Shown here: positions 1 through 64,000 of the stretch, piece by piece
Numbering within the stretch: the stretch's first letter is position 1
Layout of the letters: each line of letters begins with the position of its first letter
Assembly: GCA_965601925.1 (NCBI GenBank)
Contig: OZ271854.1
Span: 1,312,001 to 1,376,000, forward strand
DNA length: 64,000 nucleotides
Source of the DNA: Alkalispirochaeta sp.
GTDB taxonomy: Bacteria > Spirochaetota > Spirochaetia > DSM-27196 > Alkalispirochaetaceae
Reading direction: 5' to 3'
Position numbers and translations under genes: made by a program
The notes under the pieces: model-generated
What the model was told of the DNA's origin: nothing
The model's database searches: none
The model's input: the letters and a program-made list of their open reading frames with translations, nothing else

Positions 1-1003
1 CGCCGGCGAGATCGATTCGATACCGGTTCTCAACTCGTCCTCCACTGAGTTCGAACACGTCGCCGGACTCGGATATGGCCAAGACCGCCTGACCGGTACC
101 GCGAACCAGAGCCGCAATCGATACGTCGAGTTCCAACTTGGTCGGTCCGTCGTTGGACCGCAACCGATACTGATACACCGACCTTCTGTCGGCGGCTACA
201 AATGAAACTCGATCGCTTACCACGGCTCGCTCTACGGCGACCTTCTCGGAAAAATCTCTGATTTCATCTCCGGTGCGTTCGTCAAGCACTCGTACCGTGC
301 CGTCATTATCGATGCCCCAAAGCTCGGTGAATCCGGGCTCAAAGGCCGGATACAACAGCGTTCCGTTTATCTCCTCGATAACTTCCAACGTTTGCGCAAA
401 AAGGCTGTAAGCCGCACGGTCGCCGCCGCGATACAACCGAGTTCCGCGCCGATTGGATACCAACGCACCCTCTCCGGGAGTGAGATCTCTCGTTCTCGGG
501 TTTGATAACTCGGACAGTCGATGACCGTACTCCGTTATCCGGGTACCGCCGTCGGATATGATGTACACTCGACTCCCGTCGGGCGAAAACGATAGATCGG
601 ATATATCATGCAATCCGGTATCGATTTCATTCCGAAGCTCAAAGCCTTCGGCGCCGTACATTGCAATAACCGGGCTATCTTCAAAAACGACAAAGACCGC
701 CGCTCCACCGGGCGTCGGTACGACACGAACCGGTACCCGCCCCAGTTGAATGCGTTCTTCTATGCGCAGGGTTCCGAGATTGAGAGCGATCAGCTGTTCA
801 CTGCCGGGACTCAGGAGAAAAATCGCCCCTTCCTGCGCATGATACGCCACCGGATCGTTCGGTTCCCGTTGATCTCGGGCGCGTGTCGTGGGATTCGCAT
901 GGTAGGCCGCCAGAAGAACAAGAGACCCGGCGCACAGGCCGGCGTAGAGCGGTCCCTTGAGTTTGCTCCATAGGGATAGTCTTTTCGCTTCTCGATCCGC
1001 CAT
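1..1003 (-). CDS. YncE/YVTN-like beta-propeller protein, 3' end outside the window
   Basis: Manually translated open frame from ATG at 1003 (MADREAKRLSLWSKLKGPLYAGLCAGSLVLLAA...). N-terminal hydrophobic segment and propeller-like motifs (VVPTPGGAAVFV, LSFSPDGSRVYI). Absent from the ORF track because no stop lies in the window. Confidence 0.6.
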   Translation of the reverse strand, partial: MADREAKRLSLWSKLKGPLYAGLCAGSLVLLAAYHANPTTRARDQREPNDPVAYHAQEGAIFLLSPGSEQLIALNLGTLRIEERIQLGRVPVRVVPTPGGAAVFVVFEDSPVIAMYGAEGFELRNEIDTGLHDISDLSFSPDGSRVYIISDGGTRITEYGHRLSELSNPRTRDLTPGEGALVSNRRGTRLYRGGDRAAYSLFAQTLEVIEEINGTLLYPAFEPGFTELWGIDNDGTVRVLDERTGDEIRDFSEKVAVERAVVSDRVSFVAADRRSVYQYRLRSNDGPTKLELDVSIAALVRGTGQAVLAISESGDVFELSGGRVENRYRIDLAG

Positions 1004-1343
1004 TGCGCCCCTCTACCCAACAAAGTCAAGTTGTTTAGTAGAGTATAAATCATATAAAACTTTGTCAAGTGAGATAATCAAGAATAAACGGTAGGCGAAG
1101 AAACGCTACCTGAATCCTCGCACAACGCGCCGAAGGGTGCGCAGTCGGAGCGTTGTGCTCGTGATGTGGAAGACAATGGCTACTCTCGGACGATCTGCAC
1201 GACCAGTCGGAACTCGTCGATAGTGTAATCCGAGTTTCACGTGGGGTTATATATCGGCAAGGACGTAGTGCGGGTCGAAAAGCTCGGTGGGTCGAGGCCG
1301 CACCACTCACGGCGGGTAGCGCTTGGAGGCGCATCGCAACGGA

Positions 1344-2342
1344 CTATGCGTTCGGCTCATCACCGAGTCGCGATGTCCGGCGACGCAGCTCGCGCGGGGA
1401 CATACCGAAGTAACGGTGAGCGGCGCGAGCGAACGCGCTCTGATCGCGATATCCGCACATTTCGGCCACCTCGCCGACCGGTTGCCGTCCGTGGCGCAAA
1501 AACCACGCCGCGCGACTCATCCTTCGTTCTCGCAAGACGTCCGTCGCCGTCCGGTGAAGGGTGCGTCGAAAGGAGCGATGGAGCGTAGAGGGACTCACCG
1601 ACAGAGCGCCCGCAAGGTCTCCGACGCCGACTCCGCTGTGCATGTTGGCCTCGAACCACGCGATCGCGCGCCCGACGAGATGCTCCGGGTCCAACGCGTC
1701 GTAGCGCGGAGCTGGCGTGCACAGATCGAGATATGTCGCGGTCGTATCCAACAATACGGACGAGGCGCGAAATCGTTGTGCCGCGATACGCGCGGGGGTG
1801 GAGACGGGAGCCAGCAGTCGCGCCTGTGCACACAGTCGCGCGGCGAGACGATCGAGCAAAGAATGTCGTCCCGAGGACCACACGAGGCACACCCACAGTG
1901 CGCTCCCCACGACGGTATCGAGTTCGGTGGGCACGGTATCGTAATGAAACACGGCTACCTCCGACGGTCGGTGATCCGGCGCGCTCCATCCATGGAGGGA
2001 GGCGGGACGAAACACCCACAAGCGCGCAACCTCCTCGGATCGCCGTACGCCGTCACGCCGGGTGTCCCCGGACGGGGCCACCTTCGCGCGCCGAGTGGGA
2101 GCTCCTACACTTCCGAGGCCGTTACGAGCAGACACATATGCGCCCGTTTCCACACGATCCGCAATGTTCGACGACCCCATGGTGACGGTGGTGCCCCGAT
2201 CGGCTTCACCCAAACCGAACGTAGCCTCCGCTCCTCCGAGCACCAACTGCAACTCCCATACCGATCGGCGATAGGTGGGCACCGGGTACGCACCGTATGT
2301 GCGCGTGCCCCACGAAACGTATCGAGCGTCGTATAGATCCAT
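1344..2342 (-). CDS. AraC-family transcriptional regulator
   Basis: C-terminal double HTH (LAGALSVSPSTLHRSFRR...VAEMCGYRDQSAFARAAHRYFGMSP); divergent from the oxidoreductase. Confidence 0.9.
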   Translation of the reverse strand: MDLYDARYVSWGTRTYGAYPVPTYRRSVWELQLVLGGAEATFGLGEADRGTTVTMGSSNIADRVETGAYVSARNGLGSVGAPTRRAKVAPSGDTRRDGVRRSEEVARLWVFRPASLHGWSAPDHRPSEVAVFHYDTVPTELDTVVGSALWVCLVWSSGRHSLLDRLAARLCAQARLLAPVSTPARIAAQRFRASSVLLDTTATYLDLCTPAPRYDALDPEHLVGRAIAWFEANMHSGVGVGDLAGALSVSPSTLHRSFRRTLHRTATDVLRERRMSRAAWFLRHGRQPVGEVAEMCGYRDQSAFARAAHRYFGMSPRELRRRTSRLGDEPNA

Positions 2343-2412
2343 GCTTCATTCTGCACAAAATCGGACCGTTTCTGCACGCCCGACTCGCATGTATCCGTGC
2401 AATCATTGCGAC

Positions 2413-3714
2413 ATGAAACGCTACATGATCGTGGGAGTAGGAAGCCGTTCGTACATGTATTTGGACGCAATAACCGGCCGATTTTCCGGTGAAGCGCGCT
2501 TAGTCGCGCTCTGCGACGCAAATCCTCACCGTCTTGATCTTGCGCGCACGAGGTGCGAAGCACAAGGCGCATCCCCGGCAACCGGCGGTTCGGCCGATTT
2601 CGAGTCGCTCATATCTGCACAATCGGTGGAAACCGTAATCGTCACGTCGATCGACCGGACCCACGACGAATACATCGTACGCGCCTTGGAGGCCGGGTGC
2701 GACGTTATCGTCGAGAAGCCACTTACGATCACACCGCGTAAACTCTCCTCGATCGAAGCGAGTCGCCGGCGTACCGGAAAAACGATACGGGTGGCGTTCA
2801 ACTATCGCTACGCGCCGCGAAACAGCGTTATCAGAGAGCTGCTTCAGGTGCGTCGAGCGATCGGTCGCATCCACTCCGTTCACTTCGAGTGGCTGCTCGA
2901 CACGCGCCACGGAGCCGACTACTTCCGTCGATGGCACCGTGACAAGCGTAACTCCGGCGGACTACTCGTCCACAAGGCGACCCACCACTTCGATCTGGTC
3001 AACTGGTGGCTCGACGACGTACCGGAGAGGGTGTTTGCCTCCGGCGATTTGGTCTACTACGGACGTGAGAACGCGGAGCGTCGCGGGCTGTCTACCTTCT
3101 CCGCGCGCGGGACGGACGCCCCTGCCGACGATCCCTTCGCACTTAACCTGAAGTCCGATCCGAAGCTGAAAGCGTTGTACTGGGACGCGGAGGAGCACGA
3201 CGGGTATCGCCGGGATGAGAACGTGTTCGGCAACTACATTTCCATCGAGGACGATATGGCGGTTCTCGTCGACTACCGCGGCGGTGCGCGTCTGTCCTAT
3301 CACCTCACGGCGTACTCTCCGTGGGAGGGCTTTCGCGTCGCCTTCAACGGCGACGGCGGCCGTATCGAGTACGAGGTGGTCGAGTCGACGACGATATCGG
3401 GAAGCGCAGCGAATCGTAACCGGACGGATCGCGCGCGGGACGAGAAGCCGTGGGAGGCGGTCTCTATCCGCCTGATGCCGCTATTCGGCGAGACGGAGAC
3501 GATATCGGTCCCGGGGGCGCACGAGGTAGGCCACGGCGGCGGTGACCGTCGCCTGCTGGAAGACATCTTTGCCGCAGCCCCGGAAGACGATCCGCTGGGA
3601 CGCGCCGCCGATCATCGGGCCGGTATCAACTCGATCGCGGTAGGTATCGCGGGAAATCTAAGTATGGCCGCAGGCCGCGCCGTGGCGATCGACGAGGTGC
3701 TGCCCCGCGCGTAA
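2413..3714 (+). CDS. Gfo/Idh/MocA-family oxidoreductase
   Basis: Rossmann start MKRYMIVGVGSR, EKP motif, GGLLVHKATHHFD; start moved to ATG 2413. Confidence 0.9.
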   Translation: MKRYMIVGVGSRSYMYLDAITGRFSGEARLVALCDANPHRLDLARTRCEAQGASPATGGSADFESLISAQSVETVIVTSIDRTHDEYIVRALEAGCDVIVEKPLTITPRKLSSIEASRRRTGKTIRVAFNYRYAPRNSVIRELLQVRRAIGRIHSVHFEWLLDTRHGADYFRRWHRDKRNSGGLLVHKATHHFDLVNWWLDDVPERVFASGDLVYYGRENAERRGLSTFSARGTDAPADDPFALNLKSDPKLKALYWDAEEHDGYRRDENVFGNYISIEDDMAVLVDYRGGARLSYHLTAYSPWEGFRVAFNGDGGRIEYEVVESTTISGSAANRNRTDRARDEKPWEAVSIRLMPLFGETETISVPGAHEVGHGGGDRRLLEDIFAAAPEDDPLGRAADHRAGINSIAVGIAGNLSMAAGRAVAIDEVLPRA

Positions 3715-3837
3715 CGCGCCTCGCAGCGGCGCGGACAGTCTCCGGGAAGGCGGCGGGCGACGTGACGCGGCCGAGGGGTCGCGCACGGCGCCGGTAGTCT
3801 CCGTGGTAGCGTCGGACGGCGTGGGCCTTCGCCTCCC

Positions 3838-5562
3838 TCAGTCGGCCTTCGCCAGCGTGACGATCTCGCGCTGTTCGGTTGCCGCAATCCGATATCCGGC
3901 GCTCAAGACCGTGAGGTCGATGATCCCCGCCTCGGCACCACTGTTCGTCGCCAGCGCGACGGCCAGCACCGTTTGGTCGGCAAAGCTTGCGTCGTCGTAC
4001 GGCCCAACGCCGCTGTCGGGGCTGAAAATGTCGCGATGAACGTGGTGCTCGCCCCCGTCGACGGTAAGGAGCTCCGCGGCAACGGGAGCGCGACTTCCTA
4101 TCGACAGAACCGTCTCCTGGCCCACGGCAAAGTCCTCCGCCCAAAGATAGTAACGCGTCGTGGAACGGTACCACGAACCGCCATCTCCGGCTCCCTCCTC
4201 ATGAGTGTAGAGTTGTATCCAACACTCACCCCCGATGTAGTCCGCAGTATGGTTGACGAGGCGCACCCAGAACGTCTCCAACTCGGCGACGGTAACCGAG
4301 GGCGTAGCGTACCCCAAGAAGTACCAGTTGATCTTGGTACCCTTGCCGTCCGTCGCGGGACCCTCTGTCCACGGATCATCGCCGATATTGCGGAAGGACC
4401 ATCCGTTGAGATCGTTGTCGGCGCCGGGAGAGGTCTCATCGGGGGCAATCGCGTTTACGGCCCCGCCTTCAATACCGTCGTTGTAGGGGATGTCCGTGGG
4501 ATAGACTAAGACGACGTCGGACGAGGCGGAGCTCAACGCGCCCTCATACTCCACCGCAACGTCCACGCGAAACACACGGCGCCCGTGCCCACCGTCACCC
4601 TTGAGAGATGCAAGGTAGTCGGGAGTCAAACTGATGCTGTCGCCGTGCTCTCCCCCGGGAACGGCAGCGCCGTCGATAGACCACCGATAGCTTGCCTCAC
4701 GGGGATCGAAATCGGCGTTGGTGACCTCGGCCCTCACGACGACGGGCGCGAGCCCACCGGCATCGACCGGCGTGCCCGCTGCGGTGATGTCGACGGACAG
4801 CGGATCGCTCGACTCGTCGACGATCGAGAGTCTCACGCGATCGGCGGGGCCGTCGTCGAGTGCGGCAAACAGACACGTTCCCTTTGAAGCGCCGCCGTGG
4901 ACGATACGGGTGGCGACGGTCCCTCCGCACCGCACGGTGTCACCGTCGCGAAGCGTCACCGCCACCGTGTAGTAGCCGGTGGGCAGAGTTGCATGTACTC
5001 CCACGGGTCGACCGTCGGTCTCCTGTACGGGTACCTCGATCGTCGAGCCTCCGGCGGCGTCGGTTACCGATACGGCGACCGTCGGAACGCCGCTTGCCGC
5101 CTCATCGTCCCACTGAAATGCGAGTTCCAACGCTCCGACTCCGTCGATCGGCGCGACGAGGACGGAGGCGTCGGTTCTCCGGTCCGCGACGATGGTGACG
5201 GTAACCGTCCCGATGCCGATCTGTGTACCACGGTCGTTCGATGCACGGACGGTCACCGACCAATCTCCGATCGGAAGGCGGTCGACGACCACGTCGGATC
5301 CCGGTTCCACCGTCGGCACCGAAAAGGTGCCGTCCGCCGGCCCCACACCCTCGACGGAATACGCCGCGGGAGACATATCGATATCGCTGTCGATCATCTG
5401 TACGCCCAGCCTCTCCTCCACAATCGAGAGGCTGAGCGTTCCGACCCGGTCTTCGCCGGTATCCACAGCGACCTGACATGCATAGATCGTCGTCAAAAGA
5501 AGGAAAAACAGCGCGCAGTACACGACGATCCATCTCCACGCTACCGAGAAGAATCGCATCAT
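3838..5562 (-). CDS. Secreted protein or lipoprotein with beta-sandwich-like domains, function unknown
   Basis: GAGGAG RBS before ATG 5562; hydrophobic N-terminus ending LLLTTIYAC; V/T/D/G-rich beta-like composition. Confidence 0.65.
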   Translation of the reverse strand: MMRFFSVAWRWIVVYCALFFLLLTTIYACQVAVDTGEDRVGTLSLSIVEERLGVQMIDSDIDMSPAAYSVEGVGPADGTFSVPTVEPGSDVVVDRLPIGDWSVTVRASNDRGTQIGIGTVTVTIVADRRTDASVLVAPIDGVGALELAFQWDDEAASGVPTVAVSVTDAAGGSTIEVPVQETDGRPVGVHATLPTGYYTVAVTLRDGDTVRCGGTVATRIVHGGASKGTCLFAALDDGPADRVRLSIVDESSDPLSVDITAAGTPVDAGGLAPVVVRAEVTNADFDPREASYRWSIDGAAVPGGEHGDSISLTPDYLASLKGDGGHGRRVFRVDVAVEYEGALSSASSDVVLVYPTDIPYNDGIEGGAVNAIAPDETSPGADNDLNGWSFRNIGDDPWTEGPATDGKGTKINWYFLGYATPSVTVAELETFWVRLVNHTADYIGGECWIQLYTHEEGAGDGGSWYRSTTRYYLWAEDFAVGQETVLSIGSRAPVAAELLTVDGGEHHVHRDIFSPDSGVGPYDDASFADQTVLAVALATNSGAEAGIIDLTVLSAGYRIAATEQREIVTLAKAD

Positions 5563-5790
5563 CGTTTTGCTCCTCACATATTTACCTGCAGAAACACACG
5601 CCCGGGCGTTGCGTAATGTTTTAGTATCAACCCACTGCTTGGGATACGTCAAACGAAACGTACCGGGTTTACCCTCGCTTGAGGCGGGCCCGCCCTTTGT
5701 GGGAACCGCCGGCGCAAGACGATGTTCCCGACTAACGGTAAATCGCCTCGTTCGACGCTCTCCCGGCCTACGTCGCCGAGAGTCTGTGTG

Positions 5791-6915
5791 TTATGTGACT
5801 GCGCCTGCGCGAAGGCTGCGGAGAAAGGTGTGATAGTCGCGGGGAGAGAGCGGCAGATCGAGAGAGCGTCTCTCACGGGCCGACATAATCGCCGCGTTGG
5901 CGATCTCAAGTGAGGCAACTCCGTCCCGTCCGTCGGCGATGAGCGCGACGGACCGATCACGAATAGCCTCTACGAAGTTCTCCAAAATCAAGCGGTGTCC
6001 CGCCTCGCCATGGTGGTGATAGGCGACCTCCCCAGCCTCTGCGGGCACGTGGGTCATCGTCTCGGTTGAGGTTCGAATGTACTCCAACACCGACTGTGCG
6101 GTTCGTTCGTGGAAGAGTCGCCCGTTCTCAAAGACGAGCTTTCCCAACTCTCCGACGACCTCCAGCCGATTGGTTCCCGGCGACTCGGCGGTGGACGATA
6201 CGATGTGCCCGACCATTCCGGAGGGGTGTTCCGCGATAATCGTGATCTCGTCCTCCACCTCGATGCTGTGGTACTTTCCGAACGCACCCACCGCGGTAAG
6301 GCGCGCCGGACGACCGGCGATCCACTGGTAGATGTCCAAGTTGTGCGGCGCCTGATTCATAGTGACGCCTCCGCCTTCGTTGCGCCACGAGGCTCGCCAC
6401 CCGCCCGAGTCGTAGTAAGACTGCGTGCGAAACCAATCGGTGATGATCCACGTCATACGCATCAGCCGTCCCAGCTCCCCTTCGAGCACCATCCGCCGAA
6501 TCTCACGCCAATGGCCGTAGGTACGTTGTTGGAACATCACGGCAAAGCGCAGGTCGGGCCGGGTGCGCCGCGCAGCTTCATACGCCTCATTCATCGCCGT
6601 AGCCTCCGCTACCTCGACCGCGATCGGTTTCTCCACGAGTACGTGTACTCCCCGCTCAAACGCCTCCTCGGTAAGCTCGCGGTGGCTGGGATGCGGAGTA
6701 GCGACGACGATACCGTCGGGCTCCATCGCGTCGAGCATCGTTACGAAGTCTCCGTACGCGGCGGCACCCACCTCGTCGGCGACACGACCGGCTCGTGCAG
6801 CATCAACGTCGACGACGGCGCACAGGTCGGCACCTTCCGACGCCGCGAGATCGCGACAGTGAGGCGTGCCCATGTTTCCGAGGCCTACTACGGCGATACG
6901 TATCTTGTCGTTCAT
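5791..6915 (-). CDS. Gfo/Idh/MocA-family oxidoreductase
   Basis: MNDKIRIAVVGLGNMG, HVLVEKP, GGGVTMNQAPHNLD. Confidence 0.9.
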   Translation of the reverse strand: MNDKIRIAVVGLGNMGTPHCRDLAASEGADLCAVVDVDAARAGRVADEVGAAAYGDFVTMLDAMEPDGIVVATPHPSHRELTEEAFERGVHVLVEKPIAVEVAEATAMNEAYEAARRTRPDLRFAVMFQQRTYGHWREIRRMVLEGELGRLMRMTWIITDWFRTQSYYDSGGWRASWRNEGGGVTMNQAPHNLDIYQWIAGRPARLTAVGAFGKYHSIEVEDEITIIAEHPSGMVGHIVSSTAESPGTNRLEVVGELGKLVFENGRLFHERTAQSVLEYIRTSTETMTHVPAEAGEVAYHHHGEAGHRLILENFVEAIRDRSVALIADGRDGVASLEIANAAIMSARERRSLDLPLSPRDYHTFLRSLRAGAVT

Positions 6916-6916
6916 T

Positions 6917-8038
6917 TCAGCCCCCTCGAGCCGTGTCGAAGTCCGGTTTGACGATCTCCGCATGCGCTTGCGCATCTATACAGAGCTCGGCCGCGAGGAA
7001 CGTGTGCTCCTGGCGCATCGCGCGCTCGGTTCCCTCCAAGCAGTCCACGATGAGCTCGCCGAAGTACGGGAAGCCGACCGTTCCGGTACACTCAAAACGG
7101 TGCTCGCCCCGCCCGTCGACCATGAGAAGGGTGTTCTCAACCGCCTTGTGGGCGACGTCGACATACTTCCGAAGCTCGATATACCCGTCGGTTCCGAGGA
7201 TAAAGGTGCGCCCGTCTCCCCACGTGGATAACCCGTCGGGAGTAAACCAGTCGACGCGAAAGTAGTTGCTTGCGCCGTTGTCGGCCACGAGCGCGGCGTC
7301 GCCGAAGTCCTCCAGCTCGGGATAGTGAGGATGGGCGAGATTTCCCACTTTGCTGTGAACGACTCTCGCAGACGAGGCGCCGCTGTATGAGAGGAACTGT
7401 TCGATCTGGTGGCTCCCGATATCGATCAAGATGCCGCCGTAGTACTCCCGCTCGAAGAACCAAGCCGGTCTACTCTCGGCGCGCAGGCGATGGGGACCCA
7501 ATCCGACGACTTGAATGACGCGTCCGATCGCACCGTCGTCGATCAACTGCCCTGCAAACACGGCCGCTTCGTTTTGGACGCGCTCACTGTAACAGACCGC
7601 CCACATGAGTCTCGTCGCCTCGACGCTCCGCCGCGCGGAGGCGAGTTGCTCCCGCGTCGTAAAAGGCGCCTTATCGGAGAAATAGTGTTTTCCGGCCCCT
7701 TGCACGGCGAGCCCCAAAGGCCCGCGCTCGCTCGGAACGGCGGCCGAGGCCACCAATCTAATCGTAGGGTCGTCCAAAATCTCATCGCGACTACGCGCAA
7801 CGCGTACGCCCGGAAACAAGGTACGAAACTGTTCGACCTTCTGCGCGTCGGGATCCCAAACCGCTGCGAGGGTCGCTCCGGCGTCGACGAGGCCCGCGCA
7901 CATGCCGAAAATGTGGCCGTGGTCGAGACCGATCGCCGCCACGGGAAAGGCGCCGTCTTCGACGACGCGTTTTTTCGCCGCCCTCGGCGCGTAGTTCATT
8001 CCGTCGGTCGAGCCGGATCCGGTTTTCGTTGTAGCCAC
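6917..8038 (-). CDS. Gfo/Idh/MocA-family oxidoreductase
   Basis: AAIGLDHGHI, DKAPF, YGGILIDIGSHQIE motifs. Confidence 0.88.
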   Translation of the reverse strand: MATTKTGSGSTDGMNYAPRAAKKRVVEDGAFPVAAIGLDHGHIFGMCAGLVDAGATLAAVWDPDAQKVEQFRTLFPGVRVARSRDEILDDPTIRLVASAAVPSERGPLGLAVQGAGKHYFSDKAPFTTREQLASARRSVEATRLMWAVCYSERVQNEAAVFAGQLIDDGAIGRVIQVVGLGPHRLRAESRPAWFFEREYYGGILIDIGSHQIEQFLSYSGASSARVVHSKVGNLAHPHYPELEDFGDAALVADNGASNYFRVDWFTPDGLSTWGDGRTFILGTDGYIELRKYVDVAHKAVENTLLMVDGRGEHRFECTGTVGFPYFGELIVDCLEGTERAMRQEHTFLAAELCIDAQAHAEIVKPDFDTARGG

Positions 8039-8045
8039 TTGGCCG

Positions 8046-8912
8046 TTACCCCTTCAGGCCGGAGGTACTAATACCCTCCACGATGTGCCTCTGGAACAGT
8101 ATGAACACGATCAAAACCGGTACCAACGAGAGAAACGACATCGCAAAGATCGCTCCCCAGTCGGTAACACCGGTCGGATCGGCAAACGAGCGCAGCGCAA
8201 CGGAGATAGTATACAGCCGCGGGTTATTGAGGTAAATCAACGGCGTGAGAAAGTCCGACCACGTCCAATAGAACGAAAAGATACTCGCGGTTACCAACGC
8301 CGGTTTGACCAGCGGCATAATTACGTACGCGAAGATGCCGAAACTGCCCATACCGTCGATCGAGGCCGCCTCGTCGAGCTCCAAGGGAATACCGCGAATA
8401 AACTGGACGATCATGAAGATGAAAAACGCCTGGCCCGCCTGACCGAGAAAGCGCGGCAACAGGAGCGGCCAGAAGGTGTTTACCCACCCCAGTTGGGTAA
8501 ACAGAATATAACGCGGAATGATTTGGATCTGCACCGGCAACATGAGAGTCGCGAGCATGCACGCAAACCAGACGTTGCGCCCTGGAAACTTCAATCGCGC
8601 AAACCCGAAAGCCACAACCGCCGAACACGCCACCGCGCCGATCGTTCCTACCCCTGCGTAGATGATCGAGTTGCGATAGAAGGTCGTAAACGAGACGCCG
8701 CCGAACCCCCGCCATCCACTCACGAAATTACGCAGCGTAGGATTGGTTGGAATGAGTCGCGATACCTCGACCCAGATCTCGTTCTCCGGCTTGAAGCTGC
8801 TTCCGGCCAGCCACAACAGGGGGTACAACATCGCAAAGCCGCAACCGATGACGAGAGCGTGAAAGATGATGCTCTCGACGGTCCGGCGCGCCTTGACTCC
8901 CATGGTGATCAC
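8046..8912 (-). CDS. Carbohydrate ABC transporter permease (MalG-like)
   Basis: EAA loop (IPLELDEAASIDG) and TM pattern; likely GTG start overlapping the upstream stop. Confidence 0.9.
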   Translation of the reverse strand: MITMGVKARRTVESIIFHALVIGCGFAMLYPLLWLAGSSFKPENEIWVEVSRLIPTNPTLRNFVSGWRGFGGVSFTTFYRNSIIYAGVGTIGAVACSAVVAFGFARLKFPGRNVWFACMLATLMLPVQIQIIPRYILFTQLGWVNTFWPLLLPRFLGQAGQAFFIFMIVQFIRGIPLELDEAASIDGMGSFGIFAYVIMPLVKPALVTASIFSFYWTWSDFLTPLIYLNNPRLYTISVALRSFADPTGVTDWGAIFAMSFLSLVPVLIVFILFQRHIVEGISTSGLKG

Positions 8913-9817
8913 GATTTGCCCTCCTTGGCTTCGTAGAAGACCCAGAACGACGAGGTCCGAAAGACAAGGCCGGTACACGTCGCCACGACAATGAGCAGGA
9001 TCAACGCCATTGCCGCGCCGTATCCCATCTGAAACGTTTCGAACGCGCGTCGATATAGGTACAACGCGTAAAAGTTCGTCGTATCGAGCGGCCCACCTTG
9101 AGTAATAACAAAGGGTTGGGTGAAAACGGTGAGTCCGAAAATCATTTGCATAATTAAGTTGAAGAAGATCACCGGCGACAGGAGTGGAAGGGTGATGAGA
9201 AAAAACTTCCGCACCCCGCCTGCGCCGTCGATGTGGGCGCTCTCGTATAACTCCTCGGGTATCTGTTTGAGGCCCGACAAAAAAATGAGCATCGGCGAGC
9301 CGAACTGCCACACCACCAGAAGAATGAGCGTCCAGATCGCCGTCCGAGGGTCGCCGAGCCAGGCGATTCGCTGTTGGACGCCGACTCCCGCCAACAGCGC
9401 GTTTACCAGACCGCGAGCACCGAATATCTCGCGCCACATGACCGCTACCGCAACGCTGGTGCCGAGGATCGACGGGGCGTAGTACACGGCGCGATACAGA
9501 CCGAGTAAATGGTGACGTGTATTCAGAATCATGGCGACGATCAGCGCGAAAGCCAACCTGAAAGGCACGGCAAAGAGGGCGAAGTACAACGTCGCGCGGA
9601 CGGAGTTCCAATAGCGCGGATCGGCGAAAAACATGCGCCGAAAGTTGTCCAAACCGATCCATTGCGGCGCGGTAAAAATGTCGTATGACGTGAAGCTGAG
9701 ATAGAGACTTCCCACAATGGGCGCCAAGGTGAGCCCGAAGAATCCTATCAGCCACGGTGAGATGAACACATATCCGGCGATCGTGTTATGCCGCCGGCGT
9801 TGCGCACTAAAGGTCAT
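8909..9817 (-). CDS. Carbohydrate ABC transporter permease (MalF-like)
   Basis: GYVFISPWLIG and IPEELYESAHIDGAG EAA motif. Confidence 0.92.
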   Translation of the reverse strand: MTFSAQRRRHNTIAGYVFISPWLIGFFGLTLAPIVGSLYLSFTSYDIFTAPQWIGLDNFRRMFFADPRYWNSVRATLYFALFAVPFRLAFALIVAMILNTRHHLLGLYRAVYYAPSILGTSVAVAVMWREIFGARGLVNALLAGVGVQQRIAWLGDPRTAIWTLILLVVWQFGSPMLIFLSGLKQIPEELYESAHIDGAGGVRKFFLITLPLLSPVIFFNLIMQMIFGLTVFTQPFVITQGGPLDTTNFYALYLYRRAFETFQMGYGAAMALILLIVVATCTGLVFRTSSFWVFYEAKEGKS

Positions 9818-9915
9818 GGATCCTCCCGAACGGTAACCGGAGCGTCGCGCGCTTTCCTATGCGAAGCGCGCGACGCGGAACCGGCGAATAGTATAGTTGG
9901 CCGGCCGTGCGGCGA

Positions 9916-11223
9916 TTAGTTGGCGGCACCCAAAATTTGAGTCGCCTCACGCCGCAGGTTCGCGGCAGCGTCTTCGGGGGTCCGGAACTCAAAGCGCACC
10001 TCTTCGCGTACGGCGATGTTGTAGACGTTGTTGAGCAGATCGGTCCAACCGGGCGGGTCCGGCGGCGGAATCGGCTGCCCGGACTCGGTAACGCGGACCA
10101 TGTACTCGAACACGGTCTGTTGGATCTCACCTACCTCGGCAAAGAGCTCTGAACGTATCGCATCGGCGATCGGTACGCCGCGTTCGGCCACGAGGATCTG
10201 GTTGGCCGCCGAGTCGTTGGTGACGAAGTTGATGAACTGCGCCGCCTCCTCGGGGTTGGTTGCATCGCGGGGAACAGCGAAAAACATCGACGGCTTGACG
10301 TACTGCGCCGGCAATCCGCCCTCGACACGGGGCACCATGACGAGCGTGAAGTTGCGCGCCTCGGGGCCTCCTGCGGCGGTCCACAATCCGGTGAGCTGGT
10401 TGCTCCACATGTAGTGCATCGCCGCCTCGCCGGTAACGATCGGTTGAATCTCCAAACCGATGCCGTAGTTGAAATCGCTGATCTCCCGGCTAATGTGGGG
10501 AATCGCACCCGCCTCCTGCAGCCGCATGACCATCTCCAGATGCTCGACAAGCGGCCGATCGTCGGTGTAGCCGATATCATCCCCTTCGTCGGTAAAGACC
10601 CACATGCCTTCGCTGAGGTAGCGCGACTTCCACAGGTGGTTGTTGAGCAGCCCGGCGCCGTAGCCGTACACTCCCAACTCCTCGTGCAGCTGCAGCGTGA
10701 TCGCCTCGAAGTCGGCCCAGGTCCAATCGTCGGAGGGAATCGGAATGCCGGCGGCCTCGAACATATCGACGTCGAGGACAAACACCTGAGAGTTGGTGCC
10801 CAAACTCACACCGTACAACTCGTCGCCGATTCGTCCACCGTTGAGATTGGCTTCGGCCACGTCCGATAGGTCGAGCAATCCGGCGGCCACGTACGGCTCA
10901 AGCGACTGCACCAGCCCGCGTGACTGCCATTCGGCCAAAAACTGGTAGTCGTGCTGCATCACGTCCGGTAAATTGCGCCCGGCGGCCATGGTCGTGACCT
11001 TGGTCCAATAGTCGCCCCAGCCGGCAAACTCGTGGACGATGTCGAGCTCGGCGTCTTGCGACGCGTAGAGATTAAGGGTCTCGATCGTCCGCTCGTGGCG
11101 GTTCTGCGATCCCCACCACATCACGCGCAACGTATCGGGCTCTGCTTGCTCATCCTGACCGCCGGCAAAAAGCACGGCCGAGCACACCACCATCGCTACC
11201 GACAACGCTATCATATGCTTCAT
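9916..11223 (-). CDS. Sugar ABC transporter substrate-binding protein
   Basis: Signal peptide, LRVMWWGSQNR, WGDYWTK, PDVMQ; first gene of the ABC operon. Confidence 0.9.
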   Translation of the reverse strand: MKHMIALSVAMVVCSAVLFAGGQDEQAEPDTLRVMWWGSQNRHERTIETLNLYASQDAELDIVHEFAGWGDYWTKVTTMAAGRNLPDVMQHDYQFLAEWQSRGLVQSLEPYVAAGLLDLSDVAEANLNGGRIGDELYGVSLGTNSQVFVLDVDMFEAAGIPIPSDDWTWADFEAITLQLHEELGVYGYGAGLLNNHLWKSRYLSEGMWVFTDEGDDIGYTDDRPLVEHLEMVMRLQEAGAIPHISREISDFNYGIGLEIQPIVTGEAAMHYMWSNQLTGLWTAAGGPEARNFTLVMVPRVEGGLPAQYVKPSMFFAVPRDATNPEEAAQFINFVTNDSAANQILVAERGVPIADAIRSELFAEVGEIQQTVFEYMVRVTESGQPIPPPDPPGWTDLLNNVYNIAVREEVRFEFRTPEDAAANLRREATQILGAAN

Positions 11224-11551
11224 GGGAGCACCTCCTTACATGGTCTGGACCATTGTCAGGCGGGTCCAAAGCGGCGTAAACCCACCGAAACTCGACAGAA
11301 GGTATCATTTATTGAGGTTGAACGGTGGTGAGTGCGTCTATCGTGGGTTCCCGGGTGTCCGCGGCGTACGGCGGGGCAACGATCCCATCAGTCGTCATCG
11401 GCGCCGCGCGGCGTCGAACGACACGCAGGGAACACCTCGCTCGAGCTCAACGAGGCATAAGTCGGCATGCTCGAACGATTCGAACCGGAGTTTCCCGAAC
11501 GACACATCGCCGCGAACTCCGCCGGTTCTCCATTCGCCGTGATGATCGGCT

Positions 11552-11977
11552 TCACATAGTTGGTGCCAGCCTGTACTCCTCGTACATCTGAATAAAAGCA
11601 TCGGTGACGTACCAATTGGCTGTGAGCGTATAGGTCTCTCCTTGCCGTGATAGCAGGGCGATGTACCCATGAGGCTCGTCGCCGACGGTCCAAGAGATCG
11701 TCAACGGTCGAAAAGATCGATCCGGGTCCGTGCTATACTCCCATATCCCCACAAACGGTCCATCCTCCGTTGTGATCTCCAGGACACCATCGCCCTTGAA
11801 CGATATGCTTCTCCCCACGGAGTCGCCGACGCCTTCAAGGGTCTGATCCAAGATCGACGCCGGTGCGACCAACTCTATAGCCCCTTCGGCCCGCGTCGTT
11901 GTCGACTGTTGGCTCACACACGCCCCTAATGCTGCGATAACGACGAACCCTATCGTCACACGTAACACCTGCTTCAT
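11552..11977 (-). CDS. Hypothetical lipoprotein
   Basis: AGGAGG RBS; lipobox-like AALGAC; 141 aa. Confidence 0.7.
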   Translation of the reverse strand: MKQVLRVTIGFVVIAALGACVSQQSTTTRAEGAIELVAPASILDQTLEGVGDSVGRSISFKGDGVLEITTEDGPFVGIWEYSTDPDRSFRPLTISWTVGDEPHGYIALLSRQGETYTLTANWYVTDAFIQMYEEYRLAPTM

Positions 11978-12098
11978 CTAATCCTCCTGAGGCTTCTTTT
12001 TATTAGATTACTGAAGTAATAGCAATATATTATCATATATCACTACTACTTCTTGCAATGTCCGCAACATCGTCGCCGAACTGCTCGGCGTGCTTGAT

Positions 12099-12188
12099 TT
12101 CCGTCGTTGTCCGCGTCGTCGTCCCACATCCGCATCCGGTGAAACGGTACGTCCATCATCGCAAGGCCCCGTCCCAGCCGCGCTTCGT
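12099..12188 (-). pseudogene. Stub toxin cassette A (90-bp homology arm only)
   Basis: Matches 21012-21101 and nearly 29289-29378 (EARLGRGLAMMDVPFHRMRMWDDDADNDG), then degenerates. Confidence 0.8.
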
Positions 12189-12202
12189 GTGTTCTCGGGC
12201 GC

Positions 12203-12347
12203 GTCTCCCCCAAGTTTCAGCCAGGGGACCGGCCGACGGTGTCGATCACTCAGCAGGAGGAACTTGGAGTCGCGCTCGCCACCGCCGTCCGTTCCCCTGC
12301 GGGTTCCAGCAGAGATGTTTCGTCCTCAGGTGATGTGTGGGGGAGAC
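12203..12347 (-). repeat. Cassette-leader structured element, copy A
   Basis: Outer inverted repeat GTCTCCCCCA/TGGGGGAGAC; inner hairpin 12222-12299 (20/24 arm match); core TCACTCAGCAGG..GAGTCGCG. Confidence 0.85.
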
Positions 12348-12350
12348 CGG

Positions 12351-12545
12351 GCTACGGGTTCCAATTCCTCAGCCCGGCTCGGTGTGGTGATAGGTGCTTT
12401 TACAGAAGTCGGACAGCTACATTTACACCGCGACGACCGCTGTTCGGCTCACTTCGGCCGCATACCCGAGCAGCACGCATTGCGTGCGACCAGGGGCCGA
12501 TCGCCAGCGGTCGTCGTCCGGGCCTGTGGGATTTCCTCCCTCCGC
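12351..12545. repeat. Second palindromic repeat (type 2), shared with 17819-17975
   Basis: High identity to 17819-17975; nested inverted repeats (ACGACCGCTG/CAGCGGTCGT); extra hairpin GCACGCATTGCGTGC in this copy. Confidence 0.75.
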
Positions 12546-12599
12546 CCTCGCGCTCGTTCTGTGGTGCAACAACCGTATGAGTGGTGCATCGCAGGTGGC

Positions 12600-13343
12600 T
12601 TACGGGAAGTCTCGCATACTTTCAGACCACTGATCGGGGTGTAACACGGGTCGCAATATCAAATCCCCTTCAAAATCATTCGTCGGATTCTCGATTGGCG
12701 AAATCATACGAAGCCAGAACTCATCGTCTCCATTGCGTTGATCGCGGATCACTTCTATGGTGAGCGCATCGGGTCCAAATGTTCCGTCGGTTTCCATTGT
12801 GTTTTCATCAACCCAACGAACCAAGTGAGTGCCTTGAGGCCAGAACGGCATATACCCATCGCTGATGCGTAAAACATAGTCCCATTCGCCCTCAAGATAA
12901 CGATACTCCGTCTGAAGCTCTTGATCTTGAGTATACCAGAAGCCCGAGAAATCAGGTTCATCCAAATCTTGAGAGTTTTCCGCTCGTCTCTGCGAACCAG
13001 AGAAATATCCTGCATTGAGATTATAGAATATGACACTTTGCCCATTATTGCGAAACTCATATCTGCTCGGATTGTCAAATTGTGCAAGTGATAATCGTAT
13101 GTTCTCATTCGTGTTATCATAATATGTCGTATATCGATCTAAGGCGAACCATCGTCCCTTAACCAATAGTGTTGCCTGATCACGTTCCGGTAGTGCTCGG
13201 AACGTAATCGGATGATCAGGTAACGGCACCAAATCGATATTCTGTACTCCCCACCCGTGCTCAAGGAGATACTCCGTCCGGTCTTGCGCCGGTACACAGG
13301 CAATGCATACAAACACCATGATACCCATCAACATCTTCTGCAT
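12600..13343 (-). CDS. Candidate immunity protein (cassette B), exported
   Basis: Starts 15 bp after the toxin-tip stop; GAGGGAG RBS; signal MQKMLMGIMVFVCIACVPA; AT-rich; paralog of 15259-16011. Confidence 0.7.
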   Translation of the reverse strand: MQKMLMGIMVFVCIACVPAQDRTEYLLEHGWGVQNIDLVPLPDHPITFRALPERDQATLLVKGRWFALDRYTTYYDNTNENIRLSLAQFDNPSRYEFRNNGQSVIFYNLNAGYFSGSQRRAENSQDLDEPDFSGFWYTQDQELQTEYRYLEGEWDYVLRISDGYMPFWPQGTHLVRWVDENTMETDGTFGPDALTIEVIRDQRNGDDEFWLRMISPIENPTNDFEGDLILRPVLHPDQWSESMRDFP

Positions 13344-13357
13344 CTGATCTATCTCCC

Positions 13358-13824
13358 TCAATATCCCGGAACCGTCGGGACCCCATTCGGAACGCTCCAA
13401 TCAATTGAATACTCCAACGGATCCCATGGCATCGCCGGTTGGGGTGTACTCGGCGACACAATAAAGAAATCAAATCGGTGGATCTCGTCCAACCGCACCT
13501 CCGTCCGGTCCGATCCATGTGACGACGGACTTTGATACGGATTCATCAGCTCAATGATCAACTCCCCGTCCTCATCCAGACGGAATCCACTCATCATCGT
13601 CGAATGGTGACTCTCGCCCGATTGGGTACTGTTTAGTCGCACGTGCGCCACAAACGCATTCGTGGAGCGATCCATCCCGTTCAGCAAATCGATCGTTACC
13701 TCCGCACCCTCAAACACTTCCTGAAAGTTGAACCGATCCCCCGTCAGCAGCTCCATCGACTCCTCGACCGTGAGGAGCGTATCGTCGCTGAACGCACCCT
13801 CCTCGCGCAGTCGATTGTTCGCTT
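13358..13824 (-). pseudogene. 3' remnant of toxin cassette B (papain/C39-like tip), truncated by IS3
   Basis: Near-identical to 16026-16490; lacks the Cys-containing segment. Confidence 0.85.
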
Positions 13825-13841
13825 TGACCTGCCCCCTGAAA

Positions 13842-14642
13842 CTAGACCACTGCTTGAGTGAGTCCGTCCTCAAAGCTTCGCCAGATTTCTTCCGGCGTGT
13901 GATTGCCAAGCGAGCTGTGTGGCCGGTACCGATTGTACTCATCGCGCCACAAAGCCAGTTTCTCCTGAGCGTCCCTCACGCCCAGGAACAGGTTCTCGTT
14001 GAGGAACTCGTCGCGTAGCTTTCCGTTGAAGCTCTCGACAAAGGAGTTCTCGATCGGCTTGCCCGGCGTGATCAGACACTGCTGAATGCCGCGCTGGATC
14101 GTCCACGCGATCATGGCCCGGGACGTGAACTCCGGCCCGTTATCACTCTTCAAACATTCCGGCTCACCGTGCATGATCATCGATTGCTCCAACGCCCGGA
14201 TGACATCAGCGCTCGAACATGAACGAGCAATTCGTGCTGTGATCAGATACCGTGTGTACTCGTCCAACACGACCAGACACTTCAACGACCGTCCGGATTC
14301 AGTCGTGTCGAAAACGAAATCCAATCCCCAGATCTGATTGGGCCGCATCGCTGCACTGGCCCTATTGCGCTGCACGATGAGCTTCTTCCGGCGTCGTGAG
14401 CGGAGCATCAACTGTTCCTCGCGATAGATCCGGTACACTTGCTTGTGATTCGCTTCACTATGGTCTCGCCGCAGTAACACGTGGATCCGACGATACCCGA
14501 ACCGCTTGTGCCTCTCGGCCAGTTCCTTGATGCGCGCCCGAATCCGAAGATCGTTCGGGTTCTTTGCCTCATACCGACATGTCGATCGATGCAGCGACGC
14601 CAGTTCGCACGCTCGTCGCTCACTGACCCCATGGTGTTTCAA
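13842..14642 (-). CDS. IS3 transposase OrfB (DDE integrase core)
   Basis: WGLDF, LKSDNGPEF, PGKPIENSFVESFNGKLRDE; lies in the -1 frame relative to orfA. Confidence 0.95.
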   Translation of the reverse strand: MKHHGVSERRACELASLHRSTCRYEAKNPNDLRIRARIKELAERHKRFGYRRIHVLLRRDHSEANHKQVYRIYREEQLMLRSRRRKKLIVQRNRASAAMRPNQIWGLDFVFDTTESGRSLKCLVVLDEYTRYLITARIARSCSSADVIRALEQSMIMHGEPECLKSDNGPEFTSRAMIAWTIQRGIQQCLITPGKPIENSFVESFNGKLRDEFLNENLFLGVRDAQEKLALWRDEYNRYRPHSSLGNHTPEEIWRSFEDGLTQAVV

Positions 14643-14677
14643 CGCCCCGACAGCCGATCGTCGCTGATGAGGCGTCG

Positions 14678-14941
14678 TCAGTTTTTTGACAGCACCTCCT
14701 TCATCGCGTCGATCTCAAGCGCCTGGTTGGCGACCAGCCTTTTCAGTCTGGTGTTCTCGTCTTCCAGTTCTTTCAGTCGTCGCGCCTCGCTGGTTGTCAT
14801 TCCGCCATAGCGAGATTTCCACCGGTAAAACGTATTCTCCGCAAACCCGTACTTCCGACAGATCTCCTTCGCCGGAACACCGGACTCGGCTTCCCCCAAG
14901 ATCGCAATGATCTTCTCAACCGAATACTGACCCTTCTTCAT
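14678..14941 (-). CDS. IS3 transposase OrfA (HTH)
   Basis: MKKGQYSVEKII...TFYRWKSRYGG...LKELEDENTRLKRL; ends at an AAAAAAC slippery site. Confidence 0.93.
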   Translation of the reverse strand: MKKGQYSVEKIIAILGEAESGVPAKEICRKYGFAENTFYRWKSRYGGMTTSEARRLKELEDENTRLKRLVANQALEIDAMKEVLSKN

Positions 14942-15012
14942 GTTGTCTCTCCCTCCTATTATACCGGGAAAAACTCACCTTCTTGCTGGACCAGTTTTGT
15001 GGGAGCAGGTCA

Positions 15013-15077
15013 CCACCGCATAGTCGACCGCCGCGCCGACCGCATTCGCTCCCAGGCTCACCAGTGAGTTCACCGCA
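15013..15077 (-). pseudogene. 5' remnant (65 bp) of toxin cassette B
   Basis: Matches 20406-20470 (AVNSLVSLGANAVGAAVDYAV). Confidence 0.85.
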
Positions 15078-15092
15078 TAAGGATTTGGACAC

Positions 15093-15185
15093 GTCTCCCG
15101 ATGTATCATGAGAGGGAGCGGCGAACGGCGCCGGTCACTCAGCAGGAGGAACCTGAAGTCGCGACCGTCACCGCCCGCCGCTCCC
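15093..15185 (-). repeat. Cassette-leader structured element, copy B (divergent)
   Basis: Same core TCACTCAGCAGGAGGAACCTGAAGTCGCG; arms differ in sequence but stay complementary (GGGAGCGGCG.../...CGCCGCTCCC), 15114-15185. Confidence 0.85.
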
Positions 15186-15258
15186 AGCTTTGCATGTGGG
15201 CGTGTCTTATTCTCGGATTAGATAACAGAGTTTGAGGAAGCAGGATTCTTTGGGCAAT

Positions 15259-16011
15259 CTACGGGAAATCTCGCATGGTTTCAGACCGTTGATCGGGATG
15301 CAACACAGGGTGCAATATCAAGTCGCCTTCAAACGCGTTCTCAGGATTCTCGATTGGCGAGACCATACGCAACCAGAACTGGTCTTCTCGCATCATCCGA
15401 TGCTCTTCGATCACCTCAAACACGATGCGGTTCCCAAATGTATCGTCGGTTTCCAACGTGTTCTCGTCGATCCATCGTACGAGATGGGTTCCTTTGGGCC
15501 AAACTCCGGGATGTCCGTCAGCGACAGATAGAGCAAAATCCCAATGCTCCGAGGAGTCAACATAACGATATTCTCTAAACATATCTGGCGATTCCGAGCT
15601 TTGCCAAACACCTTCTAGTGTTAAATTATCCAATGCTGCATCATTATTCTCTACTTTTATGAAATAGCCTGCTAATATATTGAAACGAGCAAGGGTTAAC
15701 TGCAAAGCCCGACCTTCATTCAGAAGCTCGTATCCTAAAGAGTTTGGATCATTGCCTATCGGTTCAATTTGAGTGTCCGTTATAGAATAAGTTTGATAGT
15801 CATTCTCTAGATGAGAAAACGATGCTTTTATGACTTGACGATCATTAACATATTCTGGCAACGACCGAAACGTAATCGGCTGATCAGGTAACGGCACCAA
15901 ATCGATATTCTGTATTCCCCACCCGTGCTCAAGGAGATACGCCGTTCGGTCTTGCGCCGGTACACAGGCAATGCATACAAACACCATGATACCCATCAAC
16001 ATCTTCTGCAT
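15259..16011 (-). CDS. Candidate immunity protein (cassette C), exported
   Basis: Directly after the cassette C stop; signal peptide; AT-rich core. Confidence 0.75.
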   Translation of the reverse strand: MQKMLMGIMVFVCIACVPAQDRTAYLLEHGWGIQNIDLVPLPDQPITFRSLPEYVNDRQVIKASFSHLENDYQTYSITDTQIEPIGNDPNSLGYELLNEGRALQLTLARFNILAGYFIKVENNDAALDNLTLEGVWQSSESPDMFREYRYVDSSEHWDFALSVADGHPGVWPKGTHLVRWIDENTLETDDTFGNRIVFEVIEEHRMMREDQFWLRMVSPIENPENAFEGDLILHPVLHPDQRSETMRDFP

Positions 16012-16025
16012 CTGATCTATCTCCC

Positions 16026-17652
16026 TTAATATCCCGGAACCGTCGGGACCCCATTCGGAACGCTCCAATCAATTGAATACTCCAACGGGTCCCATGGCAT
16101 CGCCGGTTGGGGTGTACTCGGCGACACAATAAAGAAATCAAATCGGTTGATCTCGTCCAACCGCACCTCCGTCCGGTCCGATCCATGTGACGACGGACTT
16201 TGATACGGATTCATCAGCTCAATGATCAACTCCCCGTCCTCATCCAGACGGAATCCACTCATCATCGTCGAATGGTGACTCTCGCCCGATTGGGTACTGT
16301 TTAGTCGCACGTGCGCTACAAACGCATTTGTCGAGCGATCCATCCCGTTCAGCAAATCGATCGTTACATCCGCACCCTCAAACACTTCCTGAAAGTTGAA
16401 CCGATCCCCCGTCAGCAGCTCCATCGACTCCTCGACCGTGAGGAGCGTATCGTCGCTGAACGCACCCTCCTCGCGCAGTCGATTGTTCGCCTCAATACCG
16501 GTCATGTCGTCACCGGTCATCGCGTTCGCCGCATACAAGGCACTATACAACACGCATCCGTATCCACCTAATGAGACAAACGGTACCTCGCCTTCGTAGC
16601 CATATTCTCGACTTACAAATGCTCTGTTGTCAGGGTCGGTAGCGAACTCCTCAAACTCCTCGCGACTCAGGCTGCTCTCAAATTCAGAGAGATTACCCTC
16701 AAAGTTAGGACCAGCTTCACGTTGAAGGAACCGATTATACGCATCATCTATCCGTTGTTCGTTGATCTGGTCTACGGTTTCACGGCTCAACGCCTCGCCC
16801 AACGCTTCCCGCCAGTTCGCCGCATCGCTCTGATACTCGCCGGCCGTATTCAACTCAGGGAAGAAATGATCCATCGGCCCTTCATTCGGTCGGTAGTTCT
16901 CCGGGTTCAAGAGCCCCGCCACAATCGCCTGCCCAAACGCCTCGTTCCCTTCCAGTCCCCACGCATCCATCAGGTTTCGGTACGTCTCTCCCGTTCGCCG
17001 GTACGCACTCGCCTCCGTCGTCTCGCCCAATACCGCGCGCTCCACCAGGTGCGTCGCTTCATGCGCCATCGCACTTCCCAACATCGCCGAGCTCTCCCGG
17101 TCGTTCCCCGTCAATGCTCGCGACAACACGATCGTGTCCGGGTTGTCCGAGTCATACCGTCCGTACTCGCCCTCCGCCATATCGTCAAACTCACTCTTAA
17201 TCCGTCGCTCCCACACCGCACCCGCTAAGGCCGTGTCGCGTCGGTCCCGGCTGTACGATAACGTGTTCGCCGCATTCAGGATCGCTCGGTTCTCCACACC
17301 CCGTTGCGTCCCCAACGCGCCGCCGACCTTCGCACTCGTCACCCGTACCACATCCGATAATCCTTCCAGGCTCGTCGCTACCAGGTCCAGTCCGACGTCG
17401 TATCCGCCGCTCCCCACGTTGAACAACGCACCGCCTCCGCCAAGGTCCATCTGCAGCACGCCCGCCGATAACTCGTTCCCCTTCTCGTCGGTGATCCCCA
17501 GCATCCGCCCCATGTTTACCACGTTCAGCGATGCGCTCCCGTCGATCGCGTACTCCGTCGCCGCGCCAATCGCACTCGAGGTGATCGTCGCCGCGCTCCG
17601 TAATGCATCCAAGTTAAAAGTATTCTCCGCGAGGGCATCGCCGATCCCGTCG
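16026..17652 (-). CDS. Orphan toxin cassette C: HExxH pre-toxin domain plus papain-like/C39-like tip
   Basis: 17002-17652 matches main gene 28133-28783; HEATH motif; tip has GYGC...HHSTMM...MNPY (Cys-His-Asn order); no signal peptide. Confidence 0.8.
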
Positions 17653-17665
17653 GTCGTTAGACGCA

Positions 17666-17814
17666 CCTCCCCCGAGTTTCAGTCAGGGGGACCGGACGGC
17701 GGTGTCGATCACTCAGCAGGCCCTTCGGGCCAGAAGTCGCGCTCGTCACCACCGTCCGTTCCCCAGCGGGTTCCAGCAGAGATGTCTTGTCCTCAGTGAT
17801 GTGAGGTGGGAGAC
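17666..17814 (-). repeat. Cassette-leader structured element, copy C
   Basis: Hairpin 17687-17764 with GGCCCTTCGGGCC tip and conserved core. Confidence 0.85.
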
Positions 17815-17818
17815 CGGA

Positions 17819-17975
17819 CTACGGGTTCCAATTCCTCGGCCCGGCACGGTGTGGTAATAAGTGCTTTCTACAGAAGTCGGACAGCTGCAGTTACGCCACG
17901 ACGACCGCTGTTCGGCTCACTCCCGATCGCCGGCGGTCGTCGTCCGAGCCTGGAGGATTTTCTCCTTCCACCTTC
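17819..17975. repeat. Second palindromic repeat (type 2), shared with 12351-12545
   Basis: Direct sequence similarity and nested inverted repeats. Confidence 0.75.
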
Positions 17976-18106
17976 GCGCCTCGGCGAGTTGTGCAGCGTT
18001 TGATTCACTCACGCGTTGACGCGCCATGGCGTTCTGTCTTGTTCTTTCAAAAACGGCATGTGGTCCCCCTCCTCCACGATGAGGTTCTGGACACCACACC
18101 CACAGG

Positions 18107-18649
18107 TCAGGGAACGTCATCCCGGGTGATTTCAGTAACCACCGCGTCGATAATCAAGAGGTCTTCTGTTGTAGGTAGCAGCACTTCTATCTGCTCTGCC
18201 GTCACCGTGAAAGTAAAAAACCGTTCCGGCCCTACCTCGTTGCTTACTTCGGTGCCGAGAAACTGAAACAAATAGTACACCGTCATCACTCTTTCGGCAC
18301 GTTCAATGTGCTGCACTTCCGTTCGTGCCGCGCTACTCGCATACTCAACGTATCGAATGCCGGTCTCATCGAGGTAAAACGTTCCAAAATAGAACCCATC
18401 TTCGTCTTCTACGTCGATTGCTGAAAGGTCCGGTATCACCGCGAACAACTCATCGAGTGTTCTCGGCTCCACCGGTTCCTGCACTTCGGAAACAGACTCC
18501 TCAGCCTCCGCCGGTACCGGATCGGCGGTCATGACCTCCCGTGCCGATTCCTCCCGCGCACTTCCGCAACTCCATGCTACGAGAAAAAGGAGCACCACCA
18601 GACTCATCCTCACGACCATCATTCCGCGACTGGTTTGAACGTTTACCAT
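18107..18649 (-). CDS. Candidate immunity lipoprotein (cassette D)
   Basis: Overlaps the cassette D stop; lipobox-like LLFLVAWSC. Confidence 0.75.
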   Translation of the reverse strand: MVNVQTSRGMMVVRMSLVVLLFLVAWSCGSAREESAREVMTADPVPAEAEESVSEVQEPVEPRTLDELFAVIPDLSAIDVEDEDGFYFGTFYLDETGIRYVEYASSAARTEVQHIERAERVMTVYYLFQFLGTEVSNEVGPERFFTFTVTAEQIEVLLPTTEDLLIIDAVVTEITRDDVP

Positions 18650-21101
18650 CGTGGTCTGAACTCCCAGTGCAAGTGCGGTCCCGTCGAGTTTCCGGTATTC
18701 CCCACGTTCCCAAACTGGTATCCCGGCGGGAGGGTGAATCGGTAGATGTCCGTCGCCCGCGCCGCTTGAAGCAGATCGTTGAGTTGGTTCGAGGCACGCG
18801 TATTAGGCTGCAAATGCCCATAGATCATATCGAAGTCGGGCGTCCTGGTTCGCAGATTCAACCCATACCCGGCACTCGGATCATTTGGGTTATCCCACCC
18901 AAGCGGATTCATGCCCACTATCACCGTCTCCTCCTGTGTCGTAAACAACGGATGGTTCTGTCCAAAGGTCCTGAGATCTATTGCCTCACCACCGCCCCAG
19001 CCATGCTCACGGCCATCCTCGTAAAGGGAGAATGTCGAAATGTCATCTCTTCCTTGAATCGGATCGATCACTCGCCCATCGCCGATTAACTCATACATCG
19101 GGTTGTTGTTGTCCAGGCTCCACTCGTCCCGGATTCGACCGAACGCCTGTGCAACGTCGTCTTGCGAGTACTGTTCGTTTCGCTCTGCGTCCAGCAACCC
19201 CGGTGCTCCGAACGACCCGTACCGCTGTCCATACAACGCCGCGTCGTACTCCTGGGCAAATCCCTCCATCGAGTTCGCCGCCTCGTACTGCGCCGCAATC
19301 TCCGGTGTCATCGTACCGTTCCGCAGCGCCGTCATGAAGTCAGTCTCGGCGCTCTCTTGCGCCGCATTCACCGCAGCTACCATGCTCCCACCGAACGCAC
19401 CTACGTTGTCGATGTAGTCCCGCTGCATGAAGTATCGCGCCTTGAAGGCTGCTCCCGGATCAAGGGTATGATCTGCGTCGTTCTTCACGTCCGTCGCCCC
19501 TCCGTTGGTCGTGAACGTCCCGTTCTCATACGTCCACCCGGCGTCGATCATCATCTGGTTCGCCTCGGCCTCCGTGATTCCCAAATGCTCGGCAAGCGAC
19601 GCCGCATAGCCACCCTCTCCCTCAAACTCTCGAAGGAGTTCGTCATTCTCGTCGTATACGCCTTTCCGGCCGTCAAAGATCAACTCGCCTTGTGCGGTGA
19701 GTTTCCAATAATCCGCACTCGAATCATACGCCGTGGCCGCATACGCCGCAAAGTCCCCCTGGCCCGCCTGCGCCTTGAGGTACTGGTTGACGTCCTCGGC
19801 AAGGTTCGCGTCGTTCATGATGAAGTCCATCCCATACGTCTCCGCAGCACGCATCGCAAACTCCGTATGGCCCGTCACCGCGCTCACCGTCTCCGCGTTG
19901 TCCCCGTCCGCGATCCCGTCTCGGTAGCTCTCATGACTCAGCACACTCGCCGCCACCAGCTGCTCCTCCAAACTATCCCCGATCGCTCCCAGGTAGATGT
20001 CCTTCCCATTCCCTCCCGCAATCGTCTGCGCGCGTGCTCCTTCGCTCCCCGGTGCCCCGGTCAGGTGTAGCCGGTCCACTCCCTCCAGGATGTTCCCGTA
20101 AGTACTTCGCTCCCCGCGCTTCCCAAAGCTCCATGTGGCGCGTAACGTGTTCTCCGCCGCGGCGTTGTGCGTGTTCTCCTCGATGTATCGGTCGATCCGG
20201 GCCCGCTGGTGTAGGACGTTCGCTCCCATCATTCCGTTCGCCACCAGGTCGACCCCGATGTCGTAGCCGCCGCTTCCCACGTTGAACAGTGCGCCGTTAC
20301 CGCCCAGGTTCATCTCTAACGCACCCGCCGAGAGGGCGTTCCCCTTCTCATCTTCGATTCCCAGCATCCGGCCCACGTTCAATACGTTAATCGCCACCTC
20401 GCGATCCACCGCATAGTCGACCGCCGCGCCGACCGCATTCGCTCCCAAGCTCACCAGTGAGTTCACCGCACCCATGTGCTCCCGGGAGAATCCCGCCAAG
20501 TCGTCCATCTTCGCCAAACTCCCGAAACCGGACTGCGCCAACCCTTGCGCCGCGCCGCCGGCGTAGCCCGCTACCGCACTCTCGCCGAAGGTCGATCGGC
20601 GGAAGCCCCGTTCGTCAAAGTCCATGTCAAAGCTCGCGTCGATCGAGAATGAGTTGATCGCGCTGCTCATCGCCGTCGTCGCTACCGCCTGCGTCGTGCT
20701 CACCCCCACGTTCACCGCCGTCTGCGTGATCGCTCTGCTGCCGTCGACCGCCTTGCCGGCAAGCGTTCCCAACTGGTCGAATCCCTTCGCCATCCCGGCG
20801 CTCGCCAGGCTCACTGCCGTGCTCTTCGCAAAGCTCCCCAACGCGTCGTCCGCGTCCGCGTATCCCGTCGCGATGTCCGTCACCGTAAACGCCGCATTCG
20901 TCGCGATCGTTGCCGCCAACGATACGCCCGCTCCCGCTCCCAACGTCGCCACCGAGACCACCACTCCCGTTACCGTCACGATGTTCGGGGCGCCGAACAG
21001 TCCGTCCGGACTTCCGTCGTTGTCCGCGTCGTCGTCCCACATCCGCATCCGGTGAAACGGTACGTCCATCATCGCAAGGCCCCGTCCCAGCCGCGCTTCG
21101 T
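18643..21101 (-). CDS. Orphan toxin cassette D with M23 (LytM-like) peptidase tip
   Basis: 20536-21101 matches main gene 28813-29378; 19738-20535 matches cassette E; tip has AIDL...YGHL...VGNTGNSTGPHLHWE. Confidence 0.85.
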
Positions 21102-21115
21102 GTGTTATCGGGCGC

Positions 21116-21260
21116 GTCTCCCCCAAGTTTCAGCCAGGGGACCGGCCGACGGTGTCGATCACTCAGCAGGAGGAACCTGAAGTCGCGCTCGCCACCGCCG
21201 TCCGTTCCCCTGCGGGTTCCAGCAGAGATGTTTCGTCCTCAGGTGATATGTGGGGGAGAC
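21116..21260 (-). repeat. Cassette-leader structured element, copy D
   Basis: Near-identical to copy A (offset 8913); hairpin 21135-21212. Confidence 0.88.
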
Positions 21261-21370
21261 CGGGCTCTCCGGGGCTCCGCGGCTGAATCGGCGGGCTACA
21301 CGGTACGCCCGCCTGCCGCTCCGGTCTCACGAAGTGAGACCCACTTCGCGGCCCCTTCGATCCCTCGCGC
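21261..21370. repeat. Third palindromic repeat (type 3, REP-like), shared with 25796-25905
   Basis: ~110 bp near-identical to 25796-25905; hairpins GGCGGGC/GCCCGCC and GGTCTCAC-GAA-GTGAGACC. Confidence 0.8.
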
Positions 21371-21559
21371 TTGTTAACGGATGTATTGTCTACGGAAGCA
21401 GCAGGTTGCCGCAGGAGCGTTGTAACACAGGCAATAGCGGATTGGTGGAACAACGCCATGTTTAGTATCACGGCGAGGCGAGACTGTGTCGAGAAAGCAC
21501 CTTGGTGCATTCCCGTTTCTACCAATCACCTGGTTATTGTTGTCATTTCGCCTTAGATA

Positions 21560-22600
21560 CTACGGTCTCTCCTCAGGGGCCAATGCTTGATACTGCACCG
21601 GTCCTGTCGACAAAACCGAACCATCCACAATCCGGCGCTCCAACTCAAACACTTCGCCAATCTCGTATCCCTCACCGAATCCCTCGCTATCCATAGCATA
21701 CACGACTGTGTCGTAATGCTCAGTTGGATCCTCGTCAACAAAGCCGTAGATATAGATGATTGATTGTCTATTTGGCATTCGAAGTACGTTTCGCGTACTC
21801 CAGGTCGCCGTGTTTTCATTGAGAAATAGGAATTGTCCCCCGGGACTTACTTGAAGGATTGTAGGATTGAGATGAAGATGCCCACTGTATACCTGAATGC
21901 TGGGCAGGACATGGGCCGTCGAACCATCCGGTCTATACAGTCGTAGATCGGACGGATCGGTTGGGTCTGTTCCATCCGACGCTCCTATTCCCACAATGTA
22001 CTCACCCCATTGTTCCCAGTCGTAGAAGCTCTCGTTCCTAACGTTCCGTCCCCGGTAAAAGTCGTTTATTGCGATCCGCGCTAACGTTTCGGAATAAGGC
22101 CTAGGCGTTCTTGGTGTTATAGCCGCACGTTGTTCCCGAACTATAATCGGTGTAGTCGGATAAACCGCACCGCTCTCAATCGAATAGACAAACCGCTCAT
22201 ACTCACGTCGAACGCCTGTGGGTGCGGAAGCGTCGATCTCGAATACTACCATAGGAGAGAAAAACATCGACTTGTTATCCCTAGACGGAGTGAGAGAAAC
22301 ACCGAATACTTCGTCGTATGACGCTACTCGTACGACGGTCCCGGCAATGAGGTCCGCCACGAATATGTCGATATTCTGAAGATCTGCTCCCCGTCGTTCC
22401 TCCACGACTTCTCGTATCGGTATGACCAGACGATGATCGTCCAGCCACAGATAGCGAGGTCTTATCTCAGACGCTCCGACAACACTATCAGATACATGCA
22501 CCGCATACTGTAATGCAAGGTACTTTTCGTCCGTAGGCTGCGCGTTTGCCGTTGGTGCGAGCGCCGCCATCAAGGCGACGATTATCCCTACGACTGCCAT
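21560..22600 (-). CDS. Candidate immunity protein (cassette E), exported
   Basis: Overlaps the cassette E stop; signal MAVVGIIVALMAALAPTANA; lower GC; start uncertain. Confidence 0.7.
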   Translation of the reverse strand: MAVVGIIVALMAALAPTANAQPTDEKYLALQYAVHVSDSVVGASEIRPRYLWLDDHRLVIPIREVVEERRGADLQNIDIFVADLIAGTVVRVASYDEVFGVSLTPSRDNKSMFFSPMVVFEIDASAPTGVRREYERFVYSIESGAVYPTTPIIVREQRAAITPRTPRPYSETLARIAINDFYRGRNVRNESFYDWEQWGEYIVGIGASDGTDPTDPSDLRLYRPDGSTAHVLPSIQVYSGHLHLNPTILQVSPGGQFLFLNENTATWSTRNVLRMPNRQSIIYIYGFVDEDPTEHYDTVVYAMDSEGFGEGYEIGEVFELERRIVDGSVLSTGPVQYQALAPEERP

Positions 22601-25600
22601 AGGTTGTGTATATTTCTCATAATCAACTCCATTGCCCAGTCGCTCGCCTCGGGCGTGACGAACTGATCGTCCATCCACGGTATGAGTGAGTGTATATCAT
22701 TTCCGTTCTGTCGGTAGAGATCGATAATCGTATTCGGCATCATCCTGTTAGTCTCATGTCCCCCAAAGATCTTGGACCATGATGTCTCCGGATGCGTACT
22801 AAGAGTAGGATATGTAATGGTAGGGTCTTGCGTTGCCCAAGTGTTCTCGATTGGATCAACTAAAACGTTCGTGATGAAGTCCAAATGTGGTCCGGTAGAC
22901 TCGGCTCCGGTGTTGCCGATACTGCCGATTCTCATTCCCGCCGGCACGCCACTCAATCCTCGCCCCGTTGCGGTTACCCCCCTCGTGCCGAAGACTCCTA
23001 AGTAGTCCATGATGGTGTTCCCGTGGAGGTGGGAATACTGCCCTTGCACTGTCGCGCCAGTCGATATCGTTTGTAAGCCAAAGATCGGATCATCTTGCAA
23101 CTCGACGTGACTCTCTTCCCGCGACCGCACTCCCACTTCACCCCCGGTATACCGGCTGCCGTCCTCTCGATACACCGCAAAGTCTGCGCCCTCGTGATAG
23201 CGATTTGTTGGCTCACCGTGCCGATTCAACCGGAACCGGTGTCCTTGCGGCGAAGTCAACAGCGTATGGTCCCCCTCGCCAGGATAGATGATCGGGTCGC
23301 TCGGATCAAATGGCCCGACATTCGCGTCGTTCTGTATCAGCAAACCGCTACTCTGTGCCGCCACCAACGCCTGGTCCAATGTCGATATCCCTGCGTCCGT
23401 GACGCCGTTCCGCATCAAGTTATCGGCTATCCGCGACACATCCGCGAACTTCTCAGTCCCAGACCGGAATCGTAATAATGTATCCGCGTGCCGACTTGTG
23501 TCCGGTCCCATTCGAAACACACCTGGCTCCGTTGCTGGCGCGTCGGTCACCGCGTCCGCCACCAGATCTATGATCGTCTCGTCCATGTCCTCGTGACGCA
23601 CCCGCCCGTCTTCGGTCAGACCGCTCCCATTTCGACGCAATGCTTCTTCTACCGCCGCTCGCTTGTCCGGCGAAAGCGCACTCAGGTCAAAATCCAGATT
23701 TCCATCTTCCTGCCAGCCCCATTCACCATTCTCATCCTGCACCAACGCCCAGAAGTCCTGGTCCGATCGGTACGCCTGCGTCGCATACGCCGCAAAGTCC
23801 CCCTGGCCCGCCTGCGCCTTGAGGTACTGGTTGACGTCCTCGGCAAGGTTCGCGTCGTTCATGATGAAGCCCATCCCATACGTCTCCGCCGCACGCATCG
23901 CAAACTCCGTATGGCCCGTCACCGCGCTCACCGTCTCCGCGTTGTCCCCGTCCGCGATCCCGTCTCGGTAGCTCTCATGACTCAGTACACTCGCCGCCAC
24001 CAGCTGCTCCTCTAAACTATCCCCGATCGCTCCCAGGTAGATGTCCTTCCCATTCCCTCCCGCAATCGTCTGCGCGCGTGCTCCTTCGCTCCCCGGTGCG
24101 CCGGTCAGGTGCAGCCGGTCCACTCCCTCCAGGATGTTCCCGTAGGTGCTCCGCTCCTCGCGCTTCCCAAAGCTCCACGTGGCGCGCAACGTGTTCTCCG
24201 CCGCAGCGTTGTGCGCGTTCTCCTCGATGTATCGGTCGATCCGGGCCCGCTGGTGTAGGACGTTCGCTCCCATCATCCCGTTCGCCACCAGGTCGACCCC
24301 GATGTCGTAGCCGCCGCTTCCCACGTTGAACAGCGCACCGTCACCACCCAGGTTCATCTCTAACGCACCCGCCGAGAGGGCGTTCCCCTTCTCGTCTTCG
24401 ATCCCCAGCATCCGGCCCACGTTCAGCACGTTAATCGCCACCTCACGGTCCACCGCGTAGTCGACCGCCGCGCCGACCGCATTCGCTCCCAAGCTCACCA
24501 GTGAGTTCACCGCACCCATGTGCTCCCGGGAGAATCCCGCCAAGTCGTCCATCTTCGCCAAACTCCCGAAACCGGACTGCGCCAACCCTTGCGCCGCACC
24601 GCCGGCGTAGCCCGCTACCGCACTCTCGCCGAAGGTCGATCGGCGGAAGCCCCGTTCGTCAAAGTCCATGTCGAAGCTCGCGTCGATCGAGAATGAGTTG
24701 ATCGCGCTGCTCATCGCCGTCGTCGCTACCGCTTGCGTCGTGCTCATCCCCACGTTCACCGCCGTCTGCGTGATCGCTCTGCTGCCGTCGACCGCCTTGC
24801 CGGCAAGCGTTCCCAACTGGTCGAATCCCTTCGCCATCCCGGCGCTCGCCAAGCTCACCGCCGTGCTCTTCGCAAAGCTCCCCAACGCGTCGTCCGCGTC
24901 CGCGTATCCCGTCGCGATGTCCGTCACCGTAAACGCCGCATTCGTCGCGATCGTTGCCGCCAACGATACGCCCGCTCCCGCTCCCAATGTCGCTACCGAG
25001 ACCACTACTCCCGTTACCGTCACGATGTTCGGGGCACCGAACAGTCCGTCCGGACTTCCGTCGTTGTCCGCGTCGTCGTCCCACATCCGCATCCGGTGAA
25101 ATGGTACGTCCATCATCGCAAGGCCCCGTCCCAGCCGCGCTTCGTTCCGATAGAAGTCTTCCATGATCCGGCCCATCTCGCCGTAGCCCGCTTCCTGCAC
25201 TCGCTCCGGGTCGTCGCTCTTCATCACCGGTGCGTAGCCGACGTGGAAGTTGAATAGTCCCTCCGTGTCGTGGTGCAGGTACTCCTCCTCGCCGCTCTCT
25301 TCATTCTCCCGCGTTCGGTCGTAGCCCGCAGCGTGCGTCCAGCTCGCCTCGACCGCCGCAAAGCGCTCTTTGAGCTCGCCGTTCAGCTCTTCGACGCTGG
25401 TCGCCGCGGTCCCGTCGTCCTTCTGGTCGTCGCTCCGTCCAAAGATCAGGATCTGATATCGCTCCATCTCTTCGTACGCCGCCGCGATCATCGTCTGGAT
25501 GCCTCGGCTCGACAGGCCGTCCAACGACTCCTCCGAGAGGTCCACCTGGGGTGCAAAGACCGGCGCCGTAAAGTCATCATACGTTCCCGCCGTCTGCGTC

Positions 25601-25631
25601 TCCCGTTCGATTCCTCCCATCAGCGTCTCGT
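22588..25631 (-). CDS. Orphan toxin cassette E with M23-like peptidase tip
   Basis: 24580-25631 (1052 bp) matches main gene 28813-29864; tip has YHEGADF...YSHL...IGNTGAESTGPHLDF. Confidence 0.85.
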
Positions 25632-25645
25632 GGGACTTCGGGCGC

Positions 25646-25795
25646 GTCTCCCGCTCGTTCAACCAACGGAACGACCGGCGGTGTCGATCACTCAGCAGGC
25701 CCTTCGGGCCAGAAGTCGCGCTCGCCACCGCCGTCCGTTCCAGGCAGGATGAAGCAGGGGGTGTTTCGTCCTTATGATAGGTTGGTGGGGGAGAC
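25646..25795 (-). repeat. Cassette-leader structured element, copy E
   Basis: Hairpin 25668-25741; outer GTCTCCC/GGGAGAC; conserved core. Confidence 0.85.
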
Positions 25796-25905
25796 CGGGC
25801 TCTCCGGGGCTCCGCGGCTGAATCGGCGGGCTACACGGTGCGCCCGCCTGCCGCTCCGGTCTCACGAAGTGAGACCCACTTCGCGGCCCCTTCGATCCCT
25901 CGCGC
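25796..25905. repeat. Third palindromic repeat (type 3, REP-like), second copy
   Basis: Matches 21261-21370. Confidence 0.8.
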
Positions 25906-26531
25906 ATAAGCGTGTAATGCGTTTCTTATGTGAGCCGTGCCATCGTGGCTACACGCCAAACCGAGAGGCGATGGTAGCCCGACCAGTGCTTTCGGGTCTT
26001 CATCATCATTACGAGCAACTTGCGACGTGAGGCTTCGTCTGTTTTTCGCGGCTTCTCATGACCGCTCGGAGGTAGTGGTGTGTCGTGCAGGTCGACGAAC
26101 TCGTGGAGCATTGCACGAGGCCGCCTCATTTGACATACCACAATGCCCGCGGAACGTTTCGTCGGCTTTCATTTCCACAAACTGCTCGCTCATCCCAGTC
26201 GTTCCACCTCGGTGCTCGTCGTTTTATCACTCAGATGAGGTTTTGGACCCCCACGCCCTTACTTTCCAGGTTGCATTACCAATACGAGCGCGCAGCGCAC
26301 GTAGCATCTCCTCCATATGTTTCACGAGTGCGCCGCTACAATGGTACCGGATTGGTAATCGATAGGTGGAATATGGCGGTGGAGCGCTTCGGATCGACGA
26401 GACTCTATACCCCCGAGGTCACCTCGTAAGGCTTTCGTCTCCACCGACCGCTTACTTATCGCGGCTTCTTTATAGGCTCATCGTCCGAATGTGGTTCGGA
26501 CCCCAATGCCACGTGAGTCTTTGACCCCACG

Positions 26532-26951
26532 CTATTTTTGACCGTCTTCTGGAATACGTATACCGTACTCTTCCAGCCTTAGAATATCTTCTCTTGTTGC
26601 TTCTCGATACGTGTTACCAGGGAACTCGCCAGGCCCACTTATCTGTGTAATCTCGATTTCTCCATCATTCATGGATTGCTGAATTGAGTTCAATCCCCCC
26701 GTAGGACTTACATGGTAAATCACACCAGAGTCTGATGTAGCACCGATAGCCACTGAATAGCTATCCCATTCGAGGTCTACGAGCACTACAAACCAGTAGT
26801 TATCAAACTGCCTCAAAATAAGAAACTGTGGAATGAAACTCCCAACATTCCTAGTAGATAGCGTCCAGACACCACCCAAATCATCATTCTGGGCGCTAAG
26901 AGTCGCAACAAATGCAAAAGAGACTATTAGTACAATGATTACTTTCTTCAT
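26532..26951 (-). CDS. Candidate cognate immunity protein of the full-length toxin
   Basis: GAGAGG RBS, 13 bp after the toxin stop; signal MKKVIIVLIVSFAFVATLSA; markedly AT-rich; 139 aa. Confidence 0.8.
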   Translation of the reverse strand: MKKVIIVLIVSFAFVATLSAQNDDLGGVWTLSTRNVGSFIPQFLILRQFDNYWFVVLVDLEWDSYSVAIGATSDSGVIYHVSPTGGLNSIQQSMNDGEIEITQISGPGEFPGNTYREATREDILRLEEYGIRIPEDGQK

Positions 26952-26964
26952 CTTTATCCTCTCA

Positions 26965-29900
26965 TTAATGTTCCCAGGGTCGGGCACTCCAGTGCCGCCA
27001 CGAACGGAATAGATTGATTTCCCAACCGGTTATGTTACCACCATCATCATACACTGGATCATACCTTGTGCCGGGAAACTGCGATCCATCAAACCACCCT
27101 TCTCCGGTTTGAGGATTAGTGAAACCTGGTCCATGTTCCGGATGATTCCATATTCGTTCATGGTGTGCGTGAGCACCGCTCCCAGTGCCATGCAAACTAG
27201 TTGGAAAAGGTGCAATCTGCTCACCGGCTCCTATGATATCCCCAATGGCATGTCCTACTAAATCATCCGGATTCATATGCAAGATACGATCGGCATAACT
27301 CGTTCCTAAGACACTCAACAGAATCCCGTCCGTTGCATCCGCTCCCGGTATCACTTGTGCATAGCCAGGAGCAAATACTCCGATACCACCGGCCGTATCG
27401 ATTGCCGGATGTGCATAGTCCAGCCGCGCGGGACCTTGGATGTCAATCATCTGGCGCTCTGTGCGGAACCCTTGTGTAATCTCGGCTTCGGGTGTCACCC
27501 CCATGCTCGGCAACAAATACTGCTCGTTGTATGTTCCCATGCGCTGCTGCACGTCGCTCCACACCGCATTCGCCATCTGATAATCGCCATTCACCACCAA
27601 CTCTTCATACGCATTCAAAAGCCCGTCAATGGCGTCCCGTTCCGCTACCTGTTCCGTGATTCTGTCGCTCTCCTGGAATACCAACGACTCCTCAAGGCTT
27701 CGTGGGTTCCCGGCGGACGTCACGTACTCTTGTCCGTTCCACTCCGCGCCGGACGACGTCATCAGCGCATACGCCATGTCGGCGTCCGTCATATTCATGA
27801 CCTCTTCAGCGGGATATCCCGCCGCGACCAGATGGGCCACCGCATTACCCTCACCGACGTACTCCAACAGCGACTCACTGTATCCTAACTGGTGTCCTGT
27901 TTCGTCTACCGCAACATCGATAACGCGCCCAGTATCGGCATCGCGTAATGCTCGCTCTCCATTCCAGGTGATCCTCCCATCACGATGACGCGAAAAGTAG
28001 TCCACCGGTCCTCGATTGGGGAGGTAATTCTCAGGATTCCGTAACGCATCCTCAATCGCTTGTGAGAAATCCGCATCACCCTCCAACCCAAAGACATCCT
28101 TCAAGCGCTCGTATGTCTGCAGTGTTCGATTATACGCACTCGCCTCCGTCGTCTCGCCCAATACCGCACGCTCCACCAGGTGCGTCGCTTCATGCGCCAT
28201 CGCACTTCCCAACATCGCCGAGCTCTCCCGGTCGTTCCCCGTCAATGCTCGCGACAACACGATCGTGTCCGGGTTGTCCGAGTCATACCGTCCGTACTCG
28301 CCCTCCGCCATATCGTCAAACTCACTCTTAATCCGTCGCTCCCACACCGCACCCGCTAATGCCGTGTCGCGTCGGTCCCGGCTGTACGATAACGTGTTCG
28401 CCGCATTCAGGATCGCTCGGTTCTCCACACCCCGTTGCGTCCCCAACGCGCCGCCGACCTTGGCACTCGTCACCCGTACTACATCCGATAATCCTTCCAG
28501 GCTCGTCGCTACCAGGTCCAGTCCGACGTCGTATCCGCCGCTCCCCACGTTGAACAACGCACCGCCTCCGCCGAGGTCCATCTGCAGCACGCCCGCCGAT
28601 AACTCGTTCCCCTTCTCGTCGGTGATCCCCAGCATCCGTCCCATGTTTACCACGTTCAGCGATGCGCTCCCGTCGATCGCGTACTCCGTCGCCGCGCCAA
28701 TCGCACTCGAGGTGATCGTCGCCGCGCTCCGTAATGCATCCAAGTTAAAAGTATTCTCCGCGAGGGCATCGCCGATCCCGTCGCTCGTCAGGAAGTTCCC
28801 CACCATGCCGTTCGCCAACCCTTGCGCCGCGCCGCCGGCGTAGCCCGCTACCGCACTCTCGCCGAAGGTCGATCGGCGGAAGCCCCGTTCGTCAAAGTCC
28901 ATGTCGAAGCTCGCGTCGATCGAGAATGAGTTGATCGCGCTGCTCATCGCCGTCGTCGCTACCGCCTGCGTCGTGCTCACCCCCACGTTCACCGCCGTCT
29001 GCGTGATCGCTCTGCTGCCGTCGACCGCCTTGTCGGCAAGCGTTCCCAACTGGTCAAATCCCTTCGCCATGCCCGCGCTCGCCAGGCTCACCGCCGTGCT
29101 TTTCGCAAAGCTCCCCAACGCGTCGTCCGCGTCCGCGTATCCCGTCGCGATGTCCGTCACTGTAAACGCCGCATTCGTCGCGATCGTTGCCGCCAACGAT
29201 ACGCCCGCTCCCGCTCCCAACGTCGCTACCGAGACCACCACTCCCGTTACCGTCACGATGTTCGGGGCGCCGAACAGTCCGTCCGGACTTCCGTCGTTGT
29301 CTGCGTCGTCGTCCCACAGCCGCATCCGGTGAAACGGTACGTCCATCATCGCAAGGCCCCGTCCCAGCCGCGCTTCGTTCCGATAGAAGTCTTCCATGAT
29401 CCGGCCCATCTCGCCGTAGCCCGCTTCCTGCACCCGCTCCGGGTCGTCGCTCTTCATCACCGGTGCGTAGCCGACGTGGAAGTTGAATAGTCCCTCCGTG
29501 TCGTGGTGCAGGTACTCCTCCTCGCCGCTCTCTTCATTCTCCCGCGTTCGGTCGTAGCCCGCGGCGTGCGTCCAACTCGCCTCGACCGCCGCAAAGCGCT
29601 CTTTGAGCTCGCCGTTCAGCTCCTCGACGCTGGTCGCCGCGGTTCCGTCGTCCTTCTGGTCGTCGCTCCGTCCGAAAATCAGGATCTGATATCGCTCCAT
29701 CTCTTCGTACGCCGCCGCGATCATCGTCTGGATGCCTCGGCTCGACAGGCCGTCCAACGACTCCTCCGAGAGGTCCACTTGGGGTGCAAAGACCGGCGCC
29801 GTAAAGTCATCATACGTTCCCGCCGTCTGCGTCTCCCGTTCGATTCCTCCCATCAGCGTCTCGTCGATAATCACGCGTCGTTGCCACTCCATTCCTTGAC

Positions 29901-32900
29901 GACGGTATCCTCCGCGCTCCATCGTCGTTTGCAGGCTGCCTTCCACTGCGCGGTTCGCGTCGTTTATCCCGTCGGTCACCGCGACGACCCCTTCGCGGAT
30001 CTGTTCCCGCATTTGCAATGCCGTCACGCGCATCGCGCGCCGTTGAATCTCCTCGCCCAACTCGTCCGATAGCGCTCGGGCGCTCCGCGCGCTCTGCGTC
30101 GTCGAGCGTACCCGCGGCAGATACGCCGCCACGATCGGGCTCCCGCCGGCGCGGTCGGCGATCCGGCCCGCCTCGCGCACGATCGTCGAGAGCATCCGTC
30201 CGTCGGTCGCCTCCCGCACCGTGTGTTCCAGATTCCCCACCTCAAGGTCCAGATCCGGGACCGCGATCGCTTCGCTTTCGGCGATCAGCCGTTCGGCGTC
30301 CAGTCCCACTTGTCGCGCCGTCGCCTCGCTTCCGGCGCGTACCGCGTGCTGCGTCGTCCGTTCGATCCATTCCGTACGCGATTGCGTCATCCGGTCGTAG
30401 CGGGCGTTCCACACCGCCACCGCCTCCGCATACGCCTCCTGCGTCTCTTCCTGGAACCGTTTCCGCTGTCCCGCCAACCGGACCGATCCCGCCTGCCACT
30501 CCGTGAGGCCCGTCGCCACGAGGCTGTTCATTCGGACCGTCCAGTCGTCCTCGCGGCGCATCAGCGTCTCGTACTCCATGGTCAGGCGGTGGGATTGCGC
30601 GGTATGGACGCCGCCCAGGCGCATCCCCGCCGCGTCGTGAATGTGCTCGGCGATCAGCTCCAGCTGAAATGCCCGCGCCTCGTCGTTAAAGGTCGCAAGG
30701 GCGCCGGTCGGCGCTCCCGTCGTACCGTGGCGAATCAAGACCGACTCCATCGATCCCTGTCGATACGCCATGTGGTCGGCGATGTCGTAGGCGGGGTCGG
30801 CAAAGCGCGTGCGCGTCACCGTCTCCAGCTCCGCTTCGGTGACCTCCTCGCCCCGCAGATAGCGTCCCAACACCGTCTCGTAGGATAGCTGGTCGTTCTG
30901 TTGCGCCGTCGCAAGCTCCGCGATCCGGTCGGCGACCGCCGTTCCGGCGGTATGGACGTCCGATGCCAACCGCGTTTCGGCGGCGGCAAGGACCGAGAGG
31001 CTCGTCGCGCGCTCCGATGCGCTGCCGCCGCTCACCACCTCGGCGATCATGGCGCTCAGTTCGGCCGAAATCGCACCGGTACCCGACGCGGTCAGGGAGG
31101 TACGCACCTCCGCCGCGGTGGGGCGTTTGCCCGCCAGTACGCGCAGCTCGGCGGCCTTCGTATTCTGATCGTCGAGCGCCGTCGTCACTCCTCCCACGAG
31201 TTCCATCAGCGTCACACGTTGATCGTCCCACGCATAGTCGGGTATCTGGCGCCGCAGGGTCCGTATTCGTTTTCCCTTCCGCCGGCGGACCGTGCGCCAC
31301 CATCTGAGATAGCTGCGCTGCTTACTCTCCGCCTTCGGGTCGACATAGTCGCGCACGACCTTCGAGGCGTCGTCGGCGATAAAGTCGACGCTAAACGCTT
31401 CGTCCACCGGGCCGTCGCCGGCGACCAACATCGTGAAGAACCGATACGCTCCGTGGCTGAGCCCTGCGGAGCGAATCTGGTCGTAGGCCGCGCGCGTCTC
31501 CCGTTCCAGTTTCCACCGTACCGTACCCTCGTATGTCAAAACCCCGGTTTGCCAGTCCACGTACTCGTCCATGTTCAAGGAGATCTTGTCCAACAGGTTG
31601 TTAAAGCTCGCATCGTTGAGAATGGTCGCCTCTACGACGTTGTGGTCTGCGTCGGCGAACGCGTCGGTAAAATGGATTTCGTAGTACAGTGCGAGTCCCA
31701 TGGTCCGCAGCGCGTCGCCGCCGAGTTGGTTCATCGCCAACGCCCACGATGCGAGGTCGGTCGAAAAGGTCTCTTCCCAATCTCCCGAGAAGTAGCTCGC
31801 CGCATGAAAGCGTTCCTGATCCCCCGCAATCCGGCCCGTGCCGACCGCGTCGTAGTCCGGTGCAAAGGTGAAATCGTCGCCACGCGCCAATTGACCGGCC
31901 GTCCGCGCGACCTCCATTTGGCTCGCCGCCAATGCCCCTTCGGCTCCCGAGGTCTTGACCGCCAACGTCTCCCGGACCACCGCCGCCTCTTGGTAGGTCA
32001 GCATCGCCGCGCGCTCCTCGGCGATGAGGTCCCCGTAGCGCTGGTCCCGACTCGCGTCGGTCACGCGCTCGGCGTGCTCTTCCACCAAACGCAGGACGGT
32101 GCGCGCTCGTTCCAACTCCTCGCTCCGCCGCAGCACCACCGCCGCCGGGTCGATCTCGTCGGTCAGATACCCGGTGCGCGCGTAGTCCATGATCTCCTCG
32201 GCCTCTTGTAGCTCGCGACGCGCCGCGGTATACGCGCCCCGCGCCGTATCCACTCCGCTCGCCGCCGCCTCATAGTCCGTCACCGCCTCGTCAAAGGCGC
32301 GAATCGCCTCCTCGTACTCCCGTCGGGCGTCGTCCACCCTCCCGCGCTGCGTCTTGATATCTTCCTTCAGCGGGGCGATCGTGTCGCGAGCAAAGCGGTC
32401 GGCATCCGCCTCAAAGTCCGCTTGCGTCGCCCGCGCCGCATCCAGGTCACCCAGCGTCCCCAGATAGGTCGACTCGGCACCCAGAAAGGTCGTCCGGGCG
32501 CCGGATCGTGCGCTCCCCGCCGCCCCGTCGGTCACCAGCTCCACGATCTCGTCGCGGCTGCTCGTCGTCAACGCCGCGATCGCCGCGCCGATCAGCCCCT
32601 TGATCGGCGCGCTCGCGATCCCCCCGGTTATCGTACCGCCGGTCAAGGTGTGATAGCTCGTGTCACCCGCCTCGTCCACCAGATGTCGCAACCACGCCGC
32701 CCCGGCGTTGGCTTTCGTCAGATGCTCGTACTCACTCCGCAGGGCGCCGACACCCGCGTCGTCGGCACTCCCGCCGACCGCGGCCGCCGCCGCATCGCGA
32801 TCCTCCGCACTCGCATCCGGGTCTTCCAACACCTCCAACGCCGCGGCCAACACCTCGGCGCGCTCCCGATTCTCCAGGGGACCCACGAACGACACCGACC

Positions 32901-35900
32901 CACCCAGCTCCGCGATCCGCGCCCGCGTGTACACCGTCACCAGGTCCGCCACCGCCGTGGGAATGTCGTCCATCGCCACCAGCTCTTCGTAGATATCCCG
33001 CAACGTCGCAATGGAGGGGGGAGCGCCGTCCGCGGTGATCGGCGCCACGATCGCCGTTACCGTCGCCGCGTAGGCGGCCATTCGCGTCCCGATCGTGGTG
33101 ATCGAGACCTCCCGATACGCCTCCCACGCGTCCCGTAACGCCTCGGCGTCGGCGAGTGCCGTCACCTCGTCGCGGAGCAGATCGTCCACGAGTCCCGCGT
33201 AGTCGACGCCGAAGTCCGTATCCCGCTCTCCGGTCTCAAAGACGATCCGCGCCGCTCCCGCCGCATCGCTCCCGTCCAACAGTGCATCCATGTCGATCGT
33301 CACCAGAGCCGGGTCAAAGACCACATACGCCACCCCCGGCGGCGGCGTGCCCGCTCCCGTGTCGTCGGTCAGGATATAGACCGTGCCGATCGCCGGATTC
33401 GCGGGGATCTCGCTCGCATCGGCCACCGTCACCACCGTCGGCTCCGTCGGCGCACTCAGGCCCGCGTCCACGGCCGCCGTCACCGCCGCCGCGTAGGCGC
33501 TCGTCACCGCCGTATCTCGCGCCGCCTCGATCGCCACGGCCTCCGCCGCCACCAAGGTGTCGTAGTGTCCTTGGATCGCGTCGCGCGCCGCCTCTCGCGC
33601 CGCGTCCAGAGCCGTGTGGGCCGTCGTCACCGCCATGGCATGGCCGTCCCCGATCACCGCGATCTCATCCGTGCTCGCCCATCCCGCCTCGTCGGTCACC
33701 ACCGTGCCGCGCAATACGCGGATCGCGTACTCGCTCCGCGCCACATCCCGTGCCGCCGCCGCGGTCGCATCCGCCAGCAGCCGTTCCGCCGCCAGCTCGC
33801 GCAGCCGTCGCTCCGGTGTACCCGCACCCACCGCCGTCGCCGCATCGATCGCCGCCACCAGGTCCGCATATCGTCCCGTCTCGATATCGAGTCCCGCCGC
33901 CGCCAAGGTCAGCCCCAGCTCCTCGGCGTCCACCGTCGCCCAATCGATCGCGAGCCCCGCGAGTACATCTCGGTGCGCGATCAGCGTCGGAAGGTCGACG
34001 TACTCGTCGCTCTCCGCATCGTCGCTCCCGGCAAGGTCATGGGCGATCGAGAGCGCGTCCTCCCACGCCGTCGCCACATGCGCATCCGCGTCGGCTCTCG
34101 CATACGCCTCCGCATTCGCCGCACGCCCTTCGCCGGCGTGCGTCGTAACGTGATCGGAGAGGGTGCGAATCAACGTGTCGTAGACGCTCGCGTCGTTTAA
34201 CCGCTGCACCTCTTCCGCCGCCGCAAGCTCCGCGGTAATCCGTCGCAGCTCCGCCTCCTCGATCGAGAGCGCCGCCTGCCGGTCCGCCAACGCCGCCTGG
34301 GCGTCGGGTAACAGCGTCCGCGTCATCGTCTCCAAGGTCGCGATCGCCTCGGCAAACGCCGCCTCCGCCGCCTCGAACGCCGCCCGCTCCACAGCATAGC
34401 GCGCCTCGGTCTCGGCCAACGTCGCGCGGTCCGAGGAGGTATCCGCCGCGTATGCGGCCACCGCCTCGGCAATGGCGTGCTGATCCTCCAGCGCGGCGAC
34501 CATGCCCGCCAGTCGCGCCGCCTCCACCTCGCCGGAGCTCAACGCCGCCCCGTAGGTGTCCAGCTCGCCGAACATCCCGTACAGACTCGCCTGGGCGCCG
34601 TCGCGCATCGCCTCGAAGTCCGCCAACACTCCGCCGGTCCCGTCCGCGCCGTGCCAATAGACCAGCTCCTCGTTCACCTCCGCCAACGATGCGGCGATCG
34701 AGGACAGCTGGTTGTTCGCCAACGCGATTTCCATCGTGAGTCTCGCCATCGGCGACTCGTGATCGTGATGAGTGATACCTAAATGGTTCTGGAGCCACGG
34801 CACCCATCTGGCGGTGCGCTCATTGACGTATCCTTGCAACCGTCGATCACGGTCCGAACTTCTTTCCGTGATGGTGCGTGAGTCCTCGGCTCCTTCAACC
34901 TCTCTCGTCTGCCGTTCCAGGAGTTTCGGATCGAGTCCGTCGGCGGCCAGAAATGTCTGTACAAGATTCATATTCGATTCATGACCGCCATTCAAAAACG
35001 CCGCATATCTCGCAGGCGGCAATGCGGCTTGGTCGGCGTTTCGTTGCAAGAGGTACTCCGCTTGGTCCGCCTCCAGCGTCTCTTTCATTCCTTCCAGGGC
35101 GGCGATGTTCTCTTTCGCCATCGCCACCACGTCGGCCGCCTGGCGATACACCGCCAGATACGCCTCGCTCTCCGATCGGATCTTCGCCTGTTCTTCCGCC
35201 GCCGCACGGGCAAGCTCCGCCATCGTCTCGTCAAACGAGTCCCGAAACGCCGTCGTCGTCTCCTCCCACGCCGCCGCACCTACCGCCAGCACGTCCTGCA
35301 TCTCTCCGATCCACGCGCTCCGCGACGCCTCGAACGATCGTAACGCCTCGTCCCACGCCGCCTCCGCCTCGCGATACTGCTCCTGCGCCTCCGACTCCCA
35401 CGCCATCCGTTCGGCGATAAATCGCTCTTCCGCACCGTTCCACGCGCTCAATCCCCGCGCAAACTCCGCCTCAAAGCTCTCCTGCCACGCCTCCGCCTCT
35501 ATCCGCGCCTCGCCCACATCCGCGTCACCCTCCGGTACCAACGCCGCCAGATGCGCACTCACCTCGTCCAACCTCACCTGCGTGTCGCGAATCAACCGCC
35601 CCGCCGTCGACCGCGCCGTCTCCTCCTCCGCCTGCCGCCGCATGCTGTAGCTGTCCTGTAACCGCCCCTGCGCCAGCCGCCGGCTCGATCGTATCACCTG
35701 CGACCGAAACTCCCGCTCGATATGCGCCTTGTACTCGCCCACCGATACCGCCAGCTCGCTCGCCACCGTCTCCCGCACCGCGCCCTCAAACGTTCCCAAC
35801 ACCTCCGTCGCCGTCGCCTCCGCGCTCGCTTCCCACGCCGTGTACAACGCCGCAAACGCATCCTCGACCTCCGCCTCCCACGCCGCTTCGGCCGCCTCGT

Positions 35901-36297
35901 ATCCCTCCGCACCCTGCAGGATCACATCCCCCGCCTCGTCGAAGGTGTACTCACCCCCGCCGTCGGTCTCGTACAGATACCGCCGATTCGCCGCATCGAT
36001 CGCGCGCCGCAGCCCCGCCGCGTCGAACCGCGCCACCGACCGCTCCCATTCCGCCTCGACCACCCGGCCCAGACTCGCCGCCCACCGGTCGCCCAAGGCC
36101 GCCGTCTCCCACTCGTCCAGTCCCCCCAGGCCGATCCCCGTCACCGCCTCCCATTCCGCGATGCTCCCGCTGCGACTCGCCCGCTCGTACACACCCTCGC
36201 CGACGACGTGATCGCCCGTCTCAACGTCGTCCGGCATCTGCCCGACGACCGTTCCCGTGCATGCCGCGATCAGTACTGCGATTCCTATTCGTCTCAT
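26965..36297 (-). CDS. Giant (~3110 aa) secreted polymorphic toxin-like protein: coiled-coil-like body, HExxH domain, C-terminal M23-like peptidase
   Basis: GAGAGG RBS before ATG 36297; signal MRRIGIAVLIAACTGTVVG; A/E/R-rich helical body; HEATH (~28180-28194); tip HPAID...LHM...GSGAHAHHE. Confidence 0.85.
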   Translation of the reverse strand: MRRIGIAVLIAACTGTVVGQMPDDVETGDHVVGEGVYERASRSGSIAEWEAVTGIGLGGLDEWETAALGDRWAASLGRVVEAEWERSVARFDAAGLRRAIDAANRRYLYETDGGGEYTFDEAGDVILQGAEGYEAAEAAWEAEVEDAFAALYTAWEASAEATATEVLGTFEGAVRETVASELAVSVGEYKAHIEREFRSQVIRSSRRLAQGRLQDSYSMRRQAEEETARSTAGRLIRDTQVRLDEVSAHLAALVPEGDADVGEARIEAEAWQESFEAEFARGLSAWNGAEERFIAERMAWESEAQEQYREAEAAWDEALRSFEASRSAWIGEMQDVLAVGAAAWEETTTAFRDSFDETMAELARAAAEEQAKIRSESEAYLAVYRQAADVVAMAKENIAALEGMKETLEADQAEYLLQRNADQAALPPARYAAFLNGGHESNMNLVQTFLAADGLDPKLLERQTREVEGAEDSRTITERSSDRDRRLQGYVNERTARWVPWLQNHLGITHHDHESPMARLTMEIALANNQLSSIAASLAEVNEELVYWHGADGTGGVLADFEAMRDGAQASLYGMFGELDTYGAALSSGEVEAARLAGMVAALEDQHAIAEAVAAYAADTSSDRATLAETEARYAVERAAFEAAEAAFAEAIATLETMTRTLLPDAQAALADRQAALSIEEAELRRITAELAAAEEVQRLNDASVYDTLIRTLSDHVTTHAGEGRAANAEAYARADADAHVATAWEDALSIAHDLAGSDDAESDEYVDLPTLIAHRDVLAGLAIDWATVDAEELGLTLAAAGLDIETGRYADLVAAIDAATAVGAGTPERRLRELAAERLLADATAAAARDVARSEYAIRVLRGTVVTDEAGWASTDEIAVIGDGHAMAVTTAHTALDAAREAARDAIQGHYDTLVAAEAVAIEAARDTAVTSAYAAAVTAAVDAGLSAPTEPTVVTVADASEIPANPAIGTVYILTDDTGAGTPPPGVAYVVFDPALVTIDMDALLDGSDAAGAARIVFETGERDTDFGVDYAGLVDDLLRDEVTALADAEALRDAWEAYREVSITTIGTRMAAYAATVTAIVAPITADGAPPSIATLRDIYEELVAMDDIPTAVADLVTVYTRARIAELGGSVSFVGPLENRERAEVLAAALEVLEDPDASAEDRDAAAAAVGGSADDAGVGALRSEYEHLTKANAGAAWLRHLVDEAGDTSYHTLTGGTITGGIASAPIKGLIGAAIAALTTSSRDEIVELVTDGAAGSARSGARTTFLGAESTYLGTLGDLDAARATQADFEADADRFARDTIAPLKEDIKTQRGRVDDARREYEEAIRAFDEAVTDYEAAASGVDTARGAYTAARRELQEAEEIMDYARTGYLTDEIDPAAVVLRRSEELERARTVLRLVEEHAERVTDASRDQRYGDLIAEERAAMLTYQEAAVVRETLAVKTSGAEGALAASQMEVARTAGQLARGDDFTFAPDYDAVGTGRIAGDQERFHAASYFSGDWEETFSTDLASWALAMNQLGGDALRTMGLALYYEIHFTDAFADADHNVVEATILNDASFNNLLDKISLNMDEYVDWQTGVLTYEGTVRWKLERETRAAYDQIRSAGLSHGAYRFFTMLVAGDGPVDEAFSVDFIADDASKVVRDYVDPKAESKQRSYLRWWRTVRRRKGKRIRTLRRQIPDYAWDDQRVTLMELVGGVTTALDDQNTKAAELRVLAGKRPTAAEVRTSLTASGTGAISAELSAMIAEVVSGGSASERATSLSVLAAAETRLASDVHTAGTAVADRIAELATAQQNDQLSYETVLGRYLRGEEVTEAELETVTRTRFADPAYDIADHMAYRQGSMESVLIRHGTTGAPTGALATFNDEARAFQLELIAEHIHDAAGMRLGGVHTAQSHRLTMEYETLMRREDDWTVRMNSLVATGLTEWQAGSVRLAGQRKRFQEETQEAYAEAVAVWNARYDRMTQSRTEWIERTTQHAVRAGSEATARQVGLDAERLIAESEAIAVPDLDLEVGNLEHTVREATDGRMLSTIVREAGRIADRAGGSPIVAAYLPRVRSTTQSARSARALSDELGEEIQRRAMRVTALQMREQIREGVVAVTDGINDANRAVEGSLQTTMERGGYRRQGMEWQRRVIIDETLMGGIERETQTAGTYDDFTAPVFAPQVDLSEESLDGLSSRGIQTMIAAAYEEMERYQILIFGRSDDQKDDGTAATSVEELNGELKERFAAVEASWTHAAGYDRTRENEESGEEEYLHHDTEGLFNFHVGYAPVMKSDDPERVQEAGYGEMGRIMEDFYRNEARLGRGLAMMDVPFHRMRLWDDDADNDGSPDGLFGAPNIVTVTGVVVSVATLGAGAGVSLAATIATNAAFTVTDIATGYADADDALGSFAKSTAVSLASAGMAKGFDQLGTLADKAVDGSRAITQTAVNVGVSTTQAVATTAMSSAINSFSIDASFDMDFDERGFRRSTFGESAVAGYAGGAAQGLANGMVGNFLTSDGIGDALAENTFNLDALRSAATITSSAIGAATEYAIDGSASLNVVNMGRMLGITDEKGNELSAGVLQMDLGGGGALFNVGSGGYDVGLDLVATSLEGLSDVVRVTSAKVGGALGTQRGVENRAILNAANTLSYSRDRRDTALAGAVWERRIKSEFDDMAEGEYGRYDSDNPDTIVLSRALTGNDRESSAMLGSAMAHEATHLVERAVLGETTEASAYNRTLQTYERLKDVFGLEGDADFSQAIEDALRNPENYLPNRGPVDYFSRHRDGRITWNGERALRDADTGRVIDVAVDETGHQLGYSESLLEYVGEGNAVAHLVAAGYPAEEVMNMTDADMAYALMTSSGAEWNGQEYVTSAGNPRSLEESLVFQESDRITEQVAERDAIDGLLNAYEELVVNGDYQMANAVWSDVQQRMGTYNEQYLLPSMGVTPEAEITQGFRTERQMIDIQGPARLDYAHPAIDTAGGIGVFAPGYAQVIPGADATDGILLSVLGTSYADRILHMNPDDLVGHAIGDIIGAGEQIAPFPTSLHGTGSGAHAHHERIWNHPEHGPGFTNPQTGEGWFDGSQFPGTRYDPVYDDGGNITGWEINLFRSWRHWSARPWEH

Positions 36298-36529
36298 CTT
36301 CGTCCTCTCTCTATCGCTCGTCGTCGTCTCGGCCGACCCGCCGCCTCGCATGCGCCCGTTGTGCACCGCGATCGAACGCACCCTCCGCCCACGCCGCACC
36401 GGCGTCGCGCGAAGCATGCGTCCGTCGAAATCCTGGGATCACTCGAGATGGCCGTATCTCCCTCATGAACACACAACACGATACGGTCTCTCGGACCGCG
36501 GCGCTTCATATACGGAGATATCGCTGTGT

Positions 36530-36800
36530 TTGACTTGCTTTCACTATATCATAGTGCGCATGTGAATAAAAGGAATATCAACACAATACGTAATGATTCT
36601 TCAATGTTTATCAAATAATATTAATTATATTGGAATAAAGGTATTCTTTTGATCGAACCAAAGGCGGAATACACAGCGTCTTGAGATGGCAAACGGATTG
36701 AGACTCCATGTATTCACATTATGGGATATCATGCTATAAATATCACTGAAGTGACATTGATGCGAGAATACGGATGTCACTTTTTGGTTTATCCAATACT
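36530..36800. promoter_or_regulatory. AT-rich divergent promoter region between the giant gene and the export operon
   Basis: Strongly AT-rich intergenic DNA; palindrome CACTAT-N3-ATAGTG at 36542-36556; exact promoters not resolved. Confidence 0.5.
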
Positions 36801-36813
36801 GGTGACCGCGGAC

Positions 36814-37476
36814 GTGAAACACAATCGATACAAGATATACACCGTCGTGACGGCATTCCTTTTTCTCTTGGTAGCGTGTAACCGAGCATCGGATCGCCCC
36901 GAGGCGGTATTGACGACGTATTTGCAGGCCCGATCCGCCTACGTAGCGGGCAACCTCGACGAGGCGACGCGGCGCGTAACGTCGATACTGTCACAGAGTC
37001 CCGATCACGTGCCGTCTCTCGTACTTGCCGGGAGAATCGCTTTTTTTGCGGACGACGTGACCTCCGCCCGGGATTATCTCCAACAGGCTCTGGCCGCGGA
37101 TCCGTACCACGTCGACGCGGCGTGGTGGCTTTCGGAGATATATCTCTCCGAGGGGCGGTTCGAGGAGGCGCGCCCGGTGGTCGAGAATGCATTACTCTCC
37201 GCCTCGGAGGATCCCCGCCTCTTGATTCAACTCGCGCGAATCGACGAGGAGTCCGGCGAGCTGTCGCGAGCGATCGAGTTGTACGAGCGTGCACTATTAT
37301 TTTCCGACCAGCTGGGGTACGGAGCGTTACGTCTCGGTGATCTATACCGACGAGAGGGGTTCGGCGAACGCGCTGCACACTCGTACGAGCACGCAGCACG
37401 CTTACTGTCGGAGAATAGTTCGCTCGCGGCGCTGGCTCGCTCTCGCATACGGGCCACTGCGGGAGGTGATCAATAA
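36814..37476 (+). CDS. TPR-repeat lipoprotein
   Basis: Lipobox-like FLLVAC and several TPR-like repeats; GTG start inferred. Confidence 0.85.
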   Translation: MKHNRYKIYTVVTAFLFLLVACNRASDRPEAVLTTYLQARSAYVAGNLDEATRRVTSILSQSPDHVPSLVLAGRIAFFADDVTSARDYLQQALAADPYHVDAAWWLSEIYLSEGRFEEARPVVENALLSASEDPRLLIQLARIDEESGELSRAIELYERALLFSDQLGYGALRLGDLYRREGFGERAAHSYEHAARLLSENSSLAALARSRIRATAGGDQ

Positions 37477-37958
37477 TGCATACGAAGGCACGGTGCATAC
37501 TCGGCCTCGTAACGGTCTTGGTGTTAAGCGGTTGCCGCATACTACAACCGAACATCGTCGAGGCGGGATTTCGCGATCCGGTCATTGTCGAGCAATTGGA
37601 CGCAATCCGCGTCGAGCCTCGGCGCATCGATATTCACGGGTTCGTCGGCGACGAGACCATGCGGGACCATAGTCAGGTAATTATCGATCAACTCGTGCGC
37701 AACGCGAATGTGGAGGCACCGGAGAGCCCGGTCGCCATCGTCGACGCGGTGTTGCGCCAGGATCGTTACGTACGAGAATATCGCGAACGGTTTGCAGTGA
37801 CCGTGGAGTTATCGGTCTACTTAGACGAAGACTCGGCGACACCCGCTGCGACGATGATTCGCACCATCGATACCGATACGCCGGCACGATCCTATCGCTT
37901 TTTGTATCGGCAGTACGAGCATGCGTTTGGCGCACTGTTTGGCCGGCGAGTACGGTAA
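37476..37958 (+). CDS. Hypothetical lipoprotein
   Basis: GGAGG RBS; lipobox LVLSGC; TAATG translational coupling. Confidence 0.8.
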   Translation: MHTKARCILGLVTVLVLSGCRILQPNIVEAGFRDPVIVEQLDAIRVEPRRIDIHGFVGDETMRDHSQVIIDQLVRNANVEAPESPVAIVDAVLRQDRYVREYRERFAVTVELSVYLDEDSATPAATMIRTIDTDTPARSYRFLYRQYEHAFGALFGRRVR

Positions 37959-39357
37959 GTTAGCCGTCGTCGGCCTCTTTGTCGTGTGCGGCGTGGTTTC
38001 TCATTCCGTCGACGCACAATCGCAGCCGCTGCAAATTCTCACGGTAGACGATGCAATCGATCGCGCGCTCGCCGAGAGTAGCGATCTCCAACTCGCGCGT
38101 CTGACTACATCGCTCAGCGCCGATGCGGTTAGACGCGACGTACTGTCGATTCTTCCCACGATCGAGGTCTCGTATCTCGATTCACGATCGGTGACGGAGG
38201 CGGGGCCGGACACATATCAACGAACGCTTTCGGTCGGTGTCGATCAGATCATCTACGACAATCGTACCTACATCAACCAACGACGATTTTCGCGCGCCGA
38301 CCTTAGTCTGGCGACGCGTGCGTTGACCAACGACGAAAACGCACTCGCCATTCAAGTATTGGAACAGGTGATCGCCTCGGTGCGGCTTCGCCGGGAAATC
38401 GCGATCGAACGCGTCATCCTGGAGAACCTGTACGACCAACTACGAATCGCAACCGAGGAACGTCGTCTGGGAATCATCACCGAGCTGGACAGACTGGATG
38501 TGGCGATCCGCGTCGCCGAGTTCGAACAGAGCCTGACACTTCGCGAGCTTGAGCGCGACGAGACCCGCTTCGCCCTCAATCAACTCCTGGGGTATCCCCC
38601 GCGAACCGAGGTCGCGTTTACCGAAGATATCGACGAAGGATTCTCCGGCTTCCTCGACAATCTCGATCCTCAGTGGTATCTGGAACAGGCGACGGTAAAC
38701 AATCTCGATCTGGCGAGGAGCCGTTTGGCGTTGGAGCAGCAAGGCGCCGAGATAAGTGCGCTGCGTCGCCGCTGGATCCCGCTTATCTCGGCGGGTGCCG
38801 ACGTGAGTTTCAGCGGGGATGAGCTGCCGCTCACCGATCCCGGATACTCGGTCGACGTTACGTTGCGCTGGGACCTTCCGCTGGCGCCGAGCGACATCGA
38901 TCTCTCGGCCGGACGGCAGGCGCCCCGAACCCGAAATGCGAGTGCCGGCGTCACAACTACCGTGAACGGCACCGGCGACGACCTCGCGAGCGCCCGCGCG
39001 GTCAGAATCGAGGCTCTGCGTACGCGCACGCAAATCGACGCCTCCGAAGAGGCGCTCGACTTCCAGATAGAGCGTTCGATTCGCCAGATCGAGGGTAGTC
39101 GCGTCCTTCTGGAATCCTTGCGAGAGCGTCTCAATCTCGAGTCACAGCGTCTTGAGGTATCCGAGCTTCTATTGGACTTGGGGCGACTCACGCGGGTCGA
39201 CTACGTCGATGCGATCGTATCCCGGGCGGAGCTCGAGTTGAGCCTCGTCGACAGCCTCGTCGAACTATTTCTCCAGGAGACGGCGTTGCTGCAACTGGCC
39301 GGAGTAGCAATATCGCCGTCTCAATATCGCCGTCTGATTCGGAGTATCGAAGAATGA
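37921..39357 (+). CDS. TolC-family outer membrane protein
   Basis: LTVDDAIDRAL...LP, GIITELD, GRLTRVD two-repeat OEP-like pattern; next to an MFP. Confidence 0.85.
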   Translation: MRLAHCLAGEYGKLAVVGLFVVCGVVSHSVDAQSQPLQILTVDDAIDRALAESSDLQLARLTTSLSADAVRRDVLSILPTIEVSYLDSRSVTEAGPDTYQRTLSVGVDQIIYDNRTYINQRRFSRADLSLATRALTNDENALAIQVLEQVIASVRLRREIAIERVILENLYDQLRIATEERRLGIITELDRLDVAIRVAEFEQSLTLRELERDETRFALNQLLGYPPRTEVAFTEDIDEGFSGFLDNLDPQWYLEQATVNNLDLARSRLALEQQGAEISALRRRWIPLISAGADVSFSGDELPLTDPGYSVDVTLRWDLPLAPSDIDLSAGRQAPRTRNASAGVTTTVNGTGDDLASARAVRIEALRTRTQIDASEEALDFQIERSIRQIEGSRVLLESLRERLNLESQRLEVSELLLDLGRLTRVDYVDAIVSRAELELSLVDSLVELFLQETALLQLAGVAISPSQYRRLIRSIEE

Positions 39358-40724
39358 GTATCCCACGAGTCCGTCTATGGCGACTGCCGGTGGTCGCCGT
39401 CTGCGCTACTCTGCTTTCCTGCGCCCAAACTCAGGACGAGCCGGTAGCCGTCGAAGCGCGTGAGAACCTCCCTCGCGTACGAGTGATCACCGTCACCGAG
39501 CGTCGTTTCAGCAATGAGTTCCGCGGATTCGGTACCATAGCCCAGCGACGATCCACGGACATAACCGGTGAAGTCGAGGGGCAGATCCTCCGCATGTTCG
39601 TCGACGAAGGGAGCCGCGTAGCGATCGGTACGCCGATCGCCCGCATCGACGACTTCCAGCTGCGGGTGTCGCTGGATCAGGCGAATGCGGAGTTGGAGTC
39701 GGCGTCCGCACAACTGGCGCTTGCCGAGCAGCGCATCGCCGACGGACGACGCGCCGTCGAGGCGGAGCTCATCGCGATCGATAAGGCCCGCGAATCGATG
39801 CACGAGCAGGAAGCGCGCTTGGAGCGGTCTCGCGAACGGCTGGCCGACCAGGATCAGCTGCTGGTAGTCGGAGGAACGACCGAGGAGGCCTACACCGAGG
39901 CGCAGAGCTCGGTTCGCAGCGCCGAGGCGCAGCTCCGGCAGGCCGAGCTCGATGTGGCGCTTCAGCGAATCGGCTATCGCGATCGCGACATCCGAGCGGC
40001 GGGGCGAGTCGTCCCGAGCGACGAGGCGGAGCGAATCGAGGCGCTGATAGAGATCAACACCGCGTCGTTGGTGGCCGAGCGGTTGGTTGCCGAGGCGCGA
40101 ACATCGGTGAACGAGGCCGAAATACGGCGCATAGAGGCGTTTTTGGATCGGACGATCGTGCGTTCTCCGGTTGCGGGTCTGGTCGCGGTGCGCCACGTGG
40201 AGGAGGGCGAGCAAGTCGACTCGCGCACGCCGCTGGTGACGATCTTCAATATCGAGGATGTGTACGTAATGGTGGATCTACCGGAGCGCGATATCGGGAC
40301 GGTCTCAATCGGACAGTCGGCGGTCGTGCGCCATTCCGATCGCGATCTCGAGCGAGCCGGTGTGGTCTCTCTCATCACCCCCTTCGTTGCACCCGATACG
40401 CGCACCGTCACCGTTCGCCTTCTGATGGAAAACGCAGACGGCGCGTTTGTCCCCGGAATGTTCGTCGAGACGGTCATCGAACGCGGAGGCACCTTTTCGA
40501 CGACCGCCGTCCCCTCGGGCGCGGTAGTCGACGAAGGCGCGGAGGGCCCGCGTGTGTTCGTCGTGCGGTCCGTAGCGGTATTCGCCCAGCCGGTAGAGGT
40601 CGGTGCGGTCGAGGACGGATGGCGTGCGGTCCTCGACGGCTTGGAACCGGGCGATCGCGTCGTCGAGGACGCGGGTACCGGATTCCGCGACGGCACGAGG
40701 ATTACCCCGATCGAAGAGCGATGA
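39354..40724 (+). CDS. RND periplasmic adaptor (membrane fusion protein) with long hairpin
   Basis: Lipobox LLSC; VDEGSRVAIG, IVRSPVAG, FVPGMF, GLEPGDRVV motifs. Confidence 0.92.
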   Translation: MSIPRVRLWRLPVVAVCATLLSCAQTQDEPVAVEARENLPRVRVITVTERRFSNEFRGFGTIAQRRSTDITGEVEGQILRMFVDEGSRVAIGTPIARIDDFQLRVSLDQANAELESASAQLALAEQRIADGRRAVEAELIAIDKARESMHEQEARLERSRERLADQDQLLVVGGTTEEAYTEAQSSVRSAEAQLRQAELDVALQRIGYRDRDIRAAGRVVPSDEAERIEALIEINTASLVAERLVAEARTSVNEAEIRRIEAFLDRTIVRSPVAGLVAVRHVEEGEQVDSRTPLVTIFNIEDVYVMVDLPERDIGTVSIGQSAVVRHSDRDLERAGVVSLITPFVAPDTRTVTVRLLMENADGAFVPGMFVETVIERGGTFSTTAVPSGAVVDEGAEGPRVFVVRSVAVFAQPVEVGAVEDGWRAVLDGLEPGDRVVEDAGTGFRDGTRITPIEER

Positions 40725-42211
40725 CGGCCGAAAGGAGATACCGTTTGTCGAAAAGGAAATACATACGTATAGCACTTTCGATACTCGTCGTCGTAGTTGC
40801 GAGCTGCAATGTATTGGATCTCGGGTCGGGCGTGGGATACGTCGTATACCCGTCGACCTACGAGGCGATATTGGGGGCCGCCGAGCAGCCCGCGATCTCG
40901 TTCGACGCCGGAGTCGATCGCACGAGCGTCGAGGCGATCTTCCAGGTGGAGGACGGCACGGGTCCGTTGAGTGGTGTGTACGACTGGGACGGAAACACCG
41001 TCGCGTTTCGCGCCGAACCGGCGCTGGAATCGGGTGAACGGTATACGCTCACCTTCTCAGGCGTGTTTCGTTCGTCGTCGGGTCGCGAGCACGACGTCGC
41101 CAACGTCGTGCCGTTTTACATGGAGACATCCGATAGCGATGCGCTGGAGGTGATACGCGTCGAACCCGCCTCGGGATCGACAATCGGACGCGACGATACG
41201 ATCCGCATCGTGTTTTCCGTACTTCCCGAGCAGACGGCGCTTGAAGAGCGCATCAGCTTCAGCCCGTTGAGTAGCCCGATACTGGAGCGTGACGAGGCGA
41301 CAAGCTCGGTCGTGCTCCGATCGGATGATCCGTGGGAGAACGGTACGACCTATCAGTTGCGCATCGGAGCCGAGTTGGCGGCGGCGGACTCTCGCCCTCT
41401 GACCGAAGCGTACGAGGCGACATATCTTTCCCAAGACGACGAGCAACGTCCTGCGATCGAATCGATCGTCGCGGTGACGAACGAATTGGCGGGCGGCTAT
41501 CCGGCCCTTGCCGGATCGCTGAGCGTCGTACTCGGCCCCGAAGACGGTATCGCGATTACCTTCTCCGAGGACATGGACCGCACCGAGACCCAGGATGCGG
41601 TATCCGTCTTTCCCCTCTCGTCGATAACGACGACGTGGTTCACCGAGCGGCGACTGATCGTGTTTCCGCCGGAGCCGTGGGATCCCGAAGTCGACTACGT
41701 CCTCTCGATCGCCGATACCGCCGTCGATATTCGCAACAACGCCCTCGCCGCCGGTACGACCGTTCCGTTCCGGACGGCTCCGCGTCCCGATGTCGAAATC
41801 ACCGCCGAGATCATCGATGTCGACGCTCCGCCGTCGCAGATCGTGAACGACGCGGCGTTCAGTAACAACACGCCGATACTAATCGACGCCGGCCTGGTTC
41901 CCGGCTCCATTCAGGTACGCATCACCTTCACGAACGGAGAGTTCGATACCGACGAAGACCGCTCCGAGATTTCCGACTCGATCAATATTCAAGCCGCCTT
42001 CCCACCCGATATCGGGAGTCCCATACGAACCGGTTTGACATGGGAGTCCTCAACCTCCGTTCTTCTGCAGTACGAGGGGTTCGAGGCGACGACGGACGCG
42101 AGCGAGCCGAATTACTTCTGGCTCATCGTGGGAAGCGGTGCACCGATCAGAGCCTCCAACGGCGCAATTCTTCGCGAAGAGCGCCGGCAACTCATGGAGG
42201 AGGAGCCGTGA
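40721..42211 (+). CDS. Ig-like (Big_5/SbsA-type) repeat lipoprotein
   Basis: VVASC lipobox-like; repeated I-x-F-S...F-x-P...Y-x-L-x-I modules. Confidence 0.8.
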   Translation: MTAERRYRLSKRKYIRIALSILVVVVASCNVLDLGSGVGYVVYPSTYEAILGAAEQPAISFDAGVDRTSVEAIFQVEDGTGPLSGVYDWDGNTVAFRAEPALESGERYTLTFSGVFRSSSGREHDVANVVPFYMETSDSDALEVIRVEPASGSTIGRDDTIRIVFSVLPEQTALEERISFSPLSSPILERDEATSSVVLRSDDPWENGTTYQLRIGAELAAADSRPLTEAYEATYLSQDDEQRPAIESIVAVTNELAGGYPALAGSLSVVLGPEDGIAITFSEDMDRTETQDAVSVFPLSSITTTWFTERRLIVFPPEPWDPEVDYVLSIADTAVDIRNNALAAGTTVPFRTAPRPDVEITAEIIDVDAPPSQIVNDAAFSNNTPILIDAGLVPGSIQVRITFTNGEFDTDEDRSEISDSINIQAAFPPDIGSPIRTGLTWESSTSVLLQYEGFEATTDASEPNYFWLIVGSGAPIRASNGAILREERRQLMEEEP

Positions 42212-43650
42212 CGCGCGGTACGAGATCGGCGGCGATCGTTTTGCTCGTACTGATATCTCTATCGGGGTGTCAAATCTACAACGAATGGGAAGATATGAAT
42301 CCGGTAACGGTGGACGCCGCGTTGAATGAAGAGGACGGAGTGATCGCCCTCTCATTTTCCGCCGCGATGGATCGCGCCCGGACGGAGGATGCGATCGAGG
42401 TGCGCCGAGACGGTTCGGTTGTGTTATCGCAGAACGCGTGGACGCAGGGTGCACGGACTTTGACGCTGTCACCCGACGGCGGCATCGAGACCAACGACGT
42501 CATCGTCCTCTCGGTGGAGACCTCGGCGGAGGATCAATACGGAAACTCCCTGGCGGAACGATACGAGCGTACATTTGATTTGCGAGCGGAGACCGATCGC
42601 CCCTTCGTCGTCTCGGTGTCCCCCGACAGCCGGCTCCTCGTCACCGATCTGACGACCGAGATCGTGATAACCGCGTCGGAGTCGCTGGACAGAGAGACGG
42701 TGTTCAACGGTATCTCCATCAGCCCGGACCCCGGATACCTCCTTCTTTTCGATAGCGACGACGCGATCGTTCGCATCCGGCCGAATACACGGCTCGAGCG
42801 GGATACGCGCTACACGATCACCGTCGACACGTCGGTCCGCGATACGGCGGGAAACACGTTTGCCGAGCGTTGGGAGTCGAGCTTTCGGACGGCGGCGGAG
42901 ATCGAACAAGCGGTCGAGTCGGTGCAACTCATACGAACCGGCGAGTTTTTGAGCGACGATACGACGCAATTCATCAACAACACCGCCGGGCTCTCCTTTG
43001 AAAAGGACGACTCGTTTCAGGTTCGCTTTGTCGGGCCTGTTGACGAGTCCGAGCGCGCGTCGGCAATTAGCGTCACGCCCTCGGCCGGAGCCGAGTTCAG
43101 CTGGAACGCCGCGCTGGATACGGCGGTAGTCTCGTTCTCCGAGTCCTTGACGTGGAATACGGAGTACACACTCAACGCCGCCGATACGCGATATCGGTTT
43201 GTTATCGACGGCGCCGCATCGCAGCCGCCCTCGATCGCGCACGTGGTGTTCATTCCGGATATCGACGCGGTGCCGCCCTCATACCCAGTGGCGGAGTTCG
43301 GGAGCGCACTCACGTTCTCTCCGAATCCGGTGGTTCAAAGCGCCTTCGACGTATACGTCGATCGAGCCGCCGGCGCATCGCTGGTGTTCGGGTCGGTGCT
43401 GTCGGCGTTCTCGCTGAGTGCGAGCAATGCCGCGGTCGCCATCGACCTCGATCGAGTCGAAATCGACCCGACCGCCCCGCCCTCGGATCCGGTTCCGGAT
43501 GCCCAGCAAACGGTGGTACGTTTCGTCGGTAACTTCACGAAGGCCGGCGGCACCGACGGCATCGTCACCCTGGAGCTCTCCACCGATCTGGAAGATGATC
43601 TCGGCAACTTCCTCGCGGAACTCTATCGGTTATCCGTAAATGCAGAATAA
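42208..43650 (+). CDS. Second Ig-like (Big_5/SbsA-type) repeat lipoprotein
   Basis: GGAGGAG RBS and GTG start; LSGC lipobox; LSFSAAMD, YTITVDTSVRDTAGN modules. Confidence 0.8.
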   Translation: MTRGTRSAAIVLLVLISLSGCQIYNEWEDMNPVTVDAALNEEDGVIALSFSAAMDRARTEDAIEVRRDGSVVLSQNAWTQGARTLTLSPDGGIETNDVIVLSVETSAEDQYGNSLAERYERTFDLRAETDRPFVVSVSPDSRLLVTDLTTEIVITASESLDRETVFNGISISPDPGYLLLFDSDDAIVRIRPNTRLERDTRYTITVDTSVRDTAGNTFAERWESSFRTAAEIEQAVESVQLIRTGEFLSDDTTQFINNTAGLSFEKDDSFQVRFVGPVDESERASAISVTPSAGAEFSWNAALDTAVVSFSESLTWNTEYTLNAADTRYRFVIDGAASQPPSIAHVVFIPDIDAVPPSYPVAEFGSALTFSPNPVVQSAFDVYVDRAAGASLVFGSVLSAFSLSASNAAVAIDLDRVEIDPTAPPSDPVPDAQQTVVRFVGNFTKAGGTDGIVTLELSTDLEDDLGNFLAELYRLSVNAE

Positions 43651-46642
43651 ATCTACCGCCACGTCCGTTCTCGAACGGCTCTTCGCCCATCCCCTTTCGA
43701 TCGTGATGGTGGCGCTCGCGGTCGTCCTGATGGGTGGTGCCGCGGCAACTCAGATTGAGATCGCGCCGCTTCCCGACGTCGAGCTGCCGAACATCCTGAT
43801 TATCACCGCCCTCGAAGGCCTGCCCGCCGAGGAGATAGAACGGCTCGTGACGGTGCCGATGGAGTCGGCGCTCTCGGGTATTCAAGGGGTCGAGCACGTT
43901 CGATCGATGAGCATTCGAGGGGTGTCGCGCATCGAGTTGGAGCTGGCGTGGGGCTCCGATCCGCAGTCGATCGCGCTCGATGTCCGTCGTGCGGCGGGGC
44001 TCGGATTTGCGTCCCTTCCCGACCGCGCGGAGCTTCCGTTGGTGATTACGCGATCCATCGCGGAGACTCCCGATTTCGTCATTGCACTCATCCCGAGAAC
44101 CGATGAGTCGCCGGACCGCCTCTATCGCGCCGTCGAGACGCAGGTGCTTCCCGCATTCAGAACTCATACCACCGTGGGTAGACTGCGCTCGGCGGGGGCG
44201 TGGCGTCCCGAGGTGCACGTCGAAATCGATCCCGATGCGGCGGCGGCGCTCGATATCGGTACGACGACGATCGCCTCGTTGATCTCGTCGTCGGTCTTCG
44301 ATTTACCGGTAGGGACACTCCGCGAACGCGACCGGGAGATAACACTCACGGCGTCCACGGGCGTCAATACGGTAGCCGATATCGCGGCCCTTCCGATCCC
44401 GAGCGATTCGCCCAGTATTCAACGCCGTCTCGGCGACATTGCTCGTATACGTCTCAACGCGGAACCGGCCACGGGAGCCGTCGTCGTGGACGGAGCGCCG
44501 GCCGTGGTGGTCGAGGTGTATCGATCCGATCGAGCGAGTGTCTTGGCCCTCACGCGCGACGCCTACGCCGCCGTCGGTGAGATTCGACGCAGATTGGGTG
44601 AGCGCGTGGAAATCGCGGTACTTCGCGACGCCGGAAGCGCACTCGGTAGCTTGGTCCGCGGAACGGCGACGGCGTTGGCGATCGGAATAGCGGTAGTGAC
44701 ACTGTTGGTTTCCGCCGGAACGCGCAGTGCGTCACTCGCGACGGCCGTGCTGGCGATACTGCCGGTATCGATTTTCGGTACCATATTCGTGCTGTTTCTC
44801 GGCGAGTTCACCCTCAACACGGTATCGATAACCGGATTCGCCGTCGGATTGGGATTGGTCGTGGACGGCGGAATCATCGTCGTCAACGCCATTCGCCGCG
44901 ACGCTCCGCTGCGCGGCGCCGCCGAGGTCGCCGCGGCGGTGGGAGGTGTGCTTCCGTCGCTCTTCGGATCGATGGTCACGACGATACTCGTGTTCATACC
45001 GGCGATTCTCGTGCCGGGCCGTTTCGGTGCCCTCGTCGCCGAGTTCGTGGTAGTAATCGCCTCGCTTCTCGCGTGGGCGTTTGTGTGCGCAGCCGTACTC
45101 ACTCCGGCGGTCGCTATGTTATCGGGCGTCGATGCGCGCGGTGGGACGCGTGAACGTCGCCGACGGACGCCGGGATCGCGGTTCCAACCTGCGATCAAGA
45201 CGATCTCCTCCGCGGCGAGAGTCCATTGGAAGGCGACACTGTCGGTGATGACGCTCGTCACGGCAGTCGGCGCGGCGCTCATTACCGTCGTCCCGCGCGA
45301 GTTGACGCCGTTTGTGCTGCAAGATCGTGTATCCGGCGAATTGTGGCTTGAGCCGCGCACGACGATCGAGGACGCGAGAGCCGTCGCCGCCTCGATTACC
45401 GAGGAGCTGTCGTCGCTTCCATGGGTCGACCACGCACGCGCCGACATCGGGGTAGTGGCGGATACCCTCGAGGAACGTTCGCGAAGTTTGAACGATCGTA
45501 GTATCGTCCACCTACATATCACCCGCGCTTCTGCCGAACGAGTAACCGAGAGCAGAGTCCGCTCGGACGTCATGCGCATATTCAGCCGATTCGATCCTCT
45601 GTACTCGATCGTGTATCTGCCGCCCGATAGCGTTCAATCCGCGTTGGGCGACACCCCGGTAACGTCGGCGTTGCTTTCGGCGGACTCGAGGTCCGAACTG
45701 GACGGATCGATCACAACGGTGTTGACGGATCTCGGTTCGGTATGGACGCCTCTCACGGAGCGAATGGAGGCGCAAACGGTACTCAACTTCGATACCGATC
45801 GTGTCGCGTTATTGAATCTGGCTCCCGCAACCGTGTTGGAGGAGGTGAACACCGCAGTCGACGGACGGGTGGTCGCCTCGATCGGTGAGGCGACGGATCT
45901 CCTCCCGATTCGGGTACTGCTGGACCCGGACGCGCTCGCCGGGACCGACTCGGTTGCCGAGATTCAGGTACCTGCGGGACAATCGGGCCGGACGGTCGAA
46001 GTGTCGTCGGTAGTCGACTTCGGAAATCGGCTCGCGTTACGGGAACTGAGACGAGTCGACGGCCGTCCGGCGACGATATTTCGCGCCGCCGGCCGCGTCA
46101 CGCCGCGGAGCTCTGCGCCGGTGACGGTCGAGGGTGATATCGATGAGCAAATGCGCTCCTTGGCCGCCATTTCAGCGATTGCACTCATATTGGTGTACTT
46201 GGTGTTGGGCGCCCAGTTCGCCTCCGTACGCCTCCCGCTCTTTTGCCTGGTCGCCATTCCACTCTCGCTTCCCGGCTCGGTGGGCCTCATGCTCGCGGCG
46301 GGCATTTCCATCAACCTCTACTCCATGATCGGGCTACTGGTGGTGATAGGTACGACGATAAACGCCGCCATTCTCTTGATCGCGGAGTTTCGTTCGGCAT
46401 CCAGGCCGCCGGAGGAGATCGTCGCCGAGCGCGCACGAACCGTCGCGATGACCGTGACGACGTCGATCGCCACCGTTCTCCCGATCGTCCTCTCCCGCTC
46501 TCCGGAGACCATTCTTCAAAGACACACCGCTATGCCGATCGTGGGCGGATTGTTATTCGGAACGGTGTGCGTGGTAGCGACCTTTGCGGTGTTTGCACGC
46601 TGGATATCACGTCCCGGTTATTCGGAGCCGGAGGGCCGGTGA
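43640..46642 (+). CDS. RND (AcrB/AcrD/AcrF-family) permease subunit 1
   Basis: PAEEIERLVTVPME, GLVVDGGII, LGAQFAS, AIPLSL motifs; 1000 aa. Confidence 0.9.
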   Translation: MQNKSTATSVLERLFAHPLSIVMVALAVVLMGGAAATQIEIAPLPDVELPNILIITALEGLPAEEIERLVTVPMESALSGIQGVEHVRSMSIRGVSRIELELAWGSDPQSIALDVRRAAGLGFASLPDRAELPLVITRSIAETPDFVIALIPRTDESPDRLYRAVETQVLPAFRTHTTVGRLRSAGAWRPEVHVEIDPDAAAALDIGTTTIASLISSSVFDLPVGTLRERDREITLTASTGVNTVADIAALPIPSDSPSIQRRLGDIARIRLNAEPATGAVVVDGAPAVVVEVYRSDRASVLALTRDAYAAVGEIRRRLGERVEIAVLRDAGSALGSLVRGTATALAIGIAVVTLLVSAGTRSASLATAVLAILPVSIFGTIFVLFLGEFTLNTVSITGFAVGLGLVVDGGIIVVNAIRRDAPLRGAAEVAAAVGGVLPSLFGSMVTTILVFIPAILVPGRFGALVAEFVVVIASLLAWAFVCAAVLTPAVAMLSGVDARGGTRERRRRTPGSRFQPAIKTISSAARVHWKATLSVMTLVTAVGAALITVVPRELTPFVLQDRVSGELWLEPRTTIEDARAVAASITEELSSLPWVDHARADIGVVADTLEERSRSLNDRSIVHLHITRASAERVTESRVRSDVMRIFSRFDPLYSIVYLPPDSVQSALGDTPVTSALLSADSRSELDGSITTVLTDLGSVWTPLTERMEAQTVLNFDTDRVALLNLAPATVLEEVNTAVDGRVVASIGEATDLLPIRVLLDPDALAGTDSVAEIQVPAGQSGRTVEVSSVVDFGNRLALRELRRVDGRPATIFRAAGRVTPRSSAPVTVEGDIDEQMRSLAAISAIALILVYLVLGAQFASVRLPLFCLVAIPLSLPGSVGLMLAAGISINLYSMIGLLVVIGTTINAAILLIAEFRSASRPPEEIVAERARTVAMTVTTSIATVLPIVLSRSPETILQRHTAMPIVGGLLFGTVCVVATFAVFARWISRPGYSEPEGR

Positions 46643-49428
46643 AACGCTCCGTATTTCTCATCGGGATTATCGTTCTGTTCGGTGTCCTGGCGATACGCAC
46701 GATCAGTGTAGGATATTTGCCGGACCGACAAGATCCGCGGGTCAGTGTGCTCGTTCGCTACGACGGAGCGTTCGCCAACGAGGTAGAGCGCACCCTTACG
46801 ATTCCGATCGAGGACGCCATCGCGTCCGTGGACGGTGTGCGCTCCATATCCTCGATATCTCGCGACGGCCAAACGCGCGTAGGAGTTCGTCTGCGACGCG
46901 GTGCACATCTCGATCACGCGGTAGTGCGCGTATTGGATGCGCTCGATCGCGTACTGAGCGACGCACCGACGACCGTCGGGCGCCCCATCGTTACGAGAAA
47001 CGCGGCGGACACGAGGCCCACGTTCATTGCATCGCTTCCGAAGGACCGATTTCGTACACGAGAGGAGATCGAACGCTACTTTGGTCGGGTGGAAGGTGTC
47101 GGCCGCGTTGATGTCGCGGGGTTCCCGCAACAACAGGTCGTTGTGCGACTCCGGGAAGCGTACGACACCAACGTTGCAACCGATATATTTGCCGTTGCGG
47201 AGACGATTCGCGAGGCAAACAGCGTCGTCGGATTGGGCGGCAATAGAGCCTTGCCGATTGTCGCCGACACGCGATTTCGTACGATTGAGGACTTTCGCAA
47301 TCAACGACTCGATGAGGTCAACTCGGTCGGCAGGTTGGCTTCGGTGGAGCGGGACGAACGCGAGCCGGAGTCCACCAGCGTCGTGAACGGTACACCGGCG
47401 GTCGTCGTGTATGTGAGCCCCGCCTCGGGAGCCAACGTCGTGCGCGTTAATCGAGCGCTCCGCGCGTCCATCGGCGCGATTGAACGATCCGAAGTGTTGT
47501 TCGACCAGGGGTCGATCATTGAGGACGCACTCGGCGACGCGCTGCGAGGCTTCGCCGTCGGAAGCGTACTGGTAACCGTTGCACTGCTACTCATTACGCG
47601 CAACGGAAGGCGGAGCATTGCGGCTGCGGCGGCGTTACCCGCAGCGGCATTTGCAGCATTCGCCGCTCTCGGCGCATTCGGGTTGCCCGCCGATGTTCTC
47701 GCCGTATCGGCCCTTGCGGCATCAATGGGCTTCGTCGCCGACGGGGCGGTGGTCCTGGCCATCGAAGGGTCCGCACCGGGTGTCCGACGAGGCCTGCTCG
47801 TCTCGACGATTTCCACCGTTGTCGTCTTCGTGCCGCTGATTCTCGATCCGTCGGGTACCGGCTCATTTTATATAGGATTTGCACTCGTCGTTATAAGCGC
47901 GCTGGTTACCGGTCTCGTATGGGGTCTCTTCTTCATTCCGGCGAAGTCCGCCGGCCGCGCTCCGGAGCGGGAAGACCGAACGACTCCGTCGCCGTTCGCA
48001 CCATCGTGGTTTGGGCGGATGACTCGCGCGGTTCATCGTATGCGGTTCGTCGTGTGGATCGGTATTCTCGCGGTAGTGGGAGTCGCCGTGTGGAGCATCC
48101 ACGATACGCCGATCGGGTTTTGGCCTGAGCTCGACGAGCGTCGTACCGGGATTGTCGTCGAGTATGACGCCGGCACACCGCGGTCGAGGCTCGAAACTGA
48201 AATGTCGAACGCGTACTCGGTGCTTGCGTTGTACGACGAGTATGAAACGATCATCTCCCGAACCGATCGCAGCAGAATCAGCTTCGAGATAACGCACCGC
48301 GCTCAACCGAATCAAAATACCGTCGATACCCTTGTCACGCGCGTTCAAGAGTCGGTGCAGGGTAGTGTATTCCTCATCAATCAGGCTGAGGGGGCGACTC
48401 GAGTGCCGATCCACGTCATCGGAAATGATCCGATAACGACGCAACGAGTCGCATCAGAGCTCGCCGACTACCTGCAAACCGCCGTCCCCGACAGCACAGC
48501 CGTACTGAACTTCAAAAGGCCGCCACGGCAAGCCGAGATGGTGGTCGATACGGAAGCGGTCGTCTCTACGGGGGGACGGCCGAACGAAATACACCGGCAC
48601 GCGTATTGGCTTCTATCGAATCCCGTCGGATTCAAATGGCTCACGGATCGCGAAACCGACGTGCGATTCGGGCGCACCACGCCGATCGAGACGGCGGACG
48701 ACCTTCTTCGAACGACGATCACACCGACCACCGGACGGCCCCTACGGTTAGAATCGGTCGCTACCGTCAGGGAAATCGACCGCCCGGATACGATCTTCAG
48801 AATCGATCGTTCCCGAGCATCGACCATTAGCGTCGAGTTCCCGCGCTCCGCCCAAATACTCTTCGAGCGGACGGTCGACGGGGCGGCTCCCGAATACGAA
48901 GCGCATGCAGACGTTCGTATCGCAATCGATCCGACATTTTTTGAGACGCGGGAAACGGGACGTCGCGCCATAGGGGGCGTCGTCTTGGCGATACTATTCG
49001 TCACGGTATCGATCATCGCCGGCCTTGAACACGTTCGCGACGGCCTCTTGGCAGCCCTGGTCGCGGTACCGTCGGTAGTCATACCGGCGACGGTCGCCCG
49101 CTTTGCGTACGACGGAATCTCCGAGCCGGTTCTATTGGCGCTTCTCTTGTGTGGCGGAGTAGGCGTCAACAACGCGGTTGTCGTCCTTTCCGCCGCCGGA
49201 AAAGATGGGGCGAAATCCTTGGTTGAGGTGCTATGGCGTAAGATACCGTCGCTTCTCGCCGCAGGGGCAACAACGATTCTCGGCGTTCTGCCGCTCGTCG
49301 TCGTGGGAGGCCGCGCTCGCGGCGTCGTAGCGCCGGTCTCCATTACCCTGGCGATCGGTACCGTCGTCGCCCTCGCGGCGACGATCGTAGTGCTGCCGAT
49401 CGGTCGGCGCGGAAAACCTGCGCCTTAG
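46639..49428 (+). CDS. RND permease subunit 2 (shorter, divergent)
   Basis: EVERTLTIPIED, GFVADGAVV, GVGVNNAVV, TTILGVLPL; GTG start overlapping the previous stop. Confidence 0.85.
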   Translation: MKRSVFLIGIIVLFGVLAIRTISVGYLPDRQDPRVSVLVRYDGAFANEVERTLTIPIEDAIASVDGVRSISSISRDGQTRVGVRLRRGAHLDHAVVRVLDALDRVLSDAPTTVGRPIVTRNAADTRPTFIASLPKDRFRTREEIERYFGRVEGVGRVDVAGFPQQQVVVRLREAYDTNVATDIFAVAETIREANSVVGLGGNRALPIVADTRFRTIEDFRNQRLDEVNSVGRLASVERDEREPESTSVVNGTPAVVVYVSPASGANVVRVNRALRASIGAIERSEVLFDQGSIIEDALGDALRGFAVGSVLVTVALLLITRNGRRSIAAAAALPAAAFAAFAALGAFGLPADVLAVSALAASMGFVADGAVVLAIEGSAPGVRRGLLVSTISTVVVFVPLILDPSGTGSFYIGFALVVISALVTGLVWGLFFIPAKSAGRAPEREDRTTPSPFAPSWFGRMTRAVHRMRFVVWIGILAVVGVAVWSIHDTPIGFWPELDERRTGIVVEYDAGTPRSRLETEMSNAYSVLALYDEYETIISRTDRSRISFEITHRAQPNQNTVDTLVTRVQESVQGSVFLINQAEGATRVPIHVIGNDPITTQRVASELADYLQTAVPDSTAVLNFKRPPRQAEMVVDTEAVVSTGGRPNEIHRHAYWLLSNPVGFKWLTDRETDVRFGRTTPIETADDLLRTTITPTTGRPLRLESVATVREIDRPDTIFRIDRSRASTISVEFPRSAQILFERTVDGAAPEYEAHADVRIAIDPTFFETRETGRRAIGGVVLAILFVTVSIIAGLEHVRDGLLAALVAVPSVVIPATVARFAYDGISEPVLLALLLCGGVGVNNAVVVLSAAGKDGAKSLVEVLWRKIPSLLAAGATTILGVLPLVVVGGRARGVVAPVSITLAIGTVVALAATIVVLPIGRRGKPAP

Positions 49429-50792
49429 CGCAATATTCCCCGAAGTCGCTCCGCTTGACGCCCGGTAGCGGTAATAAGCGCCTGTTCGAGGCGCGCGTTG
49501 AAAACCGGTAACGCGGCGATTTGAGTGAGAACCAACTGTGCGTGTAACACATATGGATTATCCGGGAGCGCGAGCATGGCGATCACCGGATCGACGGCGA
49601 ACGACTCACCGCTTGTCAAAGCCGTCTCGACGCGTTCGTTAACCTCCGCAGGCAGCAGAAGCGGCGCGTCGTCAAAGCCGTCGATGTTCAAGAGTCGTCT
49701 CACCTCTTCGCGAGTGAGCGCTGCGTGCTGTGTCGTCGGATTCAGCAGTATCGCCTTCTCCAAAAGAGGCTGGGCGGTCGTGAAGGAGTACTGCTCCGAC
49801 TGAGCGGCGGCCGACTGCCACAATCGCACATAGTACGTCTGCGAGAGACGGGAAAATATCTCAAGGTCGACGGCGCTGCCGATGGCGCTCGTCTCCGGTT
49901 CGCTTGTCCATAGAGCATTGAGTATCTGAATCTCGGGAAAGGCATCGGTCGTCTCGACGAGCTCGGCCGGAATAGCGGTAACCCCCGAGCCGGCAAACCG
50001 CGTCGTCGACTCTCGCGCCCAGCTATCGGCCGACAGAGACGATAGGATCGCATTCAACTCGATCTGTTCGCGCTCCATCCGATAGTCCGAAAAAAGAGCG
50101 ATACGCGCGATGCGCACCAACGCCGATAACTCAACTTGTCCCAGTTGAGAAAGCACGTTCGATCGAACGGCCAAATCCTGCGGGCGAAATCCGTACCGCG
50201 CCGCGCGTATGCCGCTCACCGCCAAAACGTCCTCCAAGCGTTCCGAGGAGAGAAGCGCGACGATGTAGGAGTCGAAGGCCTGCGCCGAAAATGATGCGGG
50301 ATCCTCGGCCCATGCCGCATCGAAGTCATCGAGTGCCGCGTCGATGTCTTCGGACGCCAAGCGACTCATCCCGCGCAATACGCGAAATGTGGCGTTCGCA
50401 CTTCTCTCGAGAGCTCTACTGGTGGCGTCGATCGATAGCTCGAAATCACCGGTCTCGAGCGCAACGACCGCAAGACCGCCGTCGATACGATCGAGCAACG
50501 GTTCGGGGGTGCGGTTATCGATTCGCTCCACGGCGTGGAGAAGCGCGACCTTCGCGGCTTCGCGCTGACCGCGACCGTACAACACCTCACCCAGTTCGAC
50601 CAGATCGGCTGATGTATTCCGGTCCGCGAGCGCAGCCTCCAACGCGCGCGCCAACTCCAAATCGGCACTCACGACACCACCATCGACTTGCGTCTGTTCG
50701 GACGCCGATATCTCTTCGGTGGATGAGTCCGACGCGGCGGTGCAGGAAACCAGCCCGACTACCAAGACGATGGTATATACCAAGAACCGCAT
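49425..50792 (-). CDS. TPR-containing lipoprotein
   Basis: Lipobox-like GLVSC and helical TPR-like repeats; convergent with the RND operon. Confidence 0.75.
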   Translation of the reverse strand: MRFLVYTIVLVVGLVSCTAASDSSTEEISASEQTQVDGGVVSADLELARALEAALADRNTSADLVELGEVLYGRGQREAAKVALLHAVERIDNRTPEPLLDRIDGGLAVVALETGDFELSIDATSRALERSANATFRVLRGMSRLASEDIDAALDDFDAAWAEDPASFSAQAFDSYIVALLSSERLEDVLAVSGIRAARYGFRPQDLAVRSNVLSQLGQVELSALVRIARIALFSDYRMEREQIELNAILSSLSADSWARESTTRFAGSGVTAIPAELVETTDAFPEIQILNALWTSEPETSAIGSAVDLEIFSRLSQTYYVRLWQSAAAQSEQYSFTTAQPLLEKAILLNPTTQHAALTREEVRRLLNIDGFDDAPLLLPAEVNERVETALTSGESFAVDPVIAMLALPDNPYVLHAQLVLTQIAALPVFNARLEQALITATGRQAERLRGILR

Positions 50793-50916
50793 CAACGGTC
50801 CGACGGTACGCTCTTGAGAGACGGTACTCTTTGCCGATATCGGTATGTGAAGGGCCATATTCGATCTCCTCTACATCACGAACAACAATGCTCGCAGACT
50901 ATCCGGTGTGCTGCGC

Positions 50917-50946
50917 AGTGTAGTATCACAGGTCAAACGTTGTCAA
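50917..50946 (-). promoter_or_regulatory. Putative sigma70-type promoter of the TPR lipoprotein gene
   Basis: TTGACA-N18-TACACT on the minus strand with an AT-rich upstream tract. Confidence 0.4.
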
Positions 50947-51211
50947 TTTTATCAATACATTATAAATACGTGTATGCGTGATGAAACCGGCTAAAAATGA
51001 AACACTGCCGCGCCGTGGGATGGCGAGAAGACGGCATCACGATGTACCTGCCGGATATATCGTCGATAGACCGCGCCCGATGCACGAACGACACGCCACC
51101 CCTCCTGCGTCCGAGTATAGGATCGATCAGCCGGGTCCTCCGCCGACAACCACCGTCACTCGACGAAGTTTTTGTCGTGTCAGTCGCACGATCCTATAGT
51201 ATTATCTTCGC

Positions 51212-51940
51212 GTGGGTGACTTGAGAGTCCTCCTTGTCGACGACGAACCTCCGATTCTGCACGGCCTCCGACACCACGTACCGTGGAGAGAGCTCGGGTT
51301 CGAGGTCGTGGCGACGTGCACCGACGGTAACGCGGCGTTATCGATCCTTCGAGACCGCCCGGTAGACGTGGTCCTGTCGGATATACGGATGCCGAATCTG
51401 GACGGACTCGAGTTGTGTCGAATCGCTCGGGGCGAATTTCCCGATCTGGTAGTCATTCTTCTCACGGCGTTCAAGGACTTCGAGTACGCACGGCGCGCGG
51501 TTGAGATCGGAGCGTGGCGCTATCTTCTCAAACCGACGAACTTCCCGGCACTGTACGCCGCTCTGGAAGAACTCCATTGTGCATCGCGGGAGAACGCATC
51601 GAGTGATCGCTTTGCCGGCGGCCTCGCGGAACGGGTAACGGCGTGGGTGGAGAGCCACTTTCAGGAGGCAACCTTGGAACGAGCGGCGGCGGCGGTAGGA
51701 CTCAATCCACAGTATGTAAGCCGGCGTTTCTCTGAGTTGACCGGTGACCACTTCTCGGAGCTTGTACAAAGAACGCGTATGAAACACGCTGCGCGCCTCC
51801 TACGCGGGAGTCGTTACCGCACCTATGAGATCAGTCGCATCGTCGGGTACTCCAGTCCCAAGAACTTCACTCGCCGTTTTCGGGAGTTCTACGGAACTTC
51901 GCCGTCGGCATTCCGTCGCTCTGAGGCTTCGGACGAGTAA
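51212..51940 (+). CDS. YesN-like response regulator (REC plus AraC HTH)
   Basis: LLVDDE, SDIRMP, YLLKP and C-terminal AraC HTH. Confidence 0.92.
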   Translation: MGDLRVLLVDDEPPILHGLRHHVPWRELGFEVVATCTDGNAALSILRDRPVDVVLSDIRMPNLDGLELCRIARGEFPDLVVILLTAFKDFEYARRAVEIGAWRYLLKPTNFPALYAALEELHCASRENASSDRFAGGLAERVTAWVESHFQEATLERAAAAVGLNPQYVSRRFSELTGDHFSELVQRTRMKHAARLLRGSRYRTYEISRIVGYSSPKNFTRRFREFYGTSPSAFRRSEASDE

Positions 51941-53640
51941 CGACGGTACGGTAGACGTATCTCGACGACGAAACCGGCATCGTGCTCGGAGTGAATCGCG
52001 AGCGACGAGTGTTCCGGGAAGGCGAGCTTGAGCCGACGATACGAGTTGAGGAGTCCAACGTGCTCGGTGAAAACGCCGTCGTGTGCATCCAGACGCTCGC
52101 AGAGTTCCGCAAGCTGCAGCGCGTCTACCCCCCTCCCCGAATCGGCGATCCGCAGCACAATCACGCCGCCGTCGCGTCGCACCGAGATATCGACCGTCCC
52201 GCCCTCCGGTAGTCCGCGGATGCCGTGACAGATCGCGTTTTCCAACAACGGCTGAATGAGCATCGGAATCACCGCAGCGTCGAGGGTCGCCGAGTCGATC
52301 TCCCACGAGTCGCGGAGCATCTCTCCGTAGCGATGCTTCTGAAGCACCATGTAGGTGCGGCTATTCTCAATCTCCTCTCCGAGGGAGACGAAACGGCTGG
52401 GAGTGCGTAGGGCGAACTTAAGAATTGCAGAGAGGTTGGAGATCATATCATTGATCTCCGTGGGCCGACCGCCGGTGTGATCCAGGCACTTCCAGTTGAT
52501 CACTTCCAGGGTGTTGAACAGAAAGTGGGGATTCATCTGGGACCGTAAAAAGAGGAGCTCGAGGGCGCGTTCGCGAAGCGCCTTTTCCGAGAGCTGGACC
52601 TCCAGATACTTCTTCCTCATAACGGTGCGCAGCAAATGATAGGTGATGTAGCTAAATCCTTTCTGAGAATATGCGGTGATATCGGGGAGCTCTTGCCCAT
52701 GATCCTCGCGATCGATGATGGAAAGCGCCTCCCGGACGTATGCGAAGTGCTTGAGGGTTAAGATGAGTGCGATCACCACACCGAACACGCATGCGGCGAC
52801 GGCGATGGCGACGGATATGCGAAACATCGTCTCCGCCGGAGCGAGAAAGACCGAGCGCGGCGTATAGAGCTCGTAGCGCCATTCACTACGGGATACGCGG
52901 GACGATATCTGGTAGTCGATCACACGATCGGGCAGCGTCCCGAAGAGGTGTCGTCCATCGGGACCGTAAATGAGAAGCTCCTGTCCGGGATGCGTCCGCC
53001 GTCGCCCGACAAACGACTCCAACGCGTGGACCGAAATATTCAACACGATCGCGCCGCCCATCGACGGGCGTATCAAAGGAAAGATCCGACGGTAGATTGT
53101 AATGACGTCCTCGTCGGCTACTGCGAGACCGGAGAGGCCGCGAAATACGCGCCGCTCCACGGTGGTATCGACGGTCGGGTCCATCGCGTTATACGAATCG
53201 AGCCACACCGTATCGGGCATGGCGTCAGCTGAGACGACGCCGAACTCGCTCGTAAACACGGCTTGTGGATAGTCGTCGAAAAAAACGTACACGCTATGGA
53301 GCGGATCGCGGGCGTACACCGACGGATTCAAGAGCCCCTGAATCATGACCACTGTGCGATGACTCCGATAGTCTTCACTGCGCTGCTCGAGCCCTTCGCG
53401 GAATTCGACCAACAGATCCGAGGACGAACTGAGGGCGATGCCGGTCGCGTCCAACTCGGTGATGAACGCCTCCACCGACTGCTCCATCTGGAAGAGAATC
53501 CCCTCGTGCAGGCGCGAAAGCTCTCGCTCGGCGGTATGGCGGGTATAAAAGACGGATACCAGACCGACGATGAGAAGAATCGCCACCGGGATGAGGGTCA
53601 TGACGAGATACCGCAGGAAGAGGTTTATCTTAAGCTTCAC
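51889..53640 (-). CDS. YesM-like sensor histidine kinase
   Basis: Two TM segments; SQMNPHFLFNTL, QPLLENAICHG, DSGRG; start approximate. Confidence 0.92.
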   Translation of the reverse strand: MKLKINLFLRYLVMTLIPVAILLIVGLVSVFYTRHTAERELSRLHEGILFQMEQSVEAFITELDATGIALSSSSDLLVEFREGLEQRSEDYRSHRTVVMIQGLLNPSVYARDPLHSVYVFFDDYPQAVFTSEFGVVSADAMPDTVWLDSYNAMDPTVDTTVERRVFRGLSGLAVADEDVITIYRRIFPLIRPSMGGAIVLNISVHALESFVGRRRTHPGQELLIYGPDGRHLFGTLPDRVIDYQISSRVSRSEWRYELYTPRSVFLAPAETMFRISVAIAVAACVFGVVIALILTLKHFAYVREALSIIDREDHGQELPDITAYSQKGFSYITYHLLRTVMRKKYLEVQLSEKALRERALELLFLRSQMNPHFLFNTLEVINWKCLDHTGGRPTEINDMISNLSAILKFALRTPSRFVSLGEEIENSRTYMVLQKHRYGEMLRDSWEIDSATLDAAVIPMLIQPLLENAICHGIRGLPEGGTVDISVRRDGGVIVLRIADSGRGVDALQLAELCERLDAHDGVFTEHVGLLNSYRRLKLAFPEHSSLAIHSEHDAGFVVEIRLPYRRYSSEASERRNADGEVP

Positions 53641-53727
53641 GACGGTATGGTACCATGGGTGATGCCGCTTCTCGTGTGTGGACTCCCGGGCGAACCTCTG
53701 CAATAGTGGTCGCGAGGAGACTGGACG

Positions 53728-55983
53728 ATGAGCGACGGCCCGAACGGCGTATTCCCCTTTCGTAACACCGCATTATCCATCGACGCGCGGCTGGACGATC
53801 TGATGGCGCGCTTGACCACGGAGCAAAAACTGGCGCAGATGAGCCATCGTGCGCCGGCGATCGACGAGCTCGGAGTGCCGGCGTACAACTGGTGGAACGA
53901 GGCGCTCCACGGTATCGCGCGCGCCGGGTCGGCGACCGTGTTTCCCCAAGCGATCGCCATGGCCGCGACCTTCGACCCGGACCTGGTGGGCCGTGTCGCG
54001 GCTGCGGTCAGCGTGGAGGGTCGCGCAAAGTTCAACGCCGTGTACCGCCTTCGAGGCGAGACCGAACAGTACCAGGGACTCACCTACTGGACTCCCAACG
54101 TCAACATCGTTCGCGATCCGCGCTGGGGTCGCGGCCAGGAGACGTGGGGCGAGGATCCGTACCTTACGGCGACACTCGCCTCCCGCTACGCGATGGGCCT
54201 TCAGTACGGGGCAACGGGTACCGAGAGAGAGGAACCCGACTATCTCATGGGCGCCGCGTGCGCCAAACATTTTGCCGTCCACAGCGGGCCGGAGGCGTTA
54301 CGACACGAGTTCGACGCTCGGGTCTCTCCACGCGATCTATGGGAGACGTATCTACCGGCCTTTGAGGCGCTCGTCGATGCGGGAGTCGAGGCGGTCATGG
54401 GCGCATACAATCGCGTCAACGGCGAACCCGCCTGCGGCAGTCGCACGTTGCTGCAGGACGTCTTGCGCGACCGGTGGCGTTTCGCGGGCCACGTCGTATC
54501 CGACTGTTGGGCGGTGCGCGATTTTCATACCAAGCACGGTGTCACCGCCACACCCGCGGAATCGGCGGCGCGCGCGATCGGAAGCGGGTGCGATCTCAAC
54601 TGTGGAGACACGTATCCGCACGCCGCTGCGGCCCTGGAGGCCGCGCTCCTCTCGGAGGAGGAGATCGATCGCGCCGCGCGTCGAGTGCTCCGCACGCGCC
54701 TCCGCCTGGGACTCCTGAATCGCGACGAAGAAATTCCATATCGCGAAATCACCCCTGAAACGATCGCGTGGGACCGACATCACGAGCTCGCCCGACTCAC
54801 CGCCGAACGGGCGTGCGTCCTCTTGAAGAATGACGGAGGAGCGCTCCCCTTTGACGAGTCGGTGCGGAGCATCTATGTCACCGGACCGTATGCGACGGAT
54901 GTCGACGCGTTAATGGGCAACTACTACGGTACGGGCACGCGATACGTAACGGTCCTCGAGGCTACGGCCCGACGCGCCGGCCACGCGATCAAAGTGGAGT
55001 ATCGGCCGGGCTGCCTCCCAGACCGCGCAAACGCAAACCGGTCGATGTGGGGCGCCTCCGAGGCCGCCGATGCCGACGTCGCGGTAGTCGTCATGGGTCA
55101 ACATCCCTTGAGCGAAGGAGAGGAGGGCGACGCGATCGCCTCGCCTACCCGCGGAGACAGGGAGCGCATCGAGCTACCGGAACACCACGTCGAGTATCTC
55201 CGGGAGTTGCGACGCCGAGGCGCCCGTATCGTTCTCGTCCTCATGGGCGGAAGCGCTGCGGCACTTGCCGAAGTCGAGCGCCTTGTCGATGCGATTCTCG
55301 TGGCGTGGTACCCCGGACAAGCCGGGGGCGAGGCGATCGCGCGAATCCTCTTCGGAGACGCGGCGCCGTCGGGCAGACTCCCGGTGAGTTTTCCCCGTGC
55401 GACCGAAGACCTCCCGCCGTTCGAAGACTATCGAATGGGGAATCGCACCTATCGCTTCGATGATCGCGCTTTGTATCCCTTCGGGTTCGGACTGTCGTAC
55501 GGGACGGTGGAATACGTCGGAGCCTCGCTGGTGGGCCGCATCCCGAGCGAGTATACCGACGGCTCGGTTGCCGTTCCCGGTGCGTGTTTCGACTACGTCG
55601 GAGGTTCGGGACGATGCGGCACACCGTTCCCGGACGTCTCGATCACCATACGCGTTCAACTCAAGAATGCGACGACGTGGGATGTAACCGAGCCGATCCA
55701 ATGCTACCGCTCGTACGGGAGCGACGGCCGGGGCCCGTGGGCACTATGCGGTATTCATTCGGTGACGGTATCGGCACAAACGGAGTGCGCCGTCGAGTTC
55801 TCGGTGCACCTCAGGTGGCTGGCGCGTGTCGACGAGGCCGGCGTGCTGAAGCTCCCCGAAGGAGATCCGATCGAGCTCGCGGTGGGAGGCGTGTCCCCGG
55901 CATACGAAGATCGGGTCGACGCGATCGCACCGACACGACGAATGCGCATCGCCTTTCACCGTGCCGAGGAGCCGCGCCGGTAA
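53728..55983 (+). CDS. Glycoside hydrolase family 3 (beta-glucosidase/xylosidase)
   Basis: WWNEALHG, RDPRWGRGQET, KHF, VVSDCWA motifs. Confidence 0.95.
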   Translation: MSDGPNGVFPFRNTALSIDARLDDLMARLTTEQKLAQMSHRAPAIDELGVPAYNWWNEALHGIARAGSATVFPQAIAMAATFDPDLVGRVAAAVSVEGRAKFNAVYRLRGETEQYQGLTYWTPNVNIVRDPRWGRGQETWGEDPYLTATLASRYAMGLQYGATGTEREEPDYLMGAACAKHFAVHSGPEALRHEFDARVSPRDLWETYLPAFEALVDAGVEAVMGAYNRVNGEPACGSRTLLQDVLRDRWRFAGHVVSDCWAVRDFHTKHGVTATPAESAARAIGSGCDLNCGDTYPHAAAALEAALLSEEEIDRAARRVLRTRLRLGLLNRDEEIPYREITPETIAWDRHHELARLTAERACVLLKNDGGALPFDESVRSIYVTGPYATDVDALMGNYYGTGTRYVTVLEATARRAGHAIKVEYRPGCLPDRANANRSMWGASEAADADVAVVVMGQHPLSEGEEGDAIASPTRGDRERIELPEHHVEYLRELRRRGARIVLVLMGGSAAALAEVERLVDAILVAWYPGQAGGEAIARILFGDAAPSGRLPVSFPRATEDLPPFEDYRMGNRTYRFDDRALYPFGFGLSYGTVEYVGASLVGRIPSEYTDGSVAVPGACFDYVGGSGRCGTPFPDVSITIRVQLKNATTWDVTEPIQCYRSYGSDGRGPWALCGIHSVTVSAQTECAVEFSVHLRWLARVDEAGVLKLPEGDPIELAVGGVSPAYEDRVDAIAPTRRMRIAFHRAEEPRR

Positions 55984-55995
55984 CGGTAGCCCCAC

Positions 55996-57255
55996 CTATG
56001 AGAGCGAGGCGTATCGTACCGGACCTTCGACGCGATGGATGCGCGAGGCCCACGGCACCCCCAGCTCGGACGGAAGGCGTTGCGATACAAACGCTCGACG
56101 GGCGTCCTCCTCCAGCCCCACGATTGCTCGTTGCGAGTCGTCGGGAAGGGAAATCTCGCGCCAATGCGCCGGGTCCAATCCGGCAATCGGAAAACCGGGA
56201 GCACCCTCCCCGCCGAATGCGGCGACGACGACGGCGGTGTGCCGAGCCGCGCTCTCGATTCCCGTCCCCACCGTTCCATGCGACTCCAAGGCACGACGTA
56301 TGGGCAACCCGTTAAACCGGACGTCCATCGTCTCATCGTGGATGATCGTCCACTGCCCGCCGCCGCGCCGCATCTCAAGCCGAGCAGGGAAGGACCAGCG
56401 AAAGGCTCCGTCGCTCCCATCGACGACGATCTCCGGGTTGAATCGCTCGGCACAACTGTGGGCGGCAAGATAATAAAGCGACGGTGCCGGCGACCGATTC
56501 GGCGTGCCGCCCCCGTCGTCAACGGATCGGTTGACGACTCTGAGCACCTGTAGGTCGGCGGTTTCGATGTCGTAGACGCGGGCGTGCTCGGCTACGAGAC
56601 GATCGGGAAGGTAGCCCGCCCGATGAACGATCTCGATTCCCGCGTGCAGAAAATGGGCCGTTGCATTCTGAATCGGGCTGTCGAGTACTGTGCGGCCTTC
56701 GACCGAAAGTCGTCCGGCCCACCCGTTTCGTCCGTAATAGGATCGTCGCCGCGGCCACAGAACCCACGCTCGAATCGCCGATACGGTGCCGATCTCTCCG
56801 GCGACGACGCGCTCGATCATTCCGCCGAGTGAGGCGCTCAAGGGATGTTGATACCCGAAGAGCAGGCGGCCCGGAGAGGCGGCCTCCGCAGCCGCCATGG
56901 ATACGATTTCTCGAAGCGACCCGGCGGCCGGCTTCTCACACATAACATCGAACCCCGCCCGGAGCCCACGGACCACCATCGGCTCGTGGAGTGCGATCGG
57001 CACCGGAAGTACCAACAGATCGCGCGAACCCGGTTCCGGATCGTCCCGCTCTATGAGTTCGTCGAAGGTCTCCCGCACGGTCCAACCGGCACGGCGACGG
57101 GTCGCTGCGAGCATCTCCCATTCACCCTCGCGCGCGAACCGTCGATCGACTACCACCGAACCCAAGCGACATAAGCGGTCGGCCGCCAACGCCTCCACCT
57201 CCGCCGATAGTGTCTGGGCGTAACCACCGCCGCCGACCATATGTACACGTGTCAT
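55996..57255 (-). CDS. Gfo/Idh/MocA-family oxidoreductase
   Basis: MVGGGGYA, VMCEKP, DSPIQNATAH. Confidence 0.85.
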   Translation of the reverse strand: MTRVHMVGGGGYAQTLSAEVEALAADRLCRLGSVVVDRRFAREGEWEMLAATRRRAGWTVRETFDELIERDDPEPGSRDLLVLPVPIALHEPMVVRGLRAGFDVMCEKPAAGSLREIVSMAAAEAASPGRLLFGYQHPLSASLGGMIERVVAGEIGTVSAIRAWVLWPRRRSYYGRNGWAGRLSVEGRTVLDSPIQNATAHFLHAGIEIVHRAGYLPDRLVAEHARVYDIETADLQVLRVVNRSVDDGGGTPNRSPAPSLYYLAAHSCAERFNPEIVVDGSDGAFRWSFPARLEMRRGGGQWTIIHDETMDVRFNGLPIRRALESHGTVGTGIESAARHTAVVVAAFGGEGAPGFPIAGLDPAHWREISLPDDSQRAIVGLEEDARRAFVSQRLPSELGVPWASRIHRVEGPVRYASLS

Positions 57256-57304
57256 AGGCTGTGAGAGTATCCCGCGCGCCCCGGACGGTACAACGAGTAA
57301 TGAC

Positions 57305-58825
57305 TCATGATTGGCCGCCGGTCCGCCTCCGGCTCGTCGCCCATATGCGACGGACGACGGCGACGATCGTGGGACCGACGAGAATCGATACGGAGATCAG
57401 GATAAACGCAAGGCTGATGGGCCGCGTTACAAACGTAGACCATTGTCCGCGCGAGAGCATGAGGGATCGTCGCAGATTACTCTCGAACATCGGTCCGAGA
57501 ATGAGTCCCAAAATTACCGGCGCGACCGGATATCCCAGCTTGCGCAGGGCGAATCCGATGACGCCGCTGACGACGAGGACGCCGATATCGAACATCGAGT
57601 TGTTGATGGCATACGAGCCGATTAGACAGAACAACAGGATCGCCGGTATGAGGAAGCGCTTGGGAGTCGTTATGAGGCGCGAAAAATACCGCGCCCCGAT
57701 AAGTCCCAGCGCAGTCATGAAGACGACCGACAAGAGCAGGCTGATAAATATCGAGGAGACGAAGGGCATCTGTTGCTGAAACAATACGGGACCGGGCCTG
57801 AGCCCCTGAATGATGAGTCCGCCCATGAGCACAGCCGTCATCGGATCGCCGGGTATGCCGAGCGTCATCATCGGTATGAGTGCGCCGCCGGTGCTCGCGT
57901 TGTTGGCCGCCTCGGGAGCGGCGATACCGTCGGAGATGCCCGTCCCCAACAGCTCTCCGCGTTTCGAAAATCGCTTCTCCTGGCCGTACGCCACCAACGA
58001 GGCGATCGAACCGCCCGCGGCGGGTACCGCTCCGATGGCGACGCCGATGATCGAAGAGCGAACGATCGTCGGAGTCAGGCGCACAATCTCCCTGAAGGAG
58101 GGCAGTACGTTCTTCAGCTTTTGCGTAATCACGTTGACGTGCTGTCGCTCTGAGATCTGCACCAACATCTCCGACAGGCCGTATACACCGATCATGACCG
58201 GAATCTCGGATACGCCGTCGAACAACTCGGGACGCGAGAAGACGAAACGCGGATAGCTTCCGATCGGATCGAGCCCGACGGTACCGATTATCAGGCCCAG
58301 GGTGCCGGCGATCAGTCCCTTGACGGTCGACCCGGGGGAGATGATGGCGATAATACTCAGCCCGATGAGGGTGATGCCGACGTACTCCTCGGCGCTGAAC
58401 TGTAGGGCGATACCGGCGATGAGCGGCGCGGCGATCACGAGGATGAACACGCTGAACAGACCGCCCAGCCCGGAAGAGACGGTGGAAATCCCGATCGCCT
58501 CTCCCGCGCGGCCTTGGCGACACATCGGATAGCCGTCAAACCCGGTCGCGATCGCCGAAGGCGTACCGGGAATATTGATGAGAATCGCCGAGATCGAGCC
58601 GCCGTAGACGGCCCCCGAGTAGAGACCGAGCAAAAACGCAAAGGACTGTACCGCCGGCACGCCGAAGGTGAACGGGATGAATACCGCGATCGTCATCGTC
58701 GCGGTGAGGCCGGGAAGAGCCCCGAATACGATGCCGATCAACACGCCGAACAGCGAGTACACGAACATCATGGGATCTGCAAAATAGCTCAGCCCGGCGA
58801 TATAGAGATCGAACGACAACTCCAC
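57305..58825 (-). CDS. tctA: Tripartite tricarboxylate transporter large permease
   Basis: GALPGL, INIPGTP, APEAANNA, TLGIPG motifs. Confidence 0.93.
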   Translation of the reverse strand: MELSFDLYIAGLSYFADPMMFVYSLFGVLIGIVFGALPGLTATMTIAVFIPFTFGVPAVQSFAFLLGLYSGAVYGGSISAILINIPGTPSAIATGFDGYPMCRQGRAGEAIGISTVSSGLGGLFSVFILVIAAPLIAGIALQFSAEEYVGITLIGLSIIAIISPGSTVKGLIAGTLGLIIGTVGLDPIGSYPRFVFSRPELFDGVSEIPVMIGVYGLSEMLVQISERQHVNVITQKLKNVLPSFREIVRLTPTIVRSSIIGVAIGAVPAAGGSIASLVAYGQEKRFSKRGELLGTGISDGIAAPEAANNASTGGALIPMMTLGIPGDPMTAVLMGGLIIQGLRPGPVLFQQQMPFVSSIFISLLLSVVFMTALGLIGARYFSRLITTPKRFLIPAILLFCLIGSYAINNSMFDIGVLVVSGVIGFALRKLGYPVAPVILGLILGPMFESNLRRSLMLSRGQWSTFVTRPISLAFILISVSILVGPTIVAVVRRIWATSRRRTGGQS

Positions 58826-58840
58826 AGTACCCTCTGCTTT

Positions 58841-59341
58841 CTATCGAAAGATGATCCCCGCAGGAAAGGGAATACGGAGAACGAGTCGGAACACGACGTA
58901 CGTTACGATAGTGATGGCGAATGTGACGACCGCTATCAGGACCAGCCGCCGACCGCGACGCGCCTCGGCGGACAATGCGTAGATGAGAGATCCGACAAAG
59001 AGAAATCCCGACGGTGCAAAACCGATAAGGCGAATGAGAAACGGATAGAGGACCAACAGTCCGAGGGTGACGCAAAACAGGAAGAACGCGTGTCGGTCCT
59101 TCCACACCCGCGCGCCGGTATCGCGTACTTCACCGTTCGCGGCGGTCACCGACAGAGCCCCGGCCATTTGAGCGGCCGAAAAGACGCCGAGCATCAGAGC
59201 CAGGAGTTTCGGATAAAACCCCGGACTGATCGCCGCCGCCTGATCGGGGCGCGTCGGAAAACGATGTGCATGAATGTAGAGCGCCGACGCGCCCAACGCC
59301 AAGAGCGCTCCGGAGACGAGATCCTTCTTATTGATCTTCAC
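58841..59341 (-). CDS. tctB: Tripartite tricarboxylate transporter small subunit
   Basis: Four TM segments, PGFYP, C-terminal IPFPAG; lies between tctC and tctA. Confidence 0.85.
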   Translation of the reverse strand: MKINKKDLVSGALLALGASALYIHAHRFPTRPDQAAAISPGFYPKLLALMLGVFSAAQMAGALSVTAANGEVRDTGARVWKDRHAFFLFCVTLGLLVLYPFLIRLIGFAPSGFLFVGSLIYALSAEARRGRRLVLIAVVTFAITIVTYVVFRLVLRIPFPAGIIFR

Positions 59342-59393
59342 GCGATCCCCTCCATGGGCCGCTGGGCTTGAGCACTCAAACGCCGAGTAGCGC

Positions 59394-59427
59394 AAAAAGC
59401 GCCCCGGGCCGATGACCCGGGGCGTTT
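59394..59427 (-). terminator. Stem-loop/intrinsic terminator after tctC
   Basis: CGCCCCGGG-N7-CCCGGGGCG followed by CTTTTT on the minus strand. Confidence 0.6.
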
Positions 59428-59461
59428 CCGCATTGCGATTGCGGCCTTATCCAAGAACCGA

Positions 59462-60439
59462 TCAATCGTCGACAAACTCAATACCGAGATCGTTGACCAG
59501 GTACTCGAGCTGCTCTTCGGCGTCGCGCACGATCGCCGCAAAAGCCTCTCGGTCGGCAAATACGGGCTGAAAGCCGGCACCGAGGAGAAATTCGTTGATC
59601 TCCGGATCGATAACGGCAGCCTCGATCGCATCTTCGAGAACGGCGATGTACTCCTCGGGCGTGCCCGCAGGAGCGACGAATCCCGAGTAGTTGCCCATAA
59701 CCGCATCGATACCCAACTCTCGTAGCGTCGGGACGTCGGGATAGTTGGGGTGTCGTTCGGCGGCGGCGATCGCCAACATGCGCAACTCGCCCGTATCGAC
59801 GTACTGCGCCACATCGGGAAGTGGGATGTTGGTCATATCTACGTTGCCGGCCAAGAGTGCCGTAACCGCCTCGGCATATCCGGGGTAGGGAATGTGGTTC
59901 ATCTCGACGTCCGCCCGTGCCCCGAAGGTGAGGGCGTAGATGTGCGCGCTCGCGCCGTTACCCGAGTTCGAGTTGGTGAGCTCCCCGGGGTTGGCCCGAG
60001 CGTACTCCACAAGCTCTTCCAGAGTCGTCCACGGACTGTCGGCGTTGACCGTCACCGTCGCCGGAATGGAGATCACCTGAGCGATGAGTTCGACGTTGTT
60101 GATGTCCGGCGCCACCGGTGCCACATACCGAGCCGAGACGGTCGACATTGAAGTGGTACCGATGATGTATCCGTCGCCGTCGGAGTTCTCGATCTCGAGG
60201 GAGCCGACTACCCCGCCGCCGCCGGGTCTGTTCTCAACGACAAAGGGCACACCGAAGTTCTCTTCCAAATGCTCCGCGATCGGGCGCGTAAGTACGTCCG
60301 TCATCCCGCCTACGGACCACGGAATGATCACCCGCACGGTGCGATTCGGATATTGATCTCCCTCTTCCGCCTCTCCGGCAGCAAAGACGGCGGAACCAAC
60401 ACACACAACCATGATAAAAGCAACCAGTCTCTTTCTCAT
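59462..60439 (-). CDS. tctC: Tripartite tricarboxylate transporter substrate-binding protein (Bug/TctC)
   Basis: YPNRTVRVIIPWSVGG, VVENRPGGGG, PDVPTLRELG. Confidence 0.93.
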   Translation of the reverse strand: MRKRLVAFIMVVCVGSAVFAAGEAEEGDQYPNRTVRVIIPWSVGGMTDVLTRPIAEHLEENFGVPFVVENRPGGGGVVGSLEIENSDGDGYIIGTTSMSTVSARYVAPVAPDINNVELIAQVISIPATVTVNADSPWTTLEELVEYARANPGELTNSNSGNGASAHIYALTFGARADVEMNHIPYPGYAEAVTALLAGNVDMTNIPLPDVAQYVDTGELRMLAIAAAERHPNYPDVPTLRELGIDAVMGNYSGFVAPAGTPEEYIAVLEDAIEAAVIDPEINEFLLGAGFQPVFADREAFAAIVRDAEEQLEYLVNDLGIEFVDD

Positions 60440-60510
60440 GCGCCCTCCTTTTTGCATGCAATTTCTGATGGAAATTGTCACTCTCTTTGTCCGAGCTGTC
60501 AACGAATTTT

Positions 60511-61545
60511 TTACATTTCGTAAGCTTTTGACGGTATGAGCGTCTCCCCCGGTATCAGATCGCCCGGTATGAGCGTCTGCAAGGGTTCATTATCGCGTTC
60601 GATAATGTGTCGGCGAAGCCACCCCCCGGCCACCGATCCCAACCGATAGGGTGAGAGCGAAACGGTATCTACCTTTTGGGGTGTCAGACACCGCACGGGA
60701 GAGTCGTCGTACCCGGCAAGGCTCAACTGCTCCGGTATGGATATGCCGGCAACGAGCGCGACCTGATACAGATAGACCGCAACGAAATCGTTAAAGCAAA
60801 ACACGGTATTGCACCGCTCCATCGTGCTCCGTAGAAGATCGACGGTAATCTCCTCTATCGTGTCGGTCCGGAGGATGCGTACATCGTCCGGCGCGATTCC
60901 GGCCCGATCACAGGCGTGACGGAACGCCTCCTCCCGCTCGTCCGCGATGGGCTGCGCGGGGTTGAAGTTAACGTAGGCGGGGCGCAACCGATCGCCGCGA
61001 TACTTCGTAACGCGTTCGAGCAAGAGTCGCATACCGGAGCGGTGGTCGGTGGCGACATAGTTCGATCGCTCGTCCGTTCGATTGAGGAGCACCCACGGAA
61101 TACCGCGCTCCTCCAACAGGGCGCGTACATCGTCGGTGGGCCTGGTGAATCCGAAGACGCATGCATCGATATTGCCGCTTTTTTTCGAACTGAACAGCTC
61201 GGGCTTCGGCCGGTTGACGCTGACGACGATGTGGACGCGCACACTCCCAAACCCGTCGGTGAGCCCGGCCAGAAGGTCGGCCGGATCGTAGAAGAGGCGA
61301 TGATATACGTGAGACGAACGGGGCAGAAAGAGCGCAACGACTAAGATGGAGCGCGGTGCGTGCCGCCGGATCGTCCGCTTCTCGTATCCCAACTCTGCGG
61401 CGGCCGCCTCAATCCGCATCCGGGTTGCATCTCTGACGAGTTGAGAGCCGTTGAGGACGCGCGAGACGGTGCTGGGAGAGAGGTTTAGGTGGTGTGCAAT
61501 ATCCGAAACGGTGGGCTTGCGCATACGATTATTCTGAAACTGCAC
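60511..61545 (-). CDS. LacI-family regulator
   Basis: PTVSDIAHHLNLSPSTVSRVLN HTH; CFND and GYDD motifs. Confidence 0.92.
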   Translation of the reverse strand: MQFQNNRMRKPTVSDIAHHLNLSPSTVSRVLNGSQLVRDATRMRIEAAAAELGYEKRTIRRHAPRSILVVALFLPRSSHVYHRLFYDPADLLAGLTDGFGSVRVHIVVSVNRPKPELFSSKKSGNIDACVFGFTRPTDDVRALLEERGIPWVLLNRTDERSNYVATDHRSGMRLLLERVTKYRGDRLRPAYVNFNPAQPIADEREEAFRHACDRAGIAPDDVRILRTDTIEEITVDLLRSTMERCNTVFCFNDFVAVYLYQVALVAGISIPEQLSLAGYDDSPVRCLTPQKVDTVSLSPYRLGSVAGGWLRRHIIERDNEPLQTLIPGDLIPGETLIPSKAYEM

Positions 61546-61654
61546 CGACTTCTCTCAATCGTCAAGATATATTTGCATGCAAATCACAGAATAACCCGCT
61601 GTTCATGCCGATCGATCGCTATTCCATCGGTGAGGAATGTGATAGACCAGCAAT

Positions 61655-62911
61655 ATGGATATCCAGGCTTCGAACCACGCCGAGACGAGACGATTTGCCG
61701 CACTTCAAATGCTTTTTTGGGCGTCCATCGCGTGCTTCGAGGCCTTTGTCGTTCCGTGGCTCACCGAGCGGGGGTATGGTCCCGCGCAGTCGGGTCTCGT
61801 CATGGCGGTGGCATTCGGATTCGCGACGGTGGGCCAACCGCTTCTCGGGTCGATCACCGATCGCCTGAAGGCGCCGGGACGATTGGTTGCAACGATTCTA
61901 TTCATCGGCTCGGTAGCCATAGCGACGTTTCCTCTCGCCGCACAGCGGTTCGGGCTGCTGTTGATCCTTTCGCTCGTATTCTCTCTGAGCACGATCTCCC
62001 TTCCGGCGGTGCTCGATGCGTGGATCATGGCTCGGCGCGTGCACAACGGCCGCGTGAACTACGGCGTGGCTCGGGCCGCCGGCTCCTTCGGCTTTGCGGT
62101 GGGAGGAATCCTCATCGGTGTTCTCGCGAATCGATTCGGACTGGGAATCGTCTTTCCATCGTCTCTGTTTTTAGCGGTCGGTGCGGCACTGATGTCGCTC
62201 TCTATATCCCGCACCACCGCGGACCGAGCGAGGCCGCGCGAATCGTCGGCTCATCGAGACTCGGAGTCGCGCCCCCTCGCCGCCGACAAGAACACGGCGA
62301 GCGCCTCGAAACATCTGGCGGAGGCGATACGAGCGGCTCTATCCAATAGAGCCTATCTCACACTCCTCGTGTCGTCCTTTTTGGCGATTACCGGTCTGCG
62401 CGCGGCCCTGACCTTTCTGCCGCTTCTCATCGGGTCGTTGGGCGGATCGGTGGCGACGGTCGGGACGGCTCACTCCATAGCCGCGCTTTCGGAAGTACCG
62501 TTTTTTGTAGGTGCCGCCTACCTCCATCGGCACATGCGCGGACATCGGCTCGTCTCGGTCATACTGGCGGTAATGGCGTTGCGCATCTTTCTCTATACAC
62601 TTGTCGGCTCCTACCACGCCGTGTTGCTGCTGCAGTTGAGCCACGGCGCGACGTTCGGTCTATTTCTGGCGACGTCCGTCGACTACGTGCACGAGATCGC
62701 GCCGGAGCGGCACCGCGGCTTCTTTCAAACTCTGGGCCCCTCAATCTATTTCGGTCTGGGCAGTATCGTCGGGAGTTGGATGGGCGGCCTCGTCATCGAG
62801 GCGCTGTCGGTGATATGGCTCTACCGCATTGCGGCGCTCGTCACCATTGCCGGTGCGCTTCTCCCTACCGTCCTCGCCAATGTGCGCGTTGCAACGCGAG
62901 GGAAGAGATAG
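61655..62911 (+). CDS. MFS transporter
   Basis: About 12 TM segments; GSITDRL, NYGVARAAGSFGF, SEVPF. Confidence 0.88.
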   Translation: MDIQASNHAETRRFAALQMLFWASIACFEAFVVPWLTERGYGPAQSGLVMAVAFGFATVGQPLLGSITDRLKAPGRLVATILFIGSVAIATFPLAAQRFGLLLILSLVFSLSTISLPAVLDAWIMARRVHNGRVNYGVARAAGSFGFAVGGILIGVLANRFGLGIVFPSSLFLAVGAALMSLSISRTTADRARPRESSAHRDSESRPLAADKNTASASKHLAEAIRAALSNRAYLTLLVSSFLAITGLRAALTFLPLLIGSLGGSVATVGTAHSIAALSEVPFFVGAAYLHRHMRGHRLVSVILAVMALRIFLYTLVGSYHAVLLLQLSHGATFGLFLATSVDYVHEIAPERHRGFFQTLGPSIYFGLGSIVGSWMGGLVIEALSVIWLYRIAALVTIAGALLPTVLANVRVATRGKR

Positions 62912-62919
62912 ATCGCGCG

Positions 62920-64000
62920 TTACTCGATGAGTAATATCTGGATATCGCAGACGTTGGTATTCGTGGGGCCGGTGATATAAAGCCCTCCGCACGATTCGAA
63001 GAAGGTGTATGCGTCGTTACGATCCAACGCATCACTAATACGCGCCGCGCTGTCGTCGCCCGCTAAGAGAGTAGTCGCGGCGAAGGCGCCCGCGGCATCG
63101 GTGGGGCCGTCGTTACCGTCGGTCCCGACCGATACGAAGGAGACTCCGTCGTATGAGTCCGGTGCGGCCGCCATCTCATCGAGTACGGCAAGGGCCATCT
63201 CTTGATTTCTGCCGCCCTTACCGTCACCCCGGAGCGTTACCGTCGTCTCCCCGCCGGTAAGGATACAGGCCGGAGCCGCAACGGGGCCCGCACCGCGTTT
63301 GATATCTCTTGAGAGGGCGGTAAAGAGGTGCGCCATCTCGCGCGCCTCACCGGTCAACTGCGAGGTGAGCTCGAGAGTATTGTACCCCAAATCCTCGGCA
63401 CGCCGCCGCGCCGCACCCAAGGCGAGGGCGTTTGAGCCGATGACGACGGCGTCGACGCGATCAAAGATGGGATCGTGCGGCTTGGGCGTCTCCGGAACCT
63501 CACCGCGCACGCCCGCCTCGATGAGTGACCGTACCGGCGCCGACAACGACGCGAGTATTCCATATCGACGACAGATATCCGCGGTATCGCCGAACGAACT
63601 CGGATCGGGAGCGGCGAGCCCCGAGGCGATGCTCGATAGATCGTCCCCGACGACATCGGAGAGGGCGAGGGCGACGAGGCGCCCCGGATGTACCATACGA
63701 CAGAATCGCCCGCCGGATATGCCGGAAAGGTGCTTACGTACCGTATTGATCTCCTGAATGGGCGCACCGGCTCCCAAAAGCAGACTCGTTGTCCCTTGGA
63801 TATCCTCGAGACCGAGAGGAGTCGGCCCGTCCTGGGACGGAAGGGTAAGGAGCGCCGAGCCTCCGCCGGAAATCAGGGCGATGCAGAGCGTGTCCTCGCC
63901 GGCCTCCTCGGCGTAGCGCGCGATCCGCTTCGCCGCCTCGACGCTCCGCTCGTCGGGCACCGGATGTCCCGCCTCGATGAGATCGATATACTCGAGCTCG
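62920..64000 (-). CDS. Glycerate kinase type 2 (MOFRL family), 5' end outside the window
   Basis: AGHPVPD, LISGGGSAL, SDVVGDD, GGETTV, GGRNQE, GTDGNDG, TGPTNTNV. Confidence 0.93.
   Translation of the reverse strand, partial: ELEYIDLIEAGHPVPDERSVEAAKRIARYAEEAGEDTLCIALISGGGSALLTLPSQDGPTPLGLEDIQGTTSLLLGAGAPIQEINTVRKHLSGISGGRFCRMVHPGRLVALALSDVVGDDLSSIASGLAAPDPSSFGDTADICRRYGILASLSAPVRSLIEAGVRGEVPETPKPHDPIFDRVDAVVIGSNALALGAARRRAEDLGYNTLELTSQLTGEAREMAHLFTALSRDIKRGAGPVAAPACILTGGETTVTLRGDGKGGRNQEMALAVLDEMAAAPDSYDGVSFVSVGTDGNDGPTDAAGAFAATTLLAGDDSAARISDALDRNDAYTFFESCGGLYITGPTNTNVCDIQILLIE

Follow-up and report, generated by a model that had tools for sequence, protein, structure and literature searches.

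A giant spirochaete protein with variable C-terminal tips beside an efflux-pump-like operon points to a possible undescribed delivery route

What kind of system is formed when a gene of more than 3000 codons, a row of truncated cassettes and a divergent operon of envelope proteins lie side by side in a spirochaete genome? The initial annotation of the window, a stretch of 64,000 nucleotides from Alkalispirochaeta sp., proposed an undescribed polymorphic toxin system. This proposal was followed here through the parts of the locus, its relatives and the linkage between giant gene and operon.

The giant gene and its cassette array

The full-length giant gene (P0001), taken from the ORF list, encodes 3110 aa from the start MRRIGIAV and occupies 26965..36297 (-), as initially described together with its small exported partner. 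The first-ATG version of the ORF has 3150 aa (26965..36417 (-)); the MRRIGIAV start at 36297 is common to all three paralogues of the genome. In order, the protein comprises a signal peptide, an N-domain, a long Ala/Glu-rich helical stalk, a conserved C-region, an HExxH domain and a variable tip, and no Pfam or NCBIfam model matched its constant region. The signal peptide, MRRIGIAVLIAACTGTVVGQ (36238..36297 (-)), contains a hydrophobic peak and has the same sequence in all three paralogues; its type is ambiguous, and it may be SPI or, through 'LIAAC', carry a lipobox. The family-defining N-terminal domain, about 450 aa with W/E-rich helical motifs (34927..36291 (-)), was delimited by the A6 profile (match at G000:C1:1346927-1348291, E 7.9e-127), alignment and a local HMM, and is a candidate trafficking domain.

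The conserved C-region (27928..30570 (-); aa 1950-2830 in the numbering of the 3150-aa ORF) served as the family query and retrieved 475 representatives at E<=1e-3; the AF2 model of aa 2100-2830 has a pLDDT of 80. The WDDDADNDG motif is followed by a conserved hydrophobic stretch rich in Gly, Ala and Val (29188..29280 (-)). Found by hydropathy scan of the giant and its relatives, this stretch is possibly a membrane-inserting segment. The small zincin-like HExxH domain (28096..28443 (-)) has a HEATH motif at 28180-28194, where the family consensus is HEGxH...E. Its weak fold matches are to minigluzincins and AsaP1, and it is a candidate releasing peptidase.

The variable C-terminal module of the expressed giant (26965..28132 (-)) is set by its divergence from the third cassette (cas3), which starts at 28133. 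Motifs and Foldseek place an M23/LytM-type domain at about 27013-27408 (-): HPAID (HxxxD) and HAHH (HxH) occur in the A4 consensus, and every top Foldseek match was M23 (LytM, lysostaphin, ShyA), with an AF2 model of low confidence (pLDDT 59). A 139-aa exported ORF with a signal peptide (26532..26951 (-)), recorded in the ORF list as overlapping the giant's stop, has no Pfam or NCBIfam family and is the candidate immunity protein for this tip.

Five truncated cassettes had been counted downstream. The truncated array is real, but comparison of ORFs and repeats gives three intact cassettes, one disrupted by an IS3 element and two stubs. The first, cas1 (22588..25728 (-)), is 5'-truncated from giant aa 2172, matches aa 2172-2642 with a 1052-bp block of 97.7% identity and has its own tip with a weak M23 motif. 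The second, cas2 (18643..21126 (-)), runs from aa 2347 into an M23-like tip; it matches aa 2347-2642 (566-bp block, 98.1% identical to the giant) and shares 1376 bp with cas1 at 97.1% identity. The third, cas3 (16026..17666 (-)), starts from aa 2543 and matches aa 2543-2808 (656-bp block, 98.9% identical); its tip had no match in the Pfam search, and a C39/papain-like cysteine peptidase is an atlas lead given very high confidence. The cas4 remnant (13358..13942 (-)) shares its tip with cas3 (97%) and is interrupted by an element of the IS3 family, whose transposase genes lie at 13842..14941 (-) (orfA 14678-14941, orfB 13842-14642). One stub (12096..12353 (-)) is a cassette 5' end with its upstream repeat, 98% identical to 21009-21266, and the second remnant lies at 15013..15185. 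A dispersed repeat is also present in the array, alongside the IS3 element.

Behind each cassette stands an ORF in which a signal peptide or lipobox was read by eye. Exported ORFs follow cas1 (21560..22600 (-)), cas3 (15259..16011 (-)) and cas4 (12600..13343 (-); 56% identical to the ORF after cas3), and a lipoprotein-like ORF follows cas2 (18107..18649 (-)). Homologues of the ORFs after cas1 and cas2 stand behind the same tip types in loci L005 and L023, respectively. The array carries four distinct C-terminal types. The cassettes keep open frames of 546-1046 aa, and identity blocks of 0.57-1.4 kb at 97-99% link them with the expressed gene or with each other.

Tips and partner genes across the family

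Two further full-length paralogues occur in the same genome. The three share 62-87% identity over aa 40-2300 and end in different tips, each with a different downstream ORF. Invariant C-termini were not found in the wider family either: when 136 members were clustered by BLAST over their last 230 aa, 39 clusters resulted, 16 of them singletons, and this genome's six tip types belong to six separate clusters, each common to distant members. Pfam M23 scored above cutoff in paralogue B (35.3 bits), P0085, P0149 and P0016, and Pfam also recognised a muramidase tip in P0118 and an NlpC/P60 tip in P0132; among the proteins scanned, 37 of the 43 short homologues and 14 of the 15 giants had no Pfam domain. 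The recognisable tips are predicted peptidoglycan hydrolases of the M23, NlpC/P60 and muramidase types.

Of the 19 relative loci whose 3' end is visible, 16 have a small exported gene downstream, and this gene co-varies with tip type. Among 22 loci, downstream ORFs were homologous in 9 of 13 tip-homologous pairs versus 4 of 218 other pairs. Partners in relatives include exported ankyrin, FGE-sulfatase-like, F5/8-type-C-like and TPR proteins. Cassette arrays recur in G210, G317 and G323, the last with a giant and at least five cassettes, each with an exported ORF. Moreover, two N-domain giants of another family contain PT-HINT (PF07591; 64.7 and 88.7 bits). Variable tips, co-varying exported partners, recurrent arrays and PT-HINT in relatives largely support the initial reading, and the locus is very probably a polymorphic toxin system.

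Linkage to the envelope operon

Divergent from the giant is the eight-gene operon of the initial annotation, its composition borne out by Pfam and all on the (+) strand: a TPR lipoprotein conserved beside relatives (36721..37476), a 160-aa lipoprotein without family match (37476..37958), an outer-membrane factor (OMF) of the OEP/TolC family (37921..39357), a HlyD-type membrane-fusion lipoprotein (MFP; 39354..40724), two Big_5 Ig-like lipoproteins, A (40721..42211; 40619 in the Pfam listing) and B, the operon marker (42256..43650; 42040 in the Pfam listing), and two RND permeases of the ACR_tran family, RND1 (43640..46642) and RND2 (46615..49428; 46243 in the Pfam listing). A convergent TPR protein (49425..50858 (-)) travels with the operon in relatives.

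Among the 20 MAG loci whose upstream sequence is visible, the operon adjoins the giant in 9 and was not found nearby in 8; among 11 fetched genomes it adjoins the giant in 7 and was not found nearby in 4. In four of the seven linked fetched genomes it is co-directional, with the giant directly after RND2. Operons from genomes without a C-region match had an adjacent giant in 7 of 10 cases, and all seven giants match the N-domain HMM. Among 401 sampled genomes of the phylum, 81 have the N-domain, 102 the Big_5 marker and 73 both, and of the 40 genomes in which the two share a contig, 38 have them no more than 17 kb apart, although related genomes are not independent and such co-occurrence statistics overstate the support. 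The suspected kinship with other spirochaete giants holds for the phylum: 26 of 27 MAG loci are labelled spirochaete, and the N-domain profile matches giants of 2000-4580 aa in many families. Giant and RND module are likely to be functionally coupled. Of the three outcomes that the initial annotation named as refuting its proposal (invariant C-termini, no small exported genes downstream and no consistent operon linkage), none was observed. A description of this linkage was not found in literature searches.

The following course of events may be proposed. The giant would be exported by Sec, as its signal peptide suggests. Its N-domain would most likely engage the neighbouring machine of TPR and small lipoproteins, OMF, MFP, two Big_5 and two RND proteins, which, to judge from gene linkage, may carry the giant to the outer membrane or hold it there. 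The helical stalk, of about 2000 aa, would present the C-terminal module. By analogy with polymorphic toxins that carry a releasing peptidase, the hydrophobic Gly/Ala-rich segment and the HExxH domain, in whose place distant relatives have PT-HINT, could take the tip into the neighbour's periplasm and cut it free. There the tips would act, mostly as peptidoglycan hydrolases: probably M23 in the expressed gene and two cassettes, with the papain-like lead in the third. Protection of sister cells would come from the gene directly downstream, whose product is exported or a lipoprotein, as co-variation suggests. Through the identity blocks, homologous recombination with the silent cassettes could swap tip and immunity gene together.

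The export step is the most tentative part. The known substrates of RND pumps are small molecules and lipids, and no RND system is known to export a protein that is folded or has 3000 aa. That the RND module is the export or display route of the giant is possible, at slightly less than an even chance. A toxin system whose operon is not its export route is unlikely, though it survives best among the alternatives: the operon could be a second self-protection, pumping toxin or its products from the producer's periplasm, could handle an envelope lipid or small molecule needed by the toxin, or could simply be co-regulated, and the giant would leave by another path such as vesicles, lysis or a porin. 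The operon is found much more widely, in 102 of 401 genomes against 20 for the C-region family of the giant, and in 29 of the 102 no N-domain giant was detected, so the basic job of the operon may not need the giant. Its permeases also resemble ordinary multidrug-type RND proteins (best solved relatives MdtB, MexB and AcrB), and loci B and C, if functional, work without a local operon copy. However, the linkage tracks the N-domain and persists across families with unrelated C-regions, the N-terminal part specifies trafficking in known polymorphic toxins, and in the four co-directional genomes the giant follows RND2 like a last operon gene.

It is improbable that the giant is instead a structural or assembly part of a spirochaete envelope machine, such as a periplasmic scaffold whose lytic tip opens the producer's own wall, with tip variation secondary and the cassettes decaying duplicates. 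Such a role would suit the sub-branch L026-L028 (about 2000 aa), which has a complete operon, one conserved tip cluster and no same-strand ORF downstream and does not appear toxin-like; the fold matches also include LytM domains of envelope-spanning machines, for example that of PrgK. Against it, tips are diverse and shuffled between carriers, downstream exported ORFs follow tip type, relatives carry PT-HINT, and long open frames with near-identical recombination blocks do not resemble decay. That the arrangement has no function, the cassettes being debris of local duplication and IS activity and the operon a chance neighbour, is hardly credible, since, for all the IS3 element, the dispersed repeat and two stubs that clearly are debris, other families have genomes with this architecture too and the operon linkage stays close.

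On balance, a spirochaete-specific polymorphic toxin class, its N-domain coupled to an RND/MFP/OMF/Big_5 machine, is the favoured reading by a modest degree. The "distinct delivery class" of the initial annotation was worded too strongly, as it derives from gene linkage and the operon is not adjacent at two of the three paralogue loci (B and C).

Comparison with known systems

Zhang et al. 2012 (PMC3482391) catalogued Sec-dependent ('T2SS') polymorphic toxins in which a pre-toxin domain serves release, and LA_3725 of Leptospira interrogans is a large PT-HINT protein (PMC4751964). The giant resembles such toxins in its signal peptide, long stalk, peptidase-type domain at the pre-toxin position, variable C-terminal toxin, putative downstream immunity gene, orphan cassettes and distant N-domain relatives with PT-HINT. 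It differs in a giant constant region without Pfam or NCBIfam match and in HExxH at the pre-toxin position. Table 1 of PMC3482391 gives no signature neighbour genes for the Sec-dependent route, and the searched passages of that paper contain no TolC, RND, AcrB or M23.

With CdiA/CdiB (T5SS) and Rhs/MafB the locus shares the full gene, immunity gene, orphan tip/immunity array and homology blocks allowing tip replacement. It lacks, where scanned, TPS, FHA, VENN, YD, DUF1020, CdiB, VgrG and PAAR; the absence of Rhs/YD, TPS/FHA, RTX, CdiB, VgrG and PAAR families, claimed initially, was confirmed among 26 window proteins. Moreover, the targets of the giant's tips appear periplasmic (cell wall), and its immunity proteins appear to be exported.

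The operon is like MdtABC-TolC and MuxABC-OpmB in its OMF, HlyD-type MFP and two adjacent RND permeases, MdtB being the best solved relative of RND1. Unlike them, it has two Big_5, TPR and 160-aa lipoproteins built in and is linked to a giant exported protein. Scores fall well short of the NCBIfam cutoffs (308 against 1250 bits), and at the TM4 'DD' position the alignment shows D-G for RND2, and inspection by eye VVDGG for RND1.

Tripartite exporters with protein cargo include the T1SS exporters of bacteriocins and RTX proteins, and MacAB-TolC moves enterotoxin STII out of the periplasm, which shows that TolC can serve as the exit for a periplasmic protein intermediate. These systems also encode an MFP and a TolC-type duct beside a secreted toxin, but their energisers are of the ABC type and their cargo is small or unfolded, whereas the spirochaete locus has RND permeases and a cargo of about 3000 aa. 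The M23/LytM-type and other wall-hydrolase tips recall the amidase and muramidase effectors of T6SS and M23 bacteriocins such as lysostaphin and zoocin A, and protective proteins in the periplasm are likewise known for T6SS peptidoglycan-hydrolase toxins. Unlike T6SS effectors and free bacteriocins, however, the predicted enzyme here forms the tip of a giant carrier and appears exchangeable through cassettes.

Carrier gene, cassettes and downstream partners

The window spans 1,312,001-1,376,000 of a genome that is a single contig of 5.05 Mb with a G+C content of 60.1%. Its giant gene lies in a minus-strand frame of 3150 codons (26965..36417), and the start that it has in common with its two paralogues, MRRIGIAVLIAACTGTVVGQ at 36297, gives a protein of 3110 aa that matched neither Pfam nor NCBIfam. 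A tblastn search of the same genome with this giant (paralogue A) revealed two further full-length genes, at locus B (4.15-4.16 Mb; 3070 aa, plus one further cassette) and locus C (4.32 Mb; 3117 aa), which are 87% and 62% identical to it over aa 40-2300. The last 320-350 aa or so and the downstream ORFs differ among the three.

A 139-aa ORF with a signal peptide (26532..26951, minus strand) overlaps the stop of the giant. Four 5'-truncated cassettes occupy the same strand: cas1 (1046 aa, equivalent to giant aa 2172-2642), cas2 (827 aa, giant aa 2347-2642), cas3 (546 aa, giant aa 2543-2808) and cas4, which has the tip of cas3 and is interrupted by an IS3-family element. Two cassette stubs, also on the minus strand, lie downstream of the giant. 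DNA blocks of 566-1376 bp with 97-99% identity are common to the copies; beyond the block, each copy has its own C-terminus, and the ORF next downstream of every tip or copy in the window has a signal peptide or lipobox, as read by eye. In the four sequencing runs of one sample from one study, the unique tip region (25876-28162) formed one contig with zero differences in X1 and X2; the apparent joints in the contigs of these runs are accounted for by the cassette copies, and the runs weigh neither way on recombinants or expression.

The initial annotation had likened this layout of full gene, partner and orphan cassettes to a polymorphic toxin locus and had expected variable C-termini and small exported downstream genes in homologues. 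The layout recurs as arrays in other genomes of the phylum. In G323, one of 401 sampled genomes, a 3699-aa giant and a 155-aa lipoprotein are followed by at least five cassettes with an exported ORF after each; similar arrays were found in G210 and G317, and truncated cassettes also at two relative loci, L072 and L078. A same-strand exported ORF follows the giant in 16 of 19 relatives with a visible 3' end; the three exceptions, L026-L028, are taken up below. These partners include exported ankyrin-repeat proteins, FGE-sulfatase-like lipoproteins, F5/8-type-C-like proteins and TPR proteins.

Tips and partners were compared over 22 pairs (8 from the window genome and 14 from relatives), giving 231 pairings. 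Tips were homologous in 13 pairings, and the downstream ORFs were also homologous in 9 of these 13, against 4 of the 218 others. In three of the four tip-homologous pairings without partner homology, the tips match weakly or over a short length (28-137 aligned residues); the fourth pairs cas3 with the relative locus L011 (206 aa, E 2e-16). The partners thus co-vary with tip type. Judged by these sequence comparisons, they behave like immunity genes and are candidate immunity genes. A complex prediction for the tip of the window giant (alignment A4) with the 139-aa ORF scored 0.01, which weighs neither way on binding.

Several details of these arrays may be recorded. The partner ORFs after cas3 (15259-16011) and cas4 (12600-13343) share 56% identity overall, with 98% DNA identity at the N-terminal ends, about 82% at the C-terminal ends and a divergent middle; the toxin tips of the two cassettes are 97% identical. 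This pair of ORFs may be a mosaic or diversifying immunity gene. Directly after the cassette stub at 12096-12353 lies a 141-aa lipoprotein gene (11552-11977, minus strand), possibly an orphaned partner that survived a deletion. Beyond the cassette of locus B (region L001, genome positions 4,142,001-4,162,000) lie two similar exported ORFs of about 215 aa, a 680-aa ORF, a 339-aa protein with an NADase_transloc-like F5/8 type C domain, an LRR lipoprotein and three dispersed-repeat copies; the region could represent another partner-gene array.

Every cassette has a GC-rich repeat of about 160-270 nt directly against its 5' end. Copies of the repeat in the window lie at 12195-12453, 17667-17921, 21108-21370 and 25638-25905, and others in the genome lie near 2.36, 3.11, 3.61, 3.94, 4.26, 4.34 and 4.93 Mb and at loci B and C. 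The repeat cannot be read solely as a cassette-specific recombination site, since unrelated housekeeping genes also have copies between them. The repeat folds slightly better than its shuffles (z -2.4) and matched no Rfam family; an Rfam scan of 11000-37000 of the window found no RNA family. The cassettes of G323 likewise begin with a repeated leader.

Constant region and variable tips

Beyond the signal peptide and an N-terminal domain of about 450 aa (the N-domain), the giant contains about 1500 aa rich in Ala, Glu and Arg. The conserved C-region (aa 1950-2830 of the 3150-aa frame) contains the motifs GLFNFHVGYAP, AGYGEMGRI and WDDDADNDG, and its AF2 model, built from 48 aligned sequences (mean pLDDT 80), is mostly helical with small sheets. 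After WDDDADNDG comes a hydrophobic stretch rich in Gly, Ala and Val, whose position is conserved across the family and which could be a membrane-entry element; a Gly-rich LGGGGALFNVGSGG segment follows it. The last part of the constant region, upstream of the tip, is an HExxH...E domain. In cas1 and cas2 a different module stands at this position, with SHESY in place of HEATH.

The HExxH domain gave weak Foldseek matches to the small zincins abylysin and selecase (E 0.2-0.6) and weak zincin matches in VIA-align (Z 5.5-6.8; AsaP1 Z 5.8, rmsd 2.7 over 101 residues). With the whole C-region model, Foldseek found nothing at E<=1e-3, the best Z in VIA-align over 48,161 chains was 7.2, where the rows were confined to helical bundles and weak zincins, and an atlas search returned nothing at or above 0.9. 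These searches used the whole model and not single domains; hence no new fold is claimed. PT-HINT is absent from the window giant and scores above the Pfam cutoff in distant N-domain relatives. The HExxH domain may be the counterpart of PT-HINT and is a candidate releasing peptidase.

In a full HMMER scan of 1.84 billion representative proteins with the C-region, 475 representatives reached E<=1e-3, and 127 reached E<=1e-30. Signal-peptide giants of 2000-4170 aa are numerous among them, as are proteins of 600-1300 aa with a mid-query start, which is what cassettes or contig fragments would show. The last 230 aa of 136 members were clustered, comprising all those with at least 150 aa beyond the conserved region after removal of four database duplicates of proteins from the window genome and the addition by hand of cas2. 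The 136 C-termini form 39 BLAST clusters, 16 of them singletons, and the six tip types of the window genome fall into six different clusters, each also found on distant carriers. Together with the different ends of paralogues A, B and C, this bears out the expected variability of the C-termini.

Where the tips can be read, they fit enzymes acting on the cell wall. In Pfam, the tip of paralogue B contains M23 (PF01551; 35.3 bits, cutoff 28.7), and those of cas1 and cas2 give sub-threshold M23 motif matches. Among 43 short homologues picked for complete tails, M23 was found in two (plus one weak match), N-acetylmuramidase in one and NlpC/P60 in one, with one weak M48-type match on the HExxH region and no domain in 37; among 15 giants, one had M23 and 14 had no domain. 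The tip of the window giant had no Pfam match, and it recurs on a 1300-aa cassette of G210 (30% over 362 aa). Alignment A4, which joins it to eight relatives of its own cluster, contains HPGID and TGxHxHxE motifs, so that the HxxxD and HxH zinc motifs are both present in the consensus. The AF2 model of this tip is poor (pLDDT 59); the top Foldseek matches to it are all M23 enzymes (E from 7e-4), headed by LytM, lysostaphin, ShyA, EnpA and zoocin A. For the cas3/cas4 tip, the sole lead, from a language-model search (0.93), is to C39/papain-like peptidases. Three tips used as sequence queries against the PDB gave nothing useful. The reading of the recognisable tips as cell-wall enzymes agrees with the exported location of the partners.

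The RND operon and the N-domain family

The giant is separated by 424 bp from a divergent operon encoding, in order, a TPR lipoprotein, a 160-aa lipoprotein, an OEP-family outer membrane factor (OMF), a HlyD-type membrane fusion protein (MFP), two Big_5 Ig-like lipoproteins (A and B) and two ACR_tran RND permeases; a convergent TPR gene lies at the far end of the cluster. By Pfam (ACR_tran twice, HlyD_D23 and OEP), the module is an RND permease, MFP and OMF set like that of a tripartite efflux pump of HAE-1 type. Both permeases are ordinary in fold, with MdtB, MexB and AcrB as best solved relatives, and their NCBIfam scores of 308 and 157 bits against a cutoff of 1250 make them very divergent from the curated multidrug RND subfamilies. 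Both paralogues (43640-49428) have Asp-Gly where AcrB-type pumps have the TM4 Asp-Asp: in RND2, A-D-G aligns to V-D-D of 8f3e, and RND1 reads VVDGG by eye.

In the window genome the operon adjoins only one of the three paralogues. The neighbours of locus B are DUF2161, glyoxalase and histidine kinase genes; those of locus C encode a TRAP-type transporter and PEP carboxylase. This alone looked like coincidence, but the neighbourhoods of relatives indicate otherwise and sustain the proposed linkage. Among 20 MAG loci with visible upstream sequence, 9 have the OEP/HlyD/Big_5/RND genes in the same order, 3 only the TPR lipoprotein and 8 unrelated genes. The module stands beside the giant in 7 of 11 sampled genomes whose neighbourhoods were examined: divergent as in the window in G030 and G057, co-directional in G323, G296, G240 and G302, where the giant comes straight after RND2, and co-directional in G288, where it comes after Big_5 B. 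No module was found near the giant in the other four (G210, G317, G329 and G275).

A pattern scan of one genome per species gave 27 loci, 26 of them in MAGs labelled Spirochaetota (Spirochaetaceae, Oceanispirochaeta, Sediminispirochaeta and Spirochaeta). The remaining locus, L017, in a MAG labelled Planctomycetota, encodes a 3078-aa member of the family, with genes for HlyD and two Big_5 proteins upstream; its placement reflects either mis-binning or gene transfer.

In the 401-genome sample, Big_5 B as an operon marker occurs in 102 genomes and is far more widespread than the C-region, found in 20. Seven of ten operons from genomes without a C-region match lie next to an ORF whose length ranges from 1843 to more than 3400 aa. 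BLAST barely links these seven giants to that of the window, and whole-protein phmmer gave no match between them owing to composition filters; an HMM of the N-terminal 480 aa or so of 52 family members matches all seven at their N-termini (E 9e-50 to 2e-10). A 20-row N-domain alignment (A6), searched over the same 401 genomes, was found in 81, always in giant-size open frames where the contig allows.

N-domain and marker occur together in 73 genomes, the N-domain alone in 8, the marker alone in 29 and neither in 291; the eight with the N-domain only are all fragmented assemblies of 60-520 contigs each. Both lie on one contig in 40 genomes, and in 38 of these they are 1.5-16.5 kb apart, the exceptions being G061 (91 kb) and G275 (361 kb). 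As the sampled genomes are related and not independent, plain counts are taken as the linkage evidence.

N-domain giants of 4110-4492 aa occur in one family of the phylum, sampled with 75 genomes of 3.9-4.9 Mb, and some of these genomes have three copies. The copies can be aligned from the N-terminus as far as about aa 3950-4170, beyond which they diverge; a small exported ORF follows each, and two loci have further cassettes. The end of one carries an M23 motif, and two contain the Pfam pre-toxin HINT (64.7 and 88.7 bits). G212 and G318, from a family other than that of the window genome, each have three N-domain giants of about 4400-4500 aa; multi-copy paralogy is therefore not peculiar to the window genome.

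Interpretation and comparison with known systems

These loci are most economically read as a class of polymorphic toxins whose trafficking domain would be the N-domain and whose cognate apparatus would be the RND/MFP/OMF/Big_5 assembly; paralogues elsewhere in a genome would be served in trans by a single operon. It is possible rather than probable that the TPR/OMF/MFP/2xBig_5/2xRND module is an RND-energised secretion or surface-display system that recognises Sec-exported giants by the N-domain and moves them from the periplasm across the outer membrane, as the trafficking apparatus of a phylum-wide toxin class. Against this export role stand the 29 genomes with the module and no detected giant, and RND pumps are not known to transport proteins; the module may instead be a means of self-protection by efflux. 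A sub-branch of giants of about 2000 aa (L026-L028) also weighs against export: the divergent operon is complete, the tips form one conserved cluster, and there is no ORF downstream on the same strand. This pattern hints that the ancestral role of the giant/operon pair may not have been toxin delivery. The sub-branch may be a non-toxin branch of the family, and the giant may have a structural role.

On the toxin-class reading, the whole phylum appears to have its own class of polymorphic toxin, with a carrier that has no database model and a conserved N-domain. Genetically, the giant is paired with a modified RND efflux assembly that includes two Ig-like lipoproteins and is not among the known protein secretion systems. 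If this partner is the export route, RND machinery would join the list of protein secretion engines and would offer a handle on the way in which spirochaetes bring large proteins onto or through an unusual outer membrane. A module proven to secrete proteins would make this part categorically new. Even cautiously read, the loci provide a set of candidate periplasm-acting cell-wall hydrolases with matched candidate exported inhibitors and a source of many further tip families. With the N-domain as a marker, free-living spirochaetes and other families of the phylum can be searched for further loci of this kind.

The N-terminal trafficking domain, together with the secretion system that recognises it (T5, T6, T7, PVC, MuF and others), is the basis on which polymorphic toxins are classified. 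Pfam found no TPS, FHA or CdiB family of the CdiA/CdiB (T5SS CDI) type in the giant, cassettes or neighbours, nor any YD/RHS repeat or the DUF1020 of MafB, in line with the earlier claim that YD/Rhs, TPS/FHA and CdiB features are missing from the locus. Type 1 secretion is characterised by an ABC energiser and by a cargo that bears a C-terminal or RTX signal and lacks a Sec signal; here, in contrast, the operon has no ABC gene, RTX repeats are absent and the cargo has a Sec-type signal peptide.

Searches of openly available full texts, and of passages in PMC3482391 and PMC4751964, turned up no account of the N-domain family or of a connection between it and an RND operon. According to a passage in the latter, the large protein LA_3725 of L. 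interrogans has PT-HINT and an N-terminal membrane segment. Zhang et al. 2012 (PMC3482391) list Sec-dependent polymorphic toxins with no signature neighbour genes, and the passages found there do not mention TolC, RND, AcrB or M23. What the present loci share with the polymorphic toxin systems of that study is C-terminal variation, an adjacent co-varying downstream ORF and stand-alone cassettes.

Follow-up and report, generated by a model that had tools for sequence, protein, structure and literature searches.

A folded, non-coding repeat stands directly 5' of every silent cassette of a giant toxin gene in the 64,000-nucleotide stretch of Alkalispirochaeta sp. DNA analyzed here (the window), and it probably helped to build these cassette arrays. 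The repeat belongs to a dispersed family that folds strand-specifically, has one copy inserted where the congeners compared have none, meets toxin sequence at precise junctions, and includes mosaic copies. We give about an even chance to the reading that it is a lineage-restricted, non-autonomous element of the REP/BIME/MITE kind, whose strand-specific fold, end-specific joining, and copy-to-copy recombination would have made the cassette boundaries.

The C-terminal part of the toxin resembles M23 peptidases, a similarity to be taken as a lead only, and a Protein Atlas search with the toxin returned weak M23 leads at most and no taxon. The toxin gene, its cassettes, and the presumed immunity genes occupy the following positions of the window:

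26965-36417, minus strand: full-length toxin gene, 3150 aa, no Pfam family
26532-26987, minus strand: small gene 3' of the toxin gene, presumed immunity gene by position only, no family match
22588-25631, minus strand: silent cassette 1, homologous to the main gene from aa 2185 (nt 6554), starting ACGAGA
21560-22678: presumed immunity gene of cassette 1
18643-21101, minus strand: silent cassette 2, homologous from aa 2347 (nt 7040), starting ACGAAG, with a weak C-terminal M23 motif
18107-18649: presumed immunity gene of cassette 2
16026-17660, minus strand: silent cassette 3, homologous from ~aa 2543-2546
15259-16068: presumed immunity gene of cassette 3
12600-15077, minus strand: broken fourth cassette
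15013-15077: toxin-type fragment of 65 nt in the fourth cassette
13842-14642: IS3-family transposase fragment in the fourth cassette
13358-13942: C-terminal toxin fragment in the fourth cassette
12600-13400: presumed immunity gene of the fourth cassette
12096-12188, minus strand: 93-nt toxin fragment (aa 2347-2377) at the array end, directly 3' of copy A of the element

The five element copies that a sequence-only reading had placed on the minus strand align with a mean column identity of 69% and score 101-165 bits with the covariance model. As that reading had it, one copy lies directly 5' of each silent cassette of the window array and none upstream of the full-length toxin gene. The element is longer than it had stated, as 5' modules of ~105 or 160-215 nt precede the core. 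A full element of ~265-370 nt consists of a 160-nt core and one of two alternative 5' modules (X or Y), and the unit spans 160-370 nt overall. Read from the alignment, the ends are CGCGAGG... and ...GACGCGCCCGA. The copies of the window are:

25632-25904, minus strand: copy E, module Y (CGCGAGG start at 25904), 160-nt core (25638-25803), and 6-nt tail
21102-21369, minus strand: copy D, Y module and core, a mosaic
17651-17978, minus strand: copy C, short X module and core, outer stem with two G.U pairs
15078-15244, minus strand: copy B, core alone, the most divergent, with no recognizable 5' module
12189-12552, minus strand: copy A, long X module and core, followed by just 93 nt of toxin homology
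12225-12296, minus strand: long hairpin of copy A (as an example), 72 nt, with a conserved asymmetric internal loop and a variable tip

The outer stem is present in four of the five copies, copy B being without its 5' half; a cassette-type toxin fragment follows copy B from 15077. The 3' boundary of copy C is ambiguous, lying at 17651 by the 6-nt rule described below and at 17661 by BLAST.

Each of the five window copies carries a hairpin of 72-76 nt. The alignment confirms a conserved internal loop (5' side GCGCGAC-UY-C, 3' side G-CUGAGUGA), two alternative tips that are interchangeable, and, in copy B, a divergent arm sequence that has kept its pairing. Some copies have a mini-hairpin nested in the tip, tip inserts of 35 nt are tolerated, and UUCG and GAA-type loops cap the helices. 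Across 17 genomic copies, 89.5% of 601 cells are paired versus 86.6 ± 0.6% after shuffling, with none of 500 shuffles reaching 89.5%, and sliding the partners drops the pairing to 40-46%; for the long hairpin the paired share is 94.7%. Compensatory changes were found as predicted, 10 of the 37 pairs having changed on both sides in these 17 copies, a level reached by 2 of 500 shuffles. The alignment from the model search contains antisense rows and was left out of the pair counts. The claim that the window copies form G.U pairs on the minus strand only held as well: G.U outnumbers A.C by 44 to 15 over all pairs and by 31 to 4 in the long hairpin, and the minus-strand (sense) hairpin is the more stable one in 15 of 17 copies. 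For the 391 nt that surround and include copy A, the folding energy is -175.5 kcal/mol (z = -3.55), and the termini of copy A pair imperfectly over ~8 nt. The structure is kept across two genera, the independent lineages beyond the present genome being those of genomes G009 and G019. The proposal of a selected single-stranded structure is supported because compensatory changes occur together with an excess of G.U over A.C on one strand, and the compensatory substitutions argue against the element being coding. It should be noted that copies within one genome are mutually related, so the covariation may mirror evolving master copies instead of selection at each site.

The sequence-only reading had named a genome-wide scatter independent of cassettes as a result that would count against it, and the survey of the chromosome showed such a scatter. 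Twenty-one clear copies were detected genome-wide (nhmmer, E<1e-4), and extra weak or degenerate matches through the covariance model bring the family to ~21-28 overall. All three giant-toxin paralogs have copies downstream, together 10 of the 21; the sense strand of the element is the coding strand in all three toxin loci, and the modules in the arrays are all co-oriented. Eleven of the 21 copies sit in housekeeping intergenic regions, for example ilvD/lysE, two EF-G genes, and MatE/HlyIII (58 neighboring proteins scanned). Because the family is scattered around the chromosome, the element is not a cassette-only signal. At least three copies, those at ilvD/lysE, between the EF-G genes, and at 1271550, are antisense to both neighboring genes.

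The EF-G locus gives the comparison with relatives. The two genes beside the copy have matches in all 16 congeners, the copy is absent from the 6 of these 16 in which the intergenic stretch was read, and the gap between the genes is 583 nt here versus ~76 nt in congener G004. Judged by sequence comparison, the copy is an insertion relative to the congeners, at one empty site and among relatives too diverged for exact ends. Flanking direct repeats of at least 4 nt accompany 8 of 10 copies versus 39% of 88 mismatched pairs, weakly above the control, and the inverted repeats at the element ends are both short and imperfect. The gene dnaA lies at the skew minimum; with three loci near the origin or terminus omitted, the sense strand coincides with the leading-strand sequence at 14 loci versus 4 (one-sided binomial 0.015), an orientation bias that is confounded by gene-strand bias.

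The junctions between element and toxin sequence follow a common rule. In copies A, D, E, g4151, and g4146 the toxin homology starts 6 nt past ...GCGCCCGA; in B the distance is 7 nt. Homology opens with ACG in four of six independent junctions, or five of six if copy C is placed by the 6-nt rule; the frequency of ACG in the toxin gene is 0.040, so that the enrichment at the junctions has P ~1e-5 to 6e-7. The start is usually ACGR, and the six independent cassette starts, from two arrays, fall at six different gene positions. No ACGR was seen at the 3' flank of non-toxin copies, nor was any otherwise intact toxin gene seen with a simple insertion of the element. The junctions of copies A and D are 98% identical and therefore represent duplication of a ready-made junction. 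A resemblance between the 3' flank and the sequence made up of the 5' flank and the element start was considered separately and set aside, being significant in 1 of 10 copies (wE, 0 of 300 shuffles).

Recombination between copies may have left traces of its own. The Y module of copy D is 99% identical to that of copy E, while its core and adjoining toxin fragment are 98% identical to those of copy A; copy D is a mosaic because the module of E is joined to the core of A. The element combines extragenic location with a mosaic modular build, as REP/BIME sequences do. In one sample, a short-read contig joins 21305 to 25841 within the repeat and leaves out cassette 1, a joint that is ambiguous because it lies inside a 65-nt stretch matching both sides.

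In the explanation that we prefer, a modular non-coding repeat, one strand of which folds into a multi-helix structure, has spread through the genome, and in the toxin loci an element copy stands behind each toxin-immunity module. Sites inside the toxin gene, usually those immediately 5' of ACGR, would have received the defined 3' end of the element as a direct join, either through insertion or through a deletion that the element mediates next to itself. Copy-to-copy recombination would then have added, displaced, or removed modules, and the 5'-truncated silent cassettes would be the outcome of joining and recombination together. We infer that the joining may be enzymatic, with folded single-stranded DNA at the replication fork as its substrate, and that the cassettes may be shuffled as copies recombine with one another.

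The repeat could instead be a passive passenger that piles up in DNA the cell can spare and is duplicated together with the cassettes, without helping to form or move them. This is unlikely in our judgment, even though copies are scattered through ordinary intergenic DNA, the cassette arrays are dispensable DNA that has also taken up an IS3 copy, the A and D copies share a junction duplicated ready-made, and toxin homologues in four searched genomes are without the element by the model. Random insertion into spacers would give neither the ~6-nt spacing at six gene positions nor the preference for ACG, and copies stand behind all three toxin paralogs and, as two divergent copies, downstream of a toxin homologue in another genus. 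Quite unlikely is a functional structured RNA, either a cis element for processing, stability, or insulation in a long transcript of toxin and immunity genes or a ribozyme or protein-binding RNA of a kind not yet described. The one-sided G.U pairs, the internal loops conserved while stems and tips vary, the UUCG and GAA-type caps, the agreement of sense and coding strand in the three toxin loci, and the structure common to two genera would all suit an RNA, but DNA hairpins also form G.T pairs, and a search of Rfam 15 (E<=1) over both strands of 11500-37000, 25.5 kb with all five copies and both 5' modules, gave no match to any family, among them group I/II introns, known ribozymes, and HEARO. 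Promoter-like sites (10 versus 7.7 ± 2.7 shuffled) and terminator-like sites (9 versus 10.6 ± 3.8 shuffled) occurred no more often than by chance, and none of them fell inside a copy. The earlier suggestion of a silencing or processing RNA is weakened because copies lie antisense to both neighbor genes.

About equally unlikely is an integron-like capture site, at which a recombinase encoded elsewhere (e.g., of Xer type) recognizes the folded strand; modules built as [ACGR...toxin 3' part-immunity-element] would leave as circles and be inserted at the 3' end of a different element. Modules do start with ACGR, end with the element, and share one orientation, with the expressed gene free of an upstream element; the fold favors one strand and accommodates tip variation, 35-nt inserts included; one short-read contig skips cassette 1, at the ambiguous joint described above; and the genome encodes five tyrosine recombinases (PF00589). 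These lie at 3.33, 3.34, 3.57, 3.70, and 5.02 Mb, however, with the arrays at 1.32, 4.14, and 4.31 Mb, and no recombinase gene, attI-like site, or promoter was found at any array. The boxes of attC sites have the consensus RYYYAAC ... GTTRRRY, and no such boxes are visible in the alignment at the element ends. Solitary copies in housekeeping DNA come without ACGR, and sequence conservation is far above that among attC sites. We regard as quite doubtful the bolder version, in which a toxin integron without resident integrase uses the element for recombination and a host or distant recombinase recognizes the folded strand, cuts 6 nt past the conserved 3' box, joins to ACGR in giant toxin genes, moves the modules, and programs the switching and archiving of toxin C-termini. 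Among the three suggestions of the sequence-only reading, the MITE-like one fits best, and the attC-like one fits in part, through the precise 3' junctions, mostly at ACGR, and the variable tip, with no recombinase near the arrays.

The search for other partner enzymes was negative. In a genome estimated to be 96.7% complete there was no match to the Y1 transposase/RAYT (PF01797; the control was positive in 6 of 14 genomes), and the genome likewise gave no match to TnpB, the IS110 DEDD recombinase (PF01548), reverse transcriptase (PF00078), or a serine recombinase; one IS91-type gene is broken and far from the arrays. No autonomous insertion sequence with element ends around a transposase was found in the genome itself, in 60 relatives, or in 150 genomes of the class. 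The idea of an IS200/IS605-TnpB guide RNA, with adjacent toxin sequence as the guide, was rejected for want of Y1 and TnpB, and bridge-RNA, group II intron, and retron ideas were rejected with no DEDD recombinase, reverse transcriptase, or intron model match.

Several known systems share features with the element. REP and BIME sequences are dispersed intergenic imperfect palindromes, often just 3' of genes, that form mosaics of modules and serve as recombination join-points and host-protein sites. Like the REP/BIME/REPIN sequences of proteobacteria, the element has intergenic copies, modules (X, Y, and core), and nested mini-hairpins; unlike REP and REPIN, its unit is 160-370 nt versus 20-40 nt, its copy number is low (~21-28), the genome is without a RAYT/Y1 transposase gene, and the family is limited to this genome and a few relatives. 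MITEs such as Correia/NEMIS and ERIC are small, non-coding, present or absent between relatives, and found in transcribed intergenic DNA, and they can adjoin variable surface or toxin gene cassettes. The element matches MITEs with strong secondary structure in being small, non-coding, and, at one locus, variable in presence among relatives. In a typical MITE the terminal inverted repeats and target duplications are clear and the whole is nearly symmetric; the element, in contrast, is asymmetric and strand-specific, with imperfect termini of ~8 nt and target duplications that are putative.

Integron attC sites resemble the element in their strand-preferring single-strand fold, variable terminal structure, presence once per cassette in a co-oriented array, and recombination point at a fixed end. 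They differ in that here there is no adjacent integrase, attI, Pc, or R/L boxes, the primary sequence shows strong conservation, single copies are also found in housekeeping DNA, and the cassettes are 5'-truncated copies of one gene and not promoterless whole genes. The ends of IS200/IS605 elements and of their non-autonomous derivatives (PATEs) also carry subterminal hairpins specific to one strand, lack obvious inverted ends, join at a specific short sequence, and are oriented according to the lagging-strand template (compare the 14 loci versus 4 above); unlike these, the element resides in a genome without Y1 transposase or TnpB and has its short motif at the 3' flank in toxin loci only. 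The rAID-1 orphan-immunity arrays of Bacteroidales are described as having repetitive intergenic sequences, called reminiscent of integrons, and a conserved XerD-family recombinase (10.1101/471110). Both systems hold immunity genes and toxin remnants punctuated by repeats; unlike rAID-1, the present array has no recombinase near, is attached to an expressed giant toxin gene, and has a repeat that is also dispersed.

Matches in other collections were few. In a metagenome scan, 3 of 35 loci were true matches, each with 135.1 bits, the score of the G009 copy, and two of the three had a second, cut-off copy; four weak partial matches were taken as chance. Viral contigs gave no element match, and a pattern scan of genome contigs, its pattern too loose, returned 120 stretches, with none of 80 examined loci fitting the model. 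A self-splicing intron inside an Rhs gene of G009 was considered and rejected: the flanks are not contiguous in the intact homologue, and the region is a patchwork of fragments. No description of an element of this kind was found in the literature on polymorphic and orphan toxins, cassettes, MITEs, REP sequences, and recombination, which does not prove its absence in print.

Orphan toxin cassettes are usually viewed as products of homologous recombination and untidy illegitimate joins. The six independent cassette starts of the two arrays, most of them at one trinucleotide, all adjoin a single end of a folded repeat with nucleotide precision, and this points to a defined enzymatic joining step in the building of toxin arsenals, for which the element junction offers a concrete sequence to test. 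The covariation carries a caution for motif hunting, in that a dispersed DNA repeat can yield an RNA-like signal. Should the integron-like reading be true, the element would represent a new route to diversify bacterial weapons.

The five element copies in the window all align with one another and share the core described in the sequence-only reading, with its two alternative tips; the outer stem is found in four of the five, and the arms of copy B have diverged in sequence with their pairing kept. The compensatory-pair counts, the slid-partner control and the bias of G.U over A.C were all upheld, as was the greater stability of the hairpin on the sense strand (the minus strand here), though over the whole core of 145-183 nt the strand preference in stability vanishes (sense strand more stable in 9 of 17 copies). 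The element is real and structured, with selection acting on one strand, in keeping with the selected single-stranded structure first proposed.

Toxin locus and element copies in the window
12189-12552, minus strand, copy A
13842-14642, IS3-family transposase fragment (rve, rve_3, HTH_21) interrupting the fourth cassette
15078-15244, minus strand, copy B
17651-17978, minus strand, copy C
21102-21369, minus strand, copy D
25632-25904, minus strand, copy E
26965-36417, minus strand, giant gene (3150 aa), followed by a small gene

Upstream of the 160-nt core, similarity continues in two alternative forms, modules X and Y, both starting with CGCGAGG. The 391-nt stretch around copy A is predicted to fold into a multi-helix junction whose two termini pair to close it (-175.5 kcal/mol, z = -3.55; matched by 0 of 100 shuffles), and a second long hairpin inside module X again carries AGUGA in its loop. 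Copy D is a mosaic of a Y module as in copy E (99% identical) and a core and toxin fragment as in copy A (98% identical), with the switch point at the module/core boundary. Mosaic organisation is a feature of BIMEs, which the modular, mosaic build of the element resembles. One short-read contig connects window 21305 directly to 25841, leaving out the 4535 nt of cassette 1 and its downstream gene; the connection falls within the Y modules, which are 99% identical, and may reflect either a deletion variant or the route of the assembly through the repeat. It is taken as a hint only. A separate mini-hairpin of 35-45 nt sits nested in the tips of several element copies and also occurs in tandem arrays elsewhere in the genome (65 motif matches against ~11 expected). 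It constitutes a second repeat family, with the motif GCGTACCGSAG-loop-GAGGAACGC and array periods of ~45-100 nt.

Modules, related repeats and giant-protein paralogues (chromosome coordinates, G000:C1, unless marked as window)
Module X, ~160-215 nt: window copies A and C; 4142594, 4151420, 4264857; the copy in the congener G009
Module Y, ~105 nt: window copies D and E; 4931391
Degenerate short element form, ~135 nt: 4265290-4265440, plus strand; CGCGAG start, core hairpin, GCGCCCCGA end
Mini-hairpin sites: 1522632-1523200, 1529101-1529400, 2060595-2060971, 2356835-2357159, 4987936-4988116
Mini-hairpin nested in element copies: 1766051, 4313485, 4313643, 4727988, 4265128
Giant-protein paralogues, 3070-3150 aa: window 26965-36417; 4152466-4161678; 4315336-4324689

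A profile of the five window copies locates the element at 21 places in the 5.05-Mb genome (E<1e-4), and covariance model R1 adds ~7 weaker, partly truncated places. Ten of the 21 belong to three loci that each start with a giant-gene paralogue (five copies in the window, three near 4.14-4.15 Mb and two near 4.313 Mb). The remaining eleven lie between ordinary genes, and the signal is not confined to cassettes; examples are found after ilvD, between two EF-G genes, between a MatE pump and an HlyIII-like gene, after a GH65 hydrolase, next to guaA, and between rhodanese and isochorismatase genes. Among the 58 neighbours scanned no transposase or integrase adjoins a copy, the IS3 fragment of the window excepted, and at least three copies run antisense to the genes on both sides.

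Both EF-G genes are matched in all 16 congeners searched, and the gap between them measures ~76 nt in one of them (G004) compared with 583 nt in this genome, where it holds one full X-type copy head-to-head with the degenerate form; short gaps with a terminator-like hairpin occur in the six congeners whose intergenic stretch was read. Among 60 relatives the covariance model recovers the element in two, G009 (same genus, 135 bits) and G019 (another genus of the family, 39 bits), and among 150 further genomes drawn from the class in none, counts that refer to genomes searched, many of the relatives being fragmented assemblies, from which repeats are often missing. In a metagenome collection, three of 35 pattern matches are real, all scoring as the G009 copy (135.1 bits), and at two of these three loci a second copy follows 1.3-1.5 kb downstream, the interval holding an Rhs fragment and two small genes. 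On these G009-type contigs (L235 2131-2767, equivalent to L044 2210-2846) the small genes overlap and, judged by eye, putatively resemble a nucleotidyltransferase/HEPN-type toxin-antitoxin pair. As a repeat the element is dispersed and lineage-restricted, of the REP/BIME/MITE kind.

Beyond the giant gene and its small gene lie four more units, each repeating the last third of the giant gene in 5'-truncated form, with a C-terminus that differs from the others and a small gene downstream. The giant protein matches no Pfam family, nor do any of the three paralogues, and the C-termini give weak M23-peptidase signals only; the labels toxin, immunity and silent cassette thus rest on architecture rather than on a family match. 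Of 40 relatives, six have homologues of the giant proteins. The broken fourth cassette and the end of cassette 3 are close paralogues (95%; window 13185-13484 vs 15853-16152), as are their downstream genes (81%; 12601-12730 vs 15260-15389), so the array also grew by local duplication. The IS3-type sequence has close relatives at 2184129 and 4227264, and the genes immediately upstream of the giant gene in the window (37921-40724) are, by eye, putatively outer-membrane-factor-like and membrane-fusion-protein-like.

Copies lie directly downstream of all three giant-toxin paralogues, the third being followed, beyond its downstream gene, by two nested copies with no cassette after them. Profile and covariance-model searches of the genome place none upstream of the full-length gene, as the sequence-only reading had stated. 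The end of each toxin-immunity module is therefore a better description of where the element sits than the start of each cassette. G019 has two divergent Y-type copies, both on the coding strand and downstream of a toxin homologue, and these copies show compensatory differences (e.g., helix cap GAAG there vs UUCG here); the homologues of four other relatives have no copy within the stretches examined. The toxin association is both real and old.

By BLAST of the 3' flanks, toxin homology begins at a constant distance from the conserved 3' box, 6 nt past ...GCGCCCGA in window copies A, D and E and in the one at 4151420; in B the distance is 7 nt. For the copy at 4146892, similarity to the main protein (aa 2583-2648, E = 6e-5) starts from the second codon past the same 6-nt tail, while the junction of copy C is ambiguous, the BLAST match running on for another 10 nt with two mismatches. 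The joins fall at about aa 2185, 2334, 2347, 2543-2546 and 2582, with one more in a cassette-type region. Counting A and D as one event gives six independent joins, and ACGR opens the toxin side in four of them, or five if C is read by the 6-nt rule; ACG occupies 4.0% of gene positions (P = 1.3e-5 for 4/5, ~3.5e-5 for 4/6, 6e-7 for 5/6), and ACGR was not seen after the tail of non-toxin copies. A fixed end at varied sites with a short motif in common is the signature of end-specific strand transfer (insertion or adjacent deletion), and is not what random illegitimate recombination would leave. In copy E only, the 5' flank and module Y start (window 25890-25920) resemble toxin sequence just past the 3' junction (25590-25631) in a 27-nt local alignment reached by 0 of 300 shuffles, with nothing comparable in the other nine copies.

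The cumulative GC skew has its minimum at dnaA (1.594 Mb) and its maximum near 3.8-3.9 Mb. Counting each locus once and omitting three near origin or terminus, the sense strand carries the leading-strand sequence at 14 loci, against 4 with the opposite arrangement (one-sided binomial 0.015). The lagging-strand template has the same sequence as the leading strand. At loci flanked by lagging-strand genes, four copies are oriented with replication and two with transcription, so the bias is not simply gene co-orientation, on small numbers.

Several explanations for the arrays can be weighed. The element departs from known repeats in the nucleotide-precise abutment of its 3' end on truncated toxin genes at ACGR, in two arrays, and in its link to the same toxin family in a second genus. 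That it is a passive passenger is unlikely. The strand-selected fold would also suit a functional RNA, an improbable reading, and an integron-like capture system is about as improbable. In Bacteroidales, orphan immunity genes have been described in arrays that carry a XerD-family recombinase and intergenic repeats resembling those of integrons (10.1101/471110). Here all five tyrosine recombinases lie far from the arrays, the one IS91-type gene (3.754 Mb) is split in two frames, and genes for a Y1 transposase, TnpB, an IS110-type recombinase, a reverse transcriptase or a serine recombinase are absent. Toxin diversity has been described as arising by recombination with stand-alone cassettes (PMC3482391). 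The leading explanation, given an even chance of being correct, is that end-specific joining of the element's 3' end to toxin gene sites would have built the cassette arrays, and that recombination between element copies may both have contributed to their construction and continue to reshuffle them.
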